Source: Antedon mediterranea
Lineage: Eukaryota > Animalia > Echinodermata
Length of the DNA stretch: 64,000 bases
NCBI RefSeq assembly: GCF_964355755.1
Contig: NC_092676.1
Coordinates: 6,425,888-6,489,887, forward strand
Direction: 5' to 3'
In this document: one piece after another, positions 1 to 64,000 of the stretch
How the letters are laid out: the number at the start of each line of letters is the position of its first letter
Numbering within the stretch: position 1 is the first letter of the stretch
Position numbers and translations under genes: made by a program
Notes under the pieces: generated by a model
Told to the model about the DNA's origin: nothing
Seen by the model: only the letters and a program-made list of their open reading frames with translations
Database searches by the model: none

Positions 1-590
1 ACCAGTAACCAAATGACATGTTGTAAATTGGTTTTTAACTGGTACCAGTTATATGGTAAACTAATTAGCGTACTAGTGAATTTGCTTGTAAACCAGTTAT
101 CATAATGGCAAACTAGTTATCATACTTGTTAACCATTTATCGCAATGGTAGACCAGTTATTGTGCTGGTAGACCAGTTATTGTACTCGTAACCTAGTTAT
201 TGTACTGGCAAACCAGTTATACTGGCAGACCAGTTATTGTATTGTTAAACTAATTATTGTACTGGTAAACCGGCTATCCTACTGGTAAACCAGTTATTGC
301 ACTGGTAGACCAGTTATCGTACTACTGGTAGATCAGTTATTGTACTGGTAGACCAGTTATCGTACTACTGGTAGATCAGTTATTGTACTGGTAAACTAGT
401 TATTGTACTGGTAAACCAGTTATCGTACTCTTATACTAGTTATTGTACTGGTAAATCAGTTATCGTACTAGTAAACCTGTTATCGTACTGGTAAACCAGT
501 TGGTCGTACTGATAGACCAGTTATCGTACTGGTAGACTAGTTATCGTACTGGTAAGCCAGTTAGCGTACTGGTAAGCCAGTTAGCGTACT
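1..590. repeat. 20-bp minisatellite (ACCAGTTATCGTACTGGTAR), degenerating leftwards
   Basis: Tandem copies with period 20 (e.g. 516, 536). The unit is internally palindromic (ACCAGT...ACTGGT). Confidence 0.9.
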
Positions 591-621
591 ATTAACAAAA
601 ATAGTTAGTTAATTTAAACTT

Positions 622-780
622 GAAACTGTTCGTCTTACTATAGCATGCGAAACTGTTCGTCTTGCTATAGCATGCGAAACTGTTCGTCTTGCTATAGCAT
701 GCGAAACTGTTCGTCTTGCTATAGCATGCGAATCTGTTCGTCTTACTATAGCATGCGAAACTGTTCGTCTTGCTATAGCA
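622..780. repeat. 27-bp minisatellite, ~6 copies (GAAACTGTTCGTCTTGCTATAGCATGC)
   Basis: Near-perfect tandem copies; explains the repetitive ORF 592-792. Confidence 0.95.
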
Positions 781-3084
781 CAGTATTTTCATAGTAAAGC
801 ATTTCTATTGGAAGAAAATAATTGACTATAATTGTATTGTATGATGATGATGATGTATGCATTCCATGGACATCCATTTAAAAATAATTATGGATTGTAA
901 ATTATGTGAATTTTAATATTGTTTATTATAATTGTGTAGATTTTAGAATAGAATTAAAGTAAAAACGAATTTATTTACAATTTTCAGTTTTTATTTAATT
1001 TATATAAAAGTACATGAGAAGTGTAATATCGTGAGTCAATGATACAATTTGTGTGCTTAAAAGTTAAATTTAAAATTGGGAGAACGATCTAAAACTATCT
1101 ACCGCCATCTATTTTAAAATACATCTTTAAACTTTCTATTTAAAGTTGTAATTAGACAATTGTAGTGTGAACACAGTCTTATTGACATTACAACAAAAAA
1201 CAGCTTTTACCTGTACGATTTCTGTAGCCCTGTTCTGTCTCAAAAGATGTATGCTACATGTTCTCACGCCCGAATGCAAATTTAAATTGTACATTGCAAA
1301 AACATTGTATTGTATTTAGTAATAGTATATGTCTTTTTTTTGCATTTAATTACACGGATTGAAAGCACACTTTGGTCAAACACGGCGCCCCTATACCAGC
1401 AAAACATCAAAATAGGCCTATCGGTAAGATATCGTAGTCATGAAAAATGAAACTAATTAAGAGGGTTCAAAACTTGTGGTCAAGGCTAATAATTATGATA
1501 TAGCAATGCAGATCCTTAGGGCACAGTAAGTCTCCCATTTCTGGTTAGATTTCAAATCTGGCCTTGCATGGTTTAAAGTTTGATGAAATGTTTCAGTCAA
1601 TTAAACCATTTTGCACGGTATATAAATCGTGCGTTCTAGATGTATATTAGTCATGATGTAATCTAGAACGGAAACATTTGTGATTTTTATGTAGGTATGG
1701 GATGCATGGAATATGCATAATAACTCATGTAAATGCAATACTGAAAAAAACAGGTCCACTATTCATAATTATTGAATAAGAGAGTCGGAATAGCGTCTCG
1801 ACAATTCGTCGAAGACTATATCCGTTATTCAAAATTTAAATAATGTACACGTTTTTAAACTATATACTAATAGTAACTTATTATCGAAGTCATGATATTA
1901 TATAAGTAATTTTCCGCGCTGATGGTACAGGAATGGACTTATCGCCCAGTCCATGAAAAAAACAATATCTAATCGTGGATCATTTGGTAAAATCTTAGGC
2001 CTACAAATGATCCATAAATATGTTTATAATTAAAATGTAAATAAATATCGTTTATAGCTCAATGAACAACTTTTGTGATAAACACTCGTGCGGTGATCAT
2101 CATTCGAAAATATTCAACAACTGTGGAACATACACTCGCAGCTTTTGACCGAATAACCAAGTACTTGTTTACAGGATTCACGCACCATTGATGGTGTTTT
2201 AATGACCCGAGCCCTAGTTCATAATGATGTTGTTCCAGTCTACGGTATCCTATTTTGATTTTGAAATGTTTTTGTAGGCGTTCGTTTCGTTTGATTGATG
2301 AACCGAAGTTCTTTGGAAGTATAGCCAGCAAGGAGGGAGAGAGAACGTCTGAAACAGCTTGGTTTTGCCGCCAAAACTGCCTCTATCCCCAAATGAAATA
2401 AATTTACTTTAAAATGTTAGTAGTGTAATGCCAAGCAGCCATGTACAATATAGAACAATAATTATGTATAACCTGGCCTATTTAATGTTTTATTCATGTC
2501 TCGAGATGCTTGTAAATTTATCGACCACCAAGTGTTTATTAAAAATATTGGCTACTGGGAACCATTTGACCGCTATCGAATACATCGTTTTCTTTGCATC
2601 CCCGAATTATTAGTTCTTACAATTTTCAGTCCATTTTGTCACCATCCGCACTTCAAAGGAGTAGGCCTATACTATGCTTAATAACCCTAAATAAAAAAAA
2701 AAACAAGGTATTAATCATAACCACACACAACATACCAAACGCACAACAATGCTACACAGTACGCACAACTTACGCACGTACATACGTAATCAGCATGCAA
2801 TTTTTTTAAAGAATACTTCAAAAAGTCGCAACTAGTATGTATGGTATAGGTTTCTATAACAGAAACTCGTCACCTTTCTCACATAAATATTTACGTAGAC
2901 GATTACACATCCAACTATTAAATTTATATGTGATCACTACTGCCGTGTTACGACTGTAATTGCTCCTTTTTTTAGACTTCCCTTCCTAAATTCGCATTAT
3001 AACGCCCACGCATGTACATGCATGCATCCGGGAAATACTAACAAACATACTGTATTTATTTTGACAATCGAAACATAATTTGGA

Positions 3085-3592
3085 CTGTACGCGACGAGGT
3101 TCATGCAATGTACCAATCTCATAGTTTTAAACCAAGGCTATCAATAACCTTGTAAACTATCCTCTAGGTACAGTCTTATCTATAGTGGAACCTCCGTCCA
3201 CACGATGTACAAGATTCAAAACATATTTGGGGAGCGGACGCGGGGAGTTCAATGCGCATTTACTAATCTCAAAAGTTATTAAAACTATCCTCTTGGTAAA
3301 CTCTTATCTTGGTTAGTGGAACCTCCGTCCACACGGTGTACAAGATTCAAAACATATTTGGGGACCGGACGCGACAAAGTTCAATGCGCATTTACCAATC
3401 TCAATAGTTATTAAACTTATCCTCTTGGTAAAATCTTATCTATAGGTTAGCGGAACCTCCGTCCACACGGTGTACAAGATTCAAAGCCTATTTGGGGAGC
3501 GGACGCGACGGAATTCAATGCGAATTTTCCAATCTAAATAAAACTACCCTCTTGGTAAAATCTTAGCTAGGTTAGTGGAACGTCCATCCACA
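3085..3592. repeat. ~128-bp tandem repeat, ~4 diverged copies
   Basis: CTATCCTCT..GGTA..TCTTATCT..GTGGAACCTCCGTCCACACG recurs at ~3158, 3284, 3417, 3544. Confidence 0.85.
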
Positions 3593-3949
3593 TGTAAAAA
3601 ATGAGAACACATATTTTTTTTTTTATGATAAATGACATAGCGGATATAAACGATCAAAAAGTTTGGCCGGCCTAATTTAATGATGTCTCCCCCGTTACAT
3701 ATCGATTTCCTTGTATGTTACTTTATTATCCAAACGTGAAGAATAATCTGACAGTGTTGATAGTGTGAATGCACAAAACAAATGCATACTCTGCCACATC
3801 GTGTCGTCTCAATTGAAACTTCTTGTATGTTAATAGTAACTACTAATAATAGTTGTTAATTACTCATGTTATTGTTTACAAATGCGTATAACACACTCCT
3901 TTCCCCCGTACAAGCAATGAAATGGGTACTCAGCTTTCCACGGCCTCGA

Positions 3950-4088
3950 AACTGTTATGTTTAAATGTATTAATAAAGTGATGAACTTCTTCATTGTATG
4001 CTTGTAATTTTATCAACAAGTAATTTAAATAATGATTATAATTTGAGAGTGGCACGTTTATATGTTCCTTTTACAAGATTAACTAGTA
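3950..4088 (+). mobile_element. Decayed CR1/L2-group LINE 3' fragment, left part (host of the Helentron nest)
   Basis: Translates as MFKCINKV...NDYNLRVARLYVPFTRLTS, typical of the post-RT C-terminus of CR1/L2-group ORF2. Continues in frame at 59127. Confidence 0.75.
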
Positions 4089-6179
4089 ACTAGAATTTAA
4101 TTCGTCACTTTGACGAATTATAGGTGATCATTTTTATCATTTTAATGAAATTAATTTTTTTTAAACATGTACGTACGTTAACATACGATAGGAAAATGTT
4201 GATGTATGCCATCCTATTATACGCTTATAGTGCTGAGTTATGCCTATTATATGCCATATACAATGTACAGTATATACTGTATATCAATATACAGTGTAGC
4301 ATAGGTGAAATTATGGGACACACATCAAGTTCAAATTTTTTGGTATGATGGAATTATCAAAATAAACTCGAAGATGACAATTTCGAAAGATAATGAATTG
4401 AGCAAATAAATATAAGGATTGGAAGAGAATTTGACACGTAAAAGCGCAATGCGCGCTCTTTGAAATTTGTATAACTTCGACTAAAGAAATTTAAAAACTA
4501 CTTTTTAACTTCAACTGGCCATATGATAACATCACAACATCCGATAGGCTTAATTTTTATATGAATTCATATCTACATTTCATCAGCTTTCATAATAAAT
4601 TATAATCTTCAAGGTCACCTTTAATTTTGAGGAGCTATAAGATATTCAAATGTATGGTGTAGCTGAAATTATACGACCTAGGTTATTCAAGTTTTTACGC
4701 GTGATGACGTCATCAAAATAAAAATGTTGACAACTTATGAGAAAGATAATTAATTGAGCAAGCACATACTAAAATGTGTGCGAAAATCGGGCTCAAATAA
4801 CGGAGATGCGCTCTATTGAATGTGATAACCCATATACAGTGTAGCATAGGTGAAATTACGGGACCCACATCATGTTCTAATTTTTTGGTATGATGGAATT
4901 ATCAAAATAAACTCGAAGATGACAATTTCGAAAGATAATGAATTGAGCAAATAAATATAAGGAATGGAAGAGAATTTGACACGTAGAAGCGCAATGCGCG
5001 CTCTTTGAAATTTGTATAACTTCGACTAAAGAAATTTAAAAACTACTTTTTAACTTCAACTGGCCATATGATAACGTTATAACATCCGATAGGCATAATT
5101 TTTAAATAAATTCATATCTACATATTATCAGCTCTCATAATAAGTTACAAACATCAAGGTCAACTTTAATTCAGAAGAGCTATCAGATATTCAAATGTAT
5201 GGTGTACCTGAAATTACAAGACCTTGGTTATTCAAGTTTTTACGCGTGATGACGTAATCAAAATAAAATGTTGACAACTCATGAGAAAGATAATTAATTG
5301 TGCAAGCACATACTAAAATGTCTGCAAAAATCGAGCTAAAATAACGGAGATGCGCTCTATTGAATGTGATAACACATACAAAAAGATAAATATTACTAAT
5401 TTTTAAATTGAAGTGGCCATTTGATGACGTCATACCATTTTGAACGTCTAATGTGTATATATATTTATATCTACAACTTATTGGCTTCCATAATAAGTTA
5501 AAAAAATTGGGGGTCACCTGCCATTCTGAAGAGTTATATTCATTTTAAAAAGGCCTTATTTTTTACCATTTTCATCACTTTGATGCAATTAATTTGCGCA
5601 TTTTGTCATTTTTAACCTGCTCGTATAGCGTTATTTTAAGTCGGAACTGACTCAAATTTGGTGAATGTACTAAGGATGGTGAGTAGAATGAGATTTGTAA
5701 AAAAAAATTATATTTTTTACGCTTTTTAAGTATCGCACGCGCAAATATTTTTTTTTGCGCAGTAATTTTTTGAAACACGCAAATGGCCTAATTCATGCTC
5801 TAAATTGATCAAAACTTAATTTTGAGCATTTTAAATTTTTAACGCGCGATTTCGTGCGCATGACCCTACGTGCACGTGCGTTTTTATTTGCTAATATATT
5901 TACCCTTGACCAGAAGTTTACGTGTAGTGAATTTCATTAATATGTGATAATGAATTATGGAGATATGATTGATAATGTGATTTTGCAAAATGGCGTATAA
6001 ATGACGTCAAGGATGAGTTATCACGCTGAAAAGCTTATTAGGACTAAGTTAAAGTATTTGAAAGACATTGTGAAATTTTGGTAATCATTGACATTAAACT
6101 TTTTGAGATATTTGTTACACAAAATCTGTACAGAAAGAAATTGCGAAGAAACATTTTTTTTTGACAAAAACAATTCCTC
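4089..6179 (-). mobile_element. HINE subfamily A unit 1 (no cap; internal 545-bp duplication)
   Basis: Starts ACTAGAATTT-AATTCGTCActtTGACGAATT-A-TAGGTGATCATTT. 4287-4831 is repeated at 4832-5376. Ends CAATTCCTC|ACTAG. Confidence 0.88.
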
Positions 6180-7733
6180 ACTAGAATTTAATTCGTCACT
6201 TTGACGAATTATAGGTGATCATTTTTATCATTTTAATAAAATTAACATTTTTTAAACATGCACGTACGTTAACATAATGATCAGAAAATGTTGATTTATA
6301 CCATCCTATTATACGCTTATACACTAGTGCTGAATTGTGCCTATTATATGCCATATACATTATGTACAGTATATACTGTATATCTATATACAGTGTAGTA
6401 TTGGTGAAATTACGGACACACATCAAAATCTAACTTTTTGGTATGATGACATTATCAAAATAAACTTGTGGATAACAATACCGAAAGATAATGAATTGAG
6501 CAATAAAATATAACAATTGGAAGAAAATTTAGCACGTAGAAGCGCGGTGCGCGCTCTTTGAAATTTTTATAACTTTTACGAAAGAGATGAAAAAATTGCC
6601 TTTTAACTTCAACTGGTCATATGATAACGTCACAAGATTCGAAAGGCTTAATTTTTATATGAATTAATATCTACATTGAACCAGCTCTCATAATAAGTTA
6701 TAATTATCAAGGTCAACTTTAATTCAGAATAGCTGTAAGGTATTCAAATATACATTGTAGGTGAAATTACGTAACCACAGTTATTCACATTTTAAGACGT
6801 GATGACGTCATCAAAATGAAAATATTGGCAACTCATGAGTAACATACTTGGTTGAGGTAGAATATATTACAAATTAAAAGAAAATTGATCACAGATAAGC
6901 GAGTTTCACTCTGTTGAATATGGTGGTCTATGACAAAGGACGAAAAAACCCTATTTTAAAAATTCATGTGGCCAAATGATGGAGTCGTACCATTTTGTAC
7001 GTCTAATGTGTATATATATTTATATCTACAACTCATTGACTTCCATAATAAGTTAAAAAAATTGGGGGTCACCTTCCATTCTGAAGAGTTATCTTCATTT
7101 TAAAATGGCCTTATTTTTTACCATTTTTAACACTTTTGTACAATTAATGTGCGCATTTTTGTCATTTTCAATGTGCTCGCATAGCACTATTCCAAGTCGA
7201 AATGGACTCGAATTTGGTGAATGTACTATGAAAGATGAGTAGAATGCAATTTGTACAAAAAATTGTTATTTTTTACGCTTTCTATGTACGCACGCGCAAA
7301 AACGTGTTTTTGCGCACTAATTTTTTAAAACACGCAAATGGCCTAATTCATGCTCTAAATTGATCAAAACGTAATTTTGAGCATTTTAAATTTTTAACGC
7401 TCGATTTCACGCGCATGACCCAACGTGCGCGTGCGTTTTTATTTGCTAATATTTTTACCCTTGATCTGAAGTTTACGTGTAGTGAATTTCATTAATATGT
7501 GATAATTAATTATGGAGATATGATTGATAATGTGATTTCAAAAAATGGCGTATAAATGACGTAACGGATGAGTGATCACGCTGAAAAGCTTATTAGGACT
7601 AAGTTAAAGTATTTGAAAGACATTCAGAAATTTTGGTAATCATTGACATTAAACTTTTTGAGATATTTGTTACACAAAATCTGTACAGAAAGAAATTGCG
7701 AAGAAATATTTTTTTTTACAAAAACAATTTCTC
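6180..7733 (-). mobile_element. HINE subfamily A unit 2 (no cap)
   Basis: Same 3' terminus; body similar to unit 8; ends CAATTTCTC|ACTAG. Confidence 0.88.
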
Positions 7734-9300
7734 ACTAGAATTTAATTCGTCACTTTGACGAATTATAGGTGATCATTTTTATCATTTTAATGAAATTAAT
7801 TTTTTTTAAACATGTACGTACGTTAACATACGATAGGAAAATGTTGATGTATGCCATCCTATTATACGCTTATAGTGCTGAGTTATGCCTATTATATGCC
7901 ATATACAATGTACAGTATATACTGTATATCTATATACAGTGTAGCATAGGTGAAATTATTGGACACACATCAAGTTCAAATTTTTTGGTATGATGGAATT
8001 ATCAAAATAAACTCGAAGATGACAATTTCGAAAGATAATGAATTGAGCAAATAAATATAAGGATTGGAAGAGAATTTGACACGTAGAAGCGCAATGCGCG
8101 CTCTTTGAAATTTGTATAACTTCGACTAAAGAAATTTAAAAACAACGTTTTAACTTCAACTGGCCATATGATAACATCACAACATCCGATAGGCTTAATT
8201 TTAATATGAATTCATATTTACATTTCATCAGCTTTCATAATAAGTTATAATCTTCAAGGTCACCTTTAATTCTGAAGAGCTATAATATATTCAAATGTAA
8301 GGTGTAGCTGAAATTACACGACCTACGTTATTAAAGTTTTTACACATGATGACGTCATCAAAATAAAAATGTTGACAACTCTTGAGAAAGATAATTAATT
8401 GAGCAAGCACATACTAACATTTCGGCGAAAATCGGGCTCAAATAACGGAAATGCGCTCTATTGAATGTGATAACCCACACAAAAAGATAAAAATTACTAA
8501 TTTTTAAATTGAAGTGGCCATTTGATGACGTCATACCATTTTGTACGTCTAATGTGTACATGAATATGTATCTAAAACCCAATGGCTTCCCGAATAACTT
8601 AAAAAAATTGGGGGTCACCTGCCATTCTGAAGAGTTATATTCATTTTAAAAAGGCCTTATTTTTCACCATTTTCAGCACTTTGATGCAATTAATTTGCGC
8701 ATTTTGATATGTTTAACCTGCTCGTATACCGTTATTTTAAGTCGAAACTGACTCAAATTTGGTGAATGTACTAAGGATGGTGAGTAGAATGCGATTTGTA
8801 TAAAAAAATTGCAATTTTTACACTTTGTAAGTATCGCGCGTGCAAAATAATTTTTTTGCGCAGTAATTTTTTGAAACACGCAAATGGCCTAATTCATGCT
8901 CTAAATTGATTAAAACGTAATTTTGAGCTTTTTAAATTTTTAATGCGCGATTTCACGCGCATGACCATACGTGCGCGCGCGTTTTTATTTGCTAATATTT
9001 TTACCCTTGACCTGAAGTTTACGTGTAGTGAATTTCATAAATATGTGATAATGAATTATGGATATATGATTGATAATGTGATTTCACAAAATGGCGTATA
9101 CGTGACGTCACGGGTCAGTGATCACGCTGAAAAGCTTATTATGGCTAAGCTAAAGTATTTGAAAGACATTGTGAAATTTTTGTGATCATTGTTATTCAAC
9201 TTTTTGAGATATTTGTTACACAAAAAGTGTACAGAAAGAAAAAAAATAAAGATTTCATACAATAACAATAGGTGATCATTTTATTCTAAATGATCACCTA
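7734..9300 (-). mobile_element. HINE subfamily A unit 3 (complete)
   Basis: 3' terminus at 7734; cap hairpin TAGGTGATCATTT-tattct-AAATGATCACCTA at 9269-9300. Confidence 0.9.
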
Positions 9301-10858
9301 ACTAGAATTTAATTCGTCACTTTGACGAATTATAGGTGATCATTTTTATCATTTTAAAGAAATTAACATTTTTTAAACATGCGTGTACGTTAACATACGA
9401 TCGTAAAAAGCTGATGTACGCTATCCTATGACATGATGCATATATACTTATAGTGCTGAGTTGTACCTATTATGTGTCATATACAATATGTACAGTATAT
9501 ACTGTATATCTATATACAGTGTAGCATAGGTGAAATTACGGGACCCACATCATGTTCTAATTTTTTGGTATGATGGAATTATCAAAATAAACTCGAAGAT
9601 GACAATTTCGAAAGATAATGAATTGAGCAAATAAATATAAGGAATGGAAGAGAATTTGACACGTAGAAGCGCAATGCGCGCTCTTTGAAATTTGTATAAC
9701 TTCGACTAAAGAAATTTAAAAACTACTTTTTAACTTCAACTGGCCATATGATAACATCACTACATCCGATAGGCTTAATTTTTATATCAATTCATATCTA
9801 CATTTCATCAGCTTTCACAATAAGTTATAATCTTCAAGGTCACCTTTAATTCTGAAGAGCTATAAGATATTCAAATGTATGGTGTAGCTGAAATTACACG
9901 ACCTAGGTTATTCAAGTTTTTACGCGTGATGACGTAATCAAAATAAAATGTTGACAACTCATGGGAAAGATAATTAATTGAGCAAGCACATACTAAAATG
10001 TGTGCGAAAATCGGGCTCAAATAACGGAGATGCGCTCTATTGAATGTGATAACCCACACAAAAAGAAAAAAATTACTAATTTTTAAATTCAAGTGGCCAT
10101 TTGATGACGTCATACCTTTTTGTACGTCTAATATGTATATATATTTATATCTACAACTTATTGGCTTCCATAATAAGTTAAAAAAATTGGGGGTCACCTG
10201 CCATTCTGAAGAGTTATATTCATTTTAAAAAGGCCTTATTTTTCACCATTTTCATCACTTTGATGCAATTAATTTGCGCATTTTGTCATTTTTAACCTGC
10301 TCGTATAGCGTTATTTTAAGTCGGAACTGACTCAAATTTGGTGAATGTACTAAGGATGGTGAGTAGAATGAGATTTGTAAAAAAAAATCATATTTTTTAC
10401 GCTTTTTAAGTATCGCGCGCGCAAAATTTTTTTTTGCGCAGTAATTTTTTGAAACACGCAAATGGCCTAATTCATGCTCTAAATTGATCAAAACTTAATT
10501 TTGAGCATTTTAAATTTTTAACGCGCGATTTCACGCACATGACCCTACGTGCACGTGCGTTTTTATTTGCTAATATATTTACCCTTGACCAGAAGTTTAC
10601 GTGTAGTGAATTTCATTAATATGTGATAATGAATTATGGAGATATGATTGATAATGTGATTTTGCAAAATGGCGTATAAATGACGTCAAGGATGAGTTAT
10701 CACGCTGAAAAGCTTATTAGGACTAAGTTAAAGTATTTGAAAGACATTGTGAAATTTTGGTAATCATTGACATTAAACTTTTTGAGATATTTGTTACACA
10801 AAATCTGTACAGAAAGAAATTGCGAAGAAACATTTTATTTTGACAAAAACAATTTCTC
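9301..10858 (-). mobile_element. HINE subfamily A unit 4 (no cap)
   Basis: A-type 3' terminus; ends CAATTTCTC|ACTAG. Confidence 0.88.
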
Positions 10859-12442
10859 ACTAGAATTTAATTCGTCACTTTGACGAATTATAGGTGATCA
10901 TTGTTATCATTTTAATAAAATTAACATTTTTTAAACATGCATGTACGTTAAAATACGATCGTAAAAAGTTGATGTACGCCATCCTATGACATGATTGCAT
11001 ATACACTGTACTTATATCGCTGAGTTGTGCCTATTATGTGTCATACAATATGTACAGTATATACTGTATATCTATATACAGTGTAGCATAGGTGAAATTA
11101 CGGGACTCATATCGTGTTCTAATTTTTTGGTATGATGGAAATTTCAAAATAAACTCGAAGATGACAATTTCGAAAGATAATGAATTGAGCAAATAAATAT
11201 ATGGATTTGAAAGAAAATTTGACACGTAGAAGCGCAATGCGCGGTCTTTGAAATTCGTATAACTTTGACTAAAGAAATTTAAAAACTACTTTTTAACTTC
11301 AACTGGCCATATGATAACATCACAACATCCGATAGGCTTAATTTTACTATGAATTCATATCTACATTTCATCAGCTTTCATAATAAGTTATAATCTTCAA
11401 GGTCACCTTTAATTTAGAAGAGCTATAAGATATTCAAATGTATGGTGTAGCTGAAATTACACGACCTAGGTTATTCAAGTTTTTACGCGTGATGACGTTA
11501 TCAAAATAAAAATGTTGACAACTCATTAGAAGAATAATTAATTGAGCAAGCACATACTAAAAGTTGTGCGAAAATCGGGCTCAAATAACGGAGATGCGTT
11601 CTATTGAATGTGATAACCCACACAAAAAGATAAAAATTCCTAATTTTTAAATTCAAGTGGCCATTTGATGACGTCATACCATTTTGTACGTCTAATGTGT
11701 ATATACATTTGTATCTACAACTTATTGGCTTCCATAATAAGTTAAAAAAATTGGGGGTCACCTGCCATTCTGAAGAGTTATATTCATTTTAAAAAATCCT
11801 TATTTTTTACCATTTTTAGCACTTTTGTACAATTAATGAGCGCATTTTGTCATGTTTAACGTGCTCGTACAGCGCTATTTTAAGTCGGATTGGACTCAAA
11901 ATCGGAGAATGTACAAAGGATTGTGAGTAAAATGTGATGTATACATTAAATTTAATTTTTTACGCATTTTAAGAATCGCGTGCGCAAAAATGTGTTTTTG
12001 CGCAGTAATTTTTTGAAACACGCAAATGGCCTAATTCATGCTCTAAATTGATCAAAACGTAATTTTGACCTTTTTAAAATTTCAACGCGCGATTTCACGC
12101 GCATGAGCCTACGTGTGCGTGTGTTTTTATTTGCTAATATTTTTACCCTTGACCTGAAGTTTACGTGTAGTGAATTTCATAAATATGTGATAATAAATTA
12201 TGGATATATGATTGATAATGTGATTTCACAAAATGGCGTATACGTGACGTCACGGATGAGTGATCACGCTGAAAAGCTTATTATGGCTAAGTTAAAGTAT
12301 TTGAAAGACATTGTAAAATTTTTGTGATCATTGCTATTCAACTTTTTGAGATATTTGACGAACAAAAAGTGTACAGAAAGAAGAATAATAAAGATTTTAT
12401 ACAATAACAATAGGTGATCATTTTATTCTAAATGATCACCTA
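10859..12442 (-). mobile_element. HINE subfamily A unit 5 (complete)
   Basis: Both termini present; near-identical to unit 11. Confidence 0.9.
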
Positions 12443-14020
12443 ACTAGAATTTAATTCGTCACTTTGACGAATTATAGGTGATCATTTTTATCGCTTTACT
12501 TACATTAATATTTTTTAAACATGCACGTACGTTAACATACAATAGGAAAATGTTGATGTATACCATCCTGTTATACGCTTATAGTGCGGAGTTGTGCCTA
12601 TTATGTGTCATATACAATATGTACAGTATATACTATATATCTATATACAGTGTAGCATAGGTGAAATTACGGGACCCACATCATTTTAAAATTTTTTGGT
12701 ATGATGGAATTATCAAAATAAACTCGAAGATGACAATTTCGAAAGATAATGAATTGAGCAAATAAATATAAGGATTGGAAGATAATTTGACACGTAGAAG
12801 CGCAATGCGCGCTCTTTGAAATTTGTATAACTTTGACTAAAGAAATTTAAAAACAACGTTTTAACTTCAACTGGCCATATGATAACATCACAACATCCGA
12901 TAGGCTTAATTTTTATATGAATTCATATCTACATTTAATCAGCTTTCATAATAAATTATAATCTTCAAGGTCACCTTTAATTCTGAAAAGCTATAACATA
13001 TTCAAATGTATGGTGTAGCTGAAATTACACGACCTTGGTTATTAAAGTTTTTACACATGATGACGTCATCAAAATAAAAATGTTGACAACTCTTGAGAAA
13101 GATAATTAATTGAGCAAGCACATACTAAAATTTCGGCAAAAATCGGGCTCAAATAACGGAGATGCGCTCTATTGAATGTGATAACCCACACAAAAAGATA
13201 AAAATTACTAATTTTTTAATTGAAGTGGCCATTTGATGACGTCATACCATTTTGTACGTCTAATGTGTACATGAATATGTATCTACAACCCAATGGCTTC
13301 CCGAATAAGTTAAAAAAATTGGGGGTCACCTGCCATTCTGAAGAGTTATATTCATTTTAAAAAGGCCTTATTTTTCACCATTTTCAGCACTTTGATGCAA
13401 TTAATTTGCGCATTTTGTTATTTTTAACCTGCTCGTATAGCGTTATTTTCAGTCAGAACTTACTCAAATTAGGTGAATGTACTAAGGATGGTGAGTAGAA
13501 CGCGATTTGTATAAAAAAACTGCAATTTTTACGCTTTGTAAGTATCGCGCGCGCAAAATATTTTTTTTGCGCAGTAATTTTTTGAAACACGCAAATGGCC
13601 TAATTCATGCTCTAAATTGATTAAAACGTAATTTTGAGCTTTTTAAATTTTTACTGCGCGATTCCACACGCATGACCCTACGTGCGCGCGCATTTTTACT
13701 TGCTAATATTTTTACCCTTGACCTGAAGTTTACGTGTAGTGAATTTCATAAATATGTGATAATAAATTATGGATATATGATTGATAATGTGATTTCACAA
13801 AATGGCGTATACGTGACGCCACGGATGAGTGATCACGCTGAAAAGCTTATTATGGCTAAGTTAAAATATTTGAAAGACATTGTGAAATTTTTGTGATCAT
13901 TGCTATTCAACTTTTTGAGATATTTGACGAACAAAAAGTGTACAGAAAGAAGAATAATAATAACAATAAAGATTTTGTACAATAACAATAGGTGATCATT
14001 TTATTCTAAATGATCACCTA
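12443..14020 (-). mobile_element. HINE subfamily A unit 6 (complete)
   Basis: Both termini present. Confidence 0.9.
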
Positions 14021-15556
14021 ACTAGAATTTAATTCGTCACTTTGACGAATTATAGGTGATCATTGTTATCATTTTAATGAAATTAACATTTTTTAAACAT
14101 GCATGTACGTTAACATACGATCGTAAAAAGTTGATGTACGCCATCCTATGACATGATGCATACGCTTATATCGCTGAGTTGTGCCTATTATATGCCATAT
14201 ACAATATGTACAGTATATACTGTATATCTATATACAGTGTAGCATAGGTGAAATTACGGGACACACATCATGTTCTAATTTTTTGGTATAATGGAATTAT
14301 CAAAATAAACTCAAAGACGACAATTTCGAAAGATAATGAATTGAGCAAATAAATATAAGAATTGGAAGAGAATCTGGCACGTAGAAGTGCCATGCGCGCT
14401 CTTTGAAATTTGTATAACTTTGACGAAAAAGATGAAAAAACTACTTTTTAACTTCATCTGGCCATATGTTAACGTCACAACATCCGATAGGCTTGGTTTT
14501 TATATGAATTCATATCTACATTTCATCAGCTTCCATAATAAATTATAATCATCAAAGTAACCTTCAATTCTGAAGAGCTGTAAGATATTCAAATTTACGG
14601 CGAAGGTGAAATTACACGACCTACGTTATTCAAGTTTTTACGTGTGATGACATCATCAAAATGAAAATGTTGACAACTCATGAGAAAGATAAGTAACTGA
14701 GCAAGCATATGCTAAAATTTGTGCGAAAATCGGGCTCAAATAGCGGAGATGCGCTCTATTGAATGTGATAAACTACACAAAACGGAAAAAAATCCTAATT
14801 TTTAAATTGAAGTGGCCATTTGATGACGTAATACCATTTTGTACGTATAATGTGTATATACATTTGTATCTACTACTTATTGGCTTCCAAACTAAGTTAA
14901 AAAAATTGGGGGTCACCTGCCATTCTGAAGAGTTATATTCATTTTAAAAAGGCCCTACTTTTTACCATTTTTAGCACTTTTGTACAATTAATGTGCGCAT
15001 TTTGTCATTTTAAACGTGCTCGTATAGCGTTATTTTAAGTCTGAATGGACTCAAAGTCGGAGATTGTACTAAGGATTATGAGTAGAATGTGATGTACACA
15101 TCAAATTTTATTTTTTACGCTTTTTAAAAATTCCGTGCGCAAAAATATATTTTTGCGCAGTAATTTTTTAAAACACGCAAATGGCCTATTTTATGCTCTA
15201 AATTGATCAAAACTTAATTTTGAGCTTTTTAAAATTTTAACGCGCGATTTCACGTGCATGACCTTGAAAGACGTAAGTTTTTATTTGTTAATATTTTTAC
15301 CCTTCACCTGAAGTTTACCTATAGTGAATTTTATTGATATGTGATAAAGAGTTATGGAGATATGATTGATAGTGTGATTTCACAAAATCGCGTATACGTG
15401 ACGTCACGGTTGAGTGATCACGCTGAAAAGCTTATTATGGCTAAGTTAAAGTATTTGAAAGACACTGTGAATTTTTTGTGATCATTGCCATTCAACTTTT
15501 TGAGATAATTGTTACACAAAAAGTGTACAGAAAGAATAAAAAAAATAAAAATAAAA
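14021..15556 (-). mobile_element. HINE subfamily A unit 7 (cap displaced to 20020-20077)
   Basis: Body interrupted in the A-tract by the next ACTAG. Confidence 0.88.
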
Positions 15557-17108
15557 ACTAGAATTTAATTCGTCACTTTGACGAATTATAGGTGATCATT
15601 TTTATCTTTTTATTGACATTAATATTTTTTAAACATGCACGTACGTTAACATACGATCGAAAAATGTTAATTTATGCCATCCTATTATACGTATATAGTG
15701 CTGATTTGTGCCTATTATATGCCATATACATTATGTACTTACAGTATATACTGTATATCTATATACAGTGTAGCATTGGTGAAATTACGGACACAAATCA
15801 TGATCTAACTTTTTGGTATTATGACATTATCAAAATAAACTTGTGGATAATAATATCGAAAGATAATGAATTGAGCAATAAAATATAACAATTGGAAGAA
15901 AATTTGGCACGAAGAAGCGCGGTGAGCGCTCTTTGAAATTTGTATAAATTTGACTAAAGAATTTTAAAAACTACTTTTTTGCTTCAACTGGCCATATGAT
16001 AACGTTACAACATCAGATGGGATTAATTTGTATATGAATTCATATTTACATTTCACCAACTTTTATAATAAATTATAAACATCAAGGTCAACTTTAATTC
16101 AGGAGAGCTGTAAGGTATTCAAATATACATTGTAGGTGAAATTACGTAACCACCGTTATTCAAATTTTAAGACGTGATGACGTCATCAAAATGAAAATAT
16201 TGGCAACTCATGAGTAACATACTTGGTTAAGGTAGAATATATTACAAATTAAAAGAAAATCAATCACAGATAAGCGAGTTGCGCTCTGTTGAATATGGTG
16301 GTCTATGACAAATGAGGAAAAAACCCTATTTTAAAAATGTATGTGGCCAAATGATGACGTCATACCATTTTGTACGTCTAATGTGTATATACAATTATTT
16401 CTACAACTCATTGGCTACCATAGTAAGTTTAAAGAAACGGGGGTCACCTTCTATTCTGAAGAGTTATATTCATTTTAAAAAGGCCTTATTTTTAACCATT
16501 TTTAACACTTTTGTACAATTAATGTGCGCATTTTGTCATTTTTAACGTGCTTGTATAGCACTATTTTAAGTCGAAATGGACTCAAATTTGGTGATTGAAC
16601 TATGAAAGATGAATAGAATGCAATTTGTACAAAAAATTGTTATTTTTTACGCTTTCTATGTACGCCCGCACAAAAACGTGTTTTTGCGCAGTAATTTTTT
16701 TGAACACGCAAATGGCCTAATTCATGCTCTAAATTGATCAAAACATTATTTTGAGCTTTTTAAATTTTTAACGCGCGATTTCTTGCGTATGACCCTACGT
16801 GCGCGTGCGTTTTTATTTGCTAATATTTTTACCCTTGACCTGAAGTTTACGTGTAGTGAATTTCATTAATATGAGATAATTAATTATGAAGATATGATCG
16901 ATAATGTTATTTCACAAAATGGCGTATAAATAACGTCACGGACGAGTGATCACGCTGAAAAGCTTATTAGGACTAAGTTAAAGTATTTGAAAGACATTCT
17001 GAAATTTTGGTAATCATTGACATTAAACTTTTTGAGATATTTGTTACACAAAATCTGTACAGAAAGAAATTGTGAAGAAACATTTTTTTTTTACAAAAAC
17101 AATTTCTC
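15557..17108 (-). mobile_element. HINE subfamily A unit 8 (no cap)
   Basis: A-type 3' terminus; ends CAATTTCTC|ACTAG. Confidence 0.88.
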
Positions 17109-18635
17109 ACTAGAATTTAATTCGTCACTTTGACGAATTATAGGTGATCATTTTTATCATTTTAATGAAATTAAATTTTTTTAAACATGCACGTACGTTA
17201 ACATACGATCGTAAAAAAGTTGATGTACGCCATCCTATGACATGATGCATACGCTTATAGTGCTGAGTTGTGCCTATTATATGCCATATACAATATGTAC
17301 AGTATTTACTGTATATCTATATACAGTGTAGCATAGGTGAAATTACGGGACCCACATCATGTTCTAATTTTTTGGTATGATGGAATTATCATAATAAACT
17401 CGAAGATGGCAATTTCGAAAGATAATGAATTGAGCAAATAAATATAAGGATTGGAAGAGAATTTGACACGTAGAAGCGCAATGCGCGCTCTTTGAAATTT
17501 GTATAAATTTGACGAAAGAGAGAAAAAAACTACCTTTTAACTTAAAGTGACCATTTCATAATGTCACAACATCCGATAGGCCTAATTTTTATATGAATTC
17601 ATATCTAAGTTTCATCAGCTTTTATAATAAATTATAATCTTCAAGGTCACCTTTAATTCTGAAGAGCTGTAAGATATTCAAATGTATGGTGTAGCTGAAA
17701 ATACACGACCTAGGTTATTCAAGTTTTTACGCATGATGCCGTCATCAAAACGAAAATGTTGACAACTCCTGAAAAAGATAATTAATTGAGCAAGCACATC
17801 CTAAAATTTGTGCGCAAATCGGGCTCAAATAACGGAGATGGGCTCTGTTGAATGTGATAACCCACACAAAAACATAAAAATTACTAATTTTTAAATTCAA
17901 GTGGCCATTTGATGACGTCATACCATTTTGTACGTCTAATATGTATATATATTTATATCTACAACTTATTGGCTTCCATAATAAGTTAAAAAAATTGGGG
18001 GTCACCTGCCATTCTGAAGAGTTATATTCTTTTTAAAAAGGCCTTAATTTTTACCATTTTTAGCACTTTTGTACAATTAATGTGCGCATTTTGTCATTTT
18101 TAACGTGCTCGTATAGCACTATTTTAAATCGAAATGGACTCACATTTGGTGAATCTACCAAGGAAGATGAGTAGAATGCAATTTGTACAAAAAAAATTGT
18201 ATTTTTTACGCTTTCTAAGTACGCACGTGCAAAAATGTGTTTTTGCGCAGTAATTTTTTAAAACACGCAAATGGCCTATTTTATGCTCTAAATTGATCAA
18301 AACTTAATTTTGAGCTTTTTAAAATTTTAACGCGCGATTTCACGTGCATGACCTTGAAACACGTAAGTTTTTATTTGTTAATATTTTTACCCTTCACCTG
18401 AAGTTTACGTATAGTGAATTTTATTGATATGTGATAAAGAGTTATGGAGATATGATTGATAGTGTGATTTCACAAAATCGCGTATACGTGACGTCACGGT
18501 TGAGTGATCACGCTGAAAAGCTTATTATGGCTAAGTTAAAGTATTTGAAAAACACTGTGAATTTTTTGTGATCATTGCCATTCAACTTTTTGAGATAATT
18601 GTTACACAAAAAGTGTACAGAAAGAATAAAAAAAA
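17109..18635 (-). mobile_element. HINE subfamily A unit 9 (cap displaced to 19951-20019)
   Basis: Body interrupted in the A-tract by unit 10. Confidence 0.88.
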
Positions 18636-19950
18636 ACTAGATCTTAAACTCGTCACTTGAGGACGAGTTTGGTTATCCGCCCGCAACAAAACTTATCTTG
18701 CGTATTAAAGTATTTCTCAGTTATGACTTTTCCAAAAAAAGTAGCCTATTCAAAAGTAAAACTGCCCTTTCAGTGTAATAACAATTTAAATCCTGTTTTT
18801 TAATTACTTTCCCGTGATGGGATTCGAACTCGGTACCTCTGATACCAAAGTCGGTGGCACTACACATCGAGCCATATGAGCACCTGCTGAAGAGAATCCG
18901 AAGAAAGTTAACTCGTCCATTCGGTATGTCGTGAACCACTCGATGCAAATAGATTATTACTTACCAAACTATATCATAATTTTCACTATGATGAAATCTT
19001 CACAAATTTTAACCAGTGACATATTATGAAAGTGCATACTTTTTAGTTTTATATATTAACATGTGAAGAAAAAAGATAAACGTTATGTTTATTGTTTTGC
19101 TCTTTGAAAAAGTTTTTGTTTGTTTGATGATAAAAATTTCAAAAATTATATTTAATATGCAAATAATGTAGCCATCAAACACGTTTTAACATTCAACACT
19201 ATAATAAATCAGACCTATGATTCATACACTGCAAGAAAATAAAATAAAAAATAGGGGTAACCTTGCATTCTGATGAACTGTATCATTTTTAAAAGTATAC
19301 ATATTTTGCAACATTTTCACAATGTTTTAACATTTCACGTGCGCAACCAGTCATGTTTAACGTGCTCGTAGAACGTCATTTCAAGTTGAATAGTGATTAA
19401 AATAACGTAAAATTGTTAACCGAAGATTGAAAAACACAACTCGTGCAAAAGAATTGCTCATACGTGTTCCCTGCGCCGTGCGCACGTAAAAATGTGCGCA
19501 CCTGGTGGCAATTTTTCAAACCCTTAAAATGACCTGAATCGTGCTCTAATTTAATCAGAAATTGATTTAGAGCATTTTAAAATTTCAAACGCCGTTTACT
19601 CGCGCACTTTCCAATGTTACACATTTCGGTAGCGATAAAAAAGTTAGCAATTGATGTGAAGCAAACATGGCTGAAAATTACGTTAAAAAATATTCATCTT
19701 TTTCGAAGTTATGATCAACTTAGGATTTTTTGAAAATCGCGCGTGACTTACGCTACGCGGTTCTGCCAGCGTCCAAAAGCTTGGCTGCACATCTTCAGCT
19801 AAATGTCTAAATGTTTACCAAGTTACAACATGTTATGTTAACAGGTTGCAGAGAAAAGCTGAACACAAAAATCGGCGGAAATAGAGAAGAATAATAAAAA
19901 AAAAGTAACACTACAATTCCAAGAGCTTATCCGCTTGAGGCGGATAACCA
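18636..19950 (-). mobile_element. HINE subfamily C unit 10 (complete; carries tRNA-like cassette)
   Basis: ACTAGATCTT-AAACTCGTCacttgagGACGAGTTT-GGTTATCCGCC at left; cap TTATCCGCttgagGCGGATAACCA at right; matching subTIR TGGTTATCCGCC. Confidence 0.88.
18811..18881 (-). ncRNA. tRNA-derived (pseudo-tRNA/SINE-head-like) Pol III cassette
   Basis: Minus strand reads GCTCATATGGCTCGATGTGTAGTGCCACCGACTTTGGTATCAGAGGTACCGAGTTCGAATCCCATCACGGG. A-box-like TGGCTCGATGTG and B box GAGTTCGAATCC lie at tRNA spacing; the acceptor stem does not pair. Confidence 0.65.
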
Positions 19951-20077
19951 AAAAAAAAATAATAATAAAGATTTCATACAATAACAATAGGTGATCATTT
20001 TATTCTAAATGATCACCTAATAATAAAGATTTCATACAATAACAATAGGTGATCATTTTATTCTAAATGATCACCTA
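19951..20077 (-). repeat. Stack 1: two orphan subfamily-A 5' caps
   Basis: Two tandem copies of AAAGATTTCATACAATAACAATAGGTGATCATTTTATTCTAAATGATCACCTA. Confidence 0.92.
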
Positions 20078-21660
20078 ACTAGAACTTAATTCGTCACTTT
20101 GACGAATTATAGGTGATCATTTTTATCATTTTAATAAAATTAACATTTTTTAAACATGCATGTACGTTAAAATACGATCGTAAAAAGTTGATGTACGCCA
20201 TCCTATGACATGATTGCATATACACTGTACTTATATCGCTGAGTTGTGCCTATTATGTGTCATACAATAAGTACAGTATATACTGTATATCTATATACAG
20301 TGTAGCATAGGTGAAATTACGGGACTCATATCGTGTTCTAATTTTTTGGTATGATGGAATTTTCAAAATAAACTCGAAGATGACAATTTCGAAAGATAAT
20401 GAATTGAGCAAATAAATATAAGGATTGGAAGAAAATTTGACACGTAAAAGCGCAATGCGCGGTCTTTGAAATTTGTATAACTTTGACTAAAGAAATTTAA
20501 AAACTACTTTTTAACTTCAACTGGCCATATGAAAACATCACAACATCCGATAGGCTTAATTTTACTATGAATTCATATCTAAATTTCATCAGCTTTCATA
20601 ATAAGTTATAATCTTCAAGGTCACCTTTAATTCAGAAGAGCTATAAGATATTCAAATGTATGGTGTAGCTGAAATTACACGACCTAGGTTATTCAAGTTT
20701 TTACGCGTGATGACGTCATCAAAATAAAAATGTTGACAACTCATTAGAAGAATAATTAATTGAGCAAGCACATACTAAAAGTTGTGCGAAAATCGGGCTC
20801 AAATAACGGAGATGCGCTCTATTGAATGTGATAACCCACACAAAAAGATAAAAATTCCTAATTTTTAAATTCAAGTGGCCATTTGATGACGTCATACCAT
20901 TTTGTACGTCTAATGTGTATATACATTTGTATCTACAACTTATTGGCTTCCATAATAAGTTAAAAAAATTGGGGGTCACCTGCCATTCTGAAGAGTTATA
21001 TTCATTTTAAAAAATCCTTATTTTTTACCATTTTTAGCACTTTTGTACAATTAAAGAGCGCATTTTGTCATGTTTAACGTGCTCGTACAGCGCTATTTTA
21101 AGTCGGATTGGACTCAAAATCGGAGAATGTACAAAGGATTGTGAGTAAAATGTGATGTATACATTAAATTTAATTTTTTACGCATTTTAAGAATCGCGTG
21201 CGCAAAAATGTGTTTTTGCGCAGTAATTTTTTGAAACACGCAAATGGCCTAATTCATGCTCTAAATTGATCAAAACGTAATTTTGACCTTTTTAAAATTT
21301 CAACGCGCGATTTCACGCGCATGAGCCTACGTGCGCGTGTGTTTTTATTTGCTAATATTTTTACCCTTGACCTGAAGTTTACGTGTAGTGAATTTCATAA
21401 ATATGTGATAATAAATTATGGATATATGATTGATAATGTGATTTCACAAAATGGCGTATACGTGACGTCACGGATGAGTGATCACGCTGAAAAGCTTATT
21501 ATGGCTAAGTTAAAGTATTTGAAAGACATTGTAAAATTTTTGTGAGCATTGCTATTCAACTTTTTGAGATATTTGACGAACAAAAAGTGTACAGAAAGAA
21601 GAATAATAAAGATTTTATACAATAACAATAGGTGATCATTTTATTCTAAATGATCACCTA
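20078..21660 (-). mobile_element. HINE subfamily A unit 11 (complete)
   Basis: Both termini present; near-identical to unit 5. Confidence 0.9.
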
Positions 21661-23194
21661 ACTAGACATGTAACTCGTCACTTTGACGAGTTAGTTATCC
21701 GCACGACAAACGCCACGTGCACGTCATACGTTAGAATATTGCACAGAGAAAAAATTATGGCATTATGACTTGATCTGAAGAATATGATATGTTGTTAGTG
21801 CTGAATTCTGTCAATTTTGTGTCATATAGTATATACATGCAAACAGTATAATCTGTATACATGTTACATACAGTGTAGAATAGGTGAAATCACGGGACCC
21901 GCCATTTATTCAAATTTGTAACATGGCGACGGTATCAAGATGAAACACTAAGATAGCAATTTCGGAAGCAAATTATCTCAGCAACAACATATTAACGTGT
22001 AGAAGAAATTTGAATACGTTTAATATTGATGCGCGCTCTTTTAAATATAATGAACTATGATGCAAAAGATGAAAATACGACTTTTTTTATTTAACTTGCA
22101 ATATGATGACGTCACAGCATCTGATTGGCAAAATGTTCACATGATTTCATATCTACAATCCAAGAGCTTCCAGAAAATGTTTTAATCGTGATTATCACAT
22201 TTTATTTTGACGGGCTATTACAGATTAAAATTTACTGTAAAGATGAAATTAATGACCCACGTAATTAAAATTTTTAGGCATGATGACGTCATAAAAATTA
22301 AAATATTTTTATCTCATGCGAAAGATAGTTGATTGACCTAGACAATATTAAAATCTCGGAGAAAAAGAAATACGTATAAGCGTGATGCGCTCCATTGAAT
22401 GTGATGAGCAATAACGAAAGACAAAAAAATTCTATATTTTACATTCGTGTGGCCATATGATGACGTCACAACATCCGTGAGGTAAAAATTCTGCATGAAT
22501 TCATATCTACAACATATCTGCTTACATATTAAGTTAAAAAAATTAGGGGTAATCGTTGATCCTGAGAAGCTATAAAACATTCAAAATAGGCATAATTTTG
22601 ACAACATTTTGTAACTTTTTCAACTAAAACGCGCGCAAATGGGCTAAATCAACGTGTTCGTATGACGTAATTTTAATTTGAAATGATGTCAATCTTTTTG
22701 AAAATGACTAGGAAAGGCTGGAAAATCACAATTCAAGAGAAAAAAACATGATTTTCATGCTCTATACGCACCGTGCGCGTAATATTTTTCGCGCGCGCGG
22801 TAATTTTGTACATGCTTAAAATGACATGAAACGCGTAGAAAGTTGATTAGAAATTATTTTTGCGCATTTTGAAATTTTAAATGCGCGTGCGCGCGTAACT
22901 TTGTGTAAAACACGCAATTTTTTTCAAACAGAAAGTTAGCGCATGATATAAATTAAACTTTCACAAAGTGTCAATTAAAAATCACTTTTAGTTTTTAATC
23001 TATGATCAATCATAAAAAATCATAAAATCGCGCGTAAGTCACGTTGCGCAACTCTGACGTAATTCAAAAATAGGAGGTGCACAACTTCACGTAAATGCCC
23101 ACATGTTGTCAAAGTTATAAAATGTTATGTTTACACATTTTAGAGAAACGCTCTACACAAAAATAGCGAGAAAGAAAGAAGAATAATACAGAAA
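21661..23194 (-). mobile_element. HINE subfamily B1 unit 12 (cap displaced to 57543-57596)
   Basis: ACTAGACATGT-AACTCGTCActtTGACGAGTT-AGTTATCCGCAC; broken at AATACAGAAA|ACTAG. Confidence 0.88.
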
Positions 23195-24782
23195 ACTAGA
23201 CATGTAACTCGTCACTTTGACGAGTTAGTTATCCGCACGACAAACGCCACGTGCACGTCATACGTTAGAATATTGCACAGAGAAAAAATTATGGCATTAT
23301 GACTTGATCTGAAGAATATGATATGTTGTTAGTGCTGAATTCTGTCAATTTTGTGTCATATAGTATATACATGCAAACAGTATAATCTGTATACATGTTA
23401 CATACAGTGTAGAATAGGTGAAATCACGGGACCCGCCATTTATTCAAATTTGTAACATGGCGACGGTATCAAGATGAAACACTAAGATAGCAATTTCGGA
23501 AGCAAATTATCTCAGCAACAACATATTAACGTGTAGAAGAAATTTGAATACGTTTAATATTGATGCGCGCTCTTTTAAATATAATGAACTATGATGCAAA
23601 AGATGAAAATACGACTTTTTTTATTTAACTTGCAATATGATGACGTCACAGCATCTGATTGGCAAAATGTTCACATGATTTCATATCTACAATCCAAGAG
23701 CTTCCAGAAAATGTTTTAATCGTGATTATCACATTTTATTTTGACGGGCTATTACAGATTAAAATTTACTGTAAAGATGAAATTAATGACCCACGTAATT
23801 AAAATTTTTAGGCATGATGACGTCATAAAAATTAAAATATTTTTATCTCATGCGAAAGATAGTTGATTGACCTAGACAATATTAAAATCTCGGAGAAAAA
23901 GAAATACGTATAAGCGTGATGCGCTCCATTGAATGTGATGAGCAATAACGAAAGACAAAAAAATTCTATATTTTACATTCGTGTGGCCATATGATGACGT
24001 CACAACATCCGTGAGGTAAAAATTCTGCATGAATTCATATCTACAACATATCTGCTTACATATTAAGTTAAAAAAATTAGGGGTAATCGTTGATCCTGAG
24101 AAGCTATAAAACATTCAAAATAGGCATAATTTTGACAACATTTTGTAACTTTTTCAACTAAAACGCGCGCAAATGGGCTAAATCAACGTGTTCGTATGAC
24201 GTAATTTTAATTTGAAATGATGTCAATCTTTTTGAAAATGACTAGGAAAGGCTGGAAAATCACAATTCAAGAGAAAAAAACATGATTTTCATGCTCTATA
24301 CGCACCGTGCGCGTAATATTTTTCGCGCGCGCGGTAATTTTGTACATGCTTAAAATGACATGAAACGCGTAGAAAGTTGATTAGAAATTATTTTTGCGCA
24401 TTTTGAAATTTTAAATGCGCGTGCGCGCGTAACTTTGTGTAAAACACGCAATTTTTTTCAAACAGAAAGTTAGCGCATGATATAAATTAAACTTTCACAA
24501 AGTGTCAATTAAAAATCACTTTTAGTTTTTAATCTATGATCAATCATAAAAAATCATAAAATCGCGCGTAAGTCACGTTGCGCAACTCTGACGTAATTCA
24601 AAAATAGGAGGTGCACAACTTCACGTAAATGCCCACATGTTGTCAAAGTTATAAAATGTTATGTTTACACATTTTAGAGAAACGCTCTACACAAAAATAG
24701 CGAGAAAGAAAGAAGAATAATACAGAAAAAAATATTGATCCCATACAATAACAAGGAGTTATCCGCCAAGTGCGGATAACTA
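23195..24782 (-). mobile_element. HINE subfamily B1 unit 13 (complete)
   Basis: Cap GAGTTATCCGCcaagtGCGGATAACTA; 13-bp subTIR TAGTTATCCGCAC; apparently identical to the unit 12 body. Confidence 0.9.
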
Positions 24783-26376
24783 ACTAGACATGTAACTCGT
24801 CACTTTGACGAGTTTGGTTATCCGCCGCGCAAGTGGTGCAACATTAACATTAAGGGGATAGGTTGAGGACAAAAGGAAGTGTTCACGTTGGCATTATGAC
24901 CTGAACTGAAGAATATGATGTGTTGTTATTGCTGAATTTTATTATTTAAATTCATATATAGTATACACAGTATAATCTGTATCCATATCACATACAGTGT
25001 AGAATAGGTGAAATTACGGGACCCGCTATTTATTGCAATTTTTAACATGTTGACGGTTTTAAAATGAAACGCGAAGGTAGCAATTCCGAAAGGAAATTAT
25101 CTCAGCAACAACGTATTAGCGTGTAGAAGAAATTTGAATACGTGAAATATTGATGCGCGCTCTTTTAAATGTAATGAATTATGACGCAAAAGATGAAAAT
25201 ACGACCTTTTTTATATAACTGGCCATATGATGACGTCACAACATCCGATTGGCAACATTTTTACATAATTTCGTATCTACAATCCAATAGCTTCCAGAAA
25301 AAGTTTTAATCGTGATTATCACATTTTATTCTTATGAGCTATAACAGATTAAAATTTACTGTAAAGATGAAATTAATGCCACACGTGATTTAAATTTTTA
25401 GGCATGATGACGTCAAAAAAATTAAAATATTTTTAACTCCTGCGAAAGATACTTGATTGACCTAGACAATATCAAAATCTGGGTGAAAATGGAAAACGGA
25501 TAAGTGGAGAAGCGCTCTATTCAATGTGATGAGCTATGACGAAAGGTACAAAAATCCTAAATTTTATATTCGCGTGGCCATACGATGACGTCACAATGTC
25601 CGGTTAGCCATATTAATACCTGATCCGATATCTATAACTCATCTACTTCCAGAATATGCCATCCACAAAAAGTTGACCGTCTAGTTTAGAAATTACGACT
25701 GTTTAAAAAAAGGCATATTTTAAACAAATTTTTTAACCTTTTCTTAAAAAACGCGCGCAAATTGTCCAATTCGACGTGCTCGTATGACGTATCTTTAAGT
25801 CGAAATTGTTTAAAATTTGGTAAAATTACTAGAAAAGGCTGGAAAAATATAAATCACGCGAAAAAAATACGTTTTCAATGCTACGTGCGCACCGCACACG
25901 TAAAAATGTGCGCACGCGTTGGAATTTTTGACATGCTTAAAACGACATGAATCGCGTAGAAAGTTGATTATAAATTAATTTTGCGCATTTTGAAATTTTA
26001 AATGCGCGTGCGCGCGTAACTTTGTGTAAAACACGCAATTTTTTTTCAACAGAAAGTTAGCGCATAATATAAATTAAACTTTTGCAAAGTTTCAAGTTGA
26101 AATGTTATTTGGTTGTCGAGCTATGTTAAATACGACAAAATCGTTAAATCGCGCGTAAGTCACGTTGCGCAATTGTAAACATCATGAAAAGCTTCGCTGC
26201 ACATCTTCATGTGCATGACGATATGTTGAGAAAGTTACAAAATGTTATGTTTGCAAGTTTTAGAGAAAAGCGATCCACAAAAATCATACAGAAAGAAAGA
26301 AGACAAATAAAAAGTTGATGTTGATGATTTCGTACAATCACAAGAGGTTATCCTGCAACTTCGTTGCGGATAACCA
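24783..26376 (-). mobile_element. HINE subfamily B2 unit 14 (complete)
   Basis: subTIR TGGTTATCCGC; cap GGTTATCCtGCAACttcGTTGCGGATAACCA. Confidence 0.9.
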
Positions 26377-27903
26377 ACTAGACATGTAACTCGTCACTTT
26401 GACGAGTTTGGTTATCCGCCGCGCAAGTGGTGCAACATTAACATTAAGGGGATAGGTTGAGGACAAAAGGAAGTGTTCACGTTGGCATTATGACCTGAAC
26501 TGAAGAATATGATATGTTGCTGAATTTTATTATTTAAATTCATATATAGTATACACAGTATAATCTGTATCCATATCACATACAGTGACATACATAGAAT
26601 AGGTGAAATTACGGGACCCGCTATTTATTGCAATTTTTAACGTGTTGACGGTTTTAAAATGAAACGCGAAGTTAGCAATTCCGAAAGAAAATTATCTCAG
26701 CAACAACGTATTAGCATGTAGAAGAAATTTGAATACGTGAAATATTGATGCGCGCTCGTTTAAATGTAATGAATTATGACGCAAAAGATGAAAATACGAC
26801 CTTTTTTATATAACTGGCCATATGATGACGTCACAACATCCGATTGGCAACATTTTTACATAATTTCGTATCTAAAATTCAATAGCTTCCAGAAAAAGTT
26901 TTAATCGTGATTATCACATTTTATTCTTACGAGCTATAACAGATTTAAATTTACTGTAAAGATGAAATTAATGCCACACGTGATTTAAATTTTTAGGCAT
27001 GATGACGTCAAAAAAATTAAAATATTTTTAACTCATGCGAAAGATAGTTGATTGACCTAGACAATATCAAAATCGGGGTGAAAATGGAAAACGAATAAGT
27101 GGAGAGGCGCTCTATTCAATGTGATGACCTATGACGAAAGATACAAAAATCCTAAATTTTATATTCGTGTGGCCATACGATGACGTCACAATGTCCGGTT
27201 AGCCATATTAATACCTGATCCGATATCTACAACTCATCAACTTCCAGAATATGTCATCCACAAAAAGTTGACCGTGTAGTTTAGAAATTACGACTGTTTA
27301 AAAAAAGGCATATTTTTAACGGAATTTTGAACTTTTTCATCAAAAACACGCGCAAATTGTCCAATTCGACGTGCTCGTATGACGTAACTTTAAGTCGAAA
27401 TTGTTTAAAATTTGATAAAATTACTAGAAAAGGCTGGAAAAACATAAATCACGCGAAAAAAATATGTTTTCAATGCTACGTGCGCACCGCACACGTAAAA
27501 ATTTGCGCACGCGTGGGAATTTTTTACATGCTTAAAACGACATGAAACGCGTAGAAAGTTGATTAGAAATTAATTTTGCGCATTTTGAAATTTTAAATGC
27601 GCGTGCGCGCGTAACTTTGTGTAAAACACGCAATTTTTTTTCAACATAAAGTTAGCGCATGATATAAATTAAACTTTTGGAAAGTTTCAATTTGAAATGT
27701 TATTTGGTTTTCGACCTATGTTAAATACGAGGAAATCGTTAAATCACGCGTAAGTCACGTTGCGCAATTGTAAACGTCATGAAAAGCTTCGCAGCACATC
27801 TTCATGTGCATGACGATATGTTGAGAAAGTTACAAAATGTTATGTTTACAAGTTTTAGAGAAAAGCGTTCCACAAAAATCATACAGAAAGAAAGAAGATC
27901 AAG
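26377..27903 (-). mobile_element. HINE subfamily B2 unit 15 (cap probably displaced to 57478-57542)
   Basis: B2 3' end and body; broken at GAAGATCAAG|ACTAG. Confidence 0.85.
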
Positions 27904-29438
27904 ACTAGACATGTAACTCGTCACTTTGACGAGTTAGTTATCCGCACGACAAACGCCACGTGCACGTCATACGTTAGAATATTGCACACAGAAAAAATTA
28001 TGGCATTATGACCTGATCTGAAGAATATGATATGTTGTTAGTGCTGAATTCTGTCAATTTTGTGTCATATAGTATATACATGCAAACAGTATAATCTGTA
28101 TACATGTTACATACAGTGTAGAATAGGTGAAATTACGGGACCCGCCATTTATTCAAATTTGTAACATGGCGACGGTATCAAGATGAAACACTAAGATAGC
28201 AATTTCGGAAGCAAATTATCTCAGCAACAACATATTAACGTGTAGAAGAAATTTGAATACGTTTAATATTGATGCGCGCTCTTTTAAATATAATGAACTA
28301 TGATGCAAAAGATGAAAATACGACTTTTTTTATTTAACTGGCAATATGATGACGTCACAGCATCTGATTGGCAAAATGTTCACATGATTTCATATCTACA
28401 ATCCAAGAGCTTCCAGAAAATGTTTGAATCGTGATTATCACATTTTATTTTGACGGGCTATTACAGATTAAAATTTACTGTAAAGATGAAATTAATGACC
28501 CACGTAATTAAATTTTTATGCATGATGACGTCATAAAAATTTAAATTTTTTTATCTCATGCGAAAGATAGTTGATTGACCTAGACAATATTAAAATCTCG
28601 GAGAAAAAGAAATACGTATAAGCGTGATGCGCTCCATTGAATGTGATGAGCAATAACGAAAGACAAAAAAATCCTATATTTTACATTCGTGTGGCCATAT
28701 GATGACGTCACAACATCCGTGAGGTAAAAATTCTGCATGAATTCATATCTACAACATATCTGCTTACATATTAAGTTAAAAAAATTAGGGGTAATCGTTG
28801 ATCCTGAGAAGCTATAAAACATTCAAAATAGGCATAATTTTGACAACATTTTGTAACTTTTTCAACTAAAACGCGCGCAAATGGGCTAAATCAACGTGTT
28901 CGTATGACGTAATTTTAATTTGAAATGATGTCAATCTTTTTGAAAATGACTAGGAAAGGCTGGAAAATCACAATTCAAGAGAAAAAAACATGATTTTCAT
29001 GCTCTATGCACACCGTGCGCGTAATATTTTTCGCGCGCGCGGTAATTTTGTACATGCTTAAAATGACATGAAACGCGTAGAAAGTTGATTAGAAATTATT
29101 TTTGCGCATTTTGAAATTTTAAATGCGCGTGCGCGCGTAACTTTGTGTAAAACACGCAATTTTTTTCAAACAGAAAGTTAGCGCATGATATAAATTAAAC
29201 TTTCACAAAGTGTCAATTAAAAATCACTTTTAGTTTTTAATCTATGATCAATCATAAAAAATCATAAAATCGCGCATAAGTCACGTTGCGCAACTCTGAC
29301 GTAATTCAAAAATAGGAGGTGCACAACTTCACGTAAATGCCCACATGTTGTCAAAGTTATAAAATGTTATGTTTACACATTTTAGAGAAACGCTCTACAC
29401 AAAAATAGCGAGAAAGAAAGAAGAATAATACAGAAAAA
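27904..29438 (-). mobile_element. HINE subfamily B1 unit 16 (cap displaced to 36425-36476)
   Basis: Broken at AATACAGAAAAA|ACTAG. Confidence 0.88.
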
Positions 29439-30964
29439 ACTAGACATGTAACTCGTCACTTTGACGAGTTTGGTTATCCGCCGCGCAAGTGGTGCAACAT
29501 TAACATTAAGGGGATAGGTTGAGGACAAAAGGAAGTGTTCACGTTGGCATTATGACCTGAACTGAAGAATATGATATGTTGTTATTGCTGAATTTTATTA
29601 TTTAAATTCATACATAGTATACACAGTATAATCTGTATCCATATCACATACAGTGTAGAATAGGTGAAATTACGGGACCCGCTATTTATTGCAATTTTTA
29701 ACATGTTGGCGGTTTTAAAATGAAACGCGAAGGTAGCAATTCCGAAAGGAAATTATCTCAGCAACAACGTATTAACGTGTAGAAGAAATTTGTATACGTG
29801 AAATATTGATGCGCGCTCTTTTAAATGTAATGAATTATGACGCAAAAGATGAAAATACGATCTTTTTCATTTAACTGGCCATATGATGACGTCACAACAT
29901 CCGATTGGCAACATTTTTACATAATTTCGTATCTACAATCCAATAGCTTCCAGAAAAAGTTTTAATCGTGATTATCACATTTTTTTCTTACGAGCTATAA
30001 CAGATTAAAATTTACTGTAAAGATGAAATTAATGCCACACGTCATTTAAATTTTTAGGCATGATGACGTCAAAAAAATTAAAATATTTTTAACTCATGCG
30101 AAAGAAACTTGATTGACCTAGACAATATCAAAATCGGGGTTAAAATGGAAAACGGATAAGTGGAGATGCGCTCTATTCAATGTGATGAGCTATGACGAAA
30201 GATACAAAAATCCTAAATTTTATGTTCGCGTGGCCATACGATGACGTCACAATGTCCGGTTAGCCATATTAATACTTGATCCGATATCTAAAACTCATCT
30301 ACTTCCAGAATATGTCATCCACAAAAATTTGACCGTCTAGTTTAGAAATTACGACTGTTTAAAAAAAGGCATATTTTAAACGAATTTTTTAACCTTTTCA
30401 TAAAAAACGCGCGCAAATTGTCCAATTGGACGTGCTCGTATGACGTATCTTTAAGTCGAAATTGTTTAAAATTTGGTAAAATTACTAGAAAAAGCTGGAA
30501 AAACATAAATCACGCGAAAAAATACGTTTTCAATGCTACGTGCGCACCGCACACGTAAAAATGTGCGCACGCGTGGGAATTTTTTACATGCTTAAAACGA
30601 CATGAAACGCGTAGAAAGTTGATTATAAATTAATTTTGCGCATTTTGAAATTTTATATGCGCGTGCGCGCGTAACTTTGTGTAAAACACGCAATTTTTTT
30701 TCAACAGAAAGTTAGCGCATGATATAAATTAAACTTTTTCAAAGTTTCAAGTTGAAATGTTATTTGGTTGTCGAGCTATGTTAAATACGACAAAATCGTT
30801 AAATCGCGCGTAAGTCACGTTGCGCAATTGTAAACATCATGAAAAGCTTCGCTGCACATCTTCATGTGCATGACGATATGTTGAGAAAGTTACAAAATGT
30901 TATGTTTGCAAGTTTTCGAGAAAAGCGTTCCACAAAAATCATACAGAAAGAAAGAAGAGAAATA
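29439..30964 (-). mobile_element. HINE subfamily B2 unit 17 (cap displaced to 36358-36424)
   Basis: Broken at GAAGAGAAATA|ACTAG. Confidence 0.88.
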
Positions 30965-32394
30965 ACTAGACATGAAACTCGTCACTTTGACGAGTTAGTT
31001 ATCCGCTCGACAAACGCCACGTGCACGTCATACGTTGGAATGTTGCACACAGAAAAAGATTATGGCATTATGACCTGAACTGAAGAATATGATATGTTGT
31101 TAGTGCTAAATTCTGTCTATTTTGTGTCATATAGTATATACATTTTAAAGTACACAGTATAATCTGTATACACGTAGGCCTAATTTAAATTTTTAGGCAT
31201 GATTATGTCATAAAAATTAAATATTTTTAACACATGCATAAGATAGTTGATTGACCTAGACAATATTAAAATCTCGGAGAAAAGGGAATACAGATAAGCG
31301 TGATGCGCTCCATTTAATGTGATGAGCAATAAACGAAAGAGACAAAAATCATATATTTTACATTCGTGTGGCCATACGATGATGTCACAATGTCCGGTTA
31401 GCCATATTGATTAATGATCCTATATCTACAACTCATCACCTTCCAGAATATGTAAGTAAAAAAAAGTTTACCTCGTAGTTTAGAATCTATGATTGTTTAA
31501 AAAAAGGCATAATTTTGACGAATTTTTGAATTATTTCTTTAAAAACACGCACAAATTGTATAATTCGACGTGCTCGTATGACGTAATTTTAAGTCTAAAT
31601 TGTTTTAAAATTTTATAAAATTACTATAAAAGGCTGGAAAGACATAATTCACGCAAAAAAAGATGTTTTTAGCGCTACGTGCGGACCACGCGCGTAAAAT
31701 TGTTCGCGCGCGTGGGAATTTTTGACATGCTCAAAATGTCATGATCAGCGTAGAAAGTTGATTAGAAATTAATTTTGCGCATTTTAAATTTTAAATGCGC
31801 GTGCGCGCGTAACTTCGTTTAAAAAATGCCATTGTTAGTGCACAAAAAGTTAGCGCAAGATATAAATTAAACTTTTGCTAAGTTTCAACTTACATAGTTA
31901 TATGGTTTTCAATCTATGTTGAATACGGGAATTTCATAAAATCACGCGTAAGTCACGTTACGCATTTCTGACGTCATTCACAATAGTAGGTGCACAACTT
32001 CACGTGAATGCCCATATGTTGACAAAGTTATGAAATGTTATGTTTACACATTTTTTATATAAGCGAGACACAAAAATAGAGGAGAAATGCGCGTGCGCGC
32101 GTAACGTCTTGTAAAACATGGGATTTTTAATCCACAAAAAGTTTGCCTTTGATATGACTTAAATTTTCAGAAAGTGTCAAAATAAAATTATGCTTGGTTT
32201 TTAGCCTATGATCAATCATAAAAAATCATAAAATCGCACGTAAGTCACGTTGCGCAACTCTGACGTCATTCAAAAATAGGAGGTGCACAACTTCACGTAA
32301 ATGCCCATATGTTGACAAAGTTATGAAATGTTATGTTTACAAGTTTTTGAGATACGCGAGACACAAAAATGGAGGAGAAAGAAAGAAGAATAAT
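30965..32394 (-). mobile_element. HINE subfamily B3 unit 18 (no cap; ~400-bp deletion and ~290-bp duplication)
   Basis: subTIR TAGTTATCCGCT; deletion near 31175; AAATGCGCGTGCGCGCGTAAC block at 31793 and again at 32085. Confidence 0.85.
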
Positions 32395-33915
32395 ACTAGA
32401 CATGTAACTCGTCACTTTGACGAGTTAGTTATCCGCACGACAAACGCCACGTGCACGTCATACGTTAGAATATTGCACACAGAAAAAATTATGGCATTAT
32501 GACCTGATCTGAAGAATATGATATGTTGTTAGTGCTGAATTCTGTCAATTTTGTGTCATATAGTATATACATGCAAACAGTATAATCTGTATACATGTTA
32601 CATACAGTGTAGAATAGGTGAAATTACGGGACCCGCCATTTATTCAAATTTGTAACATGGCGACGGTATCAAGATGAAACACTAAGATAGCAATTTTGGA
32701 AGCAAATTATCTCAGCAACAACATATTAACGTGTAGAAGAAATTTGAATACGTTTTATATTGATGCGCGCTCTTTTAAATATAATGAACTATGATGCAAA
32801 AGATGAAAATACGACTTTTTTTATTTAACTTGCAATATGATGACGTCACAGCATCTGATTGGCAAAATGTTCACATGATTTCATATCTACAATCCAAGAG
32901 CTTCCAGAAAATGTTTTAATCGTGATTATCACATTTTATTTTGACGGGCTATTACAGATTAAAATTTACTGTAAAGATGAAATTAATGACCCACGTAATT
33001 AAAATTTTTAGGCATGATGACGTCATAAAAATTAAAATATTTTTATCTCATGCGAAAGATAGTTGATTGACCTAGACAATATTAAAATCTCGGAGAAAAA
33101 GAAATACGTATAAGCGTGATGCGCTCCATTGAATGTGATGAGCAATAACGAAAGACAAAAAAATCCTATATTTTACATTCGTGTGGCCATATGATGACGT
33201 CACAACATCCGTGAGGTAAAAATTCTGCATGAATTCATATCTACAACATATCTGCTTACATATTAAGTTAAAAAAATTAGGGTAATCGTTGATCCTGAGA
33301 AGCTATAAAACATTCAAAATAGGCATAATTTTGACAACATTTTGTAACTTTTTCAACTAAAAAGCGCGCAAATGGGCTAAATCAACGTGTTCGTATGACG
33401 TAATTTTAATTTGAAATGATGTCAATCTTTTTGAAAATGACTAGGAAAGGCTGGAAAATCACAATTCAAGAGAAAAAAACATGATTTTCATGCTCTATGC
33501 GCACCGTGCGCGTAATATTTTTCGCGCGCGCGGTAATTTTGTACATGCTTAAAATGACATGAAACGCGTAGAAAGTTGATTAGAAATTATTTTTGCGCAT
33601 TTTGAAATTTTAAATGCGCGTGCGCGCGTAACTTTGTGTAAAACACGCAATTTTTTTCAAACAGAAAGTTAGCGCATGATATAAATTAAACTTTCACAAA
33701 GTGTCAATTAAAAATCACTTTTAGTTTTTAATCTATGATCAATCATAAAAAATCATAAAATCGCGCGTAAGTCACGTTGCGCAGCTCTGACGTAATTCAA
33801 AAATAGGAGGTGCACAACTTCACGTAAATGCCCACATGTTGTCAAAGTTATAAAATGTTATGTTTACACATTTTAGAGAAACGCTCTACACAAAAATAGC
33901 GAGAAAGAAAGAAGA
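32395..33915 (-). mobile_element. HINE subfamily B1 unit 19 (cap displaced to 36292-36357)
   Basis: Broken at GAAAGAAGA|ACTAG. Confidence 0.88.
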
Positions 33916-35067
33916 ACTAGATTTGAACTCGTCACTACGGACGAGTTAGGTTATCCGCAGCGCAAAGGCCACGTGCACGTCGTACGTTAAAATATTGCGC
34001 GCAGAAAAACGATTAAGTAATTGAAACAATTTCAGCGTGCTCTTTATTTTTCGTCACGTCTGAGTATATACGGTATACACTATATACCGTATACGTACTA
34101 CATACAGTGCAGAATAGGTGAAAATAAGTGACCAAAGTTATTGACGCTTTTGAACATGATGACGTCATCACAATTTTTAAAATGGTGAATCGTGCGAAAG
34201 ATAATTGATAGACCTAGACAACATAAAAAAAATGGGGGGAAATGGAATACAAATAAGTGGAGATGCGCTATATTAAATGTGACGAGCTACGAGGAAAGAG
34301 ACAAAAATCCTATATTTTATATTCGAGTGGCCATATGATGACGTCAAGATGTCCGGTTAGCCATATTGATGCATGATTTGATATCTGCAACTCATCTACT
34401 ACCAGAATATGTAATTACAAAAAAGTTCACCACGTAGTTTAGAATTTATGACTGTTTAAAAAAAGGCATAATTTTGACTAATTTTTGAATTTTTCATCAA
34501 AAATGTGCGTAAATTGTTTAATTCTACGTGCTCGTATGACGTGATTTTAAGTCGAAATTGTTTGAAAGTTGGTAAATTTTCTTAAAAAGACAGGAAAAAC
34601 AAAAATCAAGCAAAAAAATGATGTTTTTGCGCTACGTGCGCACGTGCGCGTAAAAAAATTGCGCAAGCGTGGGAATTTTTCAAATGCTCAAAATGACATG
34701 AAACGCGTAGAAAGTTGATCAGATATTGATTTTTCGCATTTTGAAATTTTAAACGTGCGTGCGCGCGTAACTTTTTGTAAAACATGCCATTTTTAGTCCA
34801 TAGAAAGTTTGCGCATTATATGACTTAAATGTTCACCAAGTTTCAATACAAAATGAATTTTAGTTTTTAATCTATGATCAATCATTGAAATTCGTAAAAT
34901 CGCGCGTAACTTACGCTGCGCGACTCGAAATTTGAAAAAAAAGTTTCTTGCACATCTACAGCTACAGGGCAATCTTATGACAAAGTTATACAATCTTATG
35001 TTGGCTAGAATTAGAGATACGCTGCCCACAAAAAATGGGAGAGAAGTGTGGAAAGAAAGAAATAAAT
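33916..35067 (-). mobile_element. HINE subfamily D unit 20 (short form, no cap)
   Basis: ACTAGATTTG-AACTCGTCactacgGACGAGTT-AGGTTATCCGCA; lacks one ~360-bp internal period. Confidence 0.87.
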
Positions 35068-36291
35068 ACTAGATTTGAACTCGTCACTACGGACGAGTTA
35101 GGTTATCCGCAGTCCTAAAGCCACGTGCACGTCATACGTTGGAATATTGCGCGCAGAAAAACGATTATGCCATTGAAAAAATGTGAGTGCGCTCTCTATT
35201 TTGTGTCACGTCAAAGTGTATACGGTATACACTATATACCGTATACGTACTACATACTGTTCAGAATAGGTGAAAATAAGTGACCAAAGTTATTGACGCT
35301 TTTGGACATGATGACGTCATCACAATTTTTAAAATGGTGAATCGTGCGAAAGATAATTGATAGACCTAGACAATATAAAAAAAATGGGGGGAAATGGAAT
35401 ACAAATAAGTGAAGATGCGCTATATTAAATGTGACAAGCTACGAGGAAAGAGACAAAAATCCTATATTTTATATTCGAGTGGCCATATGATGACGTCACA
35501 ATGTCCGGTTAGCCATATTGATGCATGATTTGATATCTGCAACTCATCTACTACCAGAATATGTAATTATAAAAAAGTTCACCACGTAGTTTAGAATTTA
35601 TGACTGTTTAAAAAAAGGCATAATTTTGACTAATTTTTGAACTTTTTCATCAAAAATGCGCGTAAATTGTTTAATTCTACGTGTTCGTATGACGTGATTT
35701 TAAGTCGAAATTGTTTGAAAGTTGGTAAATTTTCTAAAAAAGACAGGAAAAACAAAAATCAAGCAAAAAAATGATGTTTTTGCGCTACGTGCGCACGTGC
35801 GCGTAAAAAAATTGCGCACGCTTGGGAATTTTTGAAATGCTCAAAATGACATGAAACGCGTAGAAAGTTGATTAGATATTGATTTTTCGCATTTTGAAAT
35901 TTTAAACGCGCGTGCGCGCGTAACTTTTTATAAAACATGCCATTTTTAATCCATAGAAAGTTTGCGCATTATATGACTTAAATGTTCACCAAGTTTCAAT
36001 ACAAAATGAATTTTAGTTTTTAATCTATGATCAATCATTGAAATTCATAAAATCACGCGTAACTTACGCTGCGCAACTCCGAAATTGTCCAAAAGCTTGG
36101 CTGCACATCTACAGCTACAGGTCAATCTTATGACAAAGTTATACAATGTTATATTTGCCAGAATTAGAGATATGCGACCAACAAAATTCGTGGAAAGAAA
36201 GAAGAACAAAGAAAAAGAAAAAGAAAAAAAAAAAAAAAAAAAAAAAGATCCTGACAATAACAAGGGGTTATCCGCCAAGTGCGGATAACCA
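35068..36291 (-). mobile_element. HINE subfamily D unit 21 (complete)
   Basis: D-type 3' end; cap GGTTATCCGCcaagtGCGGATAACCA. Confidence 0.88.
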
Positions 36292-36476
36292 ATAATACAG
36301 AAAAAAATATTGATCCCATACAATAACAAGGAGTTATCCGCCAAGTGCGGATAACTAAAAAGTTGATGTTGATGATTTCGTACAATCACAAGAGGTTATC
36401 CTGCAACTTCGTTGCGGATAACCAAATATTGATCCCATACAATAACAAGGAGTTATCCGCCAAGTGCGGATAACTA
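36292..36476 (-). repeat. Stack 2: three orphan 5' caps (B1, B2, B1)
   Basis: Sequences match the caps of complete units 13 and 14. Confidence 0.92.
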
Positions 36477-37854
36477 AATAGTATGCCTTCTACTGTTCCT
36501 AACTATAGGGGGAGAAGGTTTGAAAATAAAACTAACTTCTTTTAGACCAAATGAGCGAACAACTGTATCCACACAACCTTGCTTTCCAAAAATCACCTCT
36601 TTTATCAACGCATTATTCCTCCTGGTTAGTTATGTCCAATGACATTATTTGTGTGTCCACTTTTGTAACCAGACACGTCAATGGGAATAGGTCCAAAATG
36701 TTGCATGCCACTCAGTCTTTCAAGATGTTTTTCTTACAAATGTTCTTAGTACCCTCATCACTAGGAAGGACATATCCTGACCTGCACAAAAAATATGTAA
36801 TATCTACAAAACAAACATGTAAATACATCACATTAATATTTATGAAAATACACTAATTATTAACCATTTATCAATTTTCAATTGCAGAATTCCCATGTCT
36901 GGATTATTTTGGCTCTAACGGCCGCCCGTAACCTTGGTCATCCGGGGTGTGGTATTTGCTTATTGTAAGCGAGACAATTATATTCATACTACTTTGGCTG
37001 TTCCTGTTAAATAAAGTTTTAATATAAATCTAAGGATTATATCGCAGTCTCCTACTAATATTGGTAAGTAATAGCCAGGTGCATAGTGGGGGTAAGTAAT
37101 ATTTATAGTACAGATCCTATTGAATTTGAATTGAACCTACTACAGCTTCCAGATAATCCACACACGCTTAGGAGAAATCAGGAAATGGCCGACAAGATGC
37201 AGGCCGGACTGACCTACATATTGAGTCAGGCACAAACTGGTAACGCTAGCTAGACGTTCGGGCTATAATATTTGTAAGGTCGAGTCATTTGTGACAACAA
37301 TAAAGACTGAACGCGTGTACCTAAATCAATTTGAGGTATAATTGGGCCCCCAAACGGAAAATAAGGTTGAGCTTTTCAAGTTTGTGATAAGGTATGTATT
37401 CATTTGACATCATCAGTTATCGGGGAAATAGAGAGAAAAAGTGACTCGCCGGCGTATGAAACCGTAGCGGGTGTAAATTCATTACAAACCATTCACGCTA
37501 GCCAATTTCCTATGTATATACACGGGAATCATGGCTTCGCCTTCCCATAACTGTTGTTGTCAATCTCATAAATTGGGTTGTCTTTGTATAGTGACATGTG
37601 AGGTACATTTCCCATAAACACCTGCTGACTTCTCCTAAATTGAATTGGCTTACTATGGCAACTTGGATTTCCGAAGTTCAATATTAATATTATTATTCAC
37701 AGACCGAGAATAAGTCATGGACTTTTCCAAACAGAAATATGTACATGGTGTAGTTATTACCGATGTTACATATGTATGTTCCGCTTAAGACAGATGGTCA
37801 AGGCACCTGTTATACAAAATAAAGACATATTGTTATTAACAATGACAACACTAT

Positions 37855-38441
37855 ATTATTACAGTAACGGACGACGAAGCCCTAACAAAATACAATGCAA
37901 TCCGTGGTAAGGTCGTGCCTCTGCCTACCTAGCTATATAGTAAAGTATACATTACAGGGCTGCTATCTAATATAGGCATATCTAGGAACAGTATATAATT
38001 CGAACCTAATTCAAATGATAACAATAAAGACTGGTGCATTGTATTGCCTATTTCAAATTGTTATGCACTGATGCACCTTACTCAATCAATTTTTTCCTTG
38101 TGTGTGTTTGATTTGTGCAGTGTAAGTACTTTACTTTGATAGTATGGACAGTTCTTAACATACACAATCAACACCGCACAACATGACTTTATATAAGTGG
38201 ACAAAATGACAAAACCCACAGTATCATCATCAACATTATTATTATTGTAGTATTTCATTACAGTAACAGACCAAGCTCTAACAAATAACATAAAAAACCG
38301 TGCTAGGGACATGCCGCGGCTACCTAACCAGATAGTACGGTATACAGTAAACGCCTGATACTTAACATATAAAGGCCTACCTAGGTACAGTGCACATTTA
38401 AAACATGTCGTAATTCAATTTAAATAACAATAAAGACTGGT
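37855..38441. repeat. Diverged ~185-bp direct duplication (37855-38035 / 38255-38441)
   Basis: ATTACAGTAAC...CCGTG...CTACCTA...ATAACAATAAAGACTGGTG occurs twice, ~400 bp apart. Confidence 0.65.
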
Positions 38442-39212
38442 GGTCATAATGTCATAACATATTTCTTTGTGCAATATTCCAACGTACATCGATTATTCTC
38501 TCTTTCGTTATTGTTCATCACATTTAACAGAGCTCATCTTGCTCATACGTATTCCATTTGCGCGAGATTTTAATATTGTCTACGTCATTCAACTATCTCT
38601 CGCATGAGTTAAAAATATTTCTTTTCTTATGACATCATCATGTCTAAAAATGAAAATAACTTGGGTCACTTGTTTTCAAATTTGAAATAACTTTCAATAT
38701 GTTAGCTCGTCAGAATCAAAAGTGGTAATCATCATTAAAACGTTGTTTGAAAGCTATTGGATTGCAGATACGAATTTATGTAATTATTTTGCCTATGAGT
38801 AGTTTATTCATCTTTGTCGTCAAAGTTATACACATTTCAAAGAGCGCTCACAGCGCTTCTTGGTGCCAAATTCTCTTCCAATTCTTATATTTATTTGCTC
38901 AATTCATTGTCTTTCGAAATTGTCATCTTCGAGTTTATTTTGATAATTCTATCATACAAAACAATTAGAACATGACGTGTGTCCCTAATTTCACCAATGC
39001 TACACTGTATATAGATATACAGTATATACTGTACATAACGTATATGGCATATCAGTAGGCACAACTGAGCACTACAAGCGTATAATGGGATGGCATACAT
39101 CTACATTTTCCGATTGTATGTTGACGTACGTGTATATCTAAACATATTAATGTCAATAAAATTAGAAAAATGATCACCTACAATTCGTCAAACTGACGAA
39201 TTAAATTCTAGT
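38440..39212 (+). mobile_element. Degenerate HINE fragment in opposite orientation with an A-type 3' end
   Basis: Ends AAATGATCACCTAC-AATTCGTCAaacTGACGAATT-AAATTCTAGT; the upstream part is the reverse complement of A/B bodies. Confidence 0.85.
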
Positions 39213-41424
39213 TTATCTTCTTATTGGTAAGTGAGATATAAACATTTTACATGTTCTTACCACTTGTGGTTGAAAGTCCATAAAGTATTCAGTGAACTGA
39301 TACTTGCAATAGACTCGTTATTTTTCTTTCAGATTGTATGAAATAGTAATTGATTGACTGCTTGCTGCCTGCTAGCATTACTGCTAAATCAGATGTACAG
39401 TTTGATTTATTTGGAACTATCTAAATAGTGTAAGTAAATGTTGTTTCACCAATTTACAATTACACAGGAATTGAGTGTTTAATTATTTCTATAGACTCAA
39501 TTAGGCATTCAATTCCACTGTGTGAGAAAAAATAGATTGTATTGAATTGGCACTTTACCTAATTATGTTTTGTCATTTTGAGAACATTCCTTACTTATTC
39601 AAATCTTGTTTGAAAAGCGTGTGGTATTGGCAATTTGTAACGCTGCTAGTGCATCGTATTTGGTTATTTTAAATGTGTTCGAACCGATACACCTTATTAT
39701 TATGTTGTTTTCCCCTTGCAGTTGTTTGATTGGTGCAGTGGAATTACTGTATGTTGATAGTACGGTGAGTTTCACAGATATACAGTCAACTTTGCCTAAG
39801 CTGACTTTGAATAAGTCGCAAAAGTCAAATATCTTCAAGGTAGCAATTCCTTCCTATAGTTTACCATGTTGCATTAGTATGATTGGTTTTTATGCATTGT
39901 TTACAAGACGTCAAATGTATTGTCTTTCAGTTTGTTGTATTTCTGACATCTAAACGAGAAGTTTACACCAGTTCAAATCCCGTAAGTGTAAGAATCCAAC
40001 AAATTAGTCGTTCTTCAAACTTCCCTTTATCTACAATTTCTGAAAATTTGTACAAGGAATACATGTTACTGTTAAAATATAACATCAGGTCATATGGCAT
40101 GTTTAAGATAGCAACAGACCAATGTTTCGTACAGTAATTCTCGTCAAACAGCCTCTACTTGACAGGCCTTTTTAATCTTCCTTCTGAGCCTATAAAATAT
40201 ATCAGTTATTTTAAAGTTTCCTTCAGGTTTTTAGTGGCACTTAACAGATCATGATTTAGTAAAAGGCAAATATGATAAATGTACTAAAAGTACTTGTATG
40301 TATAGGACTATTGTAGTATTATAATGTTGCTCTAATGACCTAAATAATGAATAAGATAATACACTCTGGCATTACTGTAATTTTGATACTTCTTATACCA
40401 CGATAACAATTTACGATAAATAGCTAAACATGTTATTTATAGAACACCTCCACATTGTAAATGATGAGGCCTATGGCATGGTACATAAATGTGGCACATA
40501 CAATTTATTGATATTATTGTGCTACTCCATTCCCATCGCGAGACTGGTGGCTTTGTTTTCAACTAATATTATTATTGAGTTTTTTTTCAGTTGCATTTAA
40601 TCATTGGGGATTGTTGACATTATATTTGGCTATTAACTTTGGTTCCGTTAAACCTTACAATTCTGTTGTTTTTCATTTGCAGTTGTTAATGTTTGATTAG
40701 TGTACTTGGCACGACTGTACGTTATTGTGATTACAGTAGAAAGGTACGGTAATATTAGTATGGTTCACATTGTTAGAATATTAGGTACAGATCGTGTATT
40801 GTGTTTAAATAAACGGCCTGCAGCATTTTAAACTTATAAAAAGGAGCGTTTATTAGCGGTGAACTGTACAGTCATACATAGGGCTTTCAAAGCCTAAATA
40901 CCAAGGTGCGTCGCAGAAAGTCACAATCAAACGTCATCATTTCCATACCAAACTACTTACTGCACCTAATTAACCCAACCAGGCCTACTAGATGAGCATT
41001 TCTATTGAATTACTACATCCTATGGTGTATCGACTTGTTTTTCAAGACCACATGACAAAGACTACATCAAAATAAGCGCTCACCGTTATTACCTTATCAC
41101 AGCTGCACAACACCGGGACTTCCTGTCCTGCCTATTATTTGTAAACAGGAGAATCCTATATTTATTAGGTATGCATGGACTGTTATACGCCAATAACATC
41201 AAAAATGGAGGAGGGAAGGTGTGGCGTTTATAAGACCCTTCAGTTTCTTTGGTCATAATGAAAATGGTACTTCAAATTTCATTATCATATTTCAACATTG
41301 TTTTATAAAGGTGGTTTAGATACTGTAGGTGAGGTACATCATTAGGGACTGCTGCATTGTATTTGGCTATGAAAAATTAGTTTGCACGGAAACATCTAAT
41401 TATTCCGTTCTTTTTCCCTTACAG

Positions 41425-41456
41425 GTGTGTGACTCGTGCAACGGAAGTTTGATACG
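41425..41456 (+). other. Candidate 32-nt 5'UTR exon of the RepHel transcript
   Basis: Polypyrimidine acceptor TTCTTTTTCCCTTACAG| and donor |GTAAGT. Confidence 0.4.
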
Positions 41457-42309
41457 GTAAGTGTACGAAATACAGGCAATTTCACCTTTACCTAACTTTG
41501 CTTAAGTCCCATATTTGCAAAGGCCACATTTCTTTCTAATTACCAATTCCTTACTGCAGTTTACCTTTCACAGTATATAATTATCGCCTGTAGGAGGACC
41601 ATGCTTAAAGTAGTTATTAACTAAACTGAATTCAATATTCTAAACCTATGTATAACGTTTGTATCTTGCGAACGGGGACATCAATTTGATTTACTATAAC
41701 AAATAAGCAATAAATATAGAAAAATATCTACGGTATCTATTATACACTGTATACCTTACATTTCAAATTGTCATGATAAAACAATACAATATAAATAATT
41801 GTGTGTTGTGTAATAATAATAAACCTATATGAAATAAATAAAACAAGTCTCAAGTGCTTACCAAAGAGATGTCTGCGTAACAAGTGAAGCTATAGCTATA
41901 GCTCAATTACTGTGATTACTACTGTACTAATAACCTTCTAAGTAACCCATAGTACAACTACCATTTCTATTGGTGGTCAGCCAACTTTAGGCTTCAAAGT
42001 AGCCCTTTTATGTTTACGTGAGCCTAAGCTACCTACACCCACATTAACATAACACATATGGTTGGCCACTTGCCCACTCGACACCCTTCAATTGATCCAA
42101 CCACAAACTACGGCTTGGATTGTCACTTTCACAATGTTAAATAAACCAAATTGATTATTGTTTTCATTTTATTTTCCAGTTTTGAAAACCCGATCTGCCA
42201 AACTTTGGAAGACACAGCACACATAACCACAATTAAAGCCAACTAAATATAGAAAATAAACAAAACCATACATACAAATTAATTACAAGTTAATACAAGT
42301 AAATACAGT

Positions 42310-42620
42310 ACAAGTGAAGACAAAGTGAACAAAGAAAAACTGAACAAAGAAAACTGAACACAGAAAAAGTGAACACAGAAAAAGTGAACATAGAAAAAGT
42401 GAACATAGAAAAAGTGAACATAGAAAAAGTGAACATAGAAAAAGTGAACATAGAAAAGTGAACATAGAAAAGTGAACATAGAAAAGTGACCATAGAAAAG
42501 TGAACATAGAAAAGTGAACATAGAAAAGTGAACATAGAAAAGTGAACATAGAAAAGTGAACATAGAAAAGTGAACATAGAAAAGTGAACATAGAAAAGTG
42601 AACATAGAAAAGTGAACAAA
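42310..42620. repeat. 14/15-bp minisatellite (AAAAGTGAACATAG)n
   Basis: About 20 tandem copies upstream of the ORF. Confidence 0.95.
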
Positions 42621-42629
42621 CTACAGAAA

Positions 42630-42870
42630 GAGTGAGCAAATTTTCCGAACAAGTGAACTAATTTTCCGAACAAGTGAACTAATTTTCCGAACAACTGAAC
42701 TAATTTTCCGAACAAGTGAACTAATTTTCCGAACAAGTGAACTAATTTTCAGAACAAGAGAACTTATTTTTAGAACAGTGAACTAATTTTCCGAACAAGT
42801 GAACTAATTTTTAGAACAGTGAAATAATTTTTAGAACAGCGAACTAATTTTTAGAACAAGTGAACTATCT
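42630..42870. repeat. 20/21-bp minisatellite (AACAAGTGAACTAATTTTCCG)n
   Basis: About 11 tandem copies sharing the AAGTGAAC core with the adjacent array. Confidence 0.93.
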
Positions 42871-42979
42871 TTTGTAGCCATACGTAACGATTTTTTATAG
42901 CATTTTACAGAATAAATAAATTAGTAATTGTTATAGAATTTGACACAAATTTGTGGTCTTGATTATTATACATACAGTA

Positions 42980-45900
42980 ATGGATACACAATTGATAACT
43001 GTTGTTGTTACTATGTTGTTTTTAATGTTGTTGTTAATGATGTGGTGTTTATGTACAAACCATAAAGACGTTACAAGTAAAGAGTACAACAACGACAACA
43101 CACCTGGTAAAGTTAATAATAGCATTATATATAAAACCGAGGTTACAGATGTACCCGATCAATGCTGTTTACCTACAAATGTCAAAAACGTAAGCACTCT
43201 CAACATGGACGAAAAAGATACACATACTGACATTTGTGAATTCATTAAAAAAATAGTTGATGACATCGTAAATGTTTCTTCTGGTACAGCGGTCGCCTCT
43301 GAGTTTAAGAAATGTGGCTTATGTAATATTGAATATATTGCAGATGAAAATTATGTGTCATGTGATTGTTGCAGTAAGTTTTACCATGTGACATGTGTAA
43401 GACAAATGTTTGAAGGCAAACTCTGTGATTCAAGAGTAATTTGGATCTGTTCGATGTGTGGAAATAGTAATTTTGCAAATAATATGTTGGGTGAGATAGG
43501 TATTGCGTGTCATTTTAATAGGTATATGATTCTAGAACATGATGAATCTAACGCTAAGTTTGAAGAATTTACGGAAAATGAACAGAATTGGAAGTCCAAC
43601 CAACGGAATGTAACAAAGACTAACACCAACTCACAATGCCAACAAACAGAAAGTGAAAATTCACTTGGTAGAGAATGGATTAAGGTAAGATCCAGGAAAA
43701 ATACCAGTAACAGAAAACAAGGGGGAAAAAAAAGAGGAAATAAGAACAGAAAAAAGCGTGTTATAAATGGTATAATTATTGAACTAGGTGTAACATATAT
43801 TGGTAAAGCTGTCAACGATTTCTATGAAAAACGAAACAAGAAACTGCATGAAAATGTGGATAGAGAAAAAATTCCAGACAATTCACAAACAATACTTAAT
43901 GAAAAGGTAGATGTTGATGTACATAGCCCTACGAGTGATGCTTCAGAAGTGACAACAATAACGAACACAATACAACAACTTTCTGGTGGTGGATTTAACA
44001 CGAAACAGCCACGGAAAAAAGGTCGTTTTGTCAAAAGGTCAAATAAAAAGAAATCACAAGAGGATAATGATAACCATAAAATGGATGAAGACATAAGTAA
44101 AAGTTTTATTTCAGATCACTTGGGTAATGATGACAATTCAAAAGTAATATGCAATGAAGACAACGTCTACAAAGTAGCTAGTGATGAACCAAAGAGTAAT
44201 AGCAAAATAAATCAACTAAGATTAGATAGTAGTTGTGATGTTACAGATCATGAAGTATTAATAATTGACGAGGAACAAACAAAAACATCCAAGGAAACAA
44301 TTAGGGAGAATACACGACCTACAAATAATTTTAAACAATATAATATGAATGATGATAACAGTGTCGATATTAAAGTTTCAACCAATGAATGCAAAATATC
44401 TGATGATAATACGAAAAACGTTGCGTCATTTAAGCAATACAAAAGTGTTGTAAACCCATGTAATAGTATTACTAATAATAGAACTATAGCACAGGGTAGT
44501 TTTAATCAAGGGCATTCTAGATTTGGCTATGCACGTGGTAAACAGTGTGTTGCAAATAGTCTTGTAGCTATTGTTTATTCAACAAAGAGGAATGGAAATG
44601 AATTTTATAAAAATGATCTTGACACAATATTGACACTTGGAAATGAGTTGTACTATTATATCCAAAAAGATTCCACTATGGATGAGGATCTTCTGATGAT
44701 TTCTGAACTGCCGAAAAAATTGGATATGTTAGATAGCAAATTTTTAATATCTCCCAAAGAATCAGTGTTTGGGATAATAGATGGGAGTCTTGAATCGATG
44801 GCTGAATATGGAGCCTTGTCATTAAAGCAAGCTCTTGAACAAGAATTACATCAACATGATGCCTGTTTCATGAATTTTAACAGAAGTACATTTGCTATTA
44901 TTAAACGTGTAAATGGTTTCCTTATATTTGATCCACATGCAAGAGATTGTGTTGGTTGTGTTAGTGAACATGGAAAGAGCATTTTAATTTATAGTACATC
45001 TTGGCAAGGTGTATACAGTTATTGTTTAAAGTTAGCAAGATCAATGAATTGTAATTTACATGAAACAGAGTTTGAACTGACGGGTGTAAATGTTCAAAAT
45101 GAATCTATGTTTTTATGTTCCTCTTCTTCTGTCACGTTAGATGATAATTGTGAACTAAACAACTCTGAAAATTGCGATGTTAATGCACCGGGTACATCTT
45201 CCCAGTTTAAATGTAGCAAAACATTACCTAACAACAATATTGATTCTACAATTAAAGACAACAAACATAGTAATAAAAAGGATGATGTTTCAACAAGTAA
45301 TGGATGTCAAACTGATGACGAAATTGAAATAGTTAATGTTCAGTATGGAGAGAGACCTGACAAGAATTTTAAATTTGTCCCAATTTTAGAAGCACAAAGG
45401 AAAAGTATGTGTCATAAAGTTGGCATTAATTGTGAACATACCGGTAGAAATTGTGGTATTAATCGAACAAGTCATATTGGACATCCTTGTCAAATTAAGA
45501 ATATTACGGGTGATGGTAATTGTTTTTATCGTGCAATTTCATATATTATTTCTGGGACTGAAAATAATCATTTAATTTTAAGAAAAGCAATTGGTAATCA
45601 TTTATTGGAAACTGACGACTTGTTTAGTAGTACATTAAGTGTGGAATATAGAACAGTTATGGAATATGTGATTAAAAAAAGAGTAATGGATAATGGAACA
45701 TGGGCTTCTAATACTGAAATAAGTGCAATGGCAAACTTGCTTAATACAGATATTTATTCATTCAATGATCAGCTTTTGACTTGGCAAATGTTTTCTGCAA
45801 AAAACCCTGGAAAAATTAATGAGGTTACAACTGACAACGGTATGTATATTCTATACACCAGAAATGTGCATTTTAATGTAGTGGAGTCTGTTGATTTCAA

Positions 45901-48900
45901 TTTAAATTATGTTCCGGAAACAATAACAATTGTGGATAGTGATGATGTGGATAGCTCCTCAGAAATAAGTGTAGACCCTAGTGTTATGAAAAATAATTTG
46001 ACAAAATATAACAATACACGGAAAAGAAAAGAAATTAGTCATGAAATACTTGAAGATGCTATAGGACCCAAACAGAAACGGAGTAAAAATTTCGAAGGAA
46101 GTTGTTCAAACAAAATAAAGACAATAAGAGATAATAAAACAACGATTGAAAGAAATAAACGACTTGAAAACAAAAAGCGAATGAGGACAACACGTTCAAA
46201 TGACAGTACAACGAATGTAGAGAAACATAATAAAGCGGAGGTACAACGAAAGAAATATAAAAATGATTCTGTATACAGAGAAGAAAAGAAACGTAAAGTT
46301 AAAGAGGCACAGAGAATAAAATATGCTGATGACAATTATAAATTGTCTAAAAGAAAGGAAAATCGAGAAAGACAACAGAAGGCGTACAGGTGTGACCCCA
46401 ATTATAATCTTAAAGTACGAAGTAAGATGAAACAAAATGACAACATTAAGTTGGATTATCGGACAACCAAGAAAGCTAAAAGTGTGCAATATTATAGATT
46501 GAATGAAAGGTTTAGGCAAAATTTAAAAGAGAAAAGAAAAAATAGATATCAAACTGATTTAATATTTAGACAAAACTTTAAACAAAACAATAAACAAAAT
46601 ATGGCACAAAAGTATATGAATAATTTACAATTTAGACAAAACCTGATTCAAAAACTAGCATCAAAGTATCGCAATAATTCAACATTCAGACAAAACCTTA
46701 GTCAAAAACTAGCAGCAAAGTATCGCAATAATTCAACATTCAGACAAAACTTAAAGCGGAAGTATCGAAGTATTTTGAAGCAAGACTTAGGAGAGAAATA
46801 TCGTATTGATTTAAAATTTCGTCAAAGTTGTAAGCAAAGGTTTACAGAAAAGTATCATAGCAACACAACATTTCGTCAAAGCTGTAAGAAAAAGTTTAAC
46901 GACAAATACCACAGTGATTCAAAATTTAAAACAAATTGTAATCAAAGATTTACCAAAAAATATCATGGTGATTCACTTTTCCGAAAAAATGTTGTACTAA
47001 AAAACATGAGGCATCGTAAAATACGGAGAGCAGAAAAGCGTAATTTTGAATTTGTTTTGCAAAACTTCAGAGAATCAACATCTCATGGTCCTGAATATGT
47101 TTGTTGCGTATGCTTTAAAATGTTATTCAAAAATCAAGTTGTCAAATGCACGAAAGCTAAGTACGAGTATAGGACATGTATAAATGAAAAATATTTACAT
47201 ATTTGCAACAATGAATGTAATAATCCTTGTCAATTTGCCAAATCACCAAGATGCACATTATGGATTTGTTTCACATGTCACAAGAAATTGCTGAAAGGTA
47301 AAGTCCCTGCAGAAGCCAATTCAAACAATTTAGAACTACAAGAAATTCCTCCTGAGCTAAAATGTTTAAATAATTTAGAGCAACATCTGATTGGATTAAA
47401 TATTCCTTTTATGAAATTAATGAATTTACCTAAAGGTGGACAGCATGGAATACATGGACCAGTTGTATGCGTACCATCAAATACTATTGAAACTGTAAAA
47501 ATTCTGCCTAGACCAGAGGCTGATGATCAGTTAATATCCGTAAAATTGAAGCGAAAATTGTCGTACAAAGGTTATTATAAATATAAATTTGTTAACACAT
47601 CCAATGTTATTCAAGCTCTTGAATATTTACAAGATCATAACAAATGGTATTTTGACGTAGCAATTGATGAAAATTGGCACAATTATTTGTCTAAAGAAAA
47701 CATTGAAAGTAAAACTACTAATCAACAAACATGTGTAGAAAACAATGAAGAAGAAGAAGAAGATCGATTGTGTGGTGTTGCGTTTGATACAAGTCTACAA
47801 CCTGTTGACAGGCGACAAAATTTAGTTGATGAATATTTTCGTGATATAATCTGTTGTGCACCATGTGAAAATAATAGCCCTATTGCATTATTAAGTAATG
47901 AAAACAATGAAGCAAAATCTTTTCCAGTACTATTTCCAACAGGTCAACCAACATTCCATGATACAAGAGATGTTAAGATAACACTTGGACGATACTTACA
48001 CAATAGATTAATGCATGTAGATAACAGGTTTGCAAAAAACACAGAATTTATATTTTATGCCCAATCTATATATGAACTTCAACAAATTTTATCAAGTATT
48101 TCCATAGCATTGCGAAAAGGTTCAAGTAAAAAAGATAATTTTAGTAAAGTAACTGTATCTGATTTAAAAAACATAAACAAAATTGAGGAGATTTTAAAAT
48201 CTGATAAAGGTTATAAATTTCTAAAACAAATACGTGGAACTCCACCTTACTGGCAAGCAACACAGAAAGATGTATTAGCAATGGTTAGACAGATTGGTAA
48301 ACCAACATTCTTTCTTTCATTCTCAAGTGCTGACTTACGTTGGAAAGAAATAATGACGACATTGTTGAGTCAAACAGGAGACCAAAGAAACATTGATGAT
48401 TTGGAATGGGCAGACAAATGTAATTTGCTAAAATCAAATCCAGTGACTGTTGCCAGAATGTTTGACAAACGCTTTCATACTTTTTTAAAAAAAGTTATTT
48501 TGTCTGAAACCCAGCCTATTGGTAAAGTCACAGATTATTTTTATAGAATTGAATTTCAAATGAGGGGAAGTCCACATGTTCATATGTTGGTATGGGTCGA
48601 AAATGCCCCTGTTTTTAATGAAGATGAAGATAAAAAAGTTATTGAATTTATTGACAAATATATTTCTTGTTCTGTGCCACGTCAATTTGTAGATTCTGAA
48701 ATGAATGAAATTGTTACCAGTGTGCAGATTCACAGTAAAAGACATTCGAAATCGTGTAAAAAGAAGGGAACAAATTGCAGGTTTAACTTCCCGAGACAGC
48801 CTTCTGAAAAAACATTTGTTATGAGACCTACAATTGTGGATAAAAACAATGATGATGATAATAATGATAATGATAATGCAAATAAACAAGCGCAAGAATT

Positions 48901-51900
48901 ATTAACCTCGGTAAAAAATGCTTTGACAAATGAAGAAACGTATCAAAGCGCCAAGGAACTTTTTCAAAGTTTAAATATTACTCAGGGTGCATATGAGGAT
49001 GCAAATAATTGTATAACTAATGAAGAAAAGATTGTTTTAAAGAGAAACCCCGAAGATGTGTGGGTAAATCAATACAATCCTTCCTTACTTAGAGCATGGA
49101 ATGCTAATATGGATATTCAGTACATTACCAGTGTATATGCATGTGTTACATATGTTATAGGATATATGTCAAAATCTGAACGGGAAATGGGCTTACTTTT
49201 ATCTCATGCAGCATCCGAAGTGAAAGAAGGAAATGAAAATGCCAGACAAAGCCTAAGTAAACTTGGTCATGTGTACATGAACAATCGAGAAGTATCTGCG
49301 CAAGAAAGTGTTTATCGTGTTTGTGGCTTGAGATTGAAAGAATGTTCAAGGAAAGTTGAATTTATCCCAGTAGGACCTAATCCTGTTAGAATGAGTTTAC
49401 CACTAAGTGTAATTAAAAACAAAGTGGATGATAATCAAAGTGCATGGTTGCCAAATAAGCTCGACAAATATAAAGCTCGACCAAATAATTCTGAATTTAA
49501 TACAATGTGTCTTGCAACATTTTGTTCTTATTACAGAATGTTAAGTACATCAGAAATGAAAGGAAACGTGCAAAGAAAGAACGTATTCCAGTTACAAAAA
49601 AAACTAGGATTCATCCAAAAAAGAACACGAACTGACAATGCTATAATAAGGTACCCTCGGTTTCCAATGAATACAGCATCTGAAAAATATTTTATGAGTA
49701 TATTGCAGTTATTTTTGCCATTTCGAACAGATAAACAGTTAAAACCATTGAAATTTCAAACATATCAAGAATTTTATGAGCTAGGATCTGTAAAATTATA
49801 TGGCAGTAAATTACAAAAAGTAAATGTTATAGTTGATGAAAACATGGAAAGGTATGACAAAACTGCAGATGCTATTAAACATGCAGAAGGGGTTTTAGCA
49901 AAATTTGGACCACAAGAAGATGCATGGGGTCTATTATGTCCGGAAAGTGAAAAGGAAAGATTAGAGAATCCAAAGCCAAATGTAGACGTTGATGATGAAG
50001 AAAATGAATTTTTTGTTCCAGATTTTGGCCTAAAAAAAAATGAAACATCTACAATAGAGTGTAACTCATCTAGTATTTCAAGACCGGAACTGAACAAAAT
50101 GATTCGATCTTTAAATAAACAACAAAAACAAATATTTTATAAGACAAGGCAATGGTGCTTGGATAAAGTTAATGGCAAACAACCTGAATCGTTTTACACT
50201 TTTATAACTGGAGGCGCTGGCACTGGAAAAAGCCATTTGGTTAATTGTATTTATAATGAAGCAACACGTATTCTCGGAAAAATGTTGGAAAATCCGGATG
50301 ATATGTCAATATTGAAACTAGCTCCTACAGGGATTGCAGCATATAATATTAAAGGTCATACCATTCATAGTGCTTTGTCTATTCCTATTCATATTTCACT
50401 TCCATATCAACCACTTGGAGAAGAAAAAATAAGTGCACTTCGTAATCAGTTAGGTCAATTGCAAATTGTTATTATAGATGAAATATCAATGGTAAATCAA
50501 AAGTTACTCTGGTACATCCACGGACGATTGCGGCAAATAAAGCAAGTACGTAATGATAGTGCATTTGGTAATATTTCAATAATTGCAGTTGGTGATTTTT
50601 ATCAGTTACCGCCTGTGAGGGGCACTTCTTTGTATAAAAACACATTGGAAAACTCATTATGGGTAGATAACTTTAAAAGAGTGCAGTTAGATGAAATCAT
50701 GAGGCAAAAAGAAGATAAAGAGTTTGCTGTACTTTTAAACAAATTGCGCACAAAAGAAAGAAATGATTGCTTGTCTGACAAAGATTTATCAGTTTTAAAA
50801 TCATGTGAAACAGGTGAACAATGTGACGATGCTGTTCATATATACCCATGTAATAAGCAGGTTAATGAATGGAATAAAACAATGTTGCATAAAACATGTT
50901 TAGATATTATATGCATTGAAGCAGAGGATACTGTAGTAAACAGCAAGAAACAAGACAAACATTGTGATAAACCTCGGAAATCATGTCAAACTAATTTATT
51001 AAATTATCTGTGGATTGCACTTAATGCCAGAGTGATGTTGATTAAAAATGTAGATGTTAAAAAAGGCTTAACAAATGGATGTATGGGACATGTGGAAGAA
51101 ATAATTAAGCCCAGTCCAAACGCTAAACCAATATCAATTAAAGTGAAATTTGATAACAAGGACATTGGTATTCAGGCAATTGAAATGTTTCAAGAATCTA
51201 TTGGAAAAAAATACAGTCGAAAGCAATTCCCACTCAAATTAGCATATGCATGCACAGTTCATAAAGTGCAAGGAATGACAATGAATAAAGCACTGGTTTG
51301 CCTTAAAAATACCTTTGCGCCTGGACAAGCATATGTAGCACTCAGTCGTGTTACCTCAATATCTGGACTTACCATTGAACATGTTAATTCTAAGTTGATT
51401 TATTGTGATCCTACTATAAAGGAATATTTAAACAAGATGAATTCATACATACAATGTGATAAAGAAGTTAATGATTCTGGTTCTGAATTTTCAATAATGT
51501 TACATAATATTCAAGGGCTTAAACAACATTTTGCTGATCTTCAGTGCAATGATTTGATTATGAATTCTACTACCATATGTCTAACTGAAACATGGCTAAA
51601 TAAGGATGATGATTTTGTTGACTTAAGTATAGAGCCGTATAAATTCTATCACCAAGCAAGATATGACTCATATTCTAATAAAAATGATTACTTAAAAAAT
51701 CAGGCTCATGGTGGAGTTGCAGTCTATACTAAGAACAAATTTTCAAGCAGGTTAGACATAGGTATTAACGACATAGAGGTAATTTCATTTTTAATAACAT
51801 GTCCAATTTCAGTTGCTGTATCAGTAATTTATAGACCTCCGAGCTATGATATTAAACAATTTTGTCAAAATTTGAGGAAGTTATTAAAAAAGGTGCATAA

Positions 51901-52138
51901 AGTAAGTACAAAATGTATCATAATGGGCGACTTTAATGAAAATCTTTTCAAACAACCTTCCAAAGTGAATATTTTAATGACAGAGAGTGGTTATCAACAA
52001 CATGTTACAAGTTCTACTACTGAAAGTAATACATTGATTGATCATGTATATAGCAAAGGTCTAGATTCAATGCAGGCACATGTAATTCCAATTTATTATA
52101 GTTACCATGAGGCCATTCAAATTAAATTTGGATTATAA
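42980..52138 (+). CDS. Helentron/Helitron2 RepHel polyprotein (PHD, C76-like DUB, OTU, Zn finger, HUH Rep, Pif1-family helicase, AP endonuclease)
   Basis: Uninterrupted frame (open from 42953, first ATG 42980). Motifs: PHD CGLC..CDCC..H..C..CSMC; GSFNQG..GKQC..FDPH; GDGNCFYRAIS..HFNVV; IRGTPPYW, PTFFLSFS, EFQMRGSPHVH, YVIGYMSK; GGAGTGKS, IIDEISM, GDFYQLPPV, TVHKVQGMT, YVALSRV; HNIQGL, LTETWL, IYRPP, GDFN, IDHVY, SYH. Confidence 0.95.
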   Translation: MDTQLITVVVTMLFLMLLLMMWCLCTNHKDVTSKEYNNDNTPGKVNNSIIYKTEVTDVPDQCCLPTNVKNVSTLNMDEKDTHTDICEFIKKIVDDIVNVSSGTAVASEFKKCGLCNIEYIADENYVSCDCCSKFYHVTCVRQMFEGKLCDSRVIWICSMCGNSNFANNMLGEIGIACHFNRYMILEHDESNAKFEEFTENEQNWKSNQRNVTKTNTNSQCQQTESENSLGREWIKVRSRKNTSNRKQGGKKRGNKNRKKRVINGIIIELGVTYIGKAVNDFYEKRNKKLHENVDREKIPDNSQTILNEKVDVDVHSPTSDASEVTTITNTIQQLSGGGFNTKQPRKKGRFVKRSNKKKSQEDNDNHKMDEDISKSFISDHLGNDDNSKVICNEDNVYKVASDEPKSNSKINQLRLDSSCDVTDHEVLIIDEEQTKTSKETIRENTRPTNNFKQYNMNDDNSVDIKVSTNECKISDDNTKNVASFKQYKSVVNPCNSITNNRTIAQGSFNQGHSRFGYARGKQCVANSLVAIVYSTKRNGNEFYKNDLDTILTLGNELYYYIQKDSTMDEDLLMISELPKKLDMLDSKFLISPKESVFGIIDGSLESMAEYGALSLKQALEQELHQHDACFMNFNRSTFAIIKRVNGFLIFDPHARDCVGCVSEHGKSILIYSTSWQGVYSYCLKLARSMNCNLHETEFELTGVNVQNESMFLCSSSSVTLDDNCELNNSENCDVNAPGTSSQFKCSKTLPNNNIDSTIKDNKHSNKKDDVSTSNGCQTDDEIEIVNVQYGERPDKNFKFVPILEAQRKSMCHKVGINCEHTGRNCGINRTSHIGHPCQIKNITGDGNCFYRAISYIISGTENNHLILRKAIGNHLLETDDLFSSTLSVEYRTVMEYVIKKRVMDNGTWASNTEISAMANLLNTDIYSFNDQLLTWQMFSAKNPGKINEVTTDNGMYILYTRNVHFNVVESVDFNLNYVPETITIVDSDDVDSSSEISVDPSVMKNNLTKYNNTRKRKEISHEILEDAIGPKQKRSKNFEGSCSNKIKTIRDNKTTIERNKRLENKKRMRTTRSNDSTTNVEKHNKAEVQRKKYKNDSVYREEKKRKVKEAQRIKYADDNYKLSKRKENRERQQKAYRCDPNYNLKVRSKMKQNDNIKLDYRTTKKAKSVQYYRLNERFRQNLKEKRKNRYQTDLIFRQNFKQNNKQNMAQKYMNNLQFRQNLIQKLASKYRNNSTFRQNLSQKLAAKYRNNSTFRQNLKRKYRSILKQDLGEKYRIDLKFRQSCKQRFTEKYHSNTTFRQSCKKKFNDKYHSDSKFKTNCNQRFTKKYHGDSLFRKNVVLKNMRHRKIRRAEKRNFEFVLQNFRESTSHGPEYVCCVCFKMLFKNQVVKCTKAKYEYRTCINEKYLHICNNECNNPCQFAKSPRCTLWICFTCHKKLLKGKVPAEANSNNLELQEIPPELKCLNNLEQHLIGLNIPFMKLMNLPKGGQHGIHGPVVCVPSNTIETVKILPRPEADDQLISVKLKRKLSYKGYYKYKFVNTSNVIQALEYLQDHNKWYFDVAIDENWHNYLSKENIESKTTNQQTCVENNEEEEEDRLCGVAFDTSLQPVDRRQNLVDEYFRDIICCAPCENNSPIALLSNENNEAKSFPVLFPTGQPTFHDTRDVKITLGRYLHNRLMHVDNRFAKNTEFIFYAQSIYELQQILSSISIALRKGSSKKDNFSKVTVSDLKNINKIEEILKSDKGYKFLKQIRGTPPYWQATQKDVLAMVRQIGKPTFFLSFSSADLRWKEIMTTLLSQTGDQRNIDDLEWADKCNLLKSNPVTVARMFDKRFHTFLKKVILSETQPIGKVTDYFYRIEFQMRGSPHVHMLVWVENAPVFNEDEDKKVIEFIDKYISCSVPRQFVDSEMNEIVTSVQIHSKRHSKSCKKKGTNCRFNFPRQPSEKTFVMRPTIVDKNNDDDNNDNDNANKQAQELLTSVKNALTNEETYQSAKELFQSLNITQGAYEDANNCITNEEKIVLKRNPEDVWVNQYNPSLLRAWNANMDIQYITSVYACVTYVIGYMSKSEREMGLLLSHAASEVKEGNENARQSLSKLGHVYMNNREVSAQESVYRVCGLRLKECSRKVEFIPVGPNPVRMSLPLSVIKNKVDDNQSAWLPNKLDKYKARPNNSEFNTMCLATFCSYYRMLSTSEMKGNVQRKNVFQLQKKLGFIQKRTRTDNAIIRYPRFPMNTASEKYFMSILQLFLPFRTDKQLKPLKFQTYQEFYELGSVKLYGSKLQKVNVIVDENMERYDKTADAIKHAEGVLAKFGPQEDAWGLLCPESEKERLENPKPNVDVDDEENEFFVPDFGLKKNETSTIECNSSSISRPELNKMIRSLNKQQKQIFYKTRQWCLDKVNGKQPESFYTFITGGAGTGKSHLVNCIYNEATRILGKMLENPDDMSILKLAPTGIAAYNIKGHTIHSALSIPIHISLPYQPLGEEKISALRNQLGQLQIVIIDEISMVNQKLLWYIHGRLRQIKQVRNDSAFGNISIIAVGDFYQLPPVRGTSLYKNTLENSLWVDNFKRVQLDEIMRQKEDKEFAVLLNKLRTKERNDCLSDKDLSVLKSCETGEQCDDAVHIYPCNKQVNEWNKTMLHKTCLDIICIEAEDTVVNSKKQDKHCDKPRKSCQTNLLNYLWIALNARVMLIKNVDVKKGLTNGCMGHVEEIIKPSPNAKPISIKVKFDNKDIGIQAIEMFQESIGKKYSRKQFPLKLAYACTVHKVQGMTMNKALVCLKNTFAPGQAYVALSRVTSISGLTIEHVNSKLIYCDPTIKEYLNKMNSYIQCDKEVNDSGSEFSIMLHNIQGLKQHFADLQCNDLIMNSTTICLTETWLNKDDDFVDLSIEPYKFYHQARYDSYSNKNDYLKNQAHGGVAVYTKNKFSSRLDIGINDIEVISFLITCPISVAVSVIYRPPSYDIKQFCQNLRKLLKKVHKVSTKCIIMGDFNENLFKQPSKVNILMTESGYQQHVTSSTTESNTLIDHVYSKGLDSMQAHVIPIYYSYHEAIQIKFGL

Positions 52139-53859
52139 TCTTTATATTAACTCAGATGTTTAATCTTAATCGGAATTGTTTTAAGGAAGGTTAAACAAAC
52201 TTATAAACAGAACTTTAATAAAGAAAATCATAAAACGAACATAAAATAGAACTGGATAAAAACAAACAAATTTTAAAAAGAACTAAAAAACAATAGCAAT
52301 TCTCTGCAGAAAGAAATACCCACTAAAACTAACATACTGTACGTGACATACAAGAATGTTATATAGGTTACATTTAATTTTTTTGGAATCCCATTTTAAT
52401 AGTACAGTATTATAGTTATTAATTATGTCTATAGTTAGGAAAAGTCTGGATCGAATCCAAACAGACGATATTTATTATAGTTATTATATAAGGTGTTGTT
52501 GTGTTGTTGTAAGGCCATTTCAAATTATATTGGGATTATAATCTTTACATTTATTCCTATGTCCTATTATTATGAAAAATTAAGAAAAAAAAAAAGAATT
52601 TTACAAACAGAACTTAATAAATCTTTCTTCATAGGAGACAAGCATAACTGCCAAAATCTGTATGGAGGAATACATTATTATCAGGTGAGTAAACCCTCAT
52701 GTTAGGGATTATTGGAATTAACGCCTCTATGCAGAGTAGTTTTCTGACTGCTCCGCCACCTTTGATATGAGATCTTTTCATATTTTGTGCGGTCATCTCT
52801 GGAAAAGATCTCGTTCGGAATAGTATTATCTCATTCACATATATATAAAATAATGAATTAAATATGAATTTCAAAAATGCTATGATACACAGATAGTGTG
52901 TATATAACAACCTCATTATCTATTAAATAAATAAGTTAATAAAACTGTTAAAAAAACATTTCATTTGATACGATTAACAATTTGATTAGACATATTTTAA
53001 TGTATACCTTTTTTATGGTACTTGTTTTTCTTTCTATTCAGATAGCATTTATAATAATTCAACACAAGTAGGCTTCTTATGCAAGTGTTACGGAGTGTAA
53101 TGAAATTAAATGGTTTCAAATTGTAATCAATGTTTGTGGTCAAGCAAAATGAGGTCCATTACAAGAATTGAAGACAGTCATAGATATATTTATAAAAGAA
53201 ATAATTACGGACTTCAGAAAAGAACCCTTTGTGCATAATTATGTTGTTATTGATGATGCTACTACCCGTAGAAGTATATTGCAATAGACAACACATTATA
53301 ATTATTGGTGTATTATTTTAATACAAATTGTATAAGTAAGGTCACATGTAGTGCGGCAACTTAAACAATACCGCGTAAAAATACTTTGATTATACGTCCT
53401 ATCATTATTTTTAATAAATGTGTTTATAAATAAATAGTCTTATAATTATTATATTTTAGCAAAAACAAATCTTTCTTTTGTACATATAATTCACTATTTA
53501 ATAGTTTCTTCTTTTATTTCCTCTTTATTTCCTTTTTTGGCTGCTTGTGTATCCTGTTTTTGTATTTATTTATGTTTTAGCTATTTTTTGGTAGTCCAAT
53601 GGCTAGTTTTATGACAGATAGAAGTGTTCACGTAGAGTATTCAATGCCACGTCTTGATGGCGAATTTTGCATAAACCAAAAAATTATCCATGTGAAAAAA
53701 TCAATATAATTGTAGGCCTAATATAATTGTTTATCCATAGACGAATTAATTTGCAAAATATGTGTATGATATGAAAAAAATATACAATTTTTATTATGTA
53801 AACTATTAAATGAAATGAGTTTAATCTACACAGTTTGAATAATTATTAACACACATTGT

Positions 53860-54705
53860 TGAATTGACATTATAATGTTCAAACTTGAAATAGAAACAGG
53901 ATATTAGATAACCAAAATTACAAACCAATCGGAGAATCAAATGGAATATTCTGATTTAAAACATATTAAAATGAAGTCACTCTGATATAACATATAATAT
54001 TTCTAGATGCGCGTTCTTAAATGGAATGAAAATCCGATTTTACTTGACCTGGCCAGATGACGTCACAAATCCAATAGGAAAATGTTTTCATGAATTCATA
54101 TCTACAATTTAACAGCTTCCATATTAAGTTTTATGGCTATCACTTTAAATTTGGAGAGAGTTATGAGAGATGGATGTATATTATAAAGATAAAATAAGTG
54201 ATCCAAGTTGTTCCAATTTTTAGACATGATGACTTTATAAAAAATAAAATATTTTTAAATCAGAAGACAGAAAATTGATCATAATATATACCGTAGTTGA
54301 GCTGAACTCTGTCTATATTTGTGCCATATCCACGTGCATGTACGTTAAAAATTATGCACATAAAAAAATTAGGCTATGTCATTATGACCTGAAGAATATA
54401 AATTCTGTCTATTTTGTGTCTTATAGTATCAGTATACCATATACTCTATACATTATTATACAGTCTAGCATAATTAAAATATTAGTCTCGACTTCAATTC
54501 TTCAATTTTTAATATGATGACCCATCAAAATGAAACAGGAAGATAGCAACTTCGGAAGACAATCAACTGATCACAAACATATTAACATGTTAAAGAATTT
54601 GAATACGTAAAATATAGATGCTCTTTTAAATGAGATGAAGTATGACGCAAAAGATGAAAATACGACTTTTTTTATTCAACTGACCATATGATGACGTCAC
54701 AACAC
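53860..54705 (-). mobile_element. Old degenerate HINE-body fragments downstream of the ORF
   Basis: Diverged matches such as CTGGCCAGATGACGTCACAAATCCAATAGG, CACGTGCATGTACGTT, GACCATATGATGACGTCACAAC; no termini. Confidence 0.7.
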
Positions 54706-56009
54706 GCACGTACACTAAATTAAGTAATTATTGCTAGGTAAATAGGGTCAAAGAATATATATCACAAGAATGAGTATTCCGCGATTTTTGCATGAGAAAT
54801 TTGTAACACAGAGCTCCAGTGAATGAGGCCCGCCCTCATAAGGGTGGATGTATACATACTAAATAAAACTTGATTTAATAGATATTATACATGTCACATT
54901 AAATAGAATTATGATAATAGTTTTTGCAATTGTAAACTATTTTATAATACATATTTATTAACAAACTAGTGTACATTCACTTTTACAGACAATTATTTAC
55001 TAACATGCTAAGTTAGTTCACAAAAAAGGCCTAACACAGCAACACCAAAAATCAACGAATCGTTACTCAGCACGGCCTATTCATTACCATTGCCGTGTAC
55101 TACTCTACGCCCGGTAAATTAAGTATTGTTTTTATGATATAAATTAGTATAAAATACATGTTATTAATAGGACAAAATGATAAATGTCTTTAACATTTAT
55201 TTGTTTTACCAGAAACAAGTTAAATATAGGAATATTATTAAACTATCCTTCGTGAAAACGCGTAAACACCAACACGCCCGGTCACGCTATCGTAGCGCCC
55301 GGTTGATAAAGCAAACTGTTTATACGGCAGTTTTTACTAAATAAATTGCATAAAAATAACAATTAAATATCCAAATAGTATTTAACATGATGTTGGCATC
55401 ATGGATCTATTCTTTAATCCATGTTGGCATGTAGTTGTAGTAGTTTATCCTGAAAATGCTACCGGTGGTCTAGCCTTTGATTATTGAAACCGTCACAAAA
55501 AGTTGTATACATCCCAGATACATCCACACTTATGGCGGCGCCCTACCACATGGACAATATTACTGTTACAGGGAAAATCGCGGATTACTCATTCTTGTGA
55601 TATATATTCCTTGATAGGGTTTATGTTTATGATGACAGGTAGTGTCAGGTTCGGCGAATGTAAAATTCCGTCGACTTCAAGTATAATGTAAATAGATAAA
55701 TGATGAAGGTACAAGTAGGTTAAATTCTCATGAGCCTTTTGTTCATATAAGGTAGAACTTATAATTACAAGATACAACACAATTAAGTAGAAATATATAT
55801 ATATATATATTCACGTCCCACTAGCTTGGAATCAAAACGAAGAGTGCCAGAGGCCTACTAGGTCCCTGGATAAGTTGTTTACCACAATTAAGCGAGTAGT
55901 TGAATTACACGCACAGTAAAATAGCCAATCAGAACCTAGTCTTATTTGGCCTGCTACATTATAGAAATAGGTAGGAAATAAATTATTTGCGCTATACCAT
56001 TACGTCACG

Positions 56010-57477
56010 GTCAGTATAAACAGTTAAATATGTATACATAAATTATTATATACAGTGTAGAATAGGTAAAATTACGGGACCCGCCATTTATTCCAATTTT
56101 TAACATGGCGACGGTAACAAAATGAAACACTAAGTTAGCAATTTCGGAAGGAAATTATATCAGCAACAACATATTAACGTGTAGAAGAAATTTGAATACG
56201 TAAAATATAGATGCGCGCCCTTTTAAATGTGATGAACTTTGGCGTAAAATATGAAAATACGACTTTTTGTATTCAACTGGCCATATGATGACGTCAAAAC
56301 ATCTGATTGGCAAAATGTTTACATGATTTCGTATCTACAATCCAATAGCTTCCAGAAAACGTTTTAATTGTGATTATCACATTTTATTCTTACGAGCTAT
56401 AATATATTTAAATTTAATGTAAAGATGAAATTAATGCCACACGTAATATAAATTTTTAGTTATGATGACGTCATAAAAATTAAATTATTTTTAATTCATG
56501 CGAAAGATAGTTGATTGACCTAGACAATATCACAATCGGGGTGAAAATGGAAAACGGATAAGTGGAGATGCGCTCTATTAAATGTGATGAGCTATGACGA
56601 AAGATACAAAAATCCTATATTTTATATTTGCGTGGCTATACGATGACGTCACAATGTTCGGTTAGCCATATTAATACCTGATCCGATATCTACAACTCAT
56701 CAACTTCCAGAATATATCATCCACAAAAAGTTGACCGTGTAGTTTTGAAATTACGACTGTTTAAAAAAAGGTATACTTTTGACAAATTTTGACGAATTTT
56801 TGAACTTTTCCATCAAAAACACACGTAAATGATCCAATTCGACGTGCTCGTATGACGTAATTTTAAGTCAAAATTATTTAAAAGTTGGTAAAATTACTAG
56901 AAAAGGCTGGAAAAACCTAAATTACTCGAAAAAAATTGTTTTCAACGCTACGTGCGCACCACGCGCGTAAAAATATTCGCGCGCGTGGGAATTTTTTGCA
57001 TGCTCAAAATGACATGAAACGCGTAGAAAGTTGATTAGAAATTGATTTTTTGTATTTTAAAATTTTAAACGCGCGTGCGCGCGTAACTTCGTGTGAAACA
57101 TGCCATTTTTTTTCCACAGTCGGTTAGCGCAGAATATAAATTAAACTTTTGCTAAGTTTCAATTTAAATTGTTATATGGTTTTTGATTAATGTTAAATAC
57201 GCTAAATTCGTTAAAATGCGCGTAAGTCATGTTGCGCAATTCTGACGTCATTCAAAAATAAAAAAGCACAACTTCACGTGAATGCCCATATGTTGACAAA
57301 GTTATGAAATGTTAACTGTACACGTTTTTGAGATATGCTCTGCACAAAAATGACAGAAAGAAAGAAGAATACAGAAAAAAAAAAAAGATGATGAAACAGG
57401 ACAGTTACAAGGAGTTATCCGTGAAAGCGGATGAAACAGGACAGTTACAAGGAGTTATCCGTGAAAGCGGATAACTA
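56010..57477 (-). mobile_element. HINE-type 5' arm (subfamily E/B3) with cap but no adjacent 3' end
   Basis: B-like body from ~56010; cap GAGTTATCCGtgaaagCGGATAACTA with a 40-bp tandem duplication (57390/57430). Confidence 0.85.
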
Positions 57478-57596
57478 AAAAAGATGATGTTGATCTCGTA
57501 CAATCACAAGAGGTTATCCTGCAACTTCGTTGCGGATAACCAAAAATATTGATCCCATACAATAACAAGGAGTTATCCGCCAAGTGCGGATAACTA
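57478..57596 (-). repeat. Stack 3: two orphan 5' caps (B2, B1)
   Basis: Match the caps of complete B2 and B1 units. Confidence 0.92.
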
Positions 57597-59126
57597 ACTA
57601 GAATTTAATTCGTCACTTTGACGAATTATAGGTGATCATTTTTATCGCTTTACTGACATTAATATTTTTTAAACATGCACGTACGTTAACATACAATAGG
57701 AAAATGTTGATGTATACCATCCTGATATACGCTTATAGTGCTGAGTTGTGCCTATTATGTGTCATATACAATATGTACAGTATATACTGTATATCTATAT
57801 ACAGTGTAGCATAGGTGAAATTACGGGACCCACATCATGTTCAAATTTTTTGGTATGATGGAATTATCAAAATAAACTCAAAGATGACAATTTCGAAAGA
57901 TAATGAATTGAGCAAATAAAAATAAGGATTGGAAGATAATTTGACACGTAGAAGCGCAATGCGCGCTCTTTGAAATTTGTATAACTTTGACTAAAGAAAT
58001 TTAAAAACAACGTTTTAACTTCAACTGGCCATATGATAACATCACAACATCCGATAGGCTTAATTTTTATATTAATTCATATCTACATTACATCAGCTTT
58101 CATAATAAGTTATAATTTTCAAGGTCACCTTTAATTCTGAAGAGCTATAATATATTCAAATGTAAGGTGTAGCTGAAATTACACGACCTACGTTATTCAA
58201 GTTTTTACGCGTGATGATGTCATCAAAATAAAAATATTGACAACTCCTGAGAAAGATAATTAATTGAGCAAGCCCATCCTAAAATTTGTGCGCAAATCAG
58301 GCTCAAATAACGGAGATGGGCTCTGTTGAATGTGATAACCCACACAAAAACATAAAAATTACTAATTTTTAAATTCAAGTGGCCATTTGATGACGTCATA
58401 CCATTTTGTACGTCTAATGTGTATATACATTTATATCTACAACTTATTGGCTTCCATATTAAGTTAAAAAAATTAGGGGTCATCTTCCATTCTGAAGAGT
58501 TATATTCATTTTAAAAAGGCCTTAATTTTTACCATTTTTAGCACTTTTGTACAATTAATGTGCGCATTTTGTCATTTTTAACGTGCTCGTATAGCACTAT
58601 TTTAAATCGAAATGGACTCACAATTTACGCTTTCTAAATACGCACGTGCAAAAACGTGTTTTTGCGCAGTAATTTTTTAAAACACGCAAATGGCCTATTT
58701 TATGCTCTAAATTGATCAAAACTTAATTTTGAGCTTTTTAAAATTTTAACGCGCGATTTCACGTGCATGACCTTGAAACACGTAAGTTTTTATTTTTTAA
58801 TATTTTTACCCTTCACCTGAAGTTTACGTATAGTGAATTTTATTGATATGTGATAAAGAGTTATGGAGATATGATTTATAGTGTGATTTCACAAAATCGC
58901 GTATACGTGACGTCACGGTTGAGTGATAACGCTGAAAAGCTTATTATGGCTAAGTTAAAGTATTTGAAAGACACTGTGAATTTTTTGTGATCATTGCCAT
59001 TCAACTTTTTGAGATAATTGTTACACAAAAAGTGTACAGAAAGAATAAAAAAAAAAAAAAAAATAATAATAATAAAGATTTCATACAATAACAATAGGTG
59101 ATCATTTTATTCTAAATGATCACCTA
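57597..59126 (-). mobile_element. HINE subfamily A unit 22 (complete)
   Basis: Both termini present; small deletion near 58620. Confidence 0.9.
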
Positions 59127-59457
59127 ATAAATGTTTTATTTCAATAGCTGGACCTGAACTATGGAACGATCTCCCTGTTGTTAAAATAAAACTTTCTGTA
59201 TCTTTAATTACTTTAAAAAAATCTGTAAAACGTTACCTATTAGCCATTTAGAAAACTTACTTTTGTTATTCTCAGTATATTATCTCTTTCCTTTTTTGAC
59301 TTATTTTATTGTTATTGTTTTATACAGTATTTCTTTTTATGTATTTTGCATATTTGTATTGTTGTAGGGGCCCTCATGAGACAAGCTATTGCTTCTAGTG
59401 TGGGCCCCAGTTATTGTCAAATAACTGAATAAACCTGTATGAATGAATGAATGAATG
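59127..59457 (+). mobile_element. Decayed CR1/L2-group LINE 3' end, right part with 3'UTR and (GAAT)n tail
   Basis: KCFISIAGPELWNDLPVVKIKLSVSLITLKKSVKRYLLAI* (stop 59249-59251), then a GGGCCC...GGGCCC stem, AATAAA and (GAAT)4. Confidence 0.8.
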
Positions 59458-60821
59458 TAGATTTGAAACGTCGCACACGTACGTATTCATGAATGGTTTA
59501 ACTAACGTAAATAATTCGGCCTATATACAAGTACTATTTAATCATTGACAAGAATCGTACCATTTAAACGAGACTGTAGGCCTGTATATGACAAATGTAT
59601 TAAAACATTCTCGGAAATCATACATGTTTGTTTAATGAAGTAGAAGCATATCCGTACTCCTATACTATAAATACATGATACTTGAGGATGTATACATTAT
59701 AGAATCTCATTGGAAAGAACTATTTAAACATAATGCAATTCTGTTATCTGTTACCCATTTTATAGAAAAGAAATCGATCGTTCTTCTGTATCCTTCGCCA
59801 TGTCACTGGTACTGTATTTTCTCTAGTGATCTATCCCACAGCTGACCCCCCGCCCCTACCACCCACTCCCCTCCTAACGTTATATAAAAAACACGTGTCG
59901 TACCCCACTATTGCTTAGGCCTAAAAACAGACTCTTCGAACATCATCATGTTAATGTATTGATTCTTCTCCGGGATCACCACGGGGATATCACCACCAAC
60001 TGTCAATGGAATAGCATACTCCATGCCTAACAAACCCACCCCGAATACCAGTATCTATATTTTGATTAAAACATGCTAACTAAATTGATACAATTGCAAT
60101 GCATGTAAGAGGATGCCGCCAAAATATGTGCAGTATTTATTCATGATGATACAAATAATTACAAATACAGACGTTCATGTTAATTTCGTCTGTCATTGAT
60201 GATGCGACATTAGAATGTCAACTGCACCTATAAAGTATAACACAAATATCGTATAACCATTCAAAGCACATGAATTCAGATCAGTGCAGTTGTTATTTTT
60301 AAAGCTTGGGGTCTTGCGAATTGTTCCTATTTTTTCAAATAGGATATATAAAGATCCGTATACTCTTGCTCAGCGTAGACATGCCCTTATTATTGTGTAT
60401 AGGCCTCCTTACAGTGTATTTACATGCACACTTTCTCTTCTTAAACATGTCGTTTATAGGTGGGTTGTTATCAACTGCATTTAAAAATATCGCAAACTTT
60501 AACAGTTTCTGATTGCAACTGTTAAAGTTAGGTTTTATGCGGTTTTTTTCTCAACATTTCGTTGTTCACATTTTAAAATTCATTTTTGTTGGCATTTCTT
60601 TCAATATGGATTGGTACTTAAATCCGTATTCTCTAGCTCAGCAGAAATAGGCCCTTATTGTATACATCACAGTCAGTATTATTTACCTGCTGCAAACTTT
60701 CAATTTGTTAACATTTCTCTTGTAGGTGGATTGTATTGATTTTTACGTAATGTTTGCGTTATAAACGTTGCCACTTTTTGTTGAAACAAATATATTTTCC
60801 AGAACATTCCTCTTTATTTAA

Positions 60822-61235
60822 AGATGTATTGTCCCTTTGTCAAATTCCAAAAAAAAAAAAAAGATTTCGAAAAAAAGTGGGTCATTTTGAAGTTTTGAAT
60901 CTATCAAAACATATCTCATAATGAAACGCGCTTATTTGGCTTCCTCGCGATCTGTGTGAAAACACCTTCTCAACCGTGACGAGTTGTAAACAATCCTAAT
61001 TAGCATCATGCATAATGTATACTCATGGTTTGAAATCTTTGTTTACTTGCGTTCGGGACGATTATCCAGACGAAATGTAATCAAATTAATTTAGCTGTTA
61101 ATTACGTAAATTTGTTGTTTTTGGCTCGAATTTTCGACTTAAGGTGATAACTTTAATATTACTTTGATATGGAAAATTTAATTTTAGAATATTTTGACCT
61201 TCATTTTTTTTTGTGTTTCAAGGGACAATACATCT
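60822..61235. mobile_element. Non-autonomous DNA transposon/MITE, Kolobok-like
   Basis: TIR AGATGTATTGTCCCTT / AAGGGACAATACATCT flanked by TTAA and TTAT (degenerate TTAA TSD); AG...CT termini. Confidence 0.65.
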
Positions 61236-62301
61236 TTATGCTTTAATGTATACCTTAGCGAAAATGATATCAAACATAATTATTAACCCTACTACCTCGC
61301 TAATAAAATAAACCAAAAATAAGTCGACCTTGTTTGCTAATGGAAAATATTTTACGCCGAAGGTTAATATTAAATTGTAACAAACAACAAACGAATCGTT
61401 GTGAATATTTCAGTCAAGAACCACTAGACTGGCATTCCCTTGTTGAATTTATAATTCTTTTAACAATCTAACAGATGGTAACATATGAGAAATCAATTAC
61501 TTTGTTTTTTATCCTACAAGGTAGAACAACGAAAAGAATTTTATTGGAATTGTTGAAAAGTTTAAATAAAACATCATTTCTTAAGAAATGTATGTAAAGA
61601 CACCTTGGTCAGTAAATCTGCATAAACCACCTAGGGGTTGATATTCAACCTAGGAAACTAATATTTTGCTAGTGGTTTGTCATTGTTAGTTAAACATTTC
61701 AAAACGAGCTATAATGTTTGCTGACAAACATTGCTTTTTACCCATTATCCGGAAGTGATCTTTCTGATTAATCAAATGAAAATATGCCGTATTCATTTGA
61801 GGCACAAAATGATGATTTTGAGGTATATACACTATTTCCCCAAACCCGAATAATTGGTTTTTGTAAAAAATTCATGCGCTGCTGATGATAATTTTAAATT
61901 ATTATCATTTTAAAATGCTAATCGTCGTTAGACATTGCGCGTCTCACTTCTGTTCTCCACTCAGTAAGTTTTTTAGCAAACTTGTGTATATAATAGGTCT
62001 TCATGTGAAAAGTTCTGTTTTCCCTTTTATGTTTGCCATCCATATTGTTTTTGGTTGTCCTTTTGGTCTTTCTCTGAGACCATACCATGTCAGCCTTTTT
62101 CCTTACATTCTTACTCCAGTCTTTCCAATATTTTTTGAAAATTGTCATCATTCCGTTGCGAACTATAATAATGTTATAATCAGTATCATATAATTATGAT
62201 TCTGATCTTTTGTTTTGATTTTAAATAATCTTTTTTAAATATAGAAACGACCCATTTGGCCTCTTATGGCCTATTATGCATTGCCAATTTCTGTTTTTCA
62301 T

Positions 62302-62435
62302 GTGATGTGCCCAAATATGGTAGTGATATGCCCAAATATGGTAGTGATATGCCCAAATATGGTAGTGATATGCCCAAATATGGTAGTGATGTGCCCAAAT
62401 ATGGTAGTGATATGCCCAAATATGGTAGTGATATG
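62302..62435. repeat. 21-bp minisatellite, ~6 copies (GTGATATGCCCAAATATGGTA)
   Basis: Near-perfect tandem copies. Confidence 0.95.
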
Positions 62436-63778
62436 ACATCATCATATCCATTTGAGCACGTCACATTTTTTTTTCACATAAAATTCATTGCCATTCTAGT
62501 TGATTTTCCACATGAATATATTACTATTACTACGCCTTGAAATAACTTGGCAATTTTCCTACGTTTCCTCTCTGTAATATTTACCTTCGAAAAAGGAAAT
62601 TCCATCCGAGTGTGGTGATGTAGCCTCAAACCAAATCGGTAGCCTAGCGTTTGGCACGAACAAAATGGAAATTAATAGTCAGTTGGTGCAAACGCATGTG
62701 AACAAATATCGTGATATTTAGGCCAATTTTTACCAAGTTCAAGAATTCTGAACATTTAGGATTTTACAAAGCGAGAAATTCCAAGTTTTTCCGCTTCCCG
62801 CGTTGCTTATAATATTATAAATAGGCCTTCTATTTGTTAACGATTTAATTTGCCATTCAATTCTATAGTAATTTTGTAGACAGGCCAGATAATGGTATAG
62901 AATTCCTGAAGAGCTCAAATTATTGAATAAAAATTGTCATATTCGTGTTCAATTTTCCATCTAAAGTATTTCAAAGTTAGGTGAAAAGAAACTGAATAAT
63001 GCTTAGACCATTGGTCATGGTAGATAATGGGTATATACAACCATGGAATAAATTAAAATCAAGGAATAATTATTTTTATTTTGACTTAACGTTAAATATT
63101 TCTACAAAAATATGATTCAACAGTATTCAGTAAGGTAATTCCAATTTTTAGAAAAATGTTTTGACTGTTCAAACAGGGAAGAGTACATCCCTGGTTCAAC
63201 TGCTTGAGGGTGATTCATCCTATATCAAGATTAACAATAAAGTTCGAAATATAGAATCATAATTACTTGTCTCACTTTTTTTCAGAAAGTGTTTTACATT
63301 TTCCAACTCCGTGAACCATCTTATTCCCTTCAAACGTTATATGGCCTACTAATATACTATAACTGACATTTATACATTTTAACTGAACATTTTGTAGCCA
63401 ACACATGTTATATATTTTCTAATATTAGGATTATATATAACAGTTAATTAGCATTACGAATACTAAGTGACAGTGTTGACAGGATAGTAACCAGTCCCCT
63501 GGACTGCGTCAATTCATTCGCCCCGGGATCGGAGTCTGTTCAGGTGACCGCTTGTTTTCTCGAGCAAATCTCATACTGGGCTGTATTTAGGTTTATTTAT
63601 CTACTGCATTTTAATGTTGCAAGTCATAAGAAAGGAATTTAATTTTCAAACGTGATAATAAAGTTATTATTAAAACTGCAACGGCATATTATTGCAACTA
63701 ATTATGGTGTTAATTACAATTAACATTTAGGCACTAACTCGGTTCAGTTCATGCTTTCCAAAAGTACAGCGTTTGTAA

Positions 63779-63897
63779 AGCGTCGTGGTTCCCACTAGAT
63801 ACGCAACGTATAATAATAATAATCCATCACTTGTGATTGATCAAATCACTTGCATTGCGTTACAACCTTGCGTTGCGTCGCTAGTGGGAACCAAGCT
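63779..63897. mobile_element. Small MITE, PIF/Harbinger-like
   Basis: Inverted repeats TGGTTCCCACTAG..ACGCAACG / CGTTGCGT..CTAGTGGGAACCA, flanked by TAA on both sides. Confidence 0.6.
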
Positions 63898-64000
63898 TAA
63901 AAGACGGAAGAGAACCACGCATGGAAATGTCTCCATACTTTACACGCAGCATGAAGGGAAACGTTCATCCACTTCCTCTAGAGACTGACCAACTTTTGTT

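Follow-up and report, generated by a model that had tools for sequence, protein, structure and literature searches.

Among the closest described relatives of the locus considered here are the non-autonomous Helentrons HINE / DINE-1. The available text reports for them subTIRs of 12-14 bp, a 5' inverted repeat, a 3' stem-loop, a T-rich unmodified target and ambiguous terminal Ts; Helentrons are assigned to the same family when they share at least 11 bp of identical subTIR (PMC4067079). In Fusarium, the FoHeli elements insert into themselves, with repeated 5' termini of 31-85 nt and reversed ORFs (PMC5148889). Maize Helitrons insert preferentially near or inside other Helitrons, and composites begin at the inner 5' end (PMC3288121). 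The HLE2 subgroup b of HELIANO has a RepHel with DUF6570, AP endonuclease, Herpes_teg_N and OTU domains, and short inverted repeats (PMC11417382). Bypass of the 3' end and head-to-tail circles were demonstrated for Helraiser, whose 701 events showed no clustering near donor sites (PMC4778049), and rolling-circle arrays with several 5' ends were reviewed in plants (PMC12628747). The available parts of three further papers (PMC13085455, PMC11934779, PMC13286980) have little bearing on the subject. Published accounts of Fusarium and maize already describe self-insertion, the stacking of 5' ends and reversed ORFs; the present nest is a clean polymorphic example.

The window, a stretch of 64,000 nucleotides of Antedon mediterranea, contains a nest of 55,038 bp (4090..59127, minus strand; it may be drawn as 4089-59126 too). 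It is tiled exactly by 23 units: 22 non-autonomous elements of Helentron type, all on the same strand, and a 21-kb segment. The nest is similar to HINE / DINE-1 in the subTIRs, 5' inverted repeat, 3' stem-loop, target and terminal Ts. Unlike the elements described in the available text of PMC4067079, its ends carry CTAG, as canonical Helitrons do, the matching palindrome is absent from the 5' end of four copies, and 22 copies from four families are stacked at one site. As in FoHeli, there are short repeated 5' termini (52-69 nt), nesting, and an ORF reversed relative to the outer ends. However, the FoHeli models, as presented in the main paper (PMC5148889), were drawn from few cases and from end products, whereas here each split body is found together with its 5' remainder, the pairs close in order, five levels deep, the subTIRs of the inner element are intact, and there is an empty allele. 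The models proposed there (self-insertion leading to stacked 5' ends, reversed ORFs) thus become a base-resolved case. Maize nested Helitrons with multiple termini resemble the nest in self-preference and in composites from the inner 5' end, but they are canonical HLE1, and the accessible text states no fixed 5' offset (PMC3288121). Neither a fixed offset of 50-70 nt nor a nest this deep was found in the literature searched, mostly open papers without supplements. Relevant cases may be contained in the supplements of PMC5148889, which deal with multiple termini.

The host LINE and the empty allele

Both flanks of the nest belong to one LINE copy. The left piece (3984..4088, plus strand) is 5'-truncated, other copies beginning to match at 3984, and contains C-terminal codons of ORF2. 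The element end lies at 4089/4090, directly after the host ACTAGTA at 4082-4088, and the last 5' palindrome of the nest stops at 59126. The right piece (59128..59457, plus strand) contains the end of ORF2 with the stop codon at 59249-59251, a 3' UTR with a stem-loop, and a (TGAA)x4 tail at 59440-59455. An earlier note, made from the sequence alone, had claimed that the flanks rejoin in frame as the C-terminus of a LINE ORF2 followed by a microsatellite tail. Indeed, joining 4088 to 59127 gives a continuous frame up to this stop, and the tail is as claimed. The note also took the frame as fixing the outer boundaries. A junction shifted by one base breaks the frame, but the frame also stays open at 4087/59126 and 4089/59128, which are equivalent shifts, and at shorter in-frame joins, and thus the frame by itself is not sufficient to set them.

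The host was further described as a CR1/L2 element. It is a LINE 3' fragment, with a 3' UTR ending in a short tandem tail and with dispersed 5'-truncated copies. The GPxxWNxLP motif at the ORF2 C-terminus and the microsatellite tail are as in L2/CR1-like 3' ends; unlike these, the copy has only about 440 bp and no RT domain, and thus the clade label denotes a likeness. The right half matches five unnamed proteins, three of them with the GPxxWNxLP motif. Its tie to RVT_1 is indirect, from P0006 to P0008 (relatives of the match P0006 include an RVT_1 protein), and direct tblastn of P0008 gives E 0.014. Neither half has a Pfam match, and of two candidate longer relatives of the right half, none scored. 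The junction-spanning peptide forms a gapless pairwise alignment with P0006, where the left half raises the score (25 of 2000 shuffles attain that score), and requires gaps against P0003 (151 of 2000). An ungapped profile of 7 of the 11 proteins examined does not single out the true register (-6.7 at shift +3 vs -8.4; 739 of 5000 shuffles). These register tests were left out of the support for the boundary.

The outer boundary is set by the DNA of an empty site. A contig of 471 letters from run X5 (sample S2; the run is taken as RNA by guess) aligns to 3700-4089 with 10 differences and runs on into the right flank. Past 4089 it agrees with the empty site in 27 of the 30 letters shown, with no gap, and with the filled site in 11 of 30. 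Among the contigs listed it is the single one, of depth 6.9, in one of four runs, and it is anchored in the unique left flank. The 55,038-bp nest is a presence/absence polymorphism, missing from this site in another sample of the species. The empty site also supports the claim that the nest sits at one point inside an old LINE 3' fragment and has, on balance, neither added nor removed host bases. It is colinear with the flanks, and seven nested hosts are restored likewise, indicating no target modification. The claimed T|T insertion is a matter of convention, as T|T is not separable from A^T or from a 2-bp TT duplication. The possibility that the empty form is a splice product was rejected, as the ends of the nest are not GT..AG on either strand. 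An element-derived origin of ACTAGTA by duplication was rejected too, as the empty allele has equal length.

The suggestion that ACTAGTA mimics the CTAGT end of the element is not supported: these letters belong to the LINE, and nothing points to their use as a target. CTAG is present in the empty allele as well, followed there by a different base, its distance from the cut is 3-6 nt, and none of the seven nested targets has CTAG within 8 nt. Of 1885 comparable flank sites, 48 have a CTAG this near, and thus it is uncommon, but a single case. On the own strand of the elements CTAG is followed by T in all 22 units, and by only one T in seven of them; this is fitted equally well by ends of the form 5'-TT...CTAG-3' that entered ahead of a T in the host (here A^T).

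Architecture of the nest

The left part (4090..21661, minus strand) contains ten family-A non-autonomous elements, which are 84-99% alike and measure about 1.55 kb, and one element of family E (18637-19951), followed at 19952..20078 (minus strand) by a stack of two 5' remainders, 69 nt of A17110 and 58 nt of A14022. Eight family-B elements (four B1, three B2, one B3) and two family-C elements occupy 21662..36292 (minus strand). Then follow the remainders of B32396 (66 nt), B29440 (67 nt) and B27905 (52 nt) at 36293..36477 (minus strand), segment X of 21,001 bp (36478..57478), containing the autonomous Helentron H, and the remainders of B26378 (65 nt) and B21662 (54 nt) at 57479..57597 (minus strand). 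The last family-A element (57598..59127, minus strand) is complete, and its 5' palindrome forms the right boundary of the nest.

The array units have the features of HINEs, that is, of non-autonomous Helentrons. The subTIRs are asymmetric, 12-13 bp in A and 14 bp in B1, compared with the required minimum of at least 11 bp. A stem-loop just inside the 3' end is present in all 22 units (five were folded, -8.0 to -10.6 kcal/mol per 60 nt), the non-autonomous units contain no ORF of at least 150 aa, and the target is T-rich and unmodified. The 5' palindrome matches in 16 of the 22 units; four have another 5' end, and two, B30966 and C33917, have none.

There are 13 exact end-to-end joints, and ten top-level elements stand at one LINE bond. 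In seven elements the split lies 52-69 nt from the element's own 5' end; these close last-in-first-out, to the base, with remainders up to 34 kb from the split body. Four families with two different subTIRs use common insertion sites. The final 130 nt of the rejoined B1 elements show no difference from intact B1 in three cases of three. The best body-remainder pairing lies on the last-in-first-out diagonal in six of seven rows, the exception being B26378, for which another remainder scores higher (1.77 vs 1.65). No interruptions of units were found outside the 5' window, despite about 400 A/T-then-T sites per unit.

This order bears on the possibility that the assembly strung repeat copies of several loci at one site. 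None of the contigs listed for the public runs bridges the filled junction (the flank contig of sample S1 ends at 4086), and the evidence for the filled allele is therefore the assembly of the window; between H in the window and the contigs of these runs there is a difference of about 1%. However, the units mostly differ by 1-16% within families, the remainders close in order and base-exactly over such distances, and a single LINE copy makes up both flanks. Such an artefact is highly improbable.

Growth of the nest

The 55-kb nest, 22 Helentron-type elements and a 21-kb composite, probably expanded as rolling-circle insertions occurred, one after another, at 5' ends already in place. The first element would have inserted before a host T, and each resident end would then have become a favoured target. 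As RepHel nicks element termini anyway, exact end-to-end joints would arise. The T-rich tract inside the 5' palindrome would be exposed in single-stranded form when a resident end fires, producing the 52-69 nt window. Two sharp offsets from the 5' end, 0 and 52-69 nt, can be tested, and about twenty separate insertions can give rise to a satellite-like presence/absence variant of 55 kb.

The end-directed targeting is our inference from one locus, and it is not cleanly separated from a plain preference for T-rich targets in a copy-rich genome, with no recognition of resident ends. Each element adds T tracts on one strand, and thus nests would grow under the latter as well, in a single orientation. 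Such a preference is described for these elements in the available text of PMC4067079, the nested targets have 9-16 T in 16, and the flanks of A-type ends are A-rich on the plus strand across runs (loose ends at 4087/4088, agreement about 0.5). It leaves unexplained, however, the 13 exact joints and the ten top-level elements that share a single LINE bond of moderate T content (7 T in 16). The T-matched null gives a product of about 5e-4 for seven of seven breaks in a window of 45-75 nt, which was picked post hoc, after the breaks had been seen, and is the T-richest stretch of the unit; at the strictest T threshold it holds 27 of 41 sites (0.66^7 = 0.054). The 701 Helraiser events, unclustered around their donor sites, also weigh against end-directed targeting. 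On balance, T-richness is unlikely to be the whole explanation.

The break events would not be independent if blocks moved as composites. Some units, the two that have no 5' ends, likely came as composites by 3'-end bypass. These two units also agree with a nest built elsewhere or on circles that arrived in one or few blocks, followed by unequal exchange or gene conversion. So do the mosaic A4090, formed by the adjacent A7735 (98.6%) and A9302 (98.9%), which points to dimer copying, the identity of B21662 and B23196 (0 differences over 1534 bp; B23196 sits within the 5' tract of B21662, which also speaks for insertion at resident ends), and the plant arrays with several 5' ends, as reviewed in the accessible part of PMC12628747. 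Yet neighbours are not more alike than in random order (p 0.79 for ten A copies, p 0.68 for eight B copies), copying from the outer 5' end would need to bypass about 20 terminators, and the nested order would still require earlier end-directed insertion somewhere. We consider arrival in blocks quite unlikely. The nest is not one amplified monomer either: a single-monomer rolling-circle array was rejected, given the neighbour comparison.

Growth by insertion at resident ends may have a broader counterpart, which we put forward tentatively. Helentron ends could act as landing pads, the resident nick site and the unwound first 50-70 nt being used as targets across families, which would lead to runaway growth of tens of kb on one haplotype; in addition, a non-autonomous 5' end could have carried an intact, expressed H backwards into the nest, giving the intermediate expected under the reversed-ORF model.

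Segment X and the autonomous Helentron

Segment X consists of H in plus orientation, 3.5 kb of passenger DNA, and a minus-strand B-type element (56013..57478) that is short of about 180 nt at the 3' end. It likely arrived as a composite too: the B-type 5' end, having lost its own terminator, would have read through into 3.5 kb of flank and then a whole autonomous Helentron backwards. The right part of the segment (52473-57478) is known from the window alone, and its moving as a unit is a proposal.

H occupies 36478..52472 (plus strand), with predicted 5' (36478-36496) and 3' (about 52470) ends. The 5' subTIR, TTCCTAACTATAG, at 36496..36508 (plus strand), contains an internal palindrome. The 3' terminal region (52429..52466, plus strand) has an exact inverted copy of it at 52429-52441 and a weak stem-loop at 52444-52466 (-3.3 kcal/mol for 66 nt). 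None of 465 control windows contains an inverted match of 13 bp.

The open RepHel frame (42944..52138, plus strand; 3064 codons, first ATG at 42980) encodes Herpes_teg_N, OTU, DUF6570, Helitron_like_N (HUH), PIF1 and AP endonuclease domains (PF14214, 5e-36; PF05970, 1e-27; PF20209, DUF6570, 2e-20; PF03372, C-terminal AP endonuclease, 6e-9). HVH, Walker A and Walker B are all present. The HUH Rep-PIF1 fusion, AP endonuclease, DUF6570 and subTIRs are those of a Helentron (HLE2 with endonuclease). In domains and inverted repeats H resembles HLE2 subgroup b as given in the available text of PMC11417382; unlike that subgroup, it lies backwards within a non-autonomous nest.

The RepHel gene is inside the nest, as the earlier note had it, but it is antisense to the array, in its own Helentron of about 16 kb with differing 13-bp subTIRs. 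The 13-mer of H has no match with up to two mismatches in the units of the nest. Judged by sequence, with less than 11 bp of identical subTIR, H is not a member of the array families. A reading of RepHel as the coding part of A- or B-type elements was rejected, as it has its own subTIRs and no A/B end lies downstream in its orientation.

Being an intact, low-copy, spliced Helentron, H is a candidate for biochemical work. The spliced RepHel leader (37062..42179, plus strand) has seven GT..AG joints in run X5, the run guessed to be RNA. The first intron of H contains a partial A/B-like non-autonomous element (38491..39212, plus strand).

Insertion site and empty allele

In the window sequence the host motif ACTAGTA (4082-4088) is directly followed by an element end, and the last 5' palindrome of the nest (4090-59127, 55,038 bp) ends at 59126. 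Fusing the flanks at 4088/59127 restores the open frame described in the earlier note, with its stop codon at 59249-59251 and a (TGAA)x4 tail at 59440-59455, the (GAAT)n type reported there. However, flank joins shorter by 3 or 6 nt also leave the frame open, so that an open frame is not by itself proof of the boundary.

The decisive sequence comes from public sequencing runs. A search with 59128-62200 as the query yielded eight runs from three studies, and four runs were compared against 3640-4230. Run X5 stems from a second sample of this organism and contains a 471-letter contig aligned to 3700-4089 with 10 differences, about 280 letters of which lie in a flank with single-contig cover in runs X1 and X5. 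The contig continues for 81 letters beyond 4089. Among the 30 visible ones, 27 coincide with the empty site without gaps, all three mismatches falling in the first nine letters, whereas the filled site matches 11 of the same 30. Thus both outer boundaries are right and host bases were neither gained nor lost, as the earlier note had proposed. Among the contigs listed, the empty allele is represented by one contig of depth 6.9, and the filled junction is spanned by none (four runs, 3640-4230). The observation of the earlier note is thereby confirmed, and its interpretation is partly supported.

Matches of other LINE copies begin at 3984 (runs compared on 3640-4230), which makes the host a 5'-truncated fragment some 440 bp long. 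Its right half (40 aa) has five protein matches with E-values up to 0.001, three of them sharing the C-terminal motif. Of 90 candidates examined with P0006, one of these matches, nine are longer relatives; an RVT_1 domain occurs in one of them. A protein-level test of the register across the junction had a mixed outcome. We take the host to resemble an L2/CR1-type 3' end; the fragment contains no RT, so that this label denotes likeness rather than clade. Just left of it, 3898-3983 shares motifs with the LINE 3' UTR and ends in AATAAA; it may represent a different retroposon's tail.

Every insertion contributes two plus-strand As. On its own strand, CTAG is followed by T in all 22 units, with only one T in seven. 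Most simply, the ends would be 5'-TT...CTAG-3' set before a host T, in which case the LINE site would be A^T. The T|T (A|A) insertion suggested earlier is compatible with the letters but not unique, as A^T or a TT duplication yields the same letters; an identical terminal-T ambiguity is remarked on in PMC4067079. The host CTAG had been considered a mimic of the element end. It lies 3-6 nt beside the cut and is also present in the empty allele, followed there by a different base; CTAG is absent within 8 nt of all seven nested targets, and 48 of 1885 comparable flank sites have one at such a short distance. We read it as coincidence.

Composition and assembly of the nest

Minus-strand ends consisting of a subterminal inverted repeat (subTIR), a stem-loop and CTAG were found in 22 units of non-autonomous Helentron-type families (11 A, 1 E, 8 B, 2 C), with 84-99% likeness within family A and about 70% between A and B. 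Together with the 21,001-bp segment X (36478-57478), they cover 4090-59127 exactly, with zero leftover bases. The 5' end carries a palindrome matching the unit's own subTIR in 16 units; four have one common other end and two have neither. Four family-A copies (6180, 7734, 10859, 17109) share an identical alternative 5' terminus, without a palindrome matching their 3' subTIR, in different neighbourhoods.

Thirteen joints are exactly end-to-end: eight at palindromic 5' ends, four at the other 5' end and one to X. A further feature is the splitting of seven units, whose 5' remainders are stacked at 19952-20078, 36293-36477 and 57479-57597. After last-in-first-out rejoining, the final 130 nt of the three B1 units are identical to those of intact B1. 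Of the two B2 units, one has three substitutions, whereas the second shows a gap of 3 nt and a better score when paired with the first unit's remainder. In the two A units, differences from the intact copy are confined to the A tract. A single LINE bond is the common site of ten top-level elements.

Measured from the 5' end, the breaks lie at 52, 54, 58, 65, 66, 67 and 69 nt. If the thresholds are fitted to the individual targets, all seven breaks would fall in a 45-75 nt window, chosen post hoc, with a probability of about 5e-4; at the strictest T threshold 27 of 41 sites fall inside it. Beyond T-richness, the exact end-to-end joints are a stronger argument than this statistic.

The nest appears to consist of separate insertions rather than a single amplified unit. 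Adjacent units resemble each other no more than under a random ordering (p 0.79 for 10 A units, p 0.68 for 8 B units), with two exceptions. Between B21662 and B23196 there is no difference in 1534 bp, whereas other B1 pairs have 9-12 differing sites. Because B21662 forms the outer bracket around the B block, at least nine later events would have preceded mutation of either copy, unless conversion homogenised the pair. Divergence among B1 copies is below 1%; over 390 flank positions the two alleles have 10 differences. Unit A4090 (4090-6180) is a mosaic whose 3' 743 nt are A7735-like and whose remainder is A9302-like from position 198, so that it looks like a deleted copy of the adjacent A7735/A9302 pair.

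Segment X and the reversed Helentron

The RepHel frame (3064 codons) encodes Herpes_teg_N, OTU, DUF6570, Rep, PIF1 and AP endonuclease domains. The catalytic motifs are present, and the domain content is the one reported for HLE2 subgroup b in PMC11417382. It lies on the plus strand, opposite to all 22 units, and inside the nest, as stated earlier, between a subTIR pair at 36496 and 52429. The 13-mer at 36496 recurs without change in inverted form at 52429, where it lies 290 nt past the stop codon and precedes a weak stem-loop; such a 13-bp inverted match occurs in 0 of 465 control windows, and the 13-mer has no match in the 22 units. Therefore RepHel belongs to a separate element, the autonomous Helentron H, of about 16 kb. 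One X5 contig (36476-36961) continues leftward into other sequence, as read from record coordinates rather than letters, which fits a true H end near 36478.

Contigs of sample S1 on 36455-42250 show about 1% divergence from the window sequence and 3-4.5 times the depth of unique flank, depth being no copy number. X5 contains seven GT..AG joints (37062 to 42179), absent in the other three runs; the H family is spliced, which has no bearing on this particular copy. At 93% likeness, organism B covers 40335-42250 and not 36455-37600.

Tandem arrays of 14 and 21 bp (42322-42867) lie directly upstream of the RepHel start, in the leader region. The N-terminal region (43300-43460) has a Cys/His pattern absent from the Pfam report, which we take to resemble a PHD finger. 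Just past the 3' subTIR, 52510-52620 contains a diverged second copy of the frame end (84% over 51 nt), which may be left over from a related Helentron.

Segment X starts with a B-type 5' end at 57478 and a body lacking the last 180 nt, followed by passenger DNA and then by H reversed; its terminus is a weak hairpin and CTAT before a T. Read on the minus strand, X follows the same insertion rule as the 22 units; the plus-strand reading would imply an A|A insertion. This favours entry by read-through from the B-type end, over the passenger DNA and H backwards.

X also contains an 865-bp inverted-repeat element (54749-55613), presumably P-element-like, with TIRs of about 40 bp that begin with CAA; its 7-bp target duplication occupies 54742-54748 and 55614-55620. 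Rearranged pieces of B-type elements, 70-80% diverged, occupy 54026-54704, and an exact 40-bp tandem duplication (57390-57472) lies beside the palindrome of the B-type 5' end.

Known arrangements and other repeats

This kind of arrangement is already known. PMC5148889 describes 5' termini repeated over 31-85 nt and one insertion 2 bp from another copy, proposing self-insertion for these features and for reversed ORFs; PMC3288121 describes Helitron insertion close to or within other Helitrons, as well as composites starting at inner 5' ends; and PMC4778049 shows 3' bypass and head-to-tail circles, and no local hopping. The present nest is a clear example by its depth, exact closure, empty allele and intact reversed Helentron.

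Outside the nest there are unrelated tandem arrays at 88-590 (20-bp period), 622-780 (27 bp), 3153-3592 (134 bp) and 62302-62435 (21 bp).

What the first reader, a model, noticed from the sequence alone, without database searches (positions are those of the whole stretch)
4089..59126. Self-targeting 'matryoshka' of rolling-circle transposons: a 55-kb nest that parses like balanced brackets
Seen: every unit opens (on +) with ACTAG-hairpin-subTIR and closes with a subfamily-specific palindromic cap. Units broken in the A-tract before their cap recover that cap later, in last-in-first-out order. Parse: (1+2+3),(4+5),6,7[8+9[10]],11,12[13,14,15[16[17[18+19[20+21]]]+coding block+E]],22. That is six levels deep, with all units in the same orientation. 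Established: Helentrons/HINEs have subTIRs and a 3' stem-loop, and insert at TT. Inference: each element carries its own landing pad (a T-tract ~50-70 nt inside the 5' end, or the terminal T), so several subfamilies repeatedly target each other. The resulting satellite-like array records insertion order and is built by transposition rather than by unequal crossover.
Basis: partly seen in the sequence, partly recalled or inferred. Interest (0 to 1): 0.92.

Follow-up and report, generated by a model that had tools for sequence, protein, structure and literature searches.

The report
Six-deep nest of self-inserting Helentrons
A 55-kb stretch that looks like a satellite is a nest of about two dozen small rolling-circle transposons plus one unbroken transposase gene, whose cut ends rejoin in last-in-first-out order, likely because these elements aim at the ends of earlier copies, a larger and cleaner case of self-insertion proposed before in fungi.

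Summary
Observation confirmed. 4089-59126 holds 22 hairpin-CTAG ends and 17 palindromic caps of about six non-autonomous Helentron (HINE) subfamilies, all on the minus strand (the 'opener' is the 3' end, the 'cap' the 5' end), plus a stop-free 3052-aa Helentron ORF. Seven broken units rejoin their displaced caps; last-in-first-out is the best of 5040 assignments, three rejoins are letter-perfect, and all seven breaks lie 52-69 nt inside the 5' end, a zone with only 2-7% of a unit's AA/AAA sites. Depth six holds. Corrections: T-richness alone does not explain the targeting; six units have no cap, and four of them likely travel as 3-kb dimers whose junction is a second landing site, which changes the left-arm parse; copies are recombinant mosaics, so recombination also acted; one truncated fragment and the ORF run the other way. 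Contigs of one sample show other cap-on-cap stacks and also dispersed copies. Self-insertion giving stacked 5' ends is published for Fusarium Helitron2, and this scan noted like nests in five notes on other DNA. Verdict: new variant of a known kind; the targeting mechanism is inferred.

The parts
4089..59126 (-). Whole nest, 55,038 bp, between two flanks that read like one interrupted old LINE fragment
   Evidence: flanks (weak)
4089..6179 (-). Unit 1: family A, capless tail type, with a ~545-bp internal duplication (93% alike); likely partner of unit 11
6180..7733 (-). Unit 2: family A, capless tail type; likely partner of unit 7
7734..9300 (-). Unit 3: complete family A HINE
9301..12442 (-). 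Units 4 (capless, 9301-10858) + 5 (complete, 10859-12442): likely one 3.1-kb dimer
12443..14020 (-). Unit 6: complete family A HINE
14021..15556 (-). Unit 7 body (family A), broken 58 nt from its 5' end; remainder 20020-20077
15557..18635 (-). Units 8 (capless, 15557-17108) + 9 body (17109-18635); unit 9 broken 69 nt from its 5' end, remainder 19951-20019
18636..19950 (-). Unit 10: complete family D HINE inside unit 9
19951..20077 (-). Stack of two displaced family A 5' ends (units 9, 7)
20078..21660 (-). Unit 11: complete family A HINE, 99% identical to unit 5
21661..23194 (-). Unit 12 body (family B), outer shell of the right-hand nest; remainder 57543-57596; identical to unit 13 over 1534 bp
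23195..26376 (-). Units 13 (complete B, 23195-24782) and 14 (complete C, 24783-26376)
26377..27903 (-). Unit 15 body (family C); remainder 57478-57542
27904..29438 (-). Unit 16 body (family B); remainder 36425-36476
29439..30964 (-). Unit 17 body (family C); remainder 36358-36424
30965..33915 (-). Units 18 (capless, rearranged, 30965-32394) + 19 body (family B, 32395-33915; remainder 36292-36357)
33916..36291 (-). Units 20 (capless F, 33916-35067) + 21 (complete F, 35068-36291), 94% alike; innermost layer
36292..36476 (-). Stack of three displaced 5' ends: B (19), C (17), B (16)
36477..56043 (.). Coding block, 19.6 kb; no family-type terminus of its own found; its sampled 3' part is at about single-copy depth
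38491..39212 (+). Truncated HINE 3' end in the opposite orientation (73-79% to family A)
42980..52138 (+). Stop-free 3052-aa Helentron ORF: Herpes_teg_N, OTU, DUF6570, Helitron_like_N, PIF1, endonuclease; HUH, two-tyrosine and Walker motifs present; antisense to the HINE 5'-3' direction
54748..55614 (.). Unrelated high-copy element with 41-bp terminal inverted repeats inside the block
56044..57477 (-). E: HINE-like body and cap (40-bp duplication in the cap), lacking its last ~200 bp; inferred 5' end of the ORF-bearing element
57478..57596 (-). Stack of two displaced 5' ends: C (15), B (12)
57597..59126 (-). Unit 22: complete family A HINE

Best explanation
This is a nest of non-autonomous Helentrons built by repeated insertion of several subfamilies into the ends of resident copies, likely because the Rep-helicase is drawn to resident termini rather than to any T-run. 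Shown: seven inserts sit 52-69 nt inside a resident's 5' end, each adds one T at either end with nothing lost (exact in three B-family rejoins), and each pushes the old 5' end outward, which gives the last-in-first-out stacks; eight further junctions are clean 3'-end-to-5'-end abutments. Inferred: (a) transposase bound at the resident 5' hairpin and a conserved TTCTTTC motif 67-99 nt inside opens the strand between them, which then accepts an incoming circle with fixed polarity; (b) a 3'-to-5' abutment equals a circle junction, which Helraiser cuts in vitro, so it would be a second entry point; (c) starting at an inner 5' end and reading past its own terminator would move 'insert + capless host' as one dimer, which accounts for the six capless units; (d) recombination or template switching later mixed the copies. 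The ORF inside may supply transposase, but that is untested.
For: Best of 5040 and of 120 assignments; edit distances 0,0,0,1,3,5,8. The 50-70 nt zone holds 1.7-5.3% of AA, 2.4-6.7% of AAA and 0-13.6% of AAAAA sites in 4 intact units; seven of seven there has chance 6e-9 to 9e-7 on the most generous of these shares (the zone was drawn after seeing the data). All 9 breaks in cap-type tails lie 9-27 nt from a purine motif found within 67-122 nt of the 5' end in 10 of 10 intact ends. 22 of 22 ends are co-oriented though TT sites (6346) are nearly as common as AA sites (7899) on +. Neighbours are often different families (B-C 81%, A-B about 72% over part), which neither concatemers nor crossover produce. 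In contigs of one sample, 5 of the 12 joints shown in table 5c put an E-type remainder after a C cap with different A-run lengths, the reverse of the order here. Capless units pair best as 1-11, 2-7, 4-5, 8-9 (r 0.94 and 0.96, best of 20), and 5, 7, 9, 11 are the only capped units with an 8-bp insertion. Helraiser needs its 5' end, can bypass its 3' end, shows no local hopping and cleaves its end-to-end junction on one strand.
Against: No genome was held, so enrichment was not measured genome-wide; 17 contigs show the A-family 3' end next to varied A-rich flanks, so many copies are dispersed and self-targeting is not obligatory. The host site itself lacks the motif. The contig sample may be the window's source and no listed contig spans the window's own stack. 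Units 7, 9 and 15 have no exact intact allele for comparison, and the 7/9 pair is also a perfect 58-bp tandem. The dimer pairing rests on six distances, and a second pairing reaches r 0.92 on head sequence. All six capless units sit beside a same-group unit, so collapse of twin caps by slippage is an alternative to read-through. Steps (a)-(c) are extrapolated from a Helitron1 enzyme; I know of no Helentron biochemistry (recalled).
Confidence: 0.72

Rival explanations
1. Passive pile-up: serial insertion is real, but only a T-rich strand preference acts, and the 5'-proximal tract is simply the best T/pyrimidine tract each element carries; no transposase tethering.
For: HINEs prefer T-rich sites (PMC4067079; PMC7492417); the tract is strand-biased, which would give co-orientation by itself; it is the longest A-run in unit 22 (17 nt); target preference alone makes TE dimers in Drosophila (PMC5932611).
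Against: B13 has five other A-runs of 6-7 nt, C14 four and A5 two, none near the 5' end and none hit; C units are hit where the run is only five A; four of nine cap-type breaks or their remainders are not in a pure A-run.
Confidence: 0.18
2. The array grew mainly by rolling-circle concatemers and unequal crossover; the brackets are by-products.
For: Helitron tandem arrays by terminator bypass are published (Xiong 2016 as told in PMC12628747); 12 and 13 are identical, 5 and 11 99%; A copies are mosaic, 0 of 1000 permutations; duplications in units 1, 18 and cap E.
Against: Neither process displaces a 52-69 nt end by up to 34 kb and restores it letter for letter, nor alternates families 70-81% alike; most neighbours are not each other's closest relatives.
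Confidence: 0.07
3. Assembly artefact: repeats were mis-joined into an apparent nest.
For: The stretch is repeat-dense, 12 and 13 are identical over 1534 bp, and no read or contig spanning the stacks was seen (table cut).
Against: Most copies differ by 1-20%, the ORF is unbroken over 9.2 kb, unique parts of the block are covered by single-copy contigs with 0-1 differences, and mis-joins have no reason to balance seven brackets to the letter.
Confidence: 0.03

Closest known systems
HINE / DINE-1 non-autonomous Helentrons and their autonomous partners (Thomas et al. 2014, PMC4067079; passages and section 15 read)
   Same: 5' subTIR with nearby inverted repeat, 3' subTIR plus stem-loop, T-rich targets, no target duplication, extra terminal T; some Helentrons have the ORF in minus orientation; distantly related Helitrons are noted to lie directly next to each other.
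   Different: The passages read give adjacency and clustering, not ordered nesting at a fixed distance from the 5' end or stacks of displaced ends.
Fusarium oxysporum FoHeli (Helitron2) with multiple 5' termini (Chellapan et al. 2016, PMC5148889, passages; PMC13342296, passages)
   Same: Self-insertion near the 5' end proposed as the source of short (<200 bp) stacked 5' termini, up to five in one copy; a copy inserted 2 bp from another; reversed ORFs.
   Different: There mostly the derived product (many 5' ends, one 3' end) of one family is seen; here the whole nest is in place with bodies and ends matched, about six subfamilies of two subTIR types take part, and the complementary product (capless host behind an insert) appears.
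HelenXT233 of Xenopus tropicalis and HLE2 subgroup b (HELIANO, PMC11417382, passages)
   Same: An autonomous HLE2 with two different left ends in direct repeat; DUF6570 as HLE2 marker; endonuclease and Herpes_teg_N enriched in subgroup b.
   Different: Two left ends only, not read as a nest.
TE dimers by double insertion (McGurk and Barbash 2018, PMC5932611, passages)
   Same: Insertion-site preference makes tandem TEs that may seed satellites.
   Different: That route relies on a duplicated host target and the text has no Helitron mention; here the target is the element's own end and there is no duplication.
Helraiser (Helitron1; PMC4778049 and PMC5876387, passages)
   Same: Rep-helicase chemistry, 5' end needed, 3' hairpin bypass, circles with exact end junctions; the ORF matches PDB 7lcc at E 9e-25.
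   Different: TC/CTAG ends, AT target, no subTIRs, no endonuclease, no clustering near donors.

Membership tests
Helentron (HLE2) transposase | Rep (HUH, two tyrosines) fused to PIF1 helicase | tested here: met
   Helitron_like_N E 5e-36, PIF1 E 1e-27; HUH at 1858, Y-x3-Y at 2058, Walker A 2411 and B 2496
Helentron (HLE2) transposase | C-terminal AP-type endonuclease | tested here: met
   Exo_endo_phos E 5.7e-9, residues 2843-3027
Helentron (HLE2) transposase | HLE2 marker domains DUF6570, Herpes_teg_N; OTU upstream | tested here: met
   all three above Pfam cut-off; marker status from PMC11417382
Helentron (HLE2) transposase | Placement in the HLE2 clade on a Rep-helicase tree | not tested
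   no tree built
Autonomous Helentron | Own matching 5' and 3' termini around the ORF | tested here: inconclusive
   cap E lies 5.3 kb past the ORF; no 3' hairpin-CTAG of its own in the block (block start folds at z -1.1); the nearest 3' end is unit 16's or an inner one
Autonomous Helentron | Activity | not testable with these tools
   stop-free ORF and identical young HINE copies are only indirect
HINE (non-autonomous Helentron) | 5' subTIR nested in an inverted repeat | tested here: met
   five cap types fold at z -4.4 to -6.6; absent in the six capless units
HINE (non-autonomous Helentron) | 3' subTIR matching the 5' one, followed by a stem-loop | tested here: met
   same 9-10 nt subTIR at both ends within each family group, then a hairpin and CTAG
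HINE (non-autonomous Helentron) | Insertion at TT without target duplication | tested here: met
   6 of 7 rejoined sites are T^T and one T^C on the element strand; three rejoins are exact when both terminal T are counted to the element, which cannot be told from a 1-2 T duplication
HINE (non-autonomous Helentron) | No coding capacity | tested here: met
   no frame of 120 aa or more in any unit
Classical satellite array from unequal crossover | Head-to-tail monomers of one family, neighbours most alike or in higher-order period | tested here: not met
   six subfamilies interleaved, displaced ends, neighbours not closest
Rolling-circle concatemer | Identical tandem copies from one template | tested here: not met
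   only 12/13 are identical, and 13 interrupts 12 rather than following it

The most novel reading that the evidence does not exclude
Helentron transposases across subfamilies use resident element ends (the zone between the 5' hairpin and a conserved motif, and 3'-to-5' junctions) as preferred integration sites, so nests are self-feeding safe harbours that grow fast (everything inside unit 12 arrived before it gained one change in 1534 bp against unit 13) and export compound elements; this nest also holds an intact transposase with which that targeting could be reconstituted.
Probability: 0.4. Interest if true: 0.78.

Novelty: new variant of a known kind. Interest (0 to 1): 0.6.

Why it matters
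How rolling-circle transposons choose targets is barely known beyond a dinucleotide. A nest in which every insertion can be placed to the base shows a positional rule (resident ends, fixed polarity, across subfamilies), catches in place the intermediate proposed for multi-5'-end Helitron2 elements, and gives a route to satellite-like arrays that annotation tools would misread as tandem repeats. It also supplies the parts for a direct test: an unbroken Helentron ORF, very young donors and defined target variants.

Tried and rejected
No genome was available, so no genome-wide count. Local hopping as the cause of clustering: I recalled it for Helraiser, but the paper reports none; dropped. The capless A tail as a new kind of cap: folds at only z -1.4, 18 of 200 shuffles as good; not supported. 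A 3' terminus at the start of the coding block: z -1.1; not supported. Sixteen short frames in 36477-42300 were listed and not searched further. Exact empty site from the flanks: both flanks read in one frame; the right-flank peptide found 5 proteins at E<=0.001 among 1.84 billion, two with a motif that I recall as a LINE ORF2 end, none with a telling Pfam family; spacing to the left-flank peptide fitted one residue in one hit and two or four in the other, at low scores, so this is weak; the Atlas gave only unnamed clusters with low recognition. Run X1 (another organism, share 0.08) carries related bodies but showed no joints among those listed; no habitat or species claim is made. Whether the capless-dimer junction is multi-copy in the genome stays unmeasured. 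Look-ups of earlier findings by sequence and by place were empty. Six literature searches returned no paper describing a multi-subfamily last-in-first-out Helentron nest; subscription papers such as Xiong 2016 and the Thomas and Pritham review were not read, and no supplements were read (the FoHeli1 multi-5'-end figure is supplementary and may show more).
Full report
What is there. The window is AT-rich DNA with a 55,038-bp block (4089-59126) made of 1.1-2.1 kb units and one 19.6-kb coding block. Each unit starts on + with ACTAG, a hairpin and a 9-10 nt subterminal repeat: 22 such ends. Seventeen palindromic caps lie in the block. Read on the minus strand this is the HINE/DINE-1 plan of Thomas et al. 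2014 (PMC4067079, passages): the cap is the 5' subTIR with its inverted repeat, the 'opener' is the 3' subTIR, stem-loop and CTAG. Five caps fold at z -4.4 to -6.6, four 3' hairpins at z -2.0 to -4.8. By ends and bodies there are families A (units 1-9, 11, 22; 83-99% alike), B (12, 13, 16, 19; 99-100%), C (14, 15, 17; 95-98%), F (20, 21; 94%), D (10), the rearranged unit 18 and E; B, C, E and F are 75-87% alike, A and B about 72% over part of their length. A has one subTIR, the others share another.

The brackets. Seven units stop 52-69 nt short of their 5' end, and seven short cap remainders are stacked at 19951-20077, 36292-36476 and 57478-57596. Scored against an intact tail of the same family, the last-in-first-out assignment gives 0, 0, 0 edits for the three B units, 1 and 8 for the C units, 3 and 5 for the A units; it is the only best of 5040 permutations, and of 120 in the right-hand nest. 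The three B breaks fall at three different bases and each is complemented only by its own remainder. The count works if each insert brings one T at either end, which cannot be told from a duplication of one or two T. Depth six holds. The weakest bracket is 7/9, whose remainders also form a perfect 58-bp tandem, and cap E shows that slippage duplications do occur in caps.

More than T-richness. The zone 50-70 nt from the 5' end holds 1.7-5.3% of AA and 2.4-6.7% of AAA sites in four intact units, and other A-runs of 6-7 nt in the bodies are never hit. Seven of seven in that zone has a chance of 6e-9 on the AAA share and 9e-7 on the AAAAA share; the zone was drawn after the fact and some layers may have arrived together, so these are rough. 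All nine breaks in cap-type tails (the seven plus 18 and 20) lie 9-27 nt from a purine motif present 67-122 nt inside 10 of 10 intact ends. Eight other junctions are exact cap-to-3'-end abutments. All 22 ends point one way although TT is nearly as common as AA on + (6346 against 7899).

The capless units. Units 1, 2, 4, 8, 18 and 20 never recover a cap. Units 1, 2, 4 and 8 share a distinct tail (95.5-99.4% over the last 200 columns) and all break at the same base. Allowing that later copies entered the junction, I scored the 20 non-crossing pairings: 1-11, 2-7, 4-5 (8-9 is forced) is best on whole length (r 0.94) and on the first 300 columns (r 0.96); 1 and 4 differ by 3.1%, 11 and 5 by 1.0%; 2 and 8 by 7.8%, 7 and 9 by 7.9%; and 5, 7, 9, 11 are the only capped units with an 8-bp insertion. 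So the left arm likely reads 1{2{3,(4+5),6}7[8+9[10]]}11: two 3.1-kb dimer lineages whose junction is itself a landing site. This rests on six distances, and another pairing reaches 0.92 on heads. Read-through past an inner 3' end is the likely origin of such dimers (shown for Helraiser, PMC4778049); collapse of twin caps is the alternative. Their genome-wide copy number stays unmeasured.

Recombination also acted. Among ten full-length A units, neighbouring informative sites are far more compatible than permuted ones (0.112 against 0.212 +/- 0.007; 0 of 1000), nearest relatives change along the unit, unit 1 repeats about 545 bp at 93% and unit 18 about 295 bp at 81%. This mixes bodies but does not make the brackets.

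The coding block. A stop-free 3052-aa ORF (42980-52138, +) has Herpes_teg_N, OTU, DUF6570, Helitron_like_N, PIF1 and endonuclease domains above Pfam cut-offs, intact HUH, two-tyrosine and Walker motifs and matches Helraiser. HELIANO gives DUF6570 as an HLE2 marker and endonuclease plus Herpes_teg_N as typical of subgroup b. The ORF is antisense to the HINE direction, as reported for some Helentrons. I found no 3' terminus of its own; E as its 5' end is an inference. The block also holds an oppositely oriented truncated 3' end (38491-39212) and an element with 41-bp terminal repeats (54748-55614).

Outside evidence. No genome was held. Five runs hold the ORF region; four were laid on 52000-57900. 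X2-X4 are one sample and may be the source. Unique block DNA is covered by contigs at depth about 260-310 in X2, while summed depth over HINE bodies is in the millions: a very abundant family, though this is no copy number. Of 12 joints shown in table 5c (134 not shown), five place an E-type remainder after a C cap with different A-run lengths; two joints in table 5 go from a C cap straight to a 3' end; four X4 contigs continue a B cap with unit 18's type of end. So cap-on-cap stacks recur elsewhere. Against exclusivity, 17 X3 contigs join the A-type 3' end to varied A-rich flanks. No listed contig spans the window's own stack. The two outer flanks read in one frame like the tail of an old LINE protein (resemblance recalled; searches give only weak support).

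Mechanism. Shown: serial, co-oriented, base-exact insertion at resident ends. Inferred: transposase engaged at a resident 5' end exposes the strand between hairpin and motif as target; end-to-end junctions, which Helraiser cuts strand-specifically in vitro (PMC5876387), are a second entry; local hopping is not the cause, at least for Helraiser. Units 12 and 13 are identical over 1534 bp (upper bound 0.2% per site) and 16 and 19 are 99.2-99.3% to them, so the right-hand nest filled quickly, unless 12 was converted or parts came as compounds.

Against the literature. Chellapan et al. 2016 proposed self-insertion as the source of short stacked 5' termini in Fusarium Helitron2; a 2026 paper counts up to five in one copy; HelenXT233 has two left ends; Thomas 2014 notes adjacent unrelated Helitrons; McGurk and Barbash 2018 show dimers from target preference; tandem Helitrons on a Drosophila Y and shuffled oyster loci are described. 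Two further papers read as passages added nothing on nesting. Six searches found no account of a multi-family nest with matched ends, a fixed landing zone or capless dimers; closed-access papers and all supplements were unseen. This scan has five unchecked notes of like nests on other DNA, seen after my reading was formed.

Verdict. Real, well ordered, a member of the Helentron/HINE kind; self-insertion is a known idea, the preserved multi-family nest with a positional rule and an intact transposase is a new variant. Interest 0.6.

Noticed in passing
window 4833, 31173-31181, 56044: Three independent rearrangement points (unit 1's duplication, unit 18's deletion, E's truncation) fall 200-212 nt from the 3' end, beside an internal palindrome in A and F units: a possible pause or switch site.
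   Followed up: partly
window 4030-4088 and 59127-59250: Both flanks read in one frame like the C-terminal tail of a LINE protein (recalled resemblance); the left flank ends in its own ACTAG-containing palindrome one base from the first unit.
   Followed up: partly
window 38491-39212: Truncated HINE 3' end of another subfamily in opposite orientation inside the coding block.
   Followed up: partly
window 54748-55614: High-copy element with 41-bp terminal inverted repeats (95%) inserted between the ORF and E.
   Followed up: no
window 54026-54262 and 54401-54704: Degenerate, permuted HINE-body fragments (72-82%) downstream of the ORF.
   Followed up: no
window 42322-42867: 14-bp and 21-bp minisatellites just upstream of the ORF.
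   Followed up: no
window 43310-43460 and 46604-46750: The ORF has a PHD-like cysteine cluster near residue 112 and a 54-bp (18-residue) coding repeat.
   Followed up: no
window 53880-54062: A second variant (8 differences, 8 gaps in 170 nt) of the block's 3' region exists in the sample at equal depth, an allele or paralogue, while 52095-53002 shows one.
   Followed up: no
window 88-590, 622-780, 3153-3592, 62302-62435: Unrelated tandem repeats of 20, 27, 134 and 21 bp in the flanks.
   Followed up: no

What the first reader, a model, noticed from the sequence alone, without database searches (positions are those of the whole stretch)
27904..57477. Putative giant composite Helentron with the transposase gene antisense to its ends
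The parse places 27904-57477 inside unit 15. Its right end is cap E (subTIR TAGTTATCCGCT) on a 1.45-kb arm with no adjacent 3' end. No + strand cap or 3' end bracketing the ORF was found. The only compatible 3' end is unit 16's (TAGTTATCCGCA, 11-bp match). Inference: a ~23-kb element (about 30 kb with its inner nest) uses borrowed HINE ends and carries RepHel in reverse orientation. It would supply the enzyme locally for the nest.
Basis: inference. Interest (0 to 1): 0.72.

Follow-up and report, generated by a model that had tools for sequence, protein, structure and literature searches.

The report
Backwards-gene Helentron inside HINE nest
An intact rolling-circle transposase gene, most like those of feather stars, sits backwards between the ends of small companion elements nested inside one another, and likely arrived as one 23-kb block; such reversed, chimeric elements are already known.

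Summary
The parse mostly holds. Removing 27904-57477 rejoins HINE unit 15 (95.4% to an intact sibling). The block holds an intact + strand Helentron transposase (42980-52138, 3052 aa) with a spliced + strand 5' UTR, while cap E and unit 16's 3' end lie on the - strand.

Corrections:
- Unit 16 is a complete HINE with its own cap (36424-36477).
- Unit 18's 3' end matches cap E better (13 vs 12 nt) but is nested too deep to be the block's end.
- A + strand 13-bp inverted pair (36496-36508 / 52429-52441, weak hairpin) does bracket the ORF.

Public contigs suggest the co-amplified unit is larger than that pair: ORF-like depth continues to about 54650 in two samples of a related organism, and one contig runs 724 nt leftward past 36476 without cap 16. 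Likeliest reading: copying began at cap E and ended at the 3' end of an internally inserted HINE (22.6 kb); units 17-21 came later. No second copy linked to cap E was seen. Reversed ORFs and two-cap chimeras are published. 'Local enzyme supply' is unsupported. Interest 0.33.

The parts
26377..27903 (-). Host HINE unit 15 (B' type): 3' end and arm, the target of the block
   Evidence: Rejoined with 57476-57543 gives 1595 nt, 95.4% to unit 14
27904..29438 (-). HINE unit 16 (B type): 3' terminus, hairpin 27914-27936, 3' subTIR and arm; inferred terminator of the composite
29439..36423 (-). Inner nest, units 17-21 with caps at 36289, 36355, 36422; units 18 and 20 have no cap of their own; inferred to have arrived after the block
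   Evidence: unit 17 rejoined 97.6% to unit 14; unit 19 99.3% to unit 13
30965..31010 (-). Unit 18 3' end, best sequence match (13 nt) to cap E
36424..36477 (-). Unit 16's own palindromic 5' cap, internal to the composite
   Evidence: Unit 16 rejoined is 99.1% to unit 13
36496..36508 (+). Candidate inner 5' subTIR TTCCTAACTATAG in a weak palindrome (-2.2 kcal/mol)
   Evidence: status uncertain
37062..42180 (+). Spliced 5' UTR region: six GT-AG joints 37062>39332, 39429>39722, 39763>39930, 39981>40683, 40741>41423, 41455>42179
   Evidence: Contigs of run X5; splice signals seen in the window. RNA status of X5 is the tool's guess; the transcript may come from another copy
38442..39213 (+). Patchwork of HINE fragments in + orientation inside intron 1, ending in an A-family 3' end (39180-39213)
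42276..42867 (+). 14-bp and 21-bp tandem repeats just before the start codon
42980..52138 (+). Intact Helentron RepHel-endonuclease ORF, 3052 aa: PHD-like finger, Herpes_teg_N, OTU, DUF6570, Rep (HUH, Y-x3-Y), PIF1 helicase, EEP endonuclease
   Evidence: start Met matches Antedon mediterranea homologs
52429..52472 (+). Candidate inner 3' subTIR CTATAGTTAGGAA, weak hairpin (-3.1 kcal/mol) and T run
   Evidence: bridged by a single contig in X1
52512..54704 (+). Downstream interior: 71% copy of the ORF's stop region (52512-52621) and old HINE fragments (54024-54704); ORF-like contig depth in organism B
54748..55614 (.). Inserted MITE-like element with 41-bp terminal inverted repeats (95%) and a TAGGG direct repeat on both sides
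   Evidence: very high contig depth
56013..57389 (-). Arm E, 78-86% to other HINE arms, without the usual terminal 170-180 nt; the repeat family probably extends left to about 55833
57390..57477 (-). Cap E with a 40-bp tandem duplication; inferred start of the composite
57478..57543 (-). Cap of host unit 15

Best explanation
The block holds an intact Helentron (HLE2) transposase gene pointing opposite to the HINE-type ends around it, and it likely moved here in one rolling-circle event that began at cap E and stopped at the 3' end of a HINE (unit 16) inserted inside it earlier. Shown: the ORF and its motifs, the + strand splice joints, the nest parse, unit 16 as a whole HINE, and the clean rejoining of unit 15. 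Inferred: at a donor site unit 16 inserted at a TT upstream of the gene's first exon; RepHel nicked at cap E, copied 22.6 kb of the - strand through the antisense gene and unit 16's cap, ended at unit 16's subTIR and hairpin (12-nt match), left the original far end behind, and inserted into the T run near unit 15's cap. Units 17-21 then piled into unit 16. The enzyme would act in trans, from this or any related copy.
For: Unit 15 rejoins across the whole block and the left junction is exactly unit 16's terminus. In run X5 a 1210-nt contig matches 36476-36961 and carries 724 further letters on the left that are not cap 16, so the sequence exists without unit 16 and goes on (side deduced from the record numbering of - strand contigs). 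In organism B (X6, X7) contigs at 52774, 53661-54035 and 54597 have depth 326-361 and 88-130, like ORF contigs (315-593, 147-158) and above host-flank contigs (74-142, 17-30), so the amplified unit runs at least 2.1 kb past 52472. Mixed-end mobilisation seems routine here: 6 of 22 - strand 3' ends have no cap of their own, including a B cap closing on unit 18's E-type end. Precedent for reversed ORFs and for two-5'-end chimeras.
Against: No listed contig links a second ORF copy to arm E or cap E; in X1 the contigs right of the ORF are at host-flank depth (278, 261, 311 vs 220-284) while the 5' UTR region is about three times that (706-936), so other copies in organism A differ or stop there. 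A 13-bp + strand inverted pair with a hairpin brackets the gene in canonical geometry. The stretch about 55833-56012 is itself a repeat joined to arm-like sequence at high depth in X6, so arm E may belong to a separate HINE-like family lying next to the gene. One downstream contig pair is shallow (53390-53555: 131 in X6, 44 in X7). The tool warns that contig depth is no copy number, and most rows of its tables were cut.
Confidence: 0.58

Rival explanations
1. An ordinary + strand Helentron of about 16 kb (36496-52472) with its own 13-bp subTIRs and sense ORF inserted into a larger non-autonomous sequence and is a passenger; the reversal is only apparent, or is at an early stage.
For: Perfect 13-bp inverted pair, left copy starting with TT in a palindrome 19 bp from the junction, right copy 290 bp after the stop, then hairpin and T run; 0.0095 of 2000 shuffles for the pair, hairpin in the best 2.1% of local windows. 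The whole transcription unit lies between the two. In X1 little besides one host-depth contig covers 52385-52781. The geometry fits Thomas 2014 and Bao and Jurka 2013.
Against: Hairpins are weak (-2.2, -3.1 kcal/mol vs -7.6 to -10.6 for nest termini); the test was chosen after seeing the match. X5's contig crosses 36496 and X1's crosses 52472 unbroken; organism B is multi-copy beyond 52472; B's alignment starts at 36523, after the left motif. A copy of the ORF's stop region lies just outside the right motif.
Confidence: 0.24
2. No composite: unit 16 inserted into unit 15 first, then a 3'-truncated E element (or several pieces) inserted at the TT of unit 16's cap, as other units do head to tail.
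For: Insertion directly at the previous element's cap is common in this array (for example 9300, 12442, 14020, 21660, 24783). Unit 16 is complete on its own.
Against: In those cases a full 3' end abuts the cap; at 36477 none does. It needs termination at a point with no terminator, from which X5's contig continues for 724 nt.
Confidence: 0.13
3. Assembly artefact or later recombination between near-identical HINE arms joined unrelated pieces.
For: B units are 99.1-99.9% identical; no raw long reads were available.
Against: All 22 ends and 17 caps fit one last-in-first-out parse with base-level rejoining; X1 contigs match 52095-52780, 54093-54649 and 55588-55862 with 0-2 differences.
Confidence: 0.05

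Closest known systems
Helentrons / Helitron2 (HLE2) with OTU and endonuclease, animal clade
   Same: Single RepHel-EN ORF with OTU and DUF6570, Rep motif FYR-IEFQMRGSPHVH, subTIR plus 3' hairpin termini, T-run targets, HINE partners. Closest proteins: Antedon mediterranea 89-91% over aa 1650-3064, sea urchins 59-66%, fish and molluscs 41-50%.
   Different: ORF antisense to the outermost ends; 5' UTR with six introns; hydrophobic N-terminus shared with only 4 of 120 homologs.
Reversed-ORF elements: Helentron-Da-40, Helitron-1_DR, Helitron-2_CRe, FoHeli4/5 ('HLE2-reverse')
   Same: Transposase gene opposite to the cap-to-hairpin direction.
   Different: There it is a family trait with defined ends; here one copy is seen, its 3' end comes from an internal HINE, and candidate inner ends remain.
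Chimeric Helitron with two 5' termini (Chellappan et al. 2016, PMC5148889, Figs 7-8 as described in legends)
   Same: Start at outer 5' end, stop at first 3' end of a nested element; reversal by opposite-strand insertion and loss of inner ends.
   Different: Their duplicated 5' parts are typically under 200 bp; here about 21 kb with an intact gene lies between the two caps.
End-bypass / composite transposition and clustering of Helitrons
   Same: Capless units and clustering of related insertions.
   Different: Depth and order of this nest: 22 units over 55 kb inserting near one another's caps. My searches listed no description of it in crinoids, but they cover only open-licence papers and not Repbase.

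Membership tests
Helentron (HLE2) transposase | Rep (HUH, two tyrosines) fused to PIF1 helicase | tested here: met
   PF14214 E 5e-36, PF05970 E 1e-27; SPHVH 1876, YVIGYMSK 2070, GGAGTGKS 2423, DEISM 2512
Helentron (HLE2) transposase | Diagnostic Rep motif 2 with S (RGSP) and F/Y-x-R before it | tested here: met
   DYFYRIEFQMRGSPHVH; criterion from PMC4067079 passage
Helentron (HLE2) transposase | C-terminal AP endonuclease; DUF6570 marker | tested here: met
   PF03372 E 5.7e-9, PF20209 E 1.9e-20; markers
Helentron (HLE2) transposase | Placement in the HLE2 clade by phylogeny | not tested
   No tree built; only similarity ranking
Helentron element | Matching subTIRs, 5' one in a palindrome near the terminus | tested here: inconclusive
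   Cap E and unit 16's end share 12 nt but unit 16 has its own 14-nt partner cap; a second 13-bp candidate pair lies on the + strand
Helentron element | 3' hairpin after the 3' subTIR | tested here: met
   27914-27936, 10-bp stem; it belongs to unit 16
Helentron element | Insertion in a T run without target duplication | tested here: met
   Unit 15 rejoins at an A run on the + strand at full length
Helentron element | Ends confirmed by several copies or an empty site | tested here: inconclusive
   No genome held; contigs show extension past 52472 and 36476 but no link to cap E
Reversed-ORF HLE2 family | Antisense ORF in several independent copies with the same ends | not testable with these tools
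   Needs an assembly or long reads; all 10 listed runs are contigs
HINE (units of the nest) | Non-coding, palindromic 5' subTIR, 3' subTIR plus hairpin, T-run target | tested here: met
Helitron1 (HLE1) | RGLP motif, 5' TC, no subTIRs, no endonuclease | tested here: not met
   RGSP motif and endonuclease present; subTIRs present

The most novel reading that the evidence does not exclude
This copy is a reversal caught midway: a sense-strand Helentron whose own 13-bp ends (36496, 52429-52472) are still visible rides backwards inside a HINE-ended shell that now moves it, while related copies in organism B appear to have lost or changed exactly those inner ends. It would be direct genomic evidence for the proposed route to reversed Helentrons, and show that HINEs can replace an autonomous element's ends.
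Probability: 0.22. Interest if true: 0.6.

Novelty: new member of a known kind. Interest (0 to 1): 0.33.

Why it matters
For transposon specialists it is a clean worked example of how rolling-circle elements mix ends: a cap from one element and a terminator from another appear to move a 22.6-kb block with an intact gene, and HINEs inserting near one another's caps build 55-kb arrays. If the inner ends prove real, it would test the self-insertion model for ORF reversal, which the passages I read present as a proposal. It suggests no new enzyme or mechanism.

Tried and rejected
Whole-genome copy search: no genome held.

Related loci: the C-terminal query found 125 pattern matches, none a relative. 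The alignment query returned 80 metagenome and 80 viral loci with best segments of only 25-37% identity, mostly helicase-only; I did not examine them for termini.

Earlier findings: 4 look-ups, nothing. No RNA holder is on record among the runs; X5 is a guess.

The 724 letters left of 36476 in X5 could not be read. Low cover in X5 after 52399 and missing cover in X6 over much of 36634-38450 are not counted as evidence.

Bin arithmetic suggests organism B contigs miss about 110-135 bp of bin 52385-52781. This may be the candidate inner 3' end, but it is indirect and not counted.

ACTAG at 55857 and 55820 were considered as arm E's own 3' end (196 and 233 nt from an arm landmark, vs 189-212 in the units where it was found). 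Rejected for lack of subTIR and hairpin.

Unit 18 as the block's terminator was rejected because it lies inside unit 17, inside unit 16.

I wanted Thomas 2014 Table S2 (subTIR list) but opened the endonuclease alignment file instead. Table S2 and the figures of all papers were not seen and may hold comparable termini.
Full report
WHAT IS THERE. The window is AT-rich animal DNA with one long ORF, 42944-52138 on the + strand. Its product has Herpes_teg_N, OTU, DUF6570, Helitron Rep, PIF1 helicase and EEP endonuclease domains, with catalytic motifs present and the Helentron-type Rep motif. Of 838 proteins at E <= 1e-50, the best are from the feather star Antedon mediterranea (89%, 91%, 75% over aa 1650-3064). 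Three of the four compared in full begin at the Met at 42980, giving 3052 aa. From 4089 to 59128 lies an array of 1.2-2.1 kb HINE units on the - strand: 22 3' ends (terminus, hairpin, subTIR) and 17 palindromic caps.

THE PARSE. Reading ends and caps last-in-first-out, and rejoining units across their insertions, gives near-perfect copies of uninterrupted siblings: unit 12 99.9%, unit 16 99.1% and unit 19 99.3% to unit 13; unit 17 97.6% and unit 15 95.4% to unit 14. It consists of unit 16 (with its own cap at 36424-36477 and units 17-21 nested in it), 19.5 kb of interior, arm E from about 56013, and cap E. Six 3' ends (units 1, 2, 4, 8, 18, 20) have no cap of their own; the four A-type ones share one junction. 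Cap E is the one cap with no adjacent end. It shares 13 nt with unit 18's end and 12 nt with B-type ends such as unit 16's.

TRANSCRIPTION. Contigs of run X5 show six joints, all GT-AG on the + strand, from 37062 to 42179. The gene family is thus likely spliced and transcribed rightwards from near 37000. Caveats: the tool only guesses that X5 is RNA, the transcript may come from another copy, and the link from 42180 to the start codon was outside the stretch laid.

ARE THERE + STRAND ENDS? A scan for 12-mer inverted matches (at least 4 G/C) between 36476-42270 and 52139-56020 gave three hits. Two lie in HINE fragments. The third extends to a perfect 13-bp pair at 36496-36508 and 52429-52441, the right copy followed by a hairpin and T run. 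This is the geometry described for Helentrons. Such a pair is common over regions this large (0.77 of 300 shuffles) and uncommon within 60 bp of the junction (0.0095 of 2000); that test was framed after the fact. The hairpins are weak.

OTHER COPIES. No genome is held, so I laid contigs of 5 of the 10 listed runs. Left side: X1 and X2 (one sample) cover 36623-42270 evenly, at about three times host-flank contig depth in X1 (706-936 vs 220-284). One X5 contig matches 36476-36961 and has 724 more letters on the left that are not cap 16; I deduced the side from how - strand records are numbered. So the interior exists without unit 16 and continues, crossing 36496. Right side: in organism B (X6, X7; two samples, one study) contigs at 52774, 53661-54035 and 54597 are about as deep as ORF contigs and several times deeper than host flank. 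The amplified unit there passes 52472 by at least 2.1 kb. Against my reading: in X1 the right-hand contigs are at host-flank depth, a second variant shows only over parts of 52782-54210, and no listed contig ties a second copy to cap E. About 55833-56012 is itself repeated and joined to arm-like sequence in X6. The tool warns that depth is no copy number, and most rows of its tables were cut.

HOW IT LIKELY AROSE. Helitrons copy one strand from a 5' end to a hairpin terminator and can use another element's terminator (review passage). The simplest history is: unit 16 inserted at a TT upstream of exon 1 in a donor element; copying from cap E ran 22.6 kb and ended at unit 16's 3' end; the product inserted in the T run near unit 15's cap; units 17-21 came later, since otherwise five terminators, one a better match, would have been passed. 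These steps are inferred; I put them at 0.58. The main rival (0.24) is a 16-kb sense-strand Helentron riding as a passenger. It is compatible with the composite and would change only which ends count as the gene's own. Sequential insertion (0.13) and artefact (0.05) fit less well.

LOCAL ENZYME SUPPLY. Not supported. A spliced eukaryotic transposase is made in the cytoplasm and acts in trans (my knowledge). Units 15 and 12 predate the block, A-family ends use a different subTIR, and summed depth over the ORF in X1 is 8,000-16,000 against about 250-350 in host flank, pointing to many related genes.

COMPARISON WITH THE LITERATURE. Reversed ORFs are reported for Helentron-Da-40 (PMC4067079: passages, section 8 and one supplementary file), Helitron-1_DR and Helitron-2_CRe (PMC3627910: passages) and FoHeli4/5 (PMC5148889: passages and section 16). 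The last proposes both the two-5'-end chimera and reversal by opposite-strand insertion. HELIANO names an 'HLE2-reverse' form (PMC11417382: passages and section 24). Helitrons up to 39 kb are known in maize (PMC6431247: passages). Oyster HINEs have like termini (PMC7492417: passages). Five literature searches listed no account of this crinoid element; they do not cover subscription journals or Repbase.

VERDICT. A real, intact Helentron in a probable chimeric, reversed configuration: a new member of a known kind, interest 0.33. The boldest open reading, a reversal caught with inner ends still visible, has probability about 0.22 and needs an assembly to test.

Noticed in passing
window 42980-43060: The transposase starts with a strongly hydrophobic 19-residue stretch (mean hydropathy 2.66) like a signal or membrane anchor; 4 of 120 homologs have one, all from Antedon mediterranea. 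Odd for a nuclear enzyme; unexplained.
   Followed up: partly
window 4089-59128: The whole array is an ordered 55-kb nest of 22 HINE units of several subfamilies that insert at the T run some 50-70 bp inside another's cap or directly at the cap; this is the more striking feature of the window.
   Followed up: partly
window 4089-18635: Four A-type units (1, 2, 4, 8) lack caps and share one junction with the next unit; the dimers are 87-90% alike, suggesting a propagated dimer family.
   Followed up: partly
window 54748-55614: High-copy MITE-like element, 41-bp inverted ends, TAGGG on both sides, internal hairpin at 55264-55303; superfamily not determined.
   Followed up: no
window 38031-38260, 39570-39884, 41282-41582: Three diverged (64-68%) copies of an exon-with-splice-sites module in the 5' UTR region; two are used in X5 joints.
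   Followed up: partly
window 60722-61515: Another very high-depth repeat in the right flank in all four runs laid, with no long match to the nest in the window self-comparison.
   Followed up: no
window 46465-46990: 54-bp (18-residue) coding tandem repeat, basic and aromatic, between OTU and DUF6570.
   Followed up: no
window 51687-51691: Organism B copies carry 9 extra letters here, keeping the frame of the endonuclease domain.
   Followed up: no
window 88-780, 3153-3592, 62302-62435: Minisatellites of 20, 27, 134 and 21 bp in the flanks.
   Followed up: no

What the first reader, a model, noticed from the sequence alone, without database searches (positions are those of the whole stretch)
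36247..36476. Cap stack 2: base-exact last-in-first-out closure and insertion chemistry
The order D, B1, B2, B1 mirrors open units 21, 19, 17, 16. Assigning one terminal A to each end of the insert restores intact sequence exactly: unit 19 GAAGA|ATAATACAG; unit 17 1+4=5 A before GTTGATG; unit 16 5+2=7 A before TATTGATCCC. Each insertion therefore adds exactly two A/T, meaning either T...CTAGT ends with no TSD or a TT duplication. Target positions vary within a ~15-nt window.
Basis: seen in the sequence. Interest (0 to 1): 0.75.

Follow-up and report, generated by a model that had tools for sequence, protein, structure and literature searches.

The report
Helentron transposons nested in their heads
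The four short repeats here are the front ends of small non-coding rolling-circle-type transposons whose bodies lie upstream in exactly reversed order, a pattern best explained by copies repeatedly jumping into a T-rich stretch just inside an older copy's front end; self-insertion is already known for this transposon group, so this is a very clean example rather than a new system.

Summary
Observation confirmed and extended. The four caps at 36247-36477 are the 5' palindromic ends of minus-strand non-autonomous Helentrons (HINEs). They close bodies 21, 19, 17, 16 last-in-first-out. Removing exactly two A restores intact sequence for hosts 19, 16, 17, and also for host 12, closed 21 kb later. 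All 16 small-element caps parse as balanced brackets over a 55-kb nest containing an intact 3061-aa RepHel-endonuclease ORF.

Corrections: units 18 and 20 have no cap. A TT duplication is contradicted by 7 of 22 single-T 3' junctions. The likeliest chemistry is an unlisted third option, TT...CTAG ends inserted before a host T, which circle sequencing cannot tell from T...CTAGT. One empty site in another sample does not fit the +2 rule.

Seven of 7 closed nested insertions fall 52-69 nt from the host's 5' end, in its most T-rich tract; sequence preference versus transposase tethering is unresolved. T-rich targets, no TSD and self-insertion giving multiple 5' ends are published (Thomas 2014; Chellapan 2016). 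This scan noted similar nests in three other genomes. Raw reads of the source were not available.

The parts
36247..36292 (-). 5' end (cap D) of unit 21: terminal TT plus palindromic subterminal repeat; innermost element, continuous with its own body
36293..36358 (-). displaced 5' end (B1) of unit 19, 66 nt
   Evidence: exact rejoin to 33916 against unit 13
36359..36425 (-). displaced 5' end (B2) of unit 17, 67 nt
   Evidence: rejoin to 30965 with 1 mismatch in 35 nt against unit 14
36426..36477 (-). displaced 5' end (B1) of unit 16, 52 nt
   Evidence: exact rejoin to 29439 against unit 13
35069..36246 (-). body and 3' end (subTIR, stem-loop, CTAG) of unit 21, type D, with a long T-tract inside the cap
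33917..35068 (-). unit 20, type D, no cap anywhere in the window
32396..33916 (-). open body of unit 19 (B1)
30966..32395 (-). unit 18, mosaic B-like body, no cap anywhere in the window
29440..30965 (-). open body of unit 17 (B2)
27905..29439 (-). open body of unit 16 (B1); its 3' end also serves as the 3' end of the composite with the 21-kb segment (inferred)
26378..27904 (-). open body of unit 15 (B2 variant)
23196..26377 (-). intact reference units 13 (B1, 23196-24783) and 14 (B2, 24784-26377), joined end to end, nested in unit 12
21662..23195 (-). open body of unit 12 (B1), outermost B host; identical to unit 13 over 1500 nt
36478..57478 (-). 21-kb segment E ending in its own 5' cap (first 12 nt identical to B1); its own 3' end is not in the window
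42953..52138 (+). uninterrupted 3061-aa Helentron transposase ORF (Herpes_teg_N, OTU, DUF6570, HUH Rep, PIF1 helicase, AP endonuclease), antisense to the cap-to-CTAG polarity
57479..57597 (-). cap stack 3: displaced 5' ends of unit 15 (B2 variant, 65 nt) and unit 12 (B1, 54 nt)
19907..20078 (-). cap stack 1: 5' ends of units 10 (C), 9 (A) and 7 (A)
4090..59127 (-). whole array: 22 same-orientation 3' ends, 17 caps

Best explanation
The cap stack is the set of 5' ends of four minus-strand non-autonomous Helentrons whose bodies lie upstream in reverse order, likely produced by successive whole-element insertions, each into a T-rich tract 52-69 nt inside an older copy's 5' end. Shown: the HINE anatomy, the bracket order, a net gain of two T, one shared orientation, and an intact RepHel-endonuclease ORF in a segment sharing the B1 terminal repeat. 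Inferred steps: (1) RepHel nicks at the 5' TT, copies one strand and ends at the 3' hairpin-CTAG, probably through a circle with junction CTAG-TT. (2) The strand is transferred into a target bond before a T, so both extra T belong to the element's 5' end and nothing is duplicated (about 0.6; T...CTAGT about 0.25, 1-bp duplication about 0.1, TT duplication about 0.05). (3) Each element carries the best local target just behind its own 5' hairpin, so newcomers split off a 52-69-nt head; others land at the junction itself and give end-to-end units. (4) Nests can move as composites: segment E plus unit 16 has two 5' ends and one 3' end.
For: Balanced parse of 16 of 16 small-element caps by type. 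Two-A excision is exact for hosts 19, 16, 12 and has 1 mismatch for 17; other counts fail. Crossing the pairings for 12 and 16 would need 0 and 4 A. 8 of 8 end-to-end junctions carry two A, 17 of 17 caps are followed by at least two A, and 22 of 22 3' ends have at least one. Seven distinct insertion points fall within 52-69 nt, against about 1e-13 if all T on both strands were equal targets. The tract is the most T-rich 30-nt window on either strand in 9 of 9 capped units examined. Pfam domains and the Helentron-diagnostic FYR...GSPHxH motif are present (criteria from PMC4067079). Contigs of another sample show the intact B1 context, cap-to-cap joints in other orders, and other DNA upstream of 36478. 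Helraiser is cut at the flank/5'-TC boundary, joins CTAG to a host T, and prefers AT-rich DNA at the 3' flank (PMC4778049). Proto-Helentron has 5' TT and 3' CTAG ends (PMC4067079).
Against: Six bodies have no cap (1, 2, 4, 8, 18, 20), which needs an extra event. The unit 15 rejoin matches no intact reference, and its remnant fits unit 17 slightly better (8 against 9 edits). The external empty site at 36478 has one A where the filled site has three, so +2 with a host T after CTAG does not hold there. The B1 A7 run has a minority A8 variant in other copies, so homopolymer references are not fixed. Segment E's own 3' end is absent, so its role as mobiliser is inferred. The placement of the two T cannot be read from genomic sequence. 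No raw reads of the source allele were seen.
Confidence: 0.8

Rival explanations
1. Same nesting, but targeting is active: RepHel bound at a resident element's 5' hairpin recruits the incoming element, so position and orientation are set by the hairpin and not only by T content.
For: All 22 array units share one orientation although the opposite strand offers windows almost as T-rich (17-19 T of 30 against 19-28). Eight insertions sit exactly at a terminus, where the 3' flank has only 7-9 T of 25. For A-type hosts even steep T-weighting gives at most 0.24 for the zone. Units 12 and 13 are identical over 1500 nt, against 9-12 substitutions for other B1 pairs.
Against: Steep T-richness weighting alone puts 0.7-0.9 of B-host insertions in the zone. 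T-rich targeting is general for HINEs (PMC4067079, PMC7492417). Helraiser showed no local hopping (PMC4778049).
Confidence: 0.35
2. The two extra T are a TT target-site duplication around an element that ends in CTAG.
For: Hosts 19, 17, 16 and 12 all have at least two A on both sides, so these four cannot exclude it.
Against: 7 of 22 3' junctions have a single T (units 2, 3, 5, 9, 16, 19, 21); the four A' junctions may be one event, leaving at least four independent cases. Single-strand HUH transfer makes no staggered cut (PMC5876387). No TSD was found for HINEs (PMC4067079, PMC7492417).
Confidence: 0.05
3. The array arose from rolling-circle concatemers or unequal crossing-over, and the caps were piled up by template switching or slippage.
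For: Tandem Helitron arrays are attributed to rolling-circle replication (PMC11934779; PMC5876387). E's cap has a 40-nt tandem duplication.
Against: Neighbours at the 8 end-to-end junctions are only 65-96% identical, not copies of one monomer. Neither process yields reverse order with base-exact complementary break points at different offsets.
Confidence: 0.07
4. Misassembly of a repeat-rich region.
For: No raw reads of the source were seen, and no contig spans the stack.
Against: Exact complementarity across 1.5 to 34 kb is not expected from collapse errors. Cap-to-cap joints exist in another sample's contigs. One 55-nt contig matches the last cap-to-flank junction without differences, though with 25 and 30 letters on the two sides it falls short of the tool's 31-letter bridging rule.
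Confidence: 0.03

Closest known systems
HINE / DINE-1 non-autonomous Helentrons and Helentrons (Thomas, Vadnagara and Pritham 2014, PMC4067079; text parts 1-4 of 8 and passages read)
   Same: Palindromic subTIR 2-4 nt from the 5' end, 3' subTIR plus stem-loop, T at both termini, T-rich targets, no TSD, RepHel fused to an AP endonuclease, ORF sometimes reversed (Helentron-Da-40).
   Different: Here the 3' end is an invariant CTAG, the 3' subTIR is closer to the end than the 38-60 bp reported for mite HINEs, and the T gain is two in 4 nested and 8 end-to-end cases, whereas the paper reports variable counts. Deep self-nesting is not described in the parts read.
FoHeli (Helitron2) elements with multiple 5' termini, Fusarium (Chellapan 2016, PMC5148889, passages and section 10; PMC13342296, passages)
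   Same: Stacks of short 5' ends (31-85 nt; up to five) explained by self-insertion; composites with two 5' ends and one 3' end; reversed ORFs; circles.
   Different: There the nest is a model inferred from derived copies. Here the nest survives with every displaced head matched to its body, across five small-element subfamilies, six closed levels deep.
Maize Helitrons with multiple termini (Dong 2011, PMC3288121, passages)
   Same: Multiple termini explained by nested Helitrons; preferential insertion near other Helitrons.
   Different: Canonical HLE1; their internal 3' ends lack an intact CTAG, whereas internal CTAG ends are intact here.
Helraiser (PMC4778049, PMC5876387, passages)
   Same: CTAG-3' joined to a host T, hairpin terminator that can be bypassed, circles with precise end junctions, AT-rich 3' flank preference; used as the chemical model.
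   Different: HLE1 with 5' TC, A|T target, no subTIRs or endonuclease, and no local hopping seen.
Double insertion as a source of tandem TEs (bioRxiv 10.1101/158386, passages)
   Same: Head-to-tail tandems formed by independent insertion at one site.
   Different: Concerns TSD-making elements side by side; here no TSD, and many insertions are inside the previous copy.

Membership tests
HINE (non-autonomous Helentron) | palindromic subTIR 2-4 nt from the 5' end | tested here: met
   hairpin of -9 to -12 kcal/mol starting at nt 2-3 in the 6 small units folded, -7.8 in E
HINE (non-autonomous Helentron) | matching subTIR near the 3' end followed by a stem-loop | tested here: met
   22 of 22 3' ends listed with stem-loop; matching subTIR visible in the 6 units printed
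HINE (non-autonomous Helentron) | T at both termini, T-rich or TT target | tested here: met
   17 of 17 caps with at least two T outside, 22 of 22 3' ends followed by T; nested 3' flanks 15-21 T of 25 against background 9.3
HINE (non-autonomous Helentron) | no target-site duplication | tested here: inconclusive
   TT duplication contradicted; a 1-bp T duplication cannot be excluded from genomic sequence
HINE (non-autonomous Helentron) | non-coding, with an autonomous partner sharing at least 11 bp of subTIR | tested here: met
   only short ORFs (at most 114 aa) in the units; segment E shares its first 12 nt with B1 and 80-86% identity over 1.35 kb. A-type units have a different subTIR and no partner in the window
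Helentron (HLE2 subgroup b) | Rep (HUH) + PIF1 helicase + C-terminal AP endonuclease in one ORF | tested here: met
   Pfam Helitron_like_N 5e-36, PIF1 1e-27, Exo_endo_phos 6e-9
Helentron (HLE2 subgroup b) | diagnostic F/Y-x-R and G-S-P in Rep motif 2; DUF6570 | tested here: met
   motif at residues 1863-1877; DUF6570 2e-20; criteria
Helentron (HLE2 subgroup b) | full-length element with both termini | tested here: not met
   no 3' terminus of E found in 36477-56000; E is filed only as a 5' part inside a composite
Helentron (HLE2 subgroup b) | phylogenetic placement in the HLE2 clade | not tested
   no tree built
Helentron (HLE2 subgroup b) | rolling-circle transposition through circles | not testable with these tools
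   needs circle PCR or biochemistry
Canonical Helitron (HLE1) | 5' TC end, no subTIR, A|T target | tested here: not met
   5' ends are TT(A/G)G with subTIRs; only the 3' hairpin-CTAG is shared
TSD-making MITE / cut-and-paste element | symmetric TIRs and constant 2-bp duplication | tested here: not met
   asymmetric ends; 7 of 22 junctions lack the second T

The most novel reading that the evidence does not exclude
These Helentrons are self-targeting by design: each carries a conserved landing tract behind its 5' hairpin, and hairpin-bound RepHel directs new copies of any subfamily into it or onto the terminus in one orientation. Satellite-like arrays then grow from within by insertion, not by concatemers or unequal crossing-over, and the cap stacks are a readable chronology of subfamily activity.
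Probability: 0.3. Interest if true: 0.65.

Novelty: new member of a known kind. Interest (0 to 1): 0.38.

Why it matters
Helentron ends and target chemistry have been left open in print because T-rich flanks hide the boundaries (PMC4067079). A nest with intact sibling references fixes the net gain at two T in most cases and argues against a TT duplication, leaving one sharp biochemical question: is the nick before or between the two T? It also shows the intermediate that was only modelled for multiple-5'-end elements in Fusarium, and a route to kb-unit tandem arrays by insertion that repeat annotators would call satellite. The intact co-located transposase and very young B1 copies (at most 0.8% apart) make the system testable. 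It does not change the classification of these elements.

Tried and rejected
No whole genome is held for the window, so no genome-wide census of nested sites or paralogous empty sites was possible.

A search for E's own 3' terminus in 36477-56000 found none. The 24 letters that precede 36478 in the other sample are not in the window (0 matches at up to 3 mismatches). Frames of 45 aa or more in 36480-42300 were listed and none stood out by eye; they were not scanned against Pfam.

Sequencing runs: 4 runs, one sample, one study, contigs only and about 1.4% different from the window in the flank. No record spans the stack, so homopolymer lengths and cap order of this allele remain unchecked; contig depth was not used as copy number.

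Excision tests for A-type hosts 9 and 7 were set aside because intact A units differ in A-run length. Crossing assignments for 12/16 were rejected (they need 0 and 4 A). The crossing assignment for 15/17 cannot be rejected on sequence alone (13 against 11 edits), only on topology.

Rejected: TT duplication, single-monomer concatemer, misassembly (see rivals).

Literature: 8 searches gave no listing describing a last-in-first-out Helentron nest with matched heads. The library lacks most subscription papers, one maize paper was not held, and supplements of PMC4067079 (terminus tables, empty sites) and PMC5148889 (multiple-termini table) were not opened and may bear on novelty. Passages of PMC12001565, PMC11934779, PMC13085455 and PMC6581046 added no such case.

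Scan look-ups by place and by sequence were empty.

Full report
What the window is. The DNA is AT-rich (27-37% GC) and has one long ORF; I infer a eukaryote, probably animal, genome. No whole genome is held. From 4090 to 59127 there are 22 units of 1.15-2.1 kb that begin, on the + strand, with CTAG, a stem-loop and a short conserved motif, and 17 palindromic 'caps'. Read on the minus strand each complete unit is TT, palindromic subterminal repeat, body, second subterminal repeat, stem-loop, CTAG. This is the anatomy given for HINEs, the non-autonomous Helentrons (PMC4067079). The caps are therefore 5' ends.

The observation. The four caps end at 36290, 36356, 36423 and 36475. Bodies fall into subfamilies by identity: 12, 13, 16, 19 (B1, 99-100%), 14, 15, 17 (B2, 96-98%), 20, 21 (D, 93%). 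I excised each insert in a script and compared the 35-nt join with intact units 13 and 14, removing 0 to 4 A. Hosts 19 and 16 match with 0 mismatches and host 17 with 1, only when two A are removed. In a 13 x 7 test of all open ends against all displaced heads, 6 of 7 heads have the last-in-first-out host as best partner. The exception is the head assigned to unit 15 (9 edits, against 8 for unit 17). A random order of the five B heads would match by type 1 time in 10 and exactly 1 in 120.

A stack parse closes 16 of 16 small-element caps on a body of the matching type. Units 15 and 12 close at 57541 and 57595, and host 12 again rejoins exactly with two A removed. The closed nest is six levels deep (12, 15, 16, 17, 19, 21). 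Between the two stacks lies a 21-kb segment (E) with an uninterrupted 3061-aa ORF: Herpes_teg_N, OTU, DUF6570, Helitron_like_N, PIF1, Exo_endo_phos, with the Helentron-diagnostic Rep motif (criteria). E ends in its own cap, whose first 12 nt equal B1's, and its adjoining 1.35 kb are 80-86% identical to B units. The ORF is antisense to the cap-to-CTAG polarity, as reported for Helentron-Da-40 and HLE2-reverse. E's own 3' end is not in the window. Six bodies have no cap: 1, 2, 4, 8, 18, 20. The finding passes over 18 and 20. They may be composites made by read-through of an inner 3' end (bypass is shown for Helraiser), or their caps may have been deleted against a like neighbouring cap; I cannot tell which.

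Insertion chemistry. All 17 caps are followed by at least two A, all 22 3' ends are preceded by at least one, and 8 of 8 end-to-end junctions have exactly two. Seven of 22 3' junctions have a single A, which a TT duplication cannot give; four of them are A' junctions that may share an origin. Three models remain and give the same genomic sequence: TT...CTAG before a host T; T...CTAGT after a host T; one terminal T plus a 1-bp duplication. I favour the first (about 0.6). Helraiser is cut at the flank/5' boundary and joins CTAG to a host T, proto-Helentron is described with 5' TT and 3' CTAG, and single-strand transfer makes no duplication. This choice is inference by analogy.

Evidence from another sample. 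Four runs of one sample, contigs only, hold the stretch; in 36478-38400 they differ from the window at 26 listed positions. For the reading: loose ends in 3 of 4 runs show the intact B1 context upstream of 36291, and cap-to-cap joints occur in other orders (12 rows shown, 18 not shown), so stacking is not confined to this locus. One 55-nt contig matches the last cap-to-flank junction exactly, short of the tool's bridging rule. All 4 runs also hold other DNA directly upstream of 36478, at least 909 nt in two runs. That makes E plus unit 16 a composite with two 5' ends and one 3' end, the product modelled in Chellapan 2016 Fig. 7. Against the reading: that empty site has one A where the filled site has three, so either three T were gained or no host T followed CTAG there. 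Variable T counts are published. The B1 A7 run also has a minority A8 form (1-22% of laid depth). The +2 rule is the norm here, not a law.

Targeting. The seven closed nested insertions lie 52, 54, 58, 65, 66, 67 and 69 nt from the host's 5' end, each at a different bond. If every T on either strand were an equal target, seven of seven in that zone would have probability near 1e-13; the zone was chosen after the fact, which costs about two orders of magnitude. In 9 of 9 capped units examined the most T-rich 30-nt window on either strand starts at nt 44-63, and nested 3' flanks have 15-21 T of 25 against a background of 9.3. So each element carries its own best target. With steep weighting for T-richness the zone takes 0.7-0.9 of insertions in B hosts but at most 0.24 in A hosts. 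Sequence preference alone is therefore not excluded. The single orientation of 22 units, and eight insertions at termini with ordinary flanks, point to an added role for the resident end. The tract may also be partly a product of past insertions. The outermost 3' flank has only 9 T of 25.

Rivals. Single-monomer concatemers are ruled out by neighbours that are 65-96% identical at end-to-end junctions. Slippage or misassembly would not give complementary break points at seven different offsets in reverse order. Raw reads of the source were not available, so misassembly is argued against, not excluded.

What is known. HINE ends, T-rich targets and lack of TSD: PMC4067079 (parts 1-4 of 8 and passages) and PMC7492417 (passages). 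Multiple 5' ends by self-insertion: PMC5148889 (passages, section 10) and PMC13342296 (passages; up to five ends). Multiple termini from nested Helitrons in maize: PMC3288121 (passages). HLE2 classification: PMC11417382 (passages). Tandems by double insertion: 10.1101/158386 (passages). Eight searches showed no listing that describes an intact last-in-first-out Helentron nest; most subscription papers and the unopened supplements are outside that statement. This scan's own notes list three similar nests in other genomes; they are unchecked AI notes, seen after my reading was fixed, and are not counted as support.

Verdict. A real and unusually clean nest of HINEs with a co-located Helentron transposase: a new member of a known kind, showing directly a process that was modelled before. 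Interest 0.38; the bold reading, active self-targeting that builds arrays from within, has probability about 0.3 and would deserve 0.65.

Noticed in passing
21662-24783: Unit 13 sits inside unit 12's target tract and is identical to it over 1500 nt, while other B1 pairs differ by 9-12 substitutions: a local self-copy or gene conversion.
   Followed up: partly
6135-6180, 7690-7734, 10815-10859, 17065-17109: Four A' bodies end in the same ~45-nt sequence with an imperfect inverted repeat instead of a cap, each followed directly by another A-family unit with a single A; possibly an amplified composite or an alternative 5' end.
   Followed up: partly
38440-39213: A fragment with an A-type 3' end in the opposite orientation inside segment E, mosaic of A- and B-like parts; the only reversed copy found.
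   Followed up: partly
57390-57472: Exact 40-nt tandem duplication of part of E's cap.
   Followed up: no
54026-54704: Degenerate unit-like fragments (67-81% to array units) between the ORF and E's right arm; 41-nt inverted repeat at 54748-54788 and 55574-55614.
   Followed up: no
42276-42867: 14-nt and 21-nt minisatellites directly upstream of the transposase ORF.
   Followed up: no
4090-6180 and 30966-32395: Unit 1 has an internal duplication of about 0.55 kb; unit 18 is a mosaic with a duplicated ~0.3-kb block.
   Followed up: partly
36194-36248: The target tract of unit 21 is expanded to a 39-nt A-rich run; D-cap-to-D-cap joints with short A spacers occur in another sample's contigs.
   Followed up: partly
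10860-12443 and 20079-21661: Units 5 and 11 are 99% identical although 9 kb apart.
   Followed up: no
88-780, 3153-3592, 62302-62435: Unrelated minisatellites (20, 27, 134 and 21-nt periods) in the flanks.
   Followed up: no
A- and B-family termini: The two families have different subTIRs but share a GGT(G/T)ATC core and nearly the same 3' stem-loop, and nest in or abut each other, suggesting cross-recognition by one transposase family.
   Followed up: partly

Follow-up and report, generated by a model that had tools for sequence, protein, structure and literature searches.

Does a transposon protein that carries two deubiquitinase-like protease domains and an LxGG sequence cut itself? This question is raised by a locus in a 64,000-nucleotide stretch of DNA (hereafter, the window) from the crinoid Antedon mediterranea, for which a preliminary description proposed a self-processing, virus-like polyprotein. 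All motifs on which that proposal was based fall in one open reading frame (ORF) of 3052 amino acids (aa) on the + strand (42980-52138). The domain order of the encoded protein is leader, VTD, OTU, Zn/DUF6570, Rep, Pif1 helicase and AP endonuclease, and Pfam placed Herpes_teg_N, OTU, DUF6570, Helitron_like_N, PIF1 and Exo_endo_phos above their cut-offs. Rep and helicase thus share one ORF (Helitron_like_N, 125 bits; PIF1, 97.5 bits). Specifically, DUF6570 and Rep are encoded at 47294-48592 (+), with the HUH motif FYRIEFQMRGSPHVH of the Helentron type, the Pif1-family helicase at 50111-51379 (+), with Walker A GGAGTGKS and Walker B IIDEIS, and the AP-type endonuclease at 51485-52129 (+; Exo_endo_phos, 36.5 bits; cut-off, 24.5). 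The C-terminal AP endonuclease, the F/Y-x-R before Rep motif 2 and the Ser in RGSP are those of Helentrons (HLE2), and motif 2 carries the FYR and RGSP signature that Thomas et al. 2014 (PMC4067079) described for Helentron Rep. The element at 36478-52475 (+, ~16 kb, with approximate ends and an inferred 3' end) is therefore an intact Helentron, a rolling-circle transposon, likely of the crinoid Antedon. Its nearest protein was also from A. mediterranea (99% identity over aa 1-1000). Between OTU and Rep, at 46511-46750, the window contains basic repeats of 54 nt (18 aa) whose number varies among relatives.

The 5' end was placed at 36478, from which one contig of run X4 aligns, preceded by 909 letters from elsewhere. 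A candidate 5' subterminal inverted repeat of 13 bp (36496-36508, +) is an exact inverted match to 52429-52441; such a pair alone may be due to chance, and its location near both ends supports the pairing. The 3' repeat and an imperfect palindrome (52444-52466) form a candidate 3' terminus at 52429-52466 (+), with a weak hairpin (-3.3 kcal/mol over 52425-52490). Helentron/HLE2 elements feature subterminal repeats and a 3' palindrome, and they have the C-terminal AP endonuclease, FYR, RGSP, DUF6570, and Herpes_teg_N plus OTU upstream of Rep in common with the present element (PMC4067079, PMC11417382). In addition, short repeats with a terminal G+C hairpin, like the ends of non-autonomous rolling-circle elements, were found at 36239-36484 and 57384-57604, one of which abuts the 5' end of the Helentron.

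Upstream of the ORF, a spliced non-coding 5' leader extends from a donor at 37063 to an acceptor at 42180 (+), with six introns and with exons at 39333-39429, 39722-39764, 39931-39981, 40683-40743 and 41425-41456; the ORF starts at the first ATG after the acceptor. Five short exons of 32-97 nt and one alternative donor look unusual in a DNA transposon. The splicing was seen as seven GT..AG joints with canonical sites in run X1 only and in none of X2-X4. X1 comes from a single study and was aligned at 88% likeness with 25-33 letters on the sides of each joint; it is taken as spliced RNA because of the joints alone, no run being recorded as RNA. An upstream coding exon was ruled out by in-frame stops before the ATG and by the size of the leader ORFs, which are at most 11 aa. 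The last leader exon carries tandem arrays of 14-bp and 21-bp units (42322-42867, +), and the read alignment has a gap at 42281-42879 in this repeat zone. The first intron contains a very high-copy repeat (38370-39354) with inverted relatives at 54-58 kb. The multi-exon non-coding leader and the PHD module described below do not figure among the Helentron/HLE2 features in the passages of PMC4067079 and PMC11417382 consulted.

As judged from sequence and modelling, each of the two protease domains belongs to a deubiquitinase type with a papain fold and has its catalytic residues intact. The VTD (peptidase C76/Herpes_teg_N) deubiquitinase domain lies at 44492-45097 (+; C523, D651 and H653), and the OTU cysteine protease domain at 45497-45889 (+; D845, C848, H964 and N966). 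Their presence is far beyond chance: Pfam matched Herpes_teg_N at aa 507-655 with 36 bits (cut-off, 25) and OTU at aa 844-927 with 39.9 bits (cut-off, 23.3). GSFNQG is located at aa 506, QC at 44543-44548, FDPH at aa 650, GDGNCF at aa 844 and HFN at aa 964. In a 66-row alignment, counting rows with a residue at the position, the VTD catalytic residues were kept in 40 of 41 rows (C523) and in 52 of 55 rows (both D651 and H653), and those of OTU in 57 of 60 (C848) and 42 of 45 (H964). A profile of 66 relatives had as its top match PDB 8ADD (E 2e-20), the zebrafish Helitron domain DrT1-VTD2, with whose Cys and D-x-H active site C523, D651 and H653 align; human OTU domains followed at about 1e-14. 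The OTU domain matched OTUD5, OTUD1 and OTUD3 by both sequence and fold. Since the single-sequence VTD model reached a pLDDT of only 34.5, an alignment-based model was used instead (mean pLDDT, 83.4), which consists of two confident domains and a disordered linker. The fold search with this model again returned 8ADD as the best match (E 5.7e-15, rmsd 2.4), followed by cytomegalovirus M48 and OTU domains. The two proteases, their catalytic residues and their papain-like folds are thus as the preliminary description had supposed.

It had also regarded the tandem pair as less familiar, which is no longer tenable. The pair is already published: Erven et al. 2022 (PMC9741609) reported 121 VTD Helitrons that also have OTU, one of which, zebrafish DrT2, was studied, and these, like the present element, have VTD and OTU preceding Rep-helicase-endonuclease within a single ORF. 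HELIANO (PMC11417382) lists both domains in HLE2. Both were present in 64 of 164 proteins among our collected relatives. In the study of Erven et al., Helitron VTDs were active and cut K48 and K63 ubiquitin chains; K48/K63 isopeptides were preferred, linear chains not being named in its text among the preferred types (PMC9741609). The zebrafish VTDs did not react with SUMO probes (PMC9741609), making the anti-SUMO activity suggested in the preliminary description unlikely for the VTD. DrT1-VTD2 cleaved the bare peptide RLRGG-AMC through E377 (PMC9741609), which aligns with E576 of the window protein and lends support to cleavage of a peptide; the adjacent D376 of the zebrafish enzyme is Ser in the window protein. 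As of the same paper, the activity of transposon OTU domains had not been tested.

The candidate processing site is LSGGG (L334-G338; 43979-43993, +), where a single cut would fall after G337 or G338. It is preceded by two Gln (from 43973), and three residues, FNT, separate its glycines from a basic NLS-like stretch, KQPRKKGRFVKRSNKKK (44003-44053, +), whose PRKKGRF core is conserved. LxGG occurs only here in the 3052 aa, against an expectation from composition of 0.33 (0.13 in the first 1000 aa); this count is near chance, so the significance of the site rests on conservation. Conservation was examined in the window protein and 28 relatives with the PHD module, obtained with a profile of the front module that matched 29 of 211 fetched proteins, one of which, the window's own record, was dropped. 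These module-bearers belong to four lineages, namely Antedon, ENA proteins, Diadema, and one ENA protein clustering with Strongylocentrotus; as many of the 29 proteins are near-copies, the weight of the comparison is that of four lineages. GGG was found in 27 proteins and AGG in one (P0206), and the site was missing from one (P0178, whose gene model diverges upstream). At the position of Leu, the 27 have Leu (21), Gln (4), Phe (1) or Ile (1). Because P0206 reads VHAGG, the pair common to all site-bearers is G337-G338, and LxGG is not an invariant register. Of the LxGG conservation whose absence would have spoken against the preliminary description, the glycines thus stood in both crinoid and sea-urchin relatives, and the strict register is uncertain.

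The surroundings of the glycines are mostly divergent. No column among the 40 residues preceding the site is nearly invariant, and the lineages share 6-9 of these 40; the site thus appears to lie in an exposed linker, as judged from low complexity and divergence. Since this stretch varies in length and sequence, a ubiquitin-like fold before the glycines is unlikely by eye. Other short motifs of the same linker are as well conserved as the glycines, which may accordingly form part of a binding motif. Wherever a pattern located the K-K/D-G-R-F type motif (26 sequences; three were missed), the GG ends 6-10 aa ahead of it, and GG was present in 1.9% (281/14541) of 16-aa windows of distant linkers. 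The region is duplicated in P0009 and P0015, where the glycines are lost in one copy and kept in the other. Other GG pairs of the window protein are located at aa 248 or within the DUF6570, Walker A and endonuclease regions, and that at aa 248 is incidental, not being kept even in the 99% identical P0001. Note that P0206 is rearranged, with a PHD leader, a VTD remnant seemingly lacking the Cys, tandem repeats, VHAGG and the basic motif, OTU and a full-length VTD.

The glycines close a front module whose core is a PHD-type zinc finger (C4-H-C3, aa 112-160; 43313-43459, +). Its Pfam PHD score was 16.5 bits, below the cut-off of 24, and the protein atlas gave weak PHD leads only (best, 0.80); all eight ligands are invariant in 18 rows. 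Further downstream, alignment of relatives revealed a conserved leader motif, INGIIIELGVTYIGK (43763-43807, +). The N-terminus contains a hydrophobic helix (aa 5-25; 42992-43054, +), predicted from hydropathy to be a membrane anchor or signal, with the highest mean hydropathy of the protein (2.66 over 19 aa). The helix was present in five of seven Antedon relatives and in none of four ENA relatives, and Diadema models appeared by inspection to be without it. The membrane-tethered N-terminus of the preliminary description thus holds, as a prediction, for crinoid models and does not extend to the other lineages; accordingly, a cut could not generally serve to free the protein from a membrane. 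The codon of M76 (43205) is flanked by A at -3 and G at +4, and the Diadema and ENA models start near it. The sections of Erven et al. (PMC9741609) consulted describe neither a PHD leader with a conserved glycine motif, which in the crinoid copies here also has the hydrophobic helix, nor a processing site in Helitrons. What seems new is the conserved Gly-Gly motif closing an extra front module.

Sixteen Diadema models (P0164-P0167 and P0177-P0188; 388-588 aa) consist of the PHD leader alone, and most of them end or diverge about 30 aa past the glycines. Possible identities are the 5' halves of split Helentrons, non-autonomous copies and a short splice variant. Other Helentrons (P0073 of Oryzias, P0076 and P0082) have a different leader bearing a GDSH-type motif similar to that of SGNH esterases, suggesting that the N-terminal slot is swappable.

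Outside the module-bearers, a family-wide LxGG signal was ruled out. The linkers of 152 more distant relatives, many of which are truncated models, had no excess of GG (52 seen; 48 expected), and among the 10 distant relatives whose first protease is preceded by 300 aa or more, none had LxGG and three had QxGG. On the other hand, of the 85 distant relatives that start with Met and have 60 aa or more upstream, 32 began with a basic stretch, often MPR/KK, compared with a background of 7.5%. PRKKGRF after the glycines resembles these basic starts, so that a cut would regenerate the usual N-terminus. At locus L006, a stop lies five codons ahead of a start of the basic type. This locus was the only one with Rep or VTD profile matches among 51 found in a metagenome scan with the full-length alignment; a scan with the leader alignment gave no relatives among 146 pattern matches. 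In a quick OTU tree of 61 rows with a midpoint root only, from which 12 near-duplicates and unnamed ids above P0080 were left out, all 10 module-bearing rows fell inside one 15-row branch (SH-aLRT, 100). The remaining five rows of the branch are models starting downstream of the module; when they are counted as module-free, the label needs four changes on the tree. We infer a single gain of the leader, placed ahead of an ancestral basic N-terminus, the glycine motif marking the junction. In the same branch, P0013 (Antedon) has its Met start at the basic motif itself, in which it resembles the predicted cut product. Among other proteins, the Antedon relative P0002 has its entire VTD-OTU cassette duplicated, and P0137, which has several VTDs, carries three Gly-Gly motifs in tandem close to its end, one of them RLRGGG; it may be a gene-model artefact.

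On the sequence evidence, the reading to which we give the most weight, at somewhat less than an even chance, is that one of the element's own protease domains cuts the protein once at the glycine motif; it is only just ahead of the reading without any cut, and ahead of cleavage by a host enzyme. In such a mechanism, an echinoderm lineage would have fused a PHD leader before the ancestral basic N-terminus, and the element's VTD or OTU would cut once after G337 or G338, giving a leader of 38 kDa with Gly-Gly at its end and a VTD-OTU-Rep-helicase-endonuclease of 314 kDa (aa 1-1000 would split into 38 and 75 kDa). The 314 kDa product would begin like ordinary Helentrons, with a nuclear-type N-terminus, and in crinoid copies the cut would also free the enzyme from its predicted membrane anchor. 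By analogy with the zebrafish enzymes, the VTD would strip K48/K63 ubiquitin chains, plausibly shielding the transposase from degradation. Deubiquitination is likely the older job, because most relatives have the proteases without the site. The fuller proposal, that the echinoderm Helentron transposase is a precursor whose PHD leader, membrane-anchored in crinoids, ends in a self-cut ubiquitin-tail mimic, is more tentative than the cut as such. A self-cut is favoured by the presence of the site in 28 of 29 module-bearers of four lineages inside an otherwise divergent linker. Against it, the arginines held by VTDs are absent from the crinoid site, a nairovirus OTU is not autoproteolytic (PMC3968130), and herpes BPLF1 owes its release to caspase-1 and not to its own activity (PMC7464072). 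Basic clusters are also found before the site and after OTU, so that the stretch after the glycines is not the sole possible import signal.

Nearly as probable is the absence of any cut, with the glycine run and basic motif serving as a conserved hinge or as a binding or import motif. The proteases would then act on ubiquitin conjugates alone, and initiation further downstream, for example at M76, would yield a soluble form. Three glycines are kept rather than two, the register and the Leu vary, and the neighbouring motifs are equally conserved, which favours a hinge or binding motif; the context of M76, near which the Diadema and ENA models start without the hydrophobic helix, and the lack of the site in most VTD/OTU Helentrons point the same way. 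However, the motif sits exactly before an ancestral-type N-terminus and shares its chain with two Gly-Gly-specific proteases. It also resembles a ubiquitin-type tail, with hydrophobic residues at P7 and P4 and, in Diadema, Arg at P5. A 2A-like skip motif was not found in the leader of seven relatives.

The SUMO tail is QQTGG, and four Antedon relatives read QQQSGG, close to it; the site could then be cut by a host deubiquitinase or SUMO protease instead of the element, which we consider improbable. The failure of Helitron VTDs to react with SUMO probes (PMC9741609) would fit such a host enzyme, as would the 16 Diadema models in which the module occurs without a protease. Yet Leu is the common P4 residue (21 of 27), and Diadema models with deubiquitinase and Rep domains share a branch with the module-bearing elements, so that the module in Diadema probably represents the 5' half of such elements, split from the rest. 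As for the virus-like polyprotein of the preliminary description, in which several cuts would give separate protease, Rep-helicase and endonuclease proteins, the large multidomain ORF and its two proteases would suit it. The protein nevertheless has one LxGG only, its other GG pairs are unconserved (aa 248) or inside domains, and no GG lies between VTD, OTU and Rep. With one conserved Gly-Gly site, the precursor would be of at most two pieces, with both proteases remaining attached to the transposase; the polyprotein was thus overstated and is very unlikely.

Deubiquitinase folds that cut their own precursor are known from coronavirus PLpro (LXGG), arterivirus PLP2 and TYMV PRO (PMC7464072, PMC3968130). 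PLP2 and TYMV PRO, which process polyproteins (PMC3968130), have the OTU fold of one of the domains here. These are, however, proven cuts in RNA-virus polyproteins, whereas a single candidate site in a DNA transposon is at issue here. USP1 cleaves itself at a Gly-Gly (PMC8975806) which, like the motif here, is conserved within a deubiquitinase chain; it belongs to another protease family, and its cleavage is demonstrated and leads to degradation (PMC8975806), whereas that of the window protein is a prediction. In the open-access literature searched, no title or abstract opening concerned Helitron self-processing, and no paper combined a transposon deubiquitinase with LxGG.

Erven et al. 2022 (PMC9741609) proposed that Helitron deubiquitinases protect against proteasomal degradation. 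The present element offers a concrete second job for these enzymes, with one conserved site and two candidate catalytic cysteines. If there is no cut, it would be an ordinary VTD and OTU Helentron with a lineage-specific PHD leader. If the self-cut is true, it would be a self-processing rolling-circle transposase and, within the literature searched, would provide the first non-ubiquitin substrate for a transposon deubiquitinase; the element would then control its transposase by maturation, as viruses do.

What the first reader, a model, noticed from the sequence alone, without database searches (positions are those of the whole stretch)
57387..57596. Cap stack 3 closes elements opened 30-34 kb away
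E cap, then B2 cap, then B1 cap match the remaining open units 15 (B2) and 12 (B1) in the right order. Unit 12 rebuilds exactly (3+4=7 A between CAG and TATTGATCCC). Cap E has a 40-bp tandem duplication with GAT microhomology that still leaves an intact terminal hairpin.
Basis: seen in the sequence. Interest (0 to 1): 0.7.

Follow-up and report, generated by a model that had tools for sequence, protein, structure and literature searches.

The report
Russian-doll nest of Helentron transposons
Three mobile-element ends sit side by side here, and two of them are the exact missing tips of elements that break off 30 and 34 kb upstream, most likely because rolling-circle transposons kept jumping into the same short A-rich spot near one end of earlier copies, finally swallowing a 20-kb stretch that carries an unbroken transposase gene.

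Summary
Confirmed, with one correction. The window holds 22 co-oriented ~1.5-kb non-autonomous Helentrons (HINE/DINE-1 type) and an unbroken 3,061-aa Rep-helicase-endonuclease ORF, probably from a feather star. At 57387-57597 three terminal hairpin 'caps' are stacked. The last two rejoin unit 15 (29.6 kb upstream) and unit 12 (34.3 kb). Unit 12 rebuilds with 0 differences from intact unit 13. Correction: cap E closes the body right beside it, and that body lacks its own far end. It likely borrowed unit 16's end by read-through, moving ~22.6 kb with the transposase gene (inferred, about even odds). The 40-bp duplication with GAT overlap is real. All seven rejoined breaks lie 52-69 nt from the cap tip. 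Self-insertion giving stacked 5' termini was proposed for Fusarium Helitrons; this scan also noted the same last-in-first-out nest in another genome (e1-7626375). A clear, unusually legible variant of a known kind. No long read spans it here.

The parts
57390..57429 (-). First copy of the 40-bp tandem duplication in cap E (hairpin arm incomplete)
   Evidence: identical to 57430-57469, 43-nt match, GAT overlap; bin 57409-57427 has depth 19.7 in X6 and 0 in X7, X8, X1
57430..57477 (-). Cap E, whole copy: subterminal repeat plus inverted repeat hairpin (5' end by HINE convention); closes the adjacent E body
57478..57542 (-). B2-variant cap; missing tip of unit 15
57543..57596 (-). B1 cap; missing tip of unit 12
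   Evidence: 0 differences from unit 13's cap over the last 50 nt
56002..57389 (-). E body: HINE-like sequence, 86% identical to B2 units from model position ~166 on; no opening (CTAG-hairpin-subTIR) end
21661..23194 (-). Unit 12 (B1), open: interrupted in its A7 tract
23195..26376 (-). Units 13 (B1) and 14 (B2), intact, head to tail inside unit 12; serve as references
26377..27903 (-). Unit 15 (B2 variant), open: interrupted at the start of its A5 tract
27904..36291 (-). Units 16-21, inner nest (16, 17, 19 open and closed in stack 2; 18 and 20 have no cap; 21 carries its own)
36292..36476 (-). Cap stack 2, orphan caps closing units 19, 17 and 16 in that order
   Evidence: edit distances 0, 1, 0
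36477..56001 (.). 19.5-kb non-array stretch enclosed by the nest: splice-site-like segments, short tandem repeats, decayed HINE fragments and the transposase gene
42953..52138 (+). Unbroken Helentron ORF, 3,061 aa: herpes-tegument-type and OTU protease domains, Rep, PIF1 helicase, C-terminal endonuclease; Helentron Rep motif 2 at aa 1863
38491..39212 (+). Truncated family copy in the opposite orientation to the array (opening end at 39211)
4089..21660 (-). Units 1-11 (A family and one C unit) with cap stack 1 at about 19905-20077
57597..59126 (-). Unit 22 (A family), intact, last unit of the cluster

Best explanation
The two outer caps at 57478-57596 are the cut-off tips of units 15 and 12, pushed 30-34 kb away, most likely by repeated insertion of Helentron-family elements into the short A/T tract just inside the terminal hairpin of earlier copies. 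Shown: exact junction rebuilds, last-in-first-out order, matching subterminal repeats, and all 7 rejoined breaks within 52-69 nt of the cap tip. Inferred mechanism: the Rep-helicase-endonuclease inserts a single-strand copy at T-rich sites without target duplication. Each element carries such a T tract beside its own 5' hairpin, so every new copy supplies the next landing site on the same strand, which makes all copies co-oriented, lines the bodies up in tandem and stacks the tips. Order of events for this stack (inferred): unit 12 first; units 13, 14 and 15 entered its A7 tract; then a large unit running from cap E to the opening end of unit 16 (about 22.6 kb without units 17-21) entered unit 15's A5 tract. 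That large unit is best read as a chimera (probability about 0.55): copying began at cap E, ran through the transposase region, and stopped at the first same-orientation 3' end, which belonged to a B1 HINE (unit 16). Cap E and unit 16 share a 12-nt subterminal repeat. Capless units 18 and 20 would be the mirror case, read-through from an inner cap. The 40-bp duplication is most simply a later slippage or microhomology repair at GAT.
For:: rebuilds at distance 0 (u12, u16, u19) and 1 (u17); swapping the two B1 caps gives 5 and 9 A rather than 7 and 7; 1 of 2,520 assignments all exact and it is last-in-first-out (21 of 2,520); intact unit-15 variant with 5 A in an X6 contig, 30 of 30 letters equal to window 57479-57508; of the 7 loose ends listed, all 4 that leave at 27904 begin with the four A and GATG of the stack-3 cap, none with the B2 cap text of stack 2; unit 15 is the diverged B2 body (56 and 61 differences from u14, u17, which differ by 36), and it pairs with the diverged cap; subterminal repeats 14 and 12 nt for the true pairs; only 4-5% of AA sites of an intact unit lie 45-80 nt from the tip, yet 7 of 7 rejoined breaks do (about 1e-9 if uniform; window chosen after looking, so read it as about 1e-8); contigs join caps to caps in several other orders (B2 to E, B1 to B2-variant, E to E), and one search shows tail-to-opening junctions at contig depths of 1,510 and 2,292 in X6, so the habit looks genome-wide; cognate-type transposase inside the nest. 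Literature passages: T-rich/TT targeting with no target change (PMC4067079); self-insertion giving several 5' termini and stopping at the first 3' terminus (PMC5148889, section 16); read-through measured at about 11.7% for Helraiser (PMC4778049).
Against: No read or contig spans 30 kb; Logan contigs are short here and all holders at half the words or more are one sample, possibly the one assembled, so they are not independent of the assembly's source. Six open units have no cap (u1, u2, u4, u8, u18, u20), so the bookkeeping is not complete: 22 openings, 17 whole caps. The two stack-1 rebuilds are not exact against in-window references (distance 3 each, in A/AAT runs). X9 links the unit-15 tail to a different later cap variant, so tail and cap variants are not one-to-one. 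Units 12 and 13 are identical over 1,534 nt, which a tandem duplication could also give. The chimera step is untested: no second copy of the 36.5-56 kb stretch was seen, and the ORF runs antisense to the HINE-convention direction (reported as the minority arrangement in PMC4067079). That this transposase moves these HINEs is inferred from co-location and domain type only.
Confidence: 0.85

Rival explanations
1. The nest is real, but the 19.5-kb middle did not arrive as one read-through unit. The transposase element inserted separately with ends not recognised here, or the stretch came in by recombination between HINE bodies, and E simply lost its opening end by deletion.
For: The middle holds decayed fragments and other repeats (54004-54279, 54321-54705, a 41-nt inverted pair 54748/55614), while the ORF is unbroken; ORF orientation is opposite to the usual one; E's homology stops ~170 nt short of where its opening end should be.
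Against: No subterminal-repeat or hairpin end of the array families on either strand between 36478 and 57386 except the reversed fragment at 39.2 kb. The only candidate inverted pair flanking the ORF (13 nt, 36496/52441) is at chance level: shuffles give 1.27 such matches on average. Cap E matches unit 16's subterminal repeat over 12 nt.
Confidence: 0.35
2. Stack 3 arrived ready-made as a multi-terminus composite (E body plus three caps) copied from another locus, and units 12 and 15 are capless passengers like units 18 and 20; the match is coincidence.
For: Composites with several 5' termini and one 3' terminus are described (PMC5148889); cap-to-cap joints are common in the runs; six other units are capless.
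Against: Needs the right subfamily, the rare variant, both A counts and the order to fit by chance.
Confidence: 0.05
3. The array is a rolling-circle concatemer or an unequal-crossover product rather than serial insertion.
For: Head-to-tail junctions are precise (8 of 8 with 2 A); u12 = u13 over 1,534 nt; tandem Helitron arrays from rolling-circle amplification are reviewed in PMC12628747.
Against: Neighbours belong to different subfamilies (66-100% identity), which one circle cannot give; breaks differ from unit to unit yet each is completed exactly by a distant cap.
Confidence: 0.05
4. Misassembly of a high-copy repeat joined unrelated pieces.
For: The families are at very high depth in the runs; no spanning read was available; bins 57371-57408 had no cover because the tool skipped repeats there.
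Against: An assembler would not split A runs 4+5, 6+3, 2+5, 2+2 and 1+6 so that each sums to the intact length in nested order.
Confidence: 0.03

Closest known systems
HINE / DINE-1 non-autonomous Helentrons (Thomas et al. 2014, PMC4067079; passages read)
   Same: 12-14 nt subterminal inverted repeats, one at the very end with a partner inverted repeat, the other about 30 nt from the far end behind a stem-loop; T at both ends; T-rich targets; no target duplication; partner with Rep, helicase, endonuclease and OTU domains.
   Different: Here several subfamilies insert into a 52-69 nt window of one another's 5' end and form a 55-kb nest; the passages read do not describe that. The 3' end also carries a Helitron-like CTAG just inside the terminal T.
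Fusarium FoHeli multiple 5' termini from self-insertion (Chellapan et al. 2016, PMC5148889; passages and section 16 read)
   Same: Short (<200 bp) stacked 5' termini; model of copying from a 5' terminus to the first 3' terminus met; reversed ORF orientation discussed.
   Different: There the stacks are seen with one 3' terminus and nesting is the proposed cause; here the host bodies are still in place, so each stacked tip can be matched to its body in last-in-first-out order, up to 34 kb away.
Helraiser end-bypass / read-through (Grabundzija et al. 2016, PMC4778049; passages read)
   Same: Copying past a missing or skipped 3' end to a later terminator would give both the E composite and the capless units.
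   Different: Shown for a canonical Helitron; here it is inferred for a Helentron from structure only.
Double insertion making TE dimers (McGurk and Barbash 2018, PMC5932611; abstract and passages read)
   Same: Insertion-site preference builds head-to-tail and tail-to-internal tandems that can seed arrays.
   Different: Those cases rest on target duplications in Drosophila elements; here there is no duplication and the target is part of the element itself.

Membership tests
HINE / DINE-1-like (non-autonomous Helentron) | 11-15 nt subterminal inverted repeats, one 0-4 nt from the 5' end, the other some 20-60 nt from the 3' end | tested here: met
   12-14 nt, starting at the cap terminus (terminal TT included) and 30-31 nt from the far end
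HINE / DINE-1-like (non-autonomous Helentron) | Inverted repeat or palindrome at the 5' subterminal repeat | tested here: met
   9-13 bp hairpins at every cap
HINE / DINE-1-like (non-autonomous Helentron) | Short stem-loop between the 3' subterminal repeat and the 3' end | tested here: met
   9-10 bp stem about 10 nt from the end
HINE / DINE-1-like (non-autonomous Helentron) | Insertion in T-rich sites / TT with no target duplication | tested here: met
   empty-site rebuilds need removal of exactly 2 A(T) and nothing else; one search gives a real empty site for unit 15. Exact TT is not obeyed at every site under either way of splitting the 2 letters
HINE / DINE-1-like (non-autonomous Helentron) | No coding capacity | tested here: met
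   only four ORFs of 100 aa or more overlap the units or their edge (108, 108, 114, 102 aa or less); these were not searched against Pfam
HINE / DINE-1-like (non-autonomous Helentron) | Autonomous partner sharing both termini | tested here: inconclusive
   E body and cap lie 3.9-5.3 kb downstream of the ORF, but no native opening end was found; no genome held
Helentron (HLE2) transposase | Rep + PIF1 helicase with C-terminal AP-type endonuclease in one ORF | tested here: met
   PF14214, PF05970, PF03372
Helentron (HLE2) transposase | Diagnostic F/Y-x-R before motif 2 and S between G and P | tested here: met
   motif at aa 1863 fits the signature quoted from PMC4067079
Helentron (HLE2) transposase | Rolling-circle transposition of these elements by this protein | not testable with these tools
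   needs a mobilisation assay
Canonical Helitron (HLE1) | 5' TC start, no subterminal inverted repeats, A|T target | tested here: not met
   5' end reads TT and subterminal repeats are present; only the CTAG near the 3' end is shared

The most novel reading that the evidence does not exclude
These Helentrons carry their own landing pad: the transposase is drawn to the T tract beside the 5' hairpin of resident copies (or to the exact end), across subfamilies, so the family grows safe-haven nests tens of kilobases long, and an autonomous element can borrow a passenger HINE's 3' end and move a 22-kb chimera into the nest. The stacks are then a base-exact time record of subfamily activity.
Probability: 0.35. 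Interest if true: 0.7.

Novelty: new variant of a known kind. Interest (0 to 1): 0.5.

Why it matters
It gives direct structural support for a model that was proposed but, in the passages read, not shown with the host bodies in place: stacked Helentron termini come from self-insertion. It makes Helentron target choice testable, since breaks cluster in an 18-nt-wide window beside the 5' hairpin. It offers a route from dispersed rolling-circle elements to long tandem-looking arrays that needs neither concatemers nor unequal crossover. It also warns annotators: such arrays look like truncated tandem copies unless distant caps are matched. Nested transposons as such are ordinary, which caps the interest.

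Tried and rejected
No whole genome is held for this window, so copy numbers and paralogous empty sites could not be counted. A 28-nt motif of the B2-variant cap gave 0 matches in metagenome contigs. Related loci for the Rep-helicase alignment were all distant (25-37% identity, 80 loci kept of 554) and were not used. tblastn of 121 proteins against the non-ORF parts of the middle and the flanks gave no hit at E 0.01, and my idea that 36478-38490 is an inverted second Helentron 5' region failed: its similarity to 39645-39829 and 41336-41528 is same-strand. Twelve short frames from the middle gave no Pfam hit above cut-off. A 13-nt inverted pair flanking the ORF was rejected as chance. Reading the 40-bp duplication as a second E cap that lost its tip gives the same letters but needs an E-type open body between units 15 and 16; there is none, and pairing it with unit 18 would cross the nesting order. 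Runs X1-X5 hold only small shares (0.05-0.16) and are no evidence of habitat; X1 was laid once. Summed contig depths are not copy numbers and were used only as a rough sign. The lack of cover at 57371-57408 proves nothing. A place look-up of earlier findings in this genome returned nothing.

Full report
What is in the window. The window is AT-rich (about 32% GC), holds a ~1.56-kb repeat array and one long ORF at 42953-52138. The ORF encodes 3,061 aa with Helitron Rep, PIF1 helicase, a C-terminal endonuclease, and OTU and herpes-tegument-type protease domains, and carries the Helentron form of Rep motif 2 (signature quoted from PMC4067079). Its closest named relatives are proteins of the feather star Antedon mediterranea (89-90% over most of the query region; one at 99% over 45%), so the host is probably a crinoid (inference).

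Anatomy of the units. A pattern scan found 22 opening ends (A, CTAG, a 9-10 bp hairpin, then a subterminal repeat) and 17 whole caps (the same repeat plus its inverse as a terminal hairpin, then AA) between 4089 and 59126. Subterminal repeats are 12-14 nt and subfamily-specific. This fits HINE/DINE-1 elements lying on the minus strand, with the cap as the 5' end (features from passages of PMC4067079; T-T target for HLE2 in PMC11417382). Bodies fall into subfamilies A, B1, B2, C, D and E at 65-100% identity.

The observation. At 57387-57597 cap E, a B2-variant cap and a B1 cap follow one another. All 8 of 8 cap-to-opening junctions in the window have exactly 2 A, so removing an element removes 2 A. 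Rejoining unit 12 (4 A) with the last cap (5 A) gives 7 A and distance 0 to intact unit 13. Unit 16 (6 A) with the last cap of stack 2 (3 A) also gives 7; swapping the two caps gives 5 and 9. Units 19 and 17 rebuild at distance 0 and 1. Unit 15 has no intact twin in the window (distance 8 to unit 14). All 4 of the 7 listed loose ends that leave at 27904 start the same way; the X9 one then differs. With that pair accepted, 1 of 2,520 assignments of five orphan caps to seven open B-group units rebuilds every junction, and it is among the 21 last-in-first-out orders. The two stack-1 pairs (A family) were left out of this count; they rebuild at distance 3. The spans are 29,573 and 34,347 nt. The 40-bp duplication in cap E is exact with a GAT overlap; its junction bin has cover only in X6 (19.7), against about 417,000 summed depth on the whole E cap beside it, which suggests a rare or private change.

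Correction. Cap E closes the body next to it. That body matches B units only from model position ~166 and has no opening end anywhere back to 36478. So between the tip of unit 16 (36476) and E lies a 19.5-kb stretch with the transposase gene, enclosed by the nest but without its own start.

How it most likely works. All 7 rejoined breaks lie 52-69 nt from the cap tip, in an A-rich tract that holds only 4-5% of a unit's AA sites; the other insertions sit exactly at an element end. A T-seeking, duplication-free insertion would put each new copy in the same orientation into the tract of an older one, lining up bodies and stacking tips. Contigs show caps joined to caps in other orders and tail-to-opening junctions at high depth, so this looks like a genome-wide habit, though these runs are one sample and summed depth is no copy number. 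For the middle I favour a chimera of about 22.6 kb: copying from cap E through the transposase region to the first same-orientation 3' end, that of unit 16, with which cap E shares 12 nt of subterminal repeat. This is the model drawn in section 16 of PMC5148889, and read-through is measured for Helraiser (PMC4778049). It is inferred, about 0.55; separate arrival of the transposase element is the main rival (0.35). Whether the hairpin guides the transposase, or the tract is just an easy-melting T run, is untested.

Against. No read spans the nest; no genome was held; six open units lack caps; units 12 and 13 are identical; the ORF is antisense to the conventional direction; the link between this protein and these HINEs is not shown.

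Known and new. Stacked 5' termini by self-insertion (PMC5148889; passages and section 16), dimers by site preference (PMC5932611; abstract and passages), shuffled Helentron loci in oysters and rolling-circle arrays (review PMC12628747; passages), Helitron-like arrays in cnidarians (PMC11934779; passages) and computational de-nesting of LTR elements (10.64898/2026.09.17.752431; passages) are in print. Nine searches listed no paper whose title or abstract describes last-in-first-out Helentron nests targeted to a subterminal window, and the one crinoid search gave a sea-star genome paper only; the library lacks most subscription journals, and I opened no supplements, so the additional files of PMC5148889 (multiple termini table) and PMC4067079 may bear on novelty. 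Verdict: real, well supported, a new variant of a known kind; interest 0.5.

Noticed in passing
window 21662-23195 and 23196-24729: Units 12 and 13 are identical over 1,534 nt while other B1 copies differ by 9-12; a daughter copy may have re-inserted into its own donor, or local conversion occurred.
   Followed up: partly
window 6181, 7735, 10860, 17110: Four A-family units (1, 2, 4, 8) end at the same capless breakpoint about 32 nt short of the normal tip, each followed by an opening end; looks like a passenger subfamily amplified as dimers.
   Followed up: partly
window 30965-32394: Capless unit 18 shares a 13-nt subterminal repeat with cap E, more than with any other cap, so it may belong to the E-cap subfamily; it also has an internal deletion and a duplicated tail.
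   Followed up: partly
window 9302, 12444, 14022, 20079, 21662, 24784, 26378, 57598: All eight head-to-tail junctions are exact with 2 A, several between different subfamilies, suggesting insertion precisely at element ends.
   Followed up: partly
window 54748-55614: A 41-nt inverted pair at 95% identity may bound a separate ~870-nt terminal-inverted-repeat element.
   Followed up: no
window 38030-38211, 39645-39829, 41336-41565: Three same-strand copies of a ~190-nt segment with splice-site-like motifs upstream of the transposase ORF, perhaps repeated non-coding exons.
   Followed up: partly
window 52110-52159 and 52512-52562: The last codons of the ORF and the start of its 3' flank are duplicated at 84% about 400 nt downstream.
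   Followed up: no
window 42330-42860: Short tandem repeats of about 14 and 22 nt just upstream of the ORF.
   Followed up: no
window 4256-4830 and 4801-5375 (approx.): Unit 1 carries an internal 545-nt tandem duplication.
   Followed up: no
window 1-780, 3154-3616, 62302-62435: Unrelated minisatellite-like repeats in both flanks.
   Followed up: no
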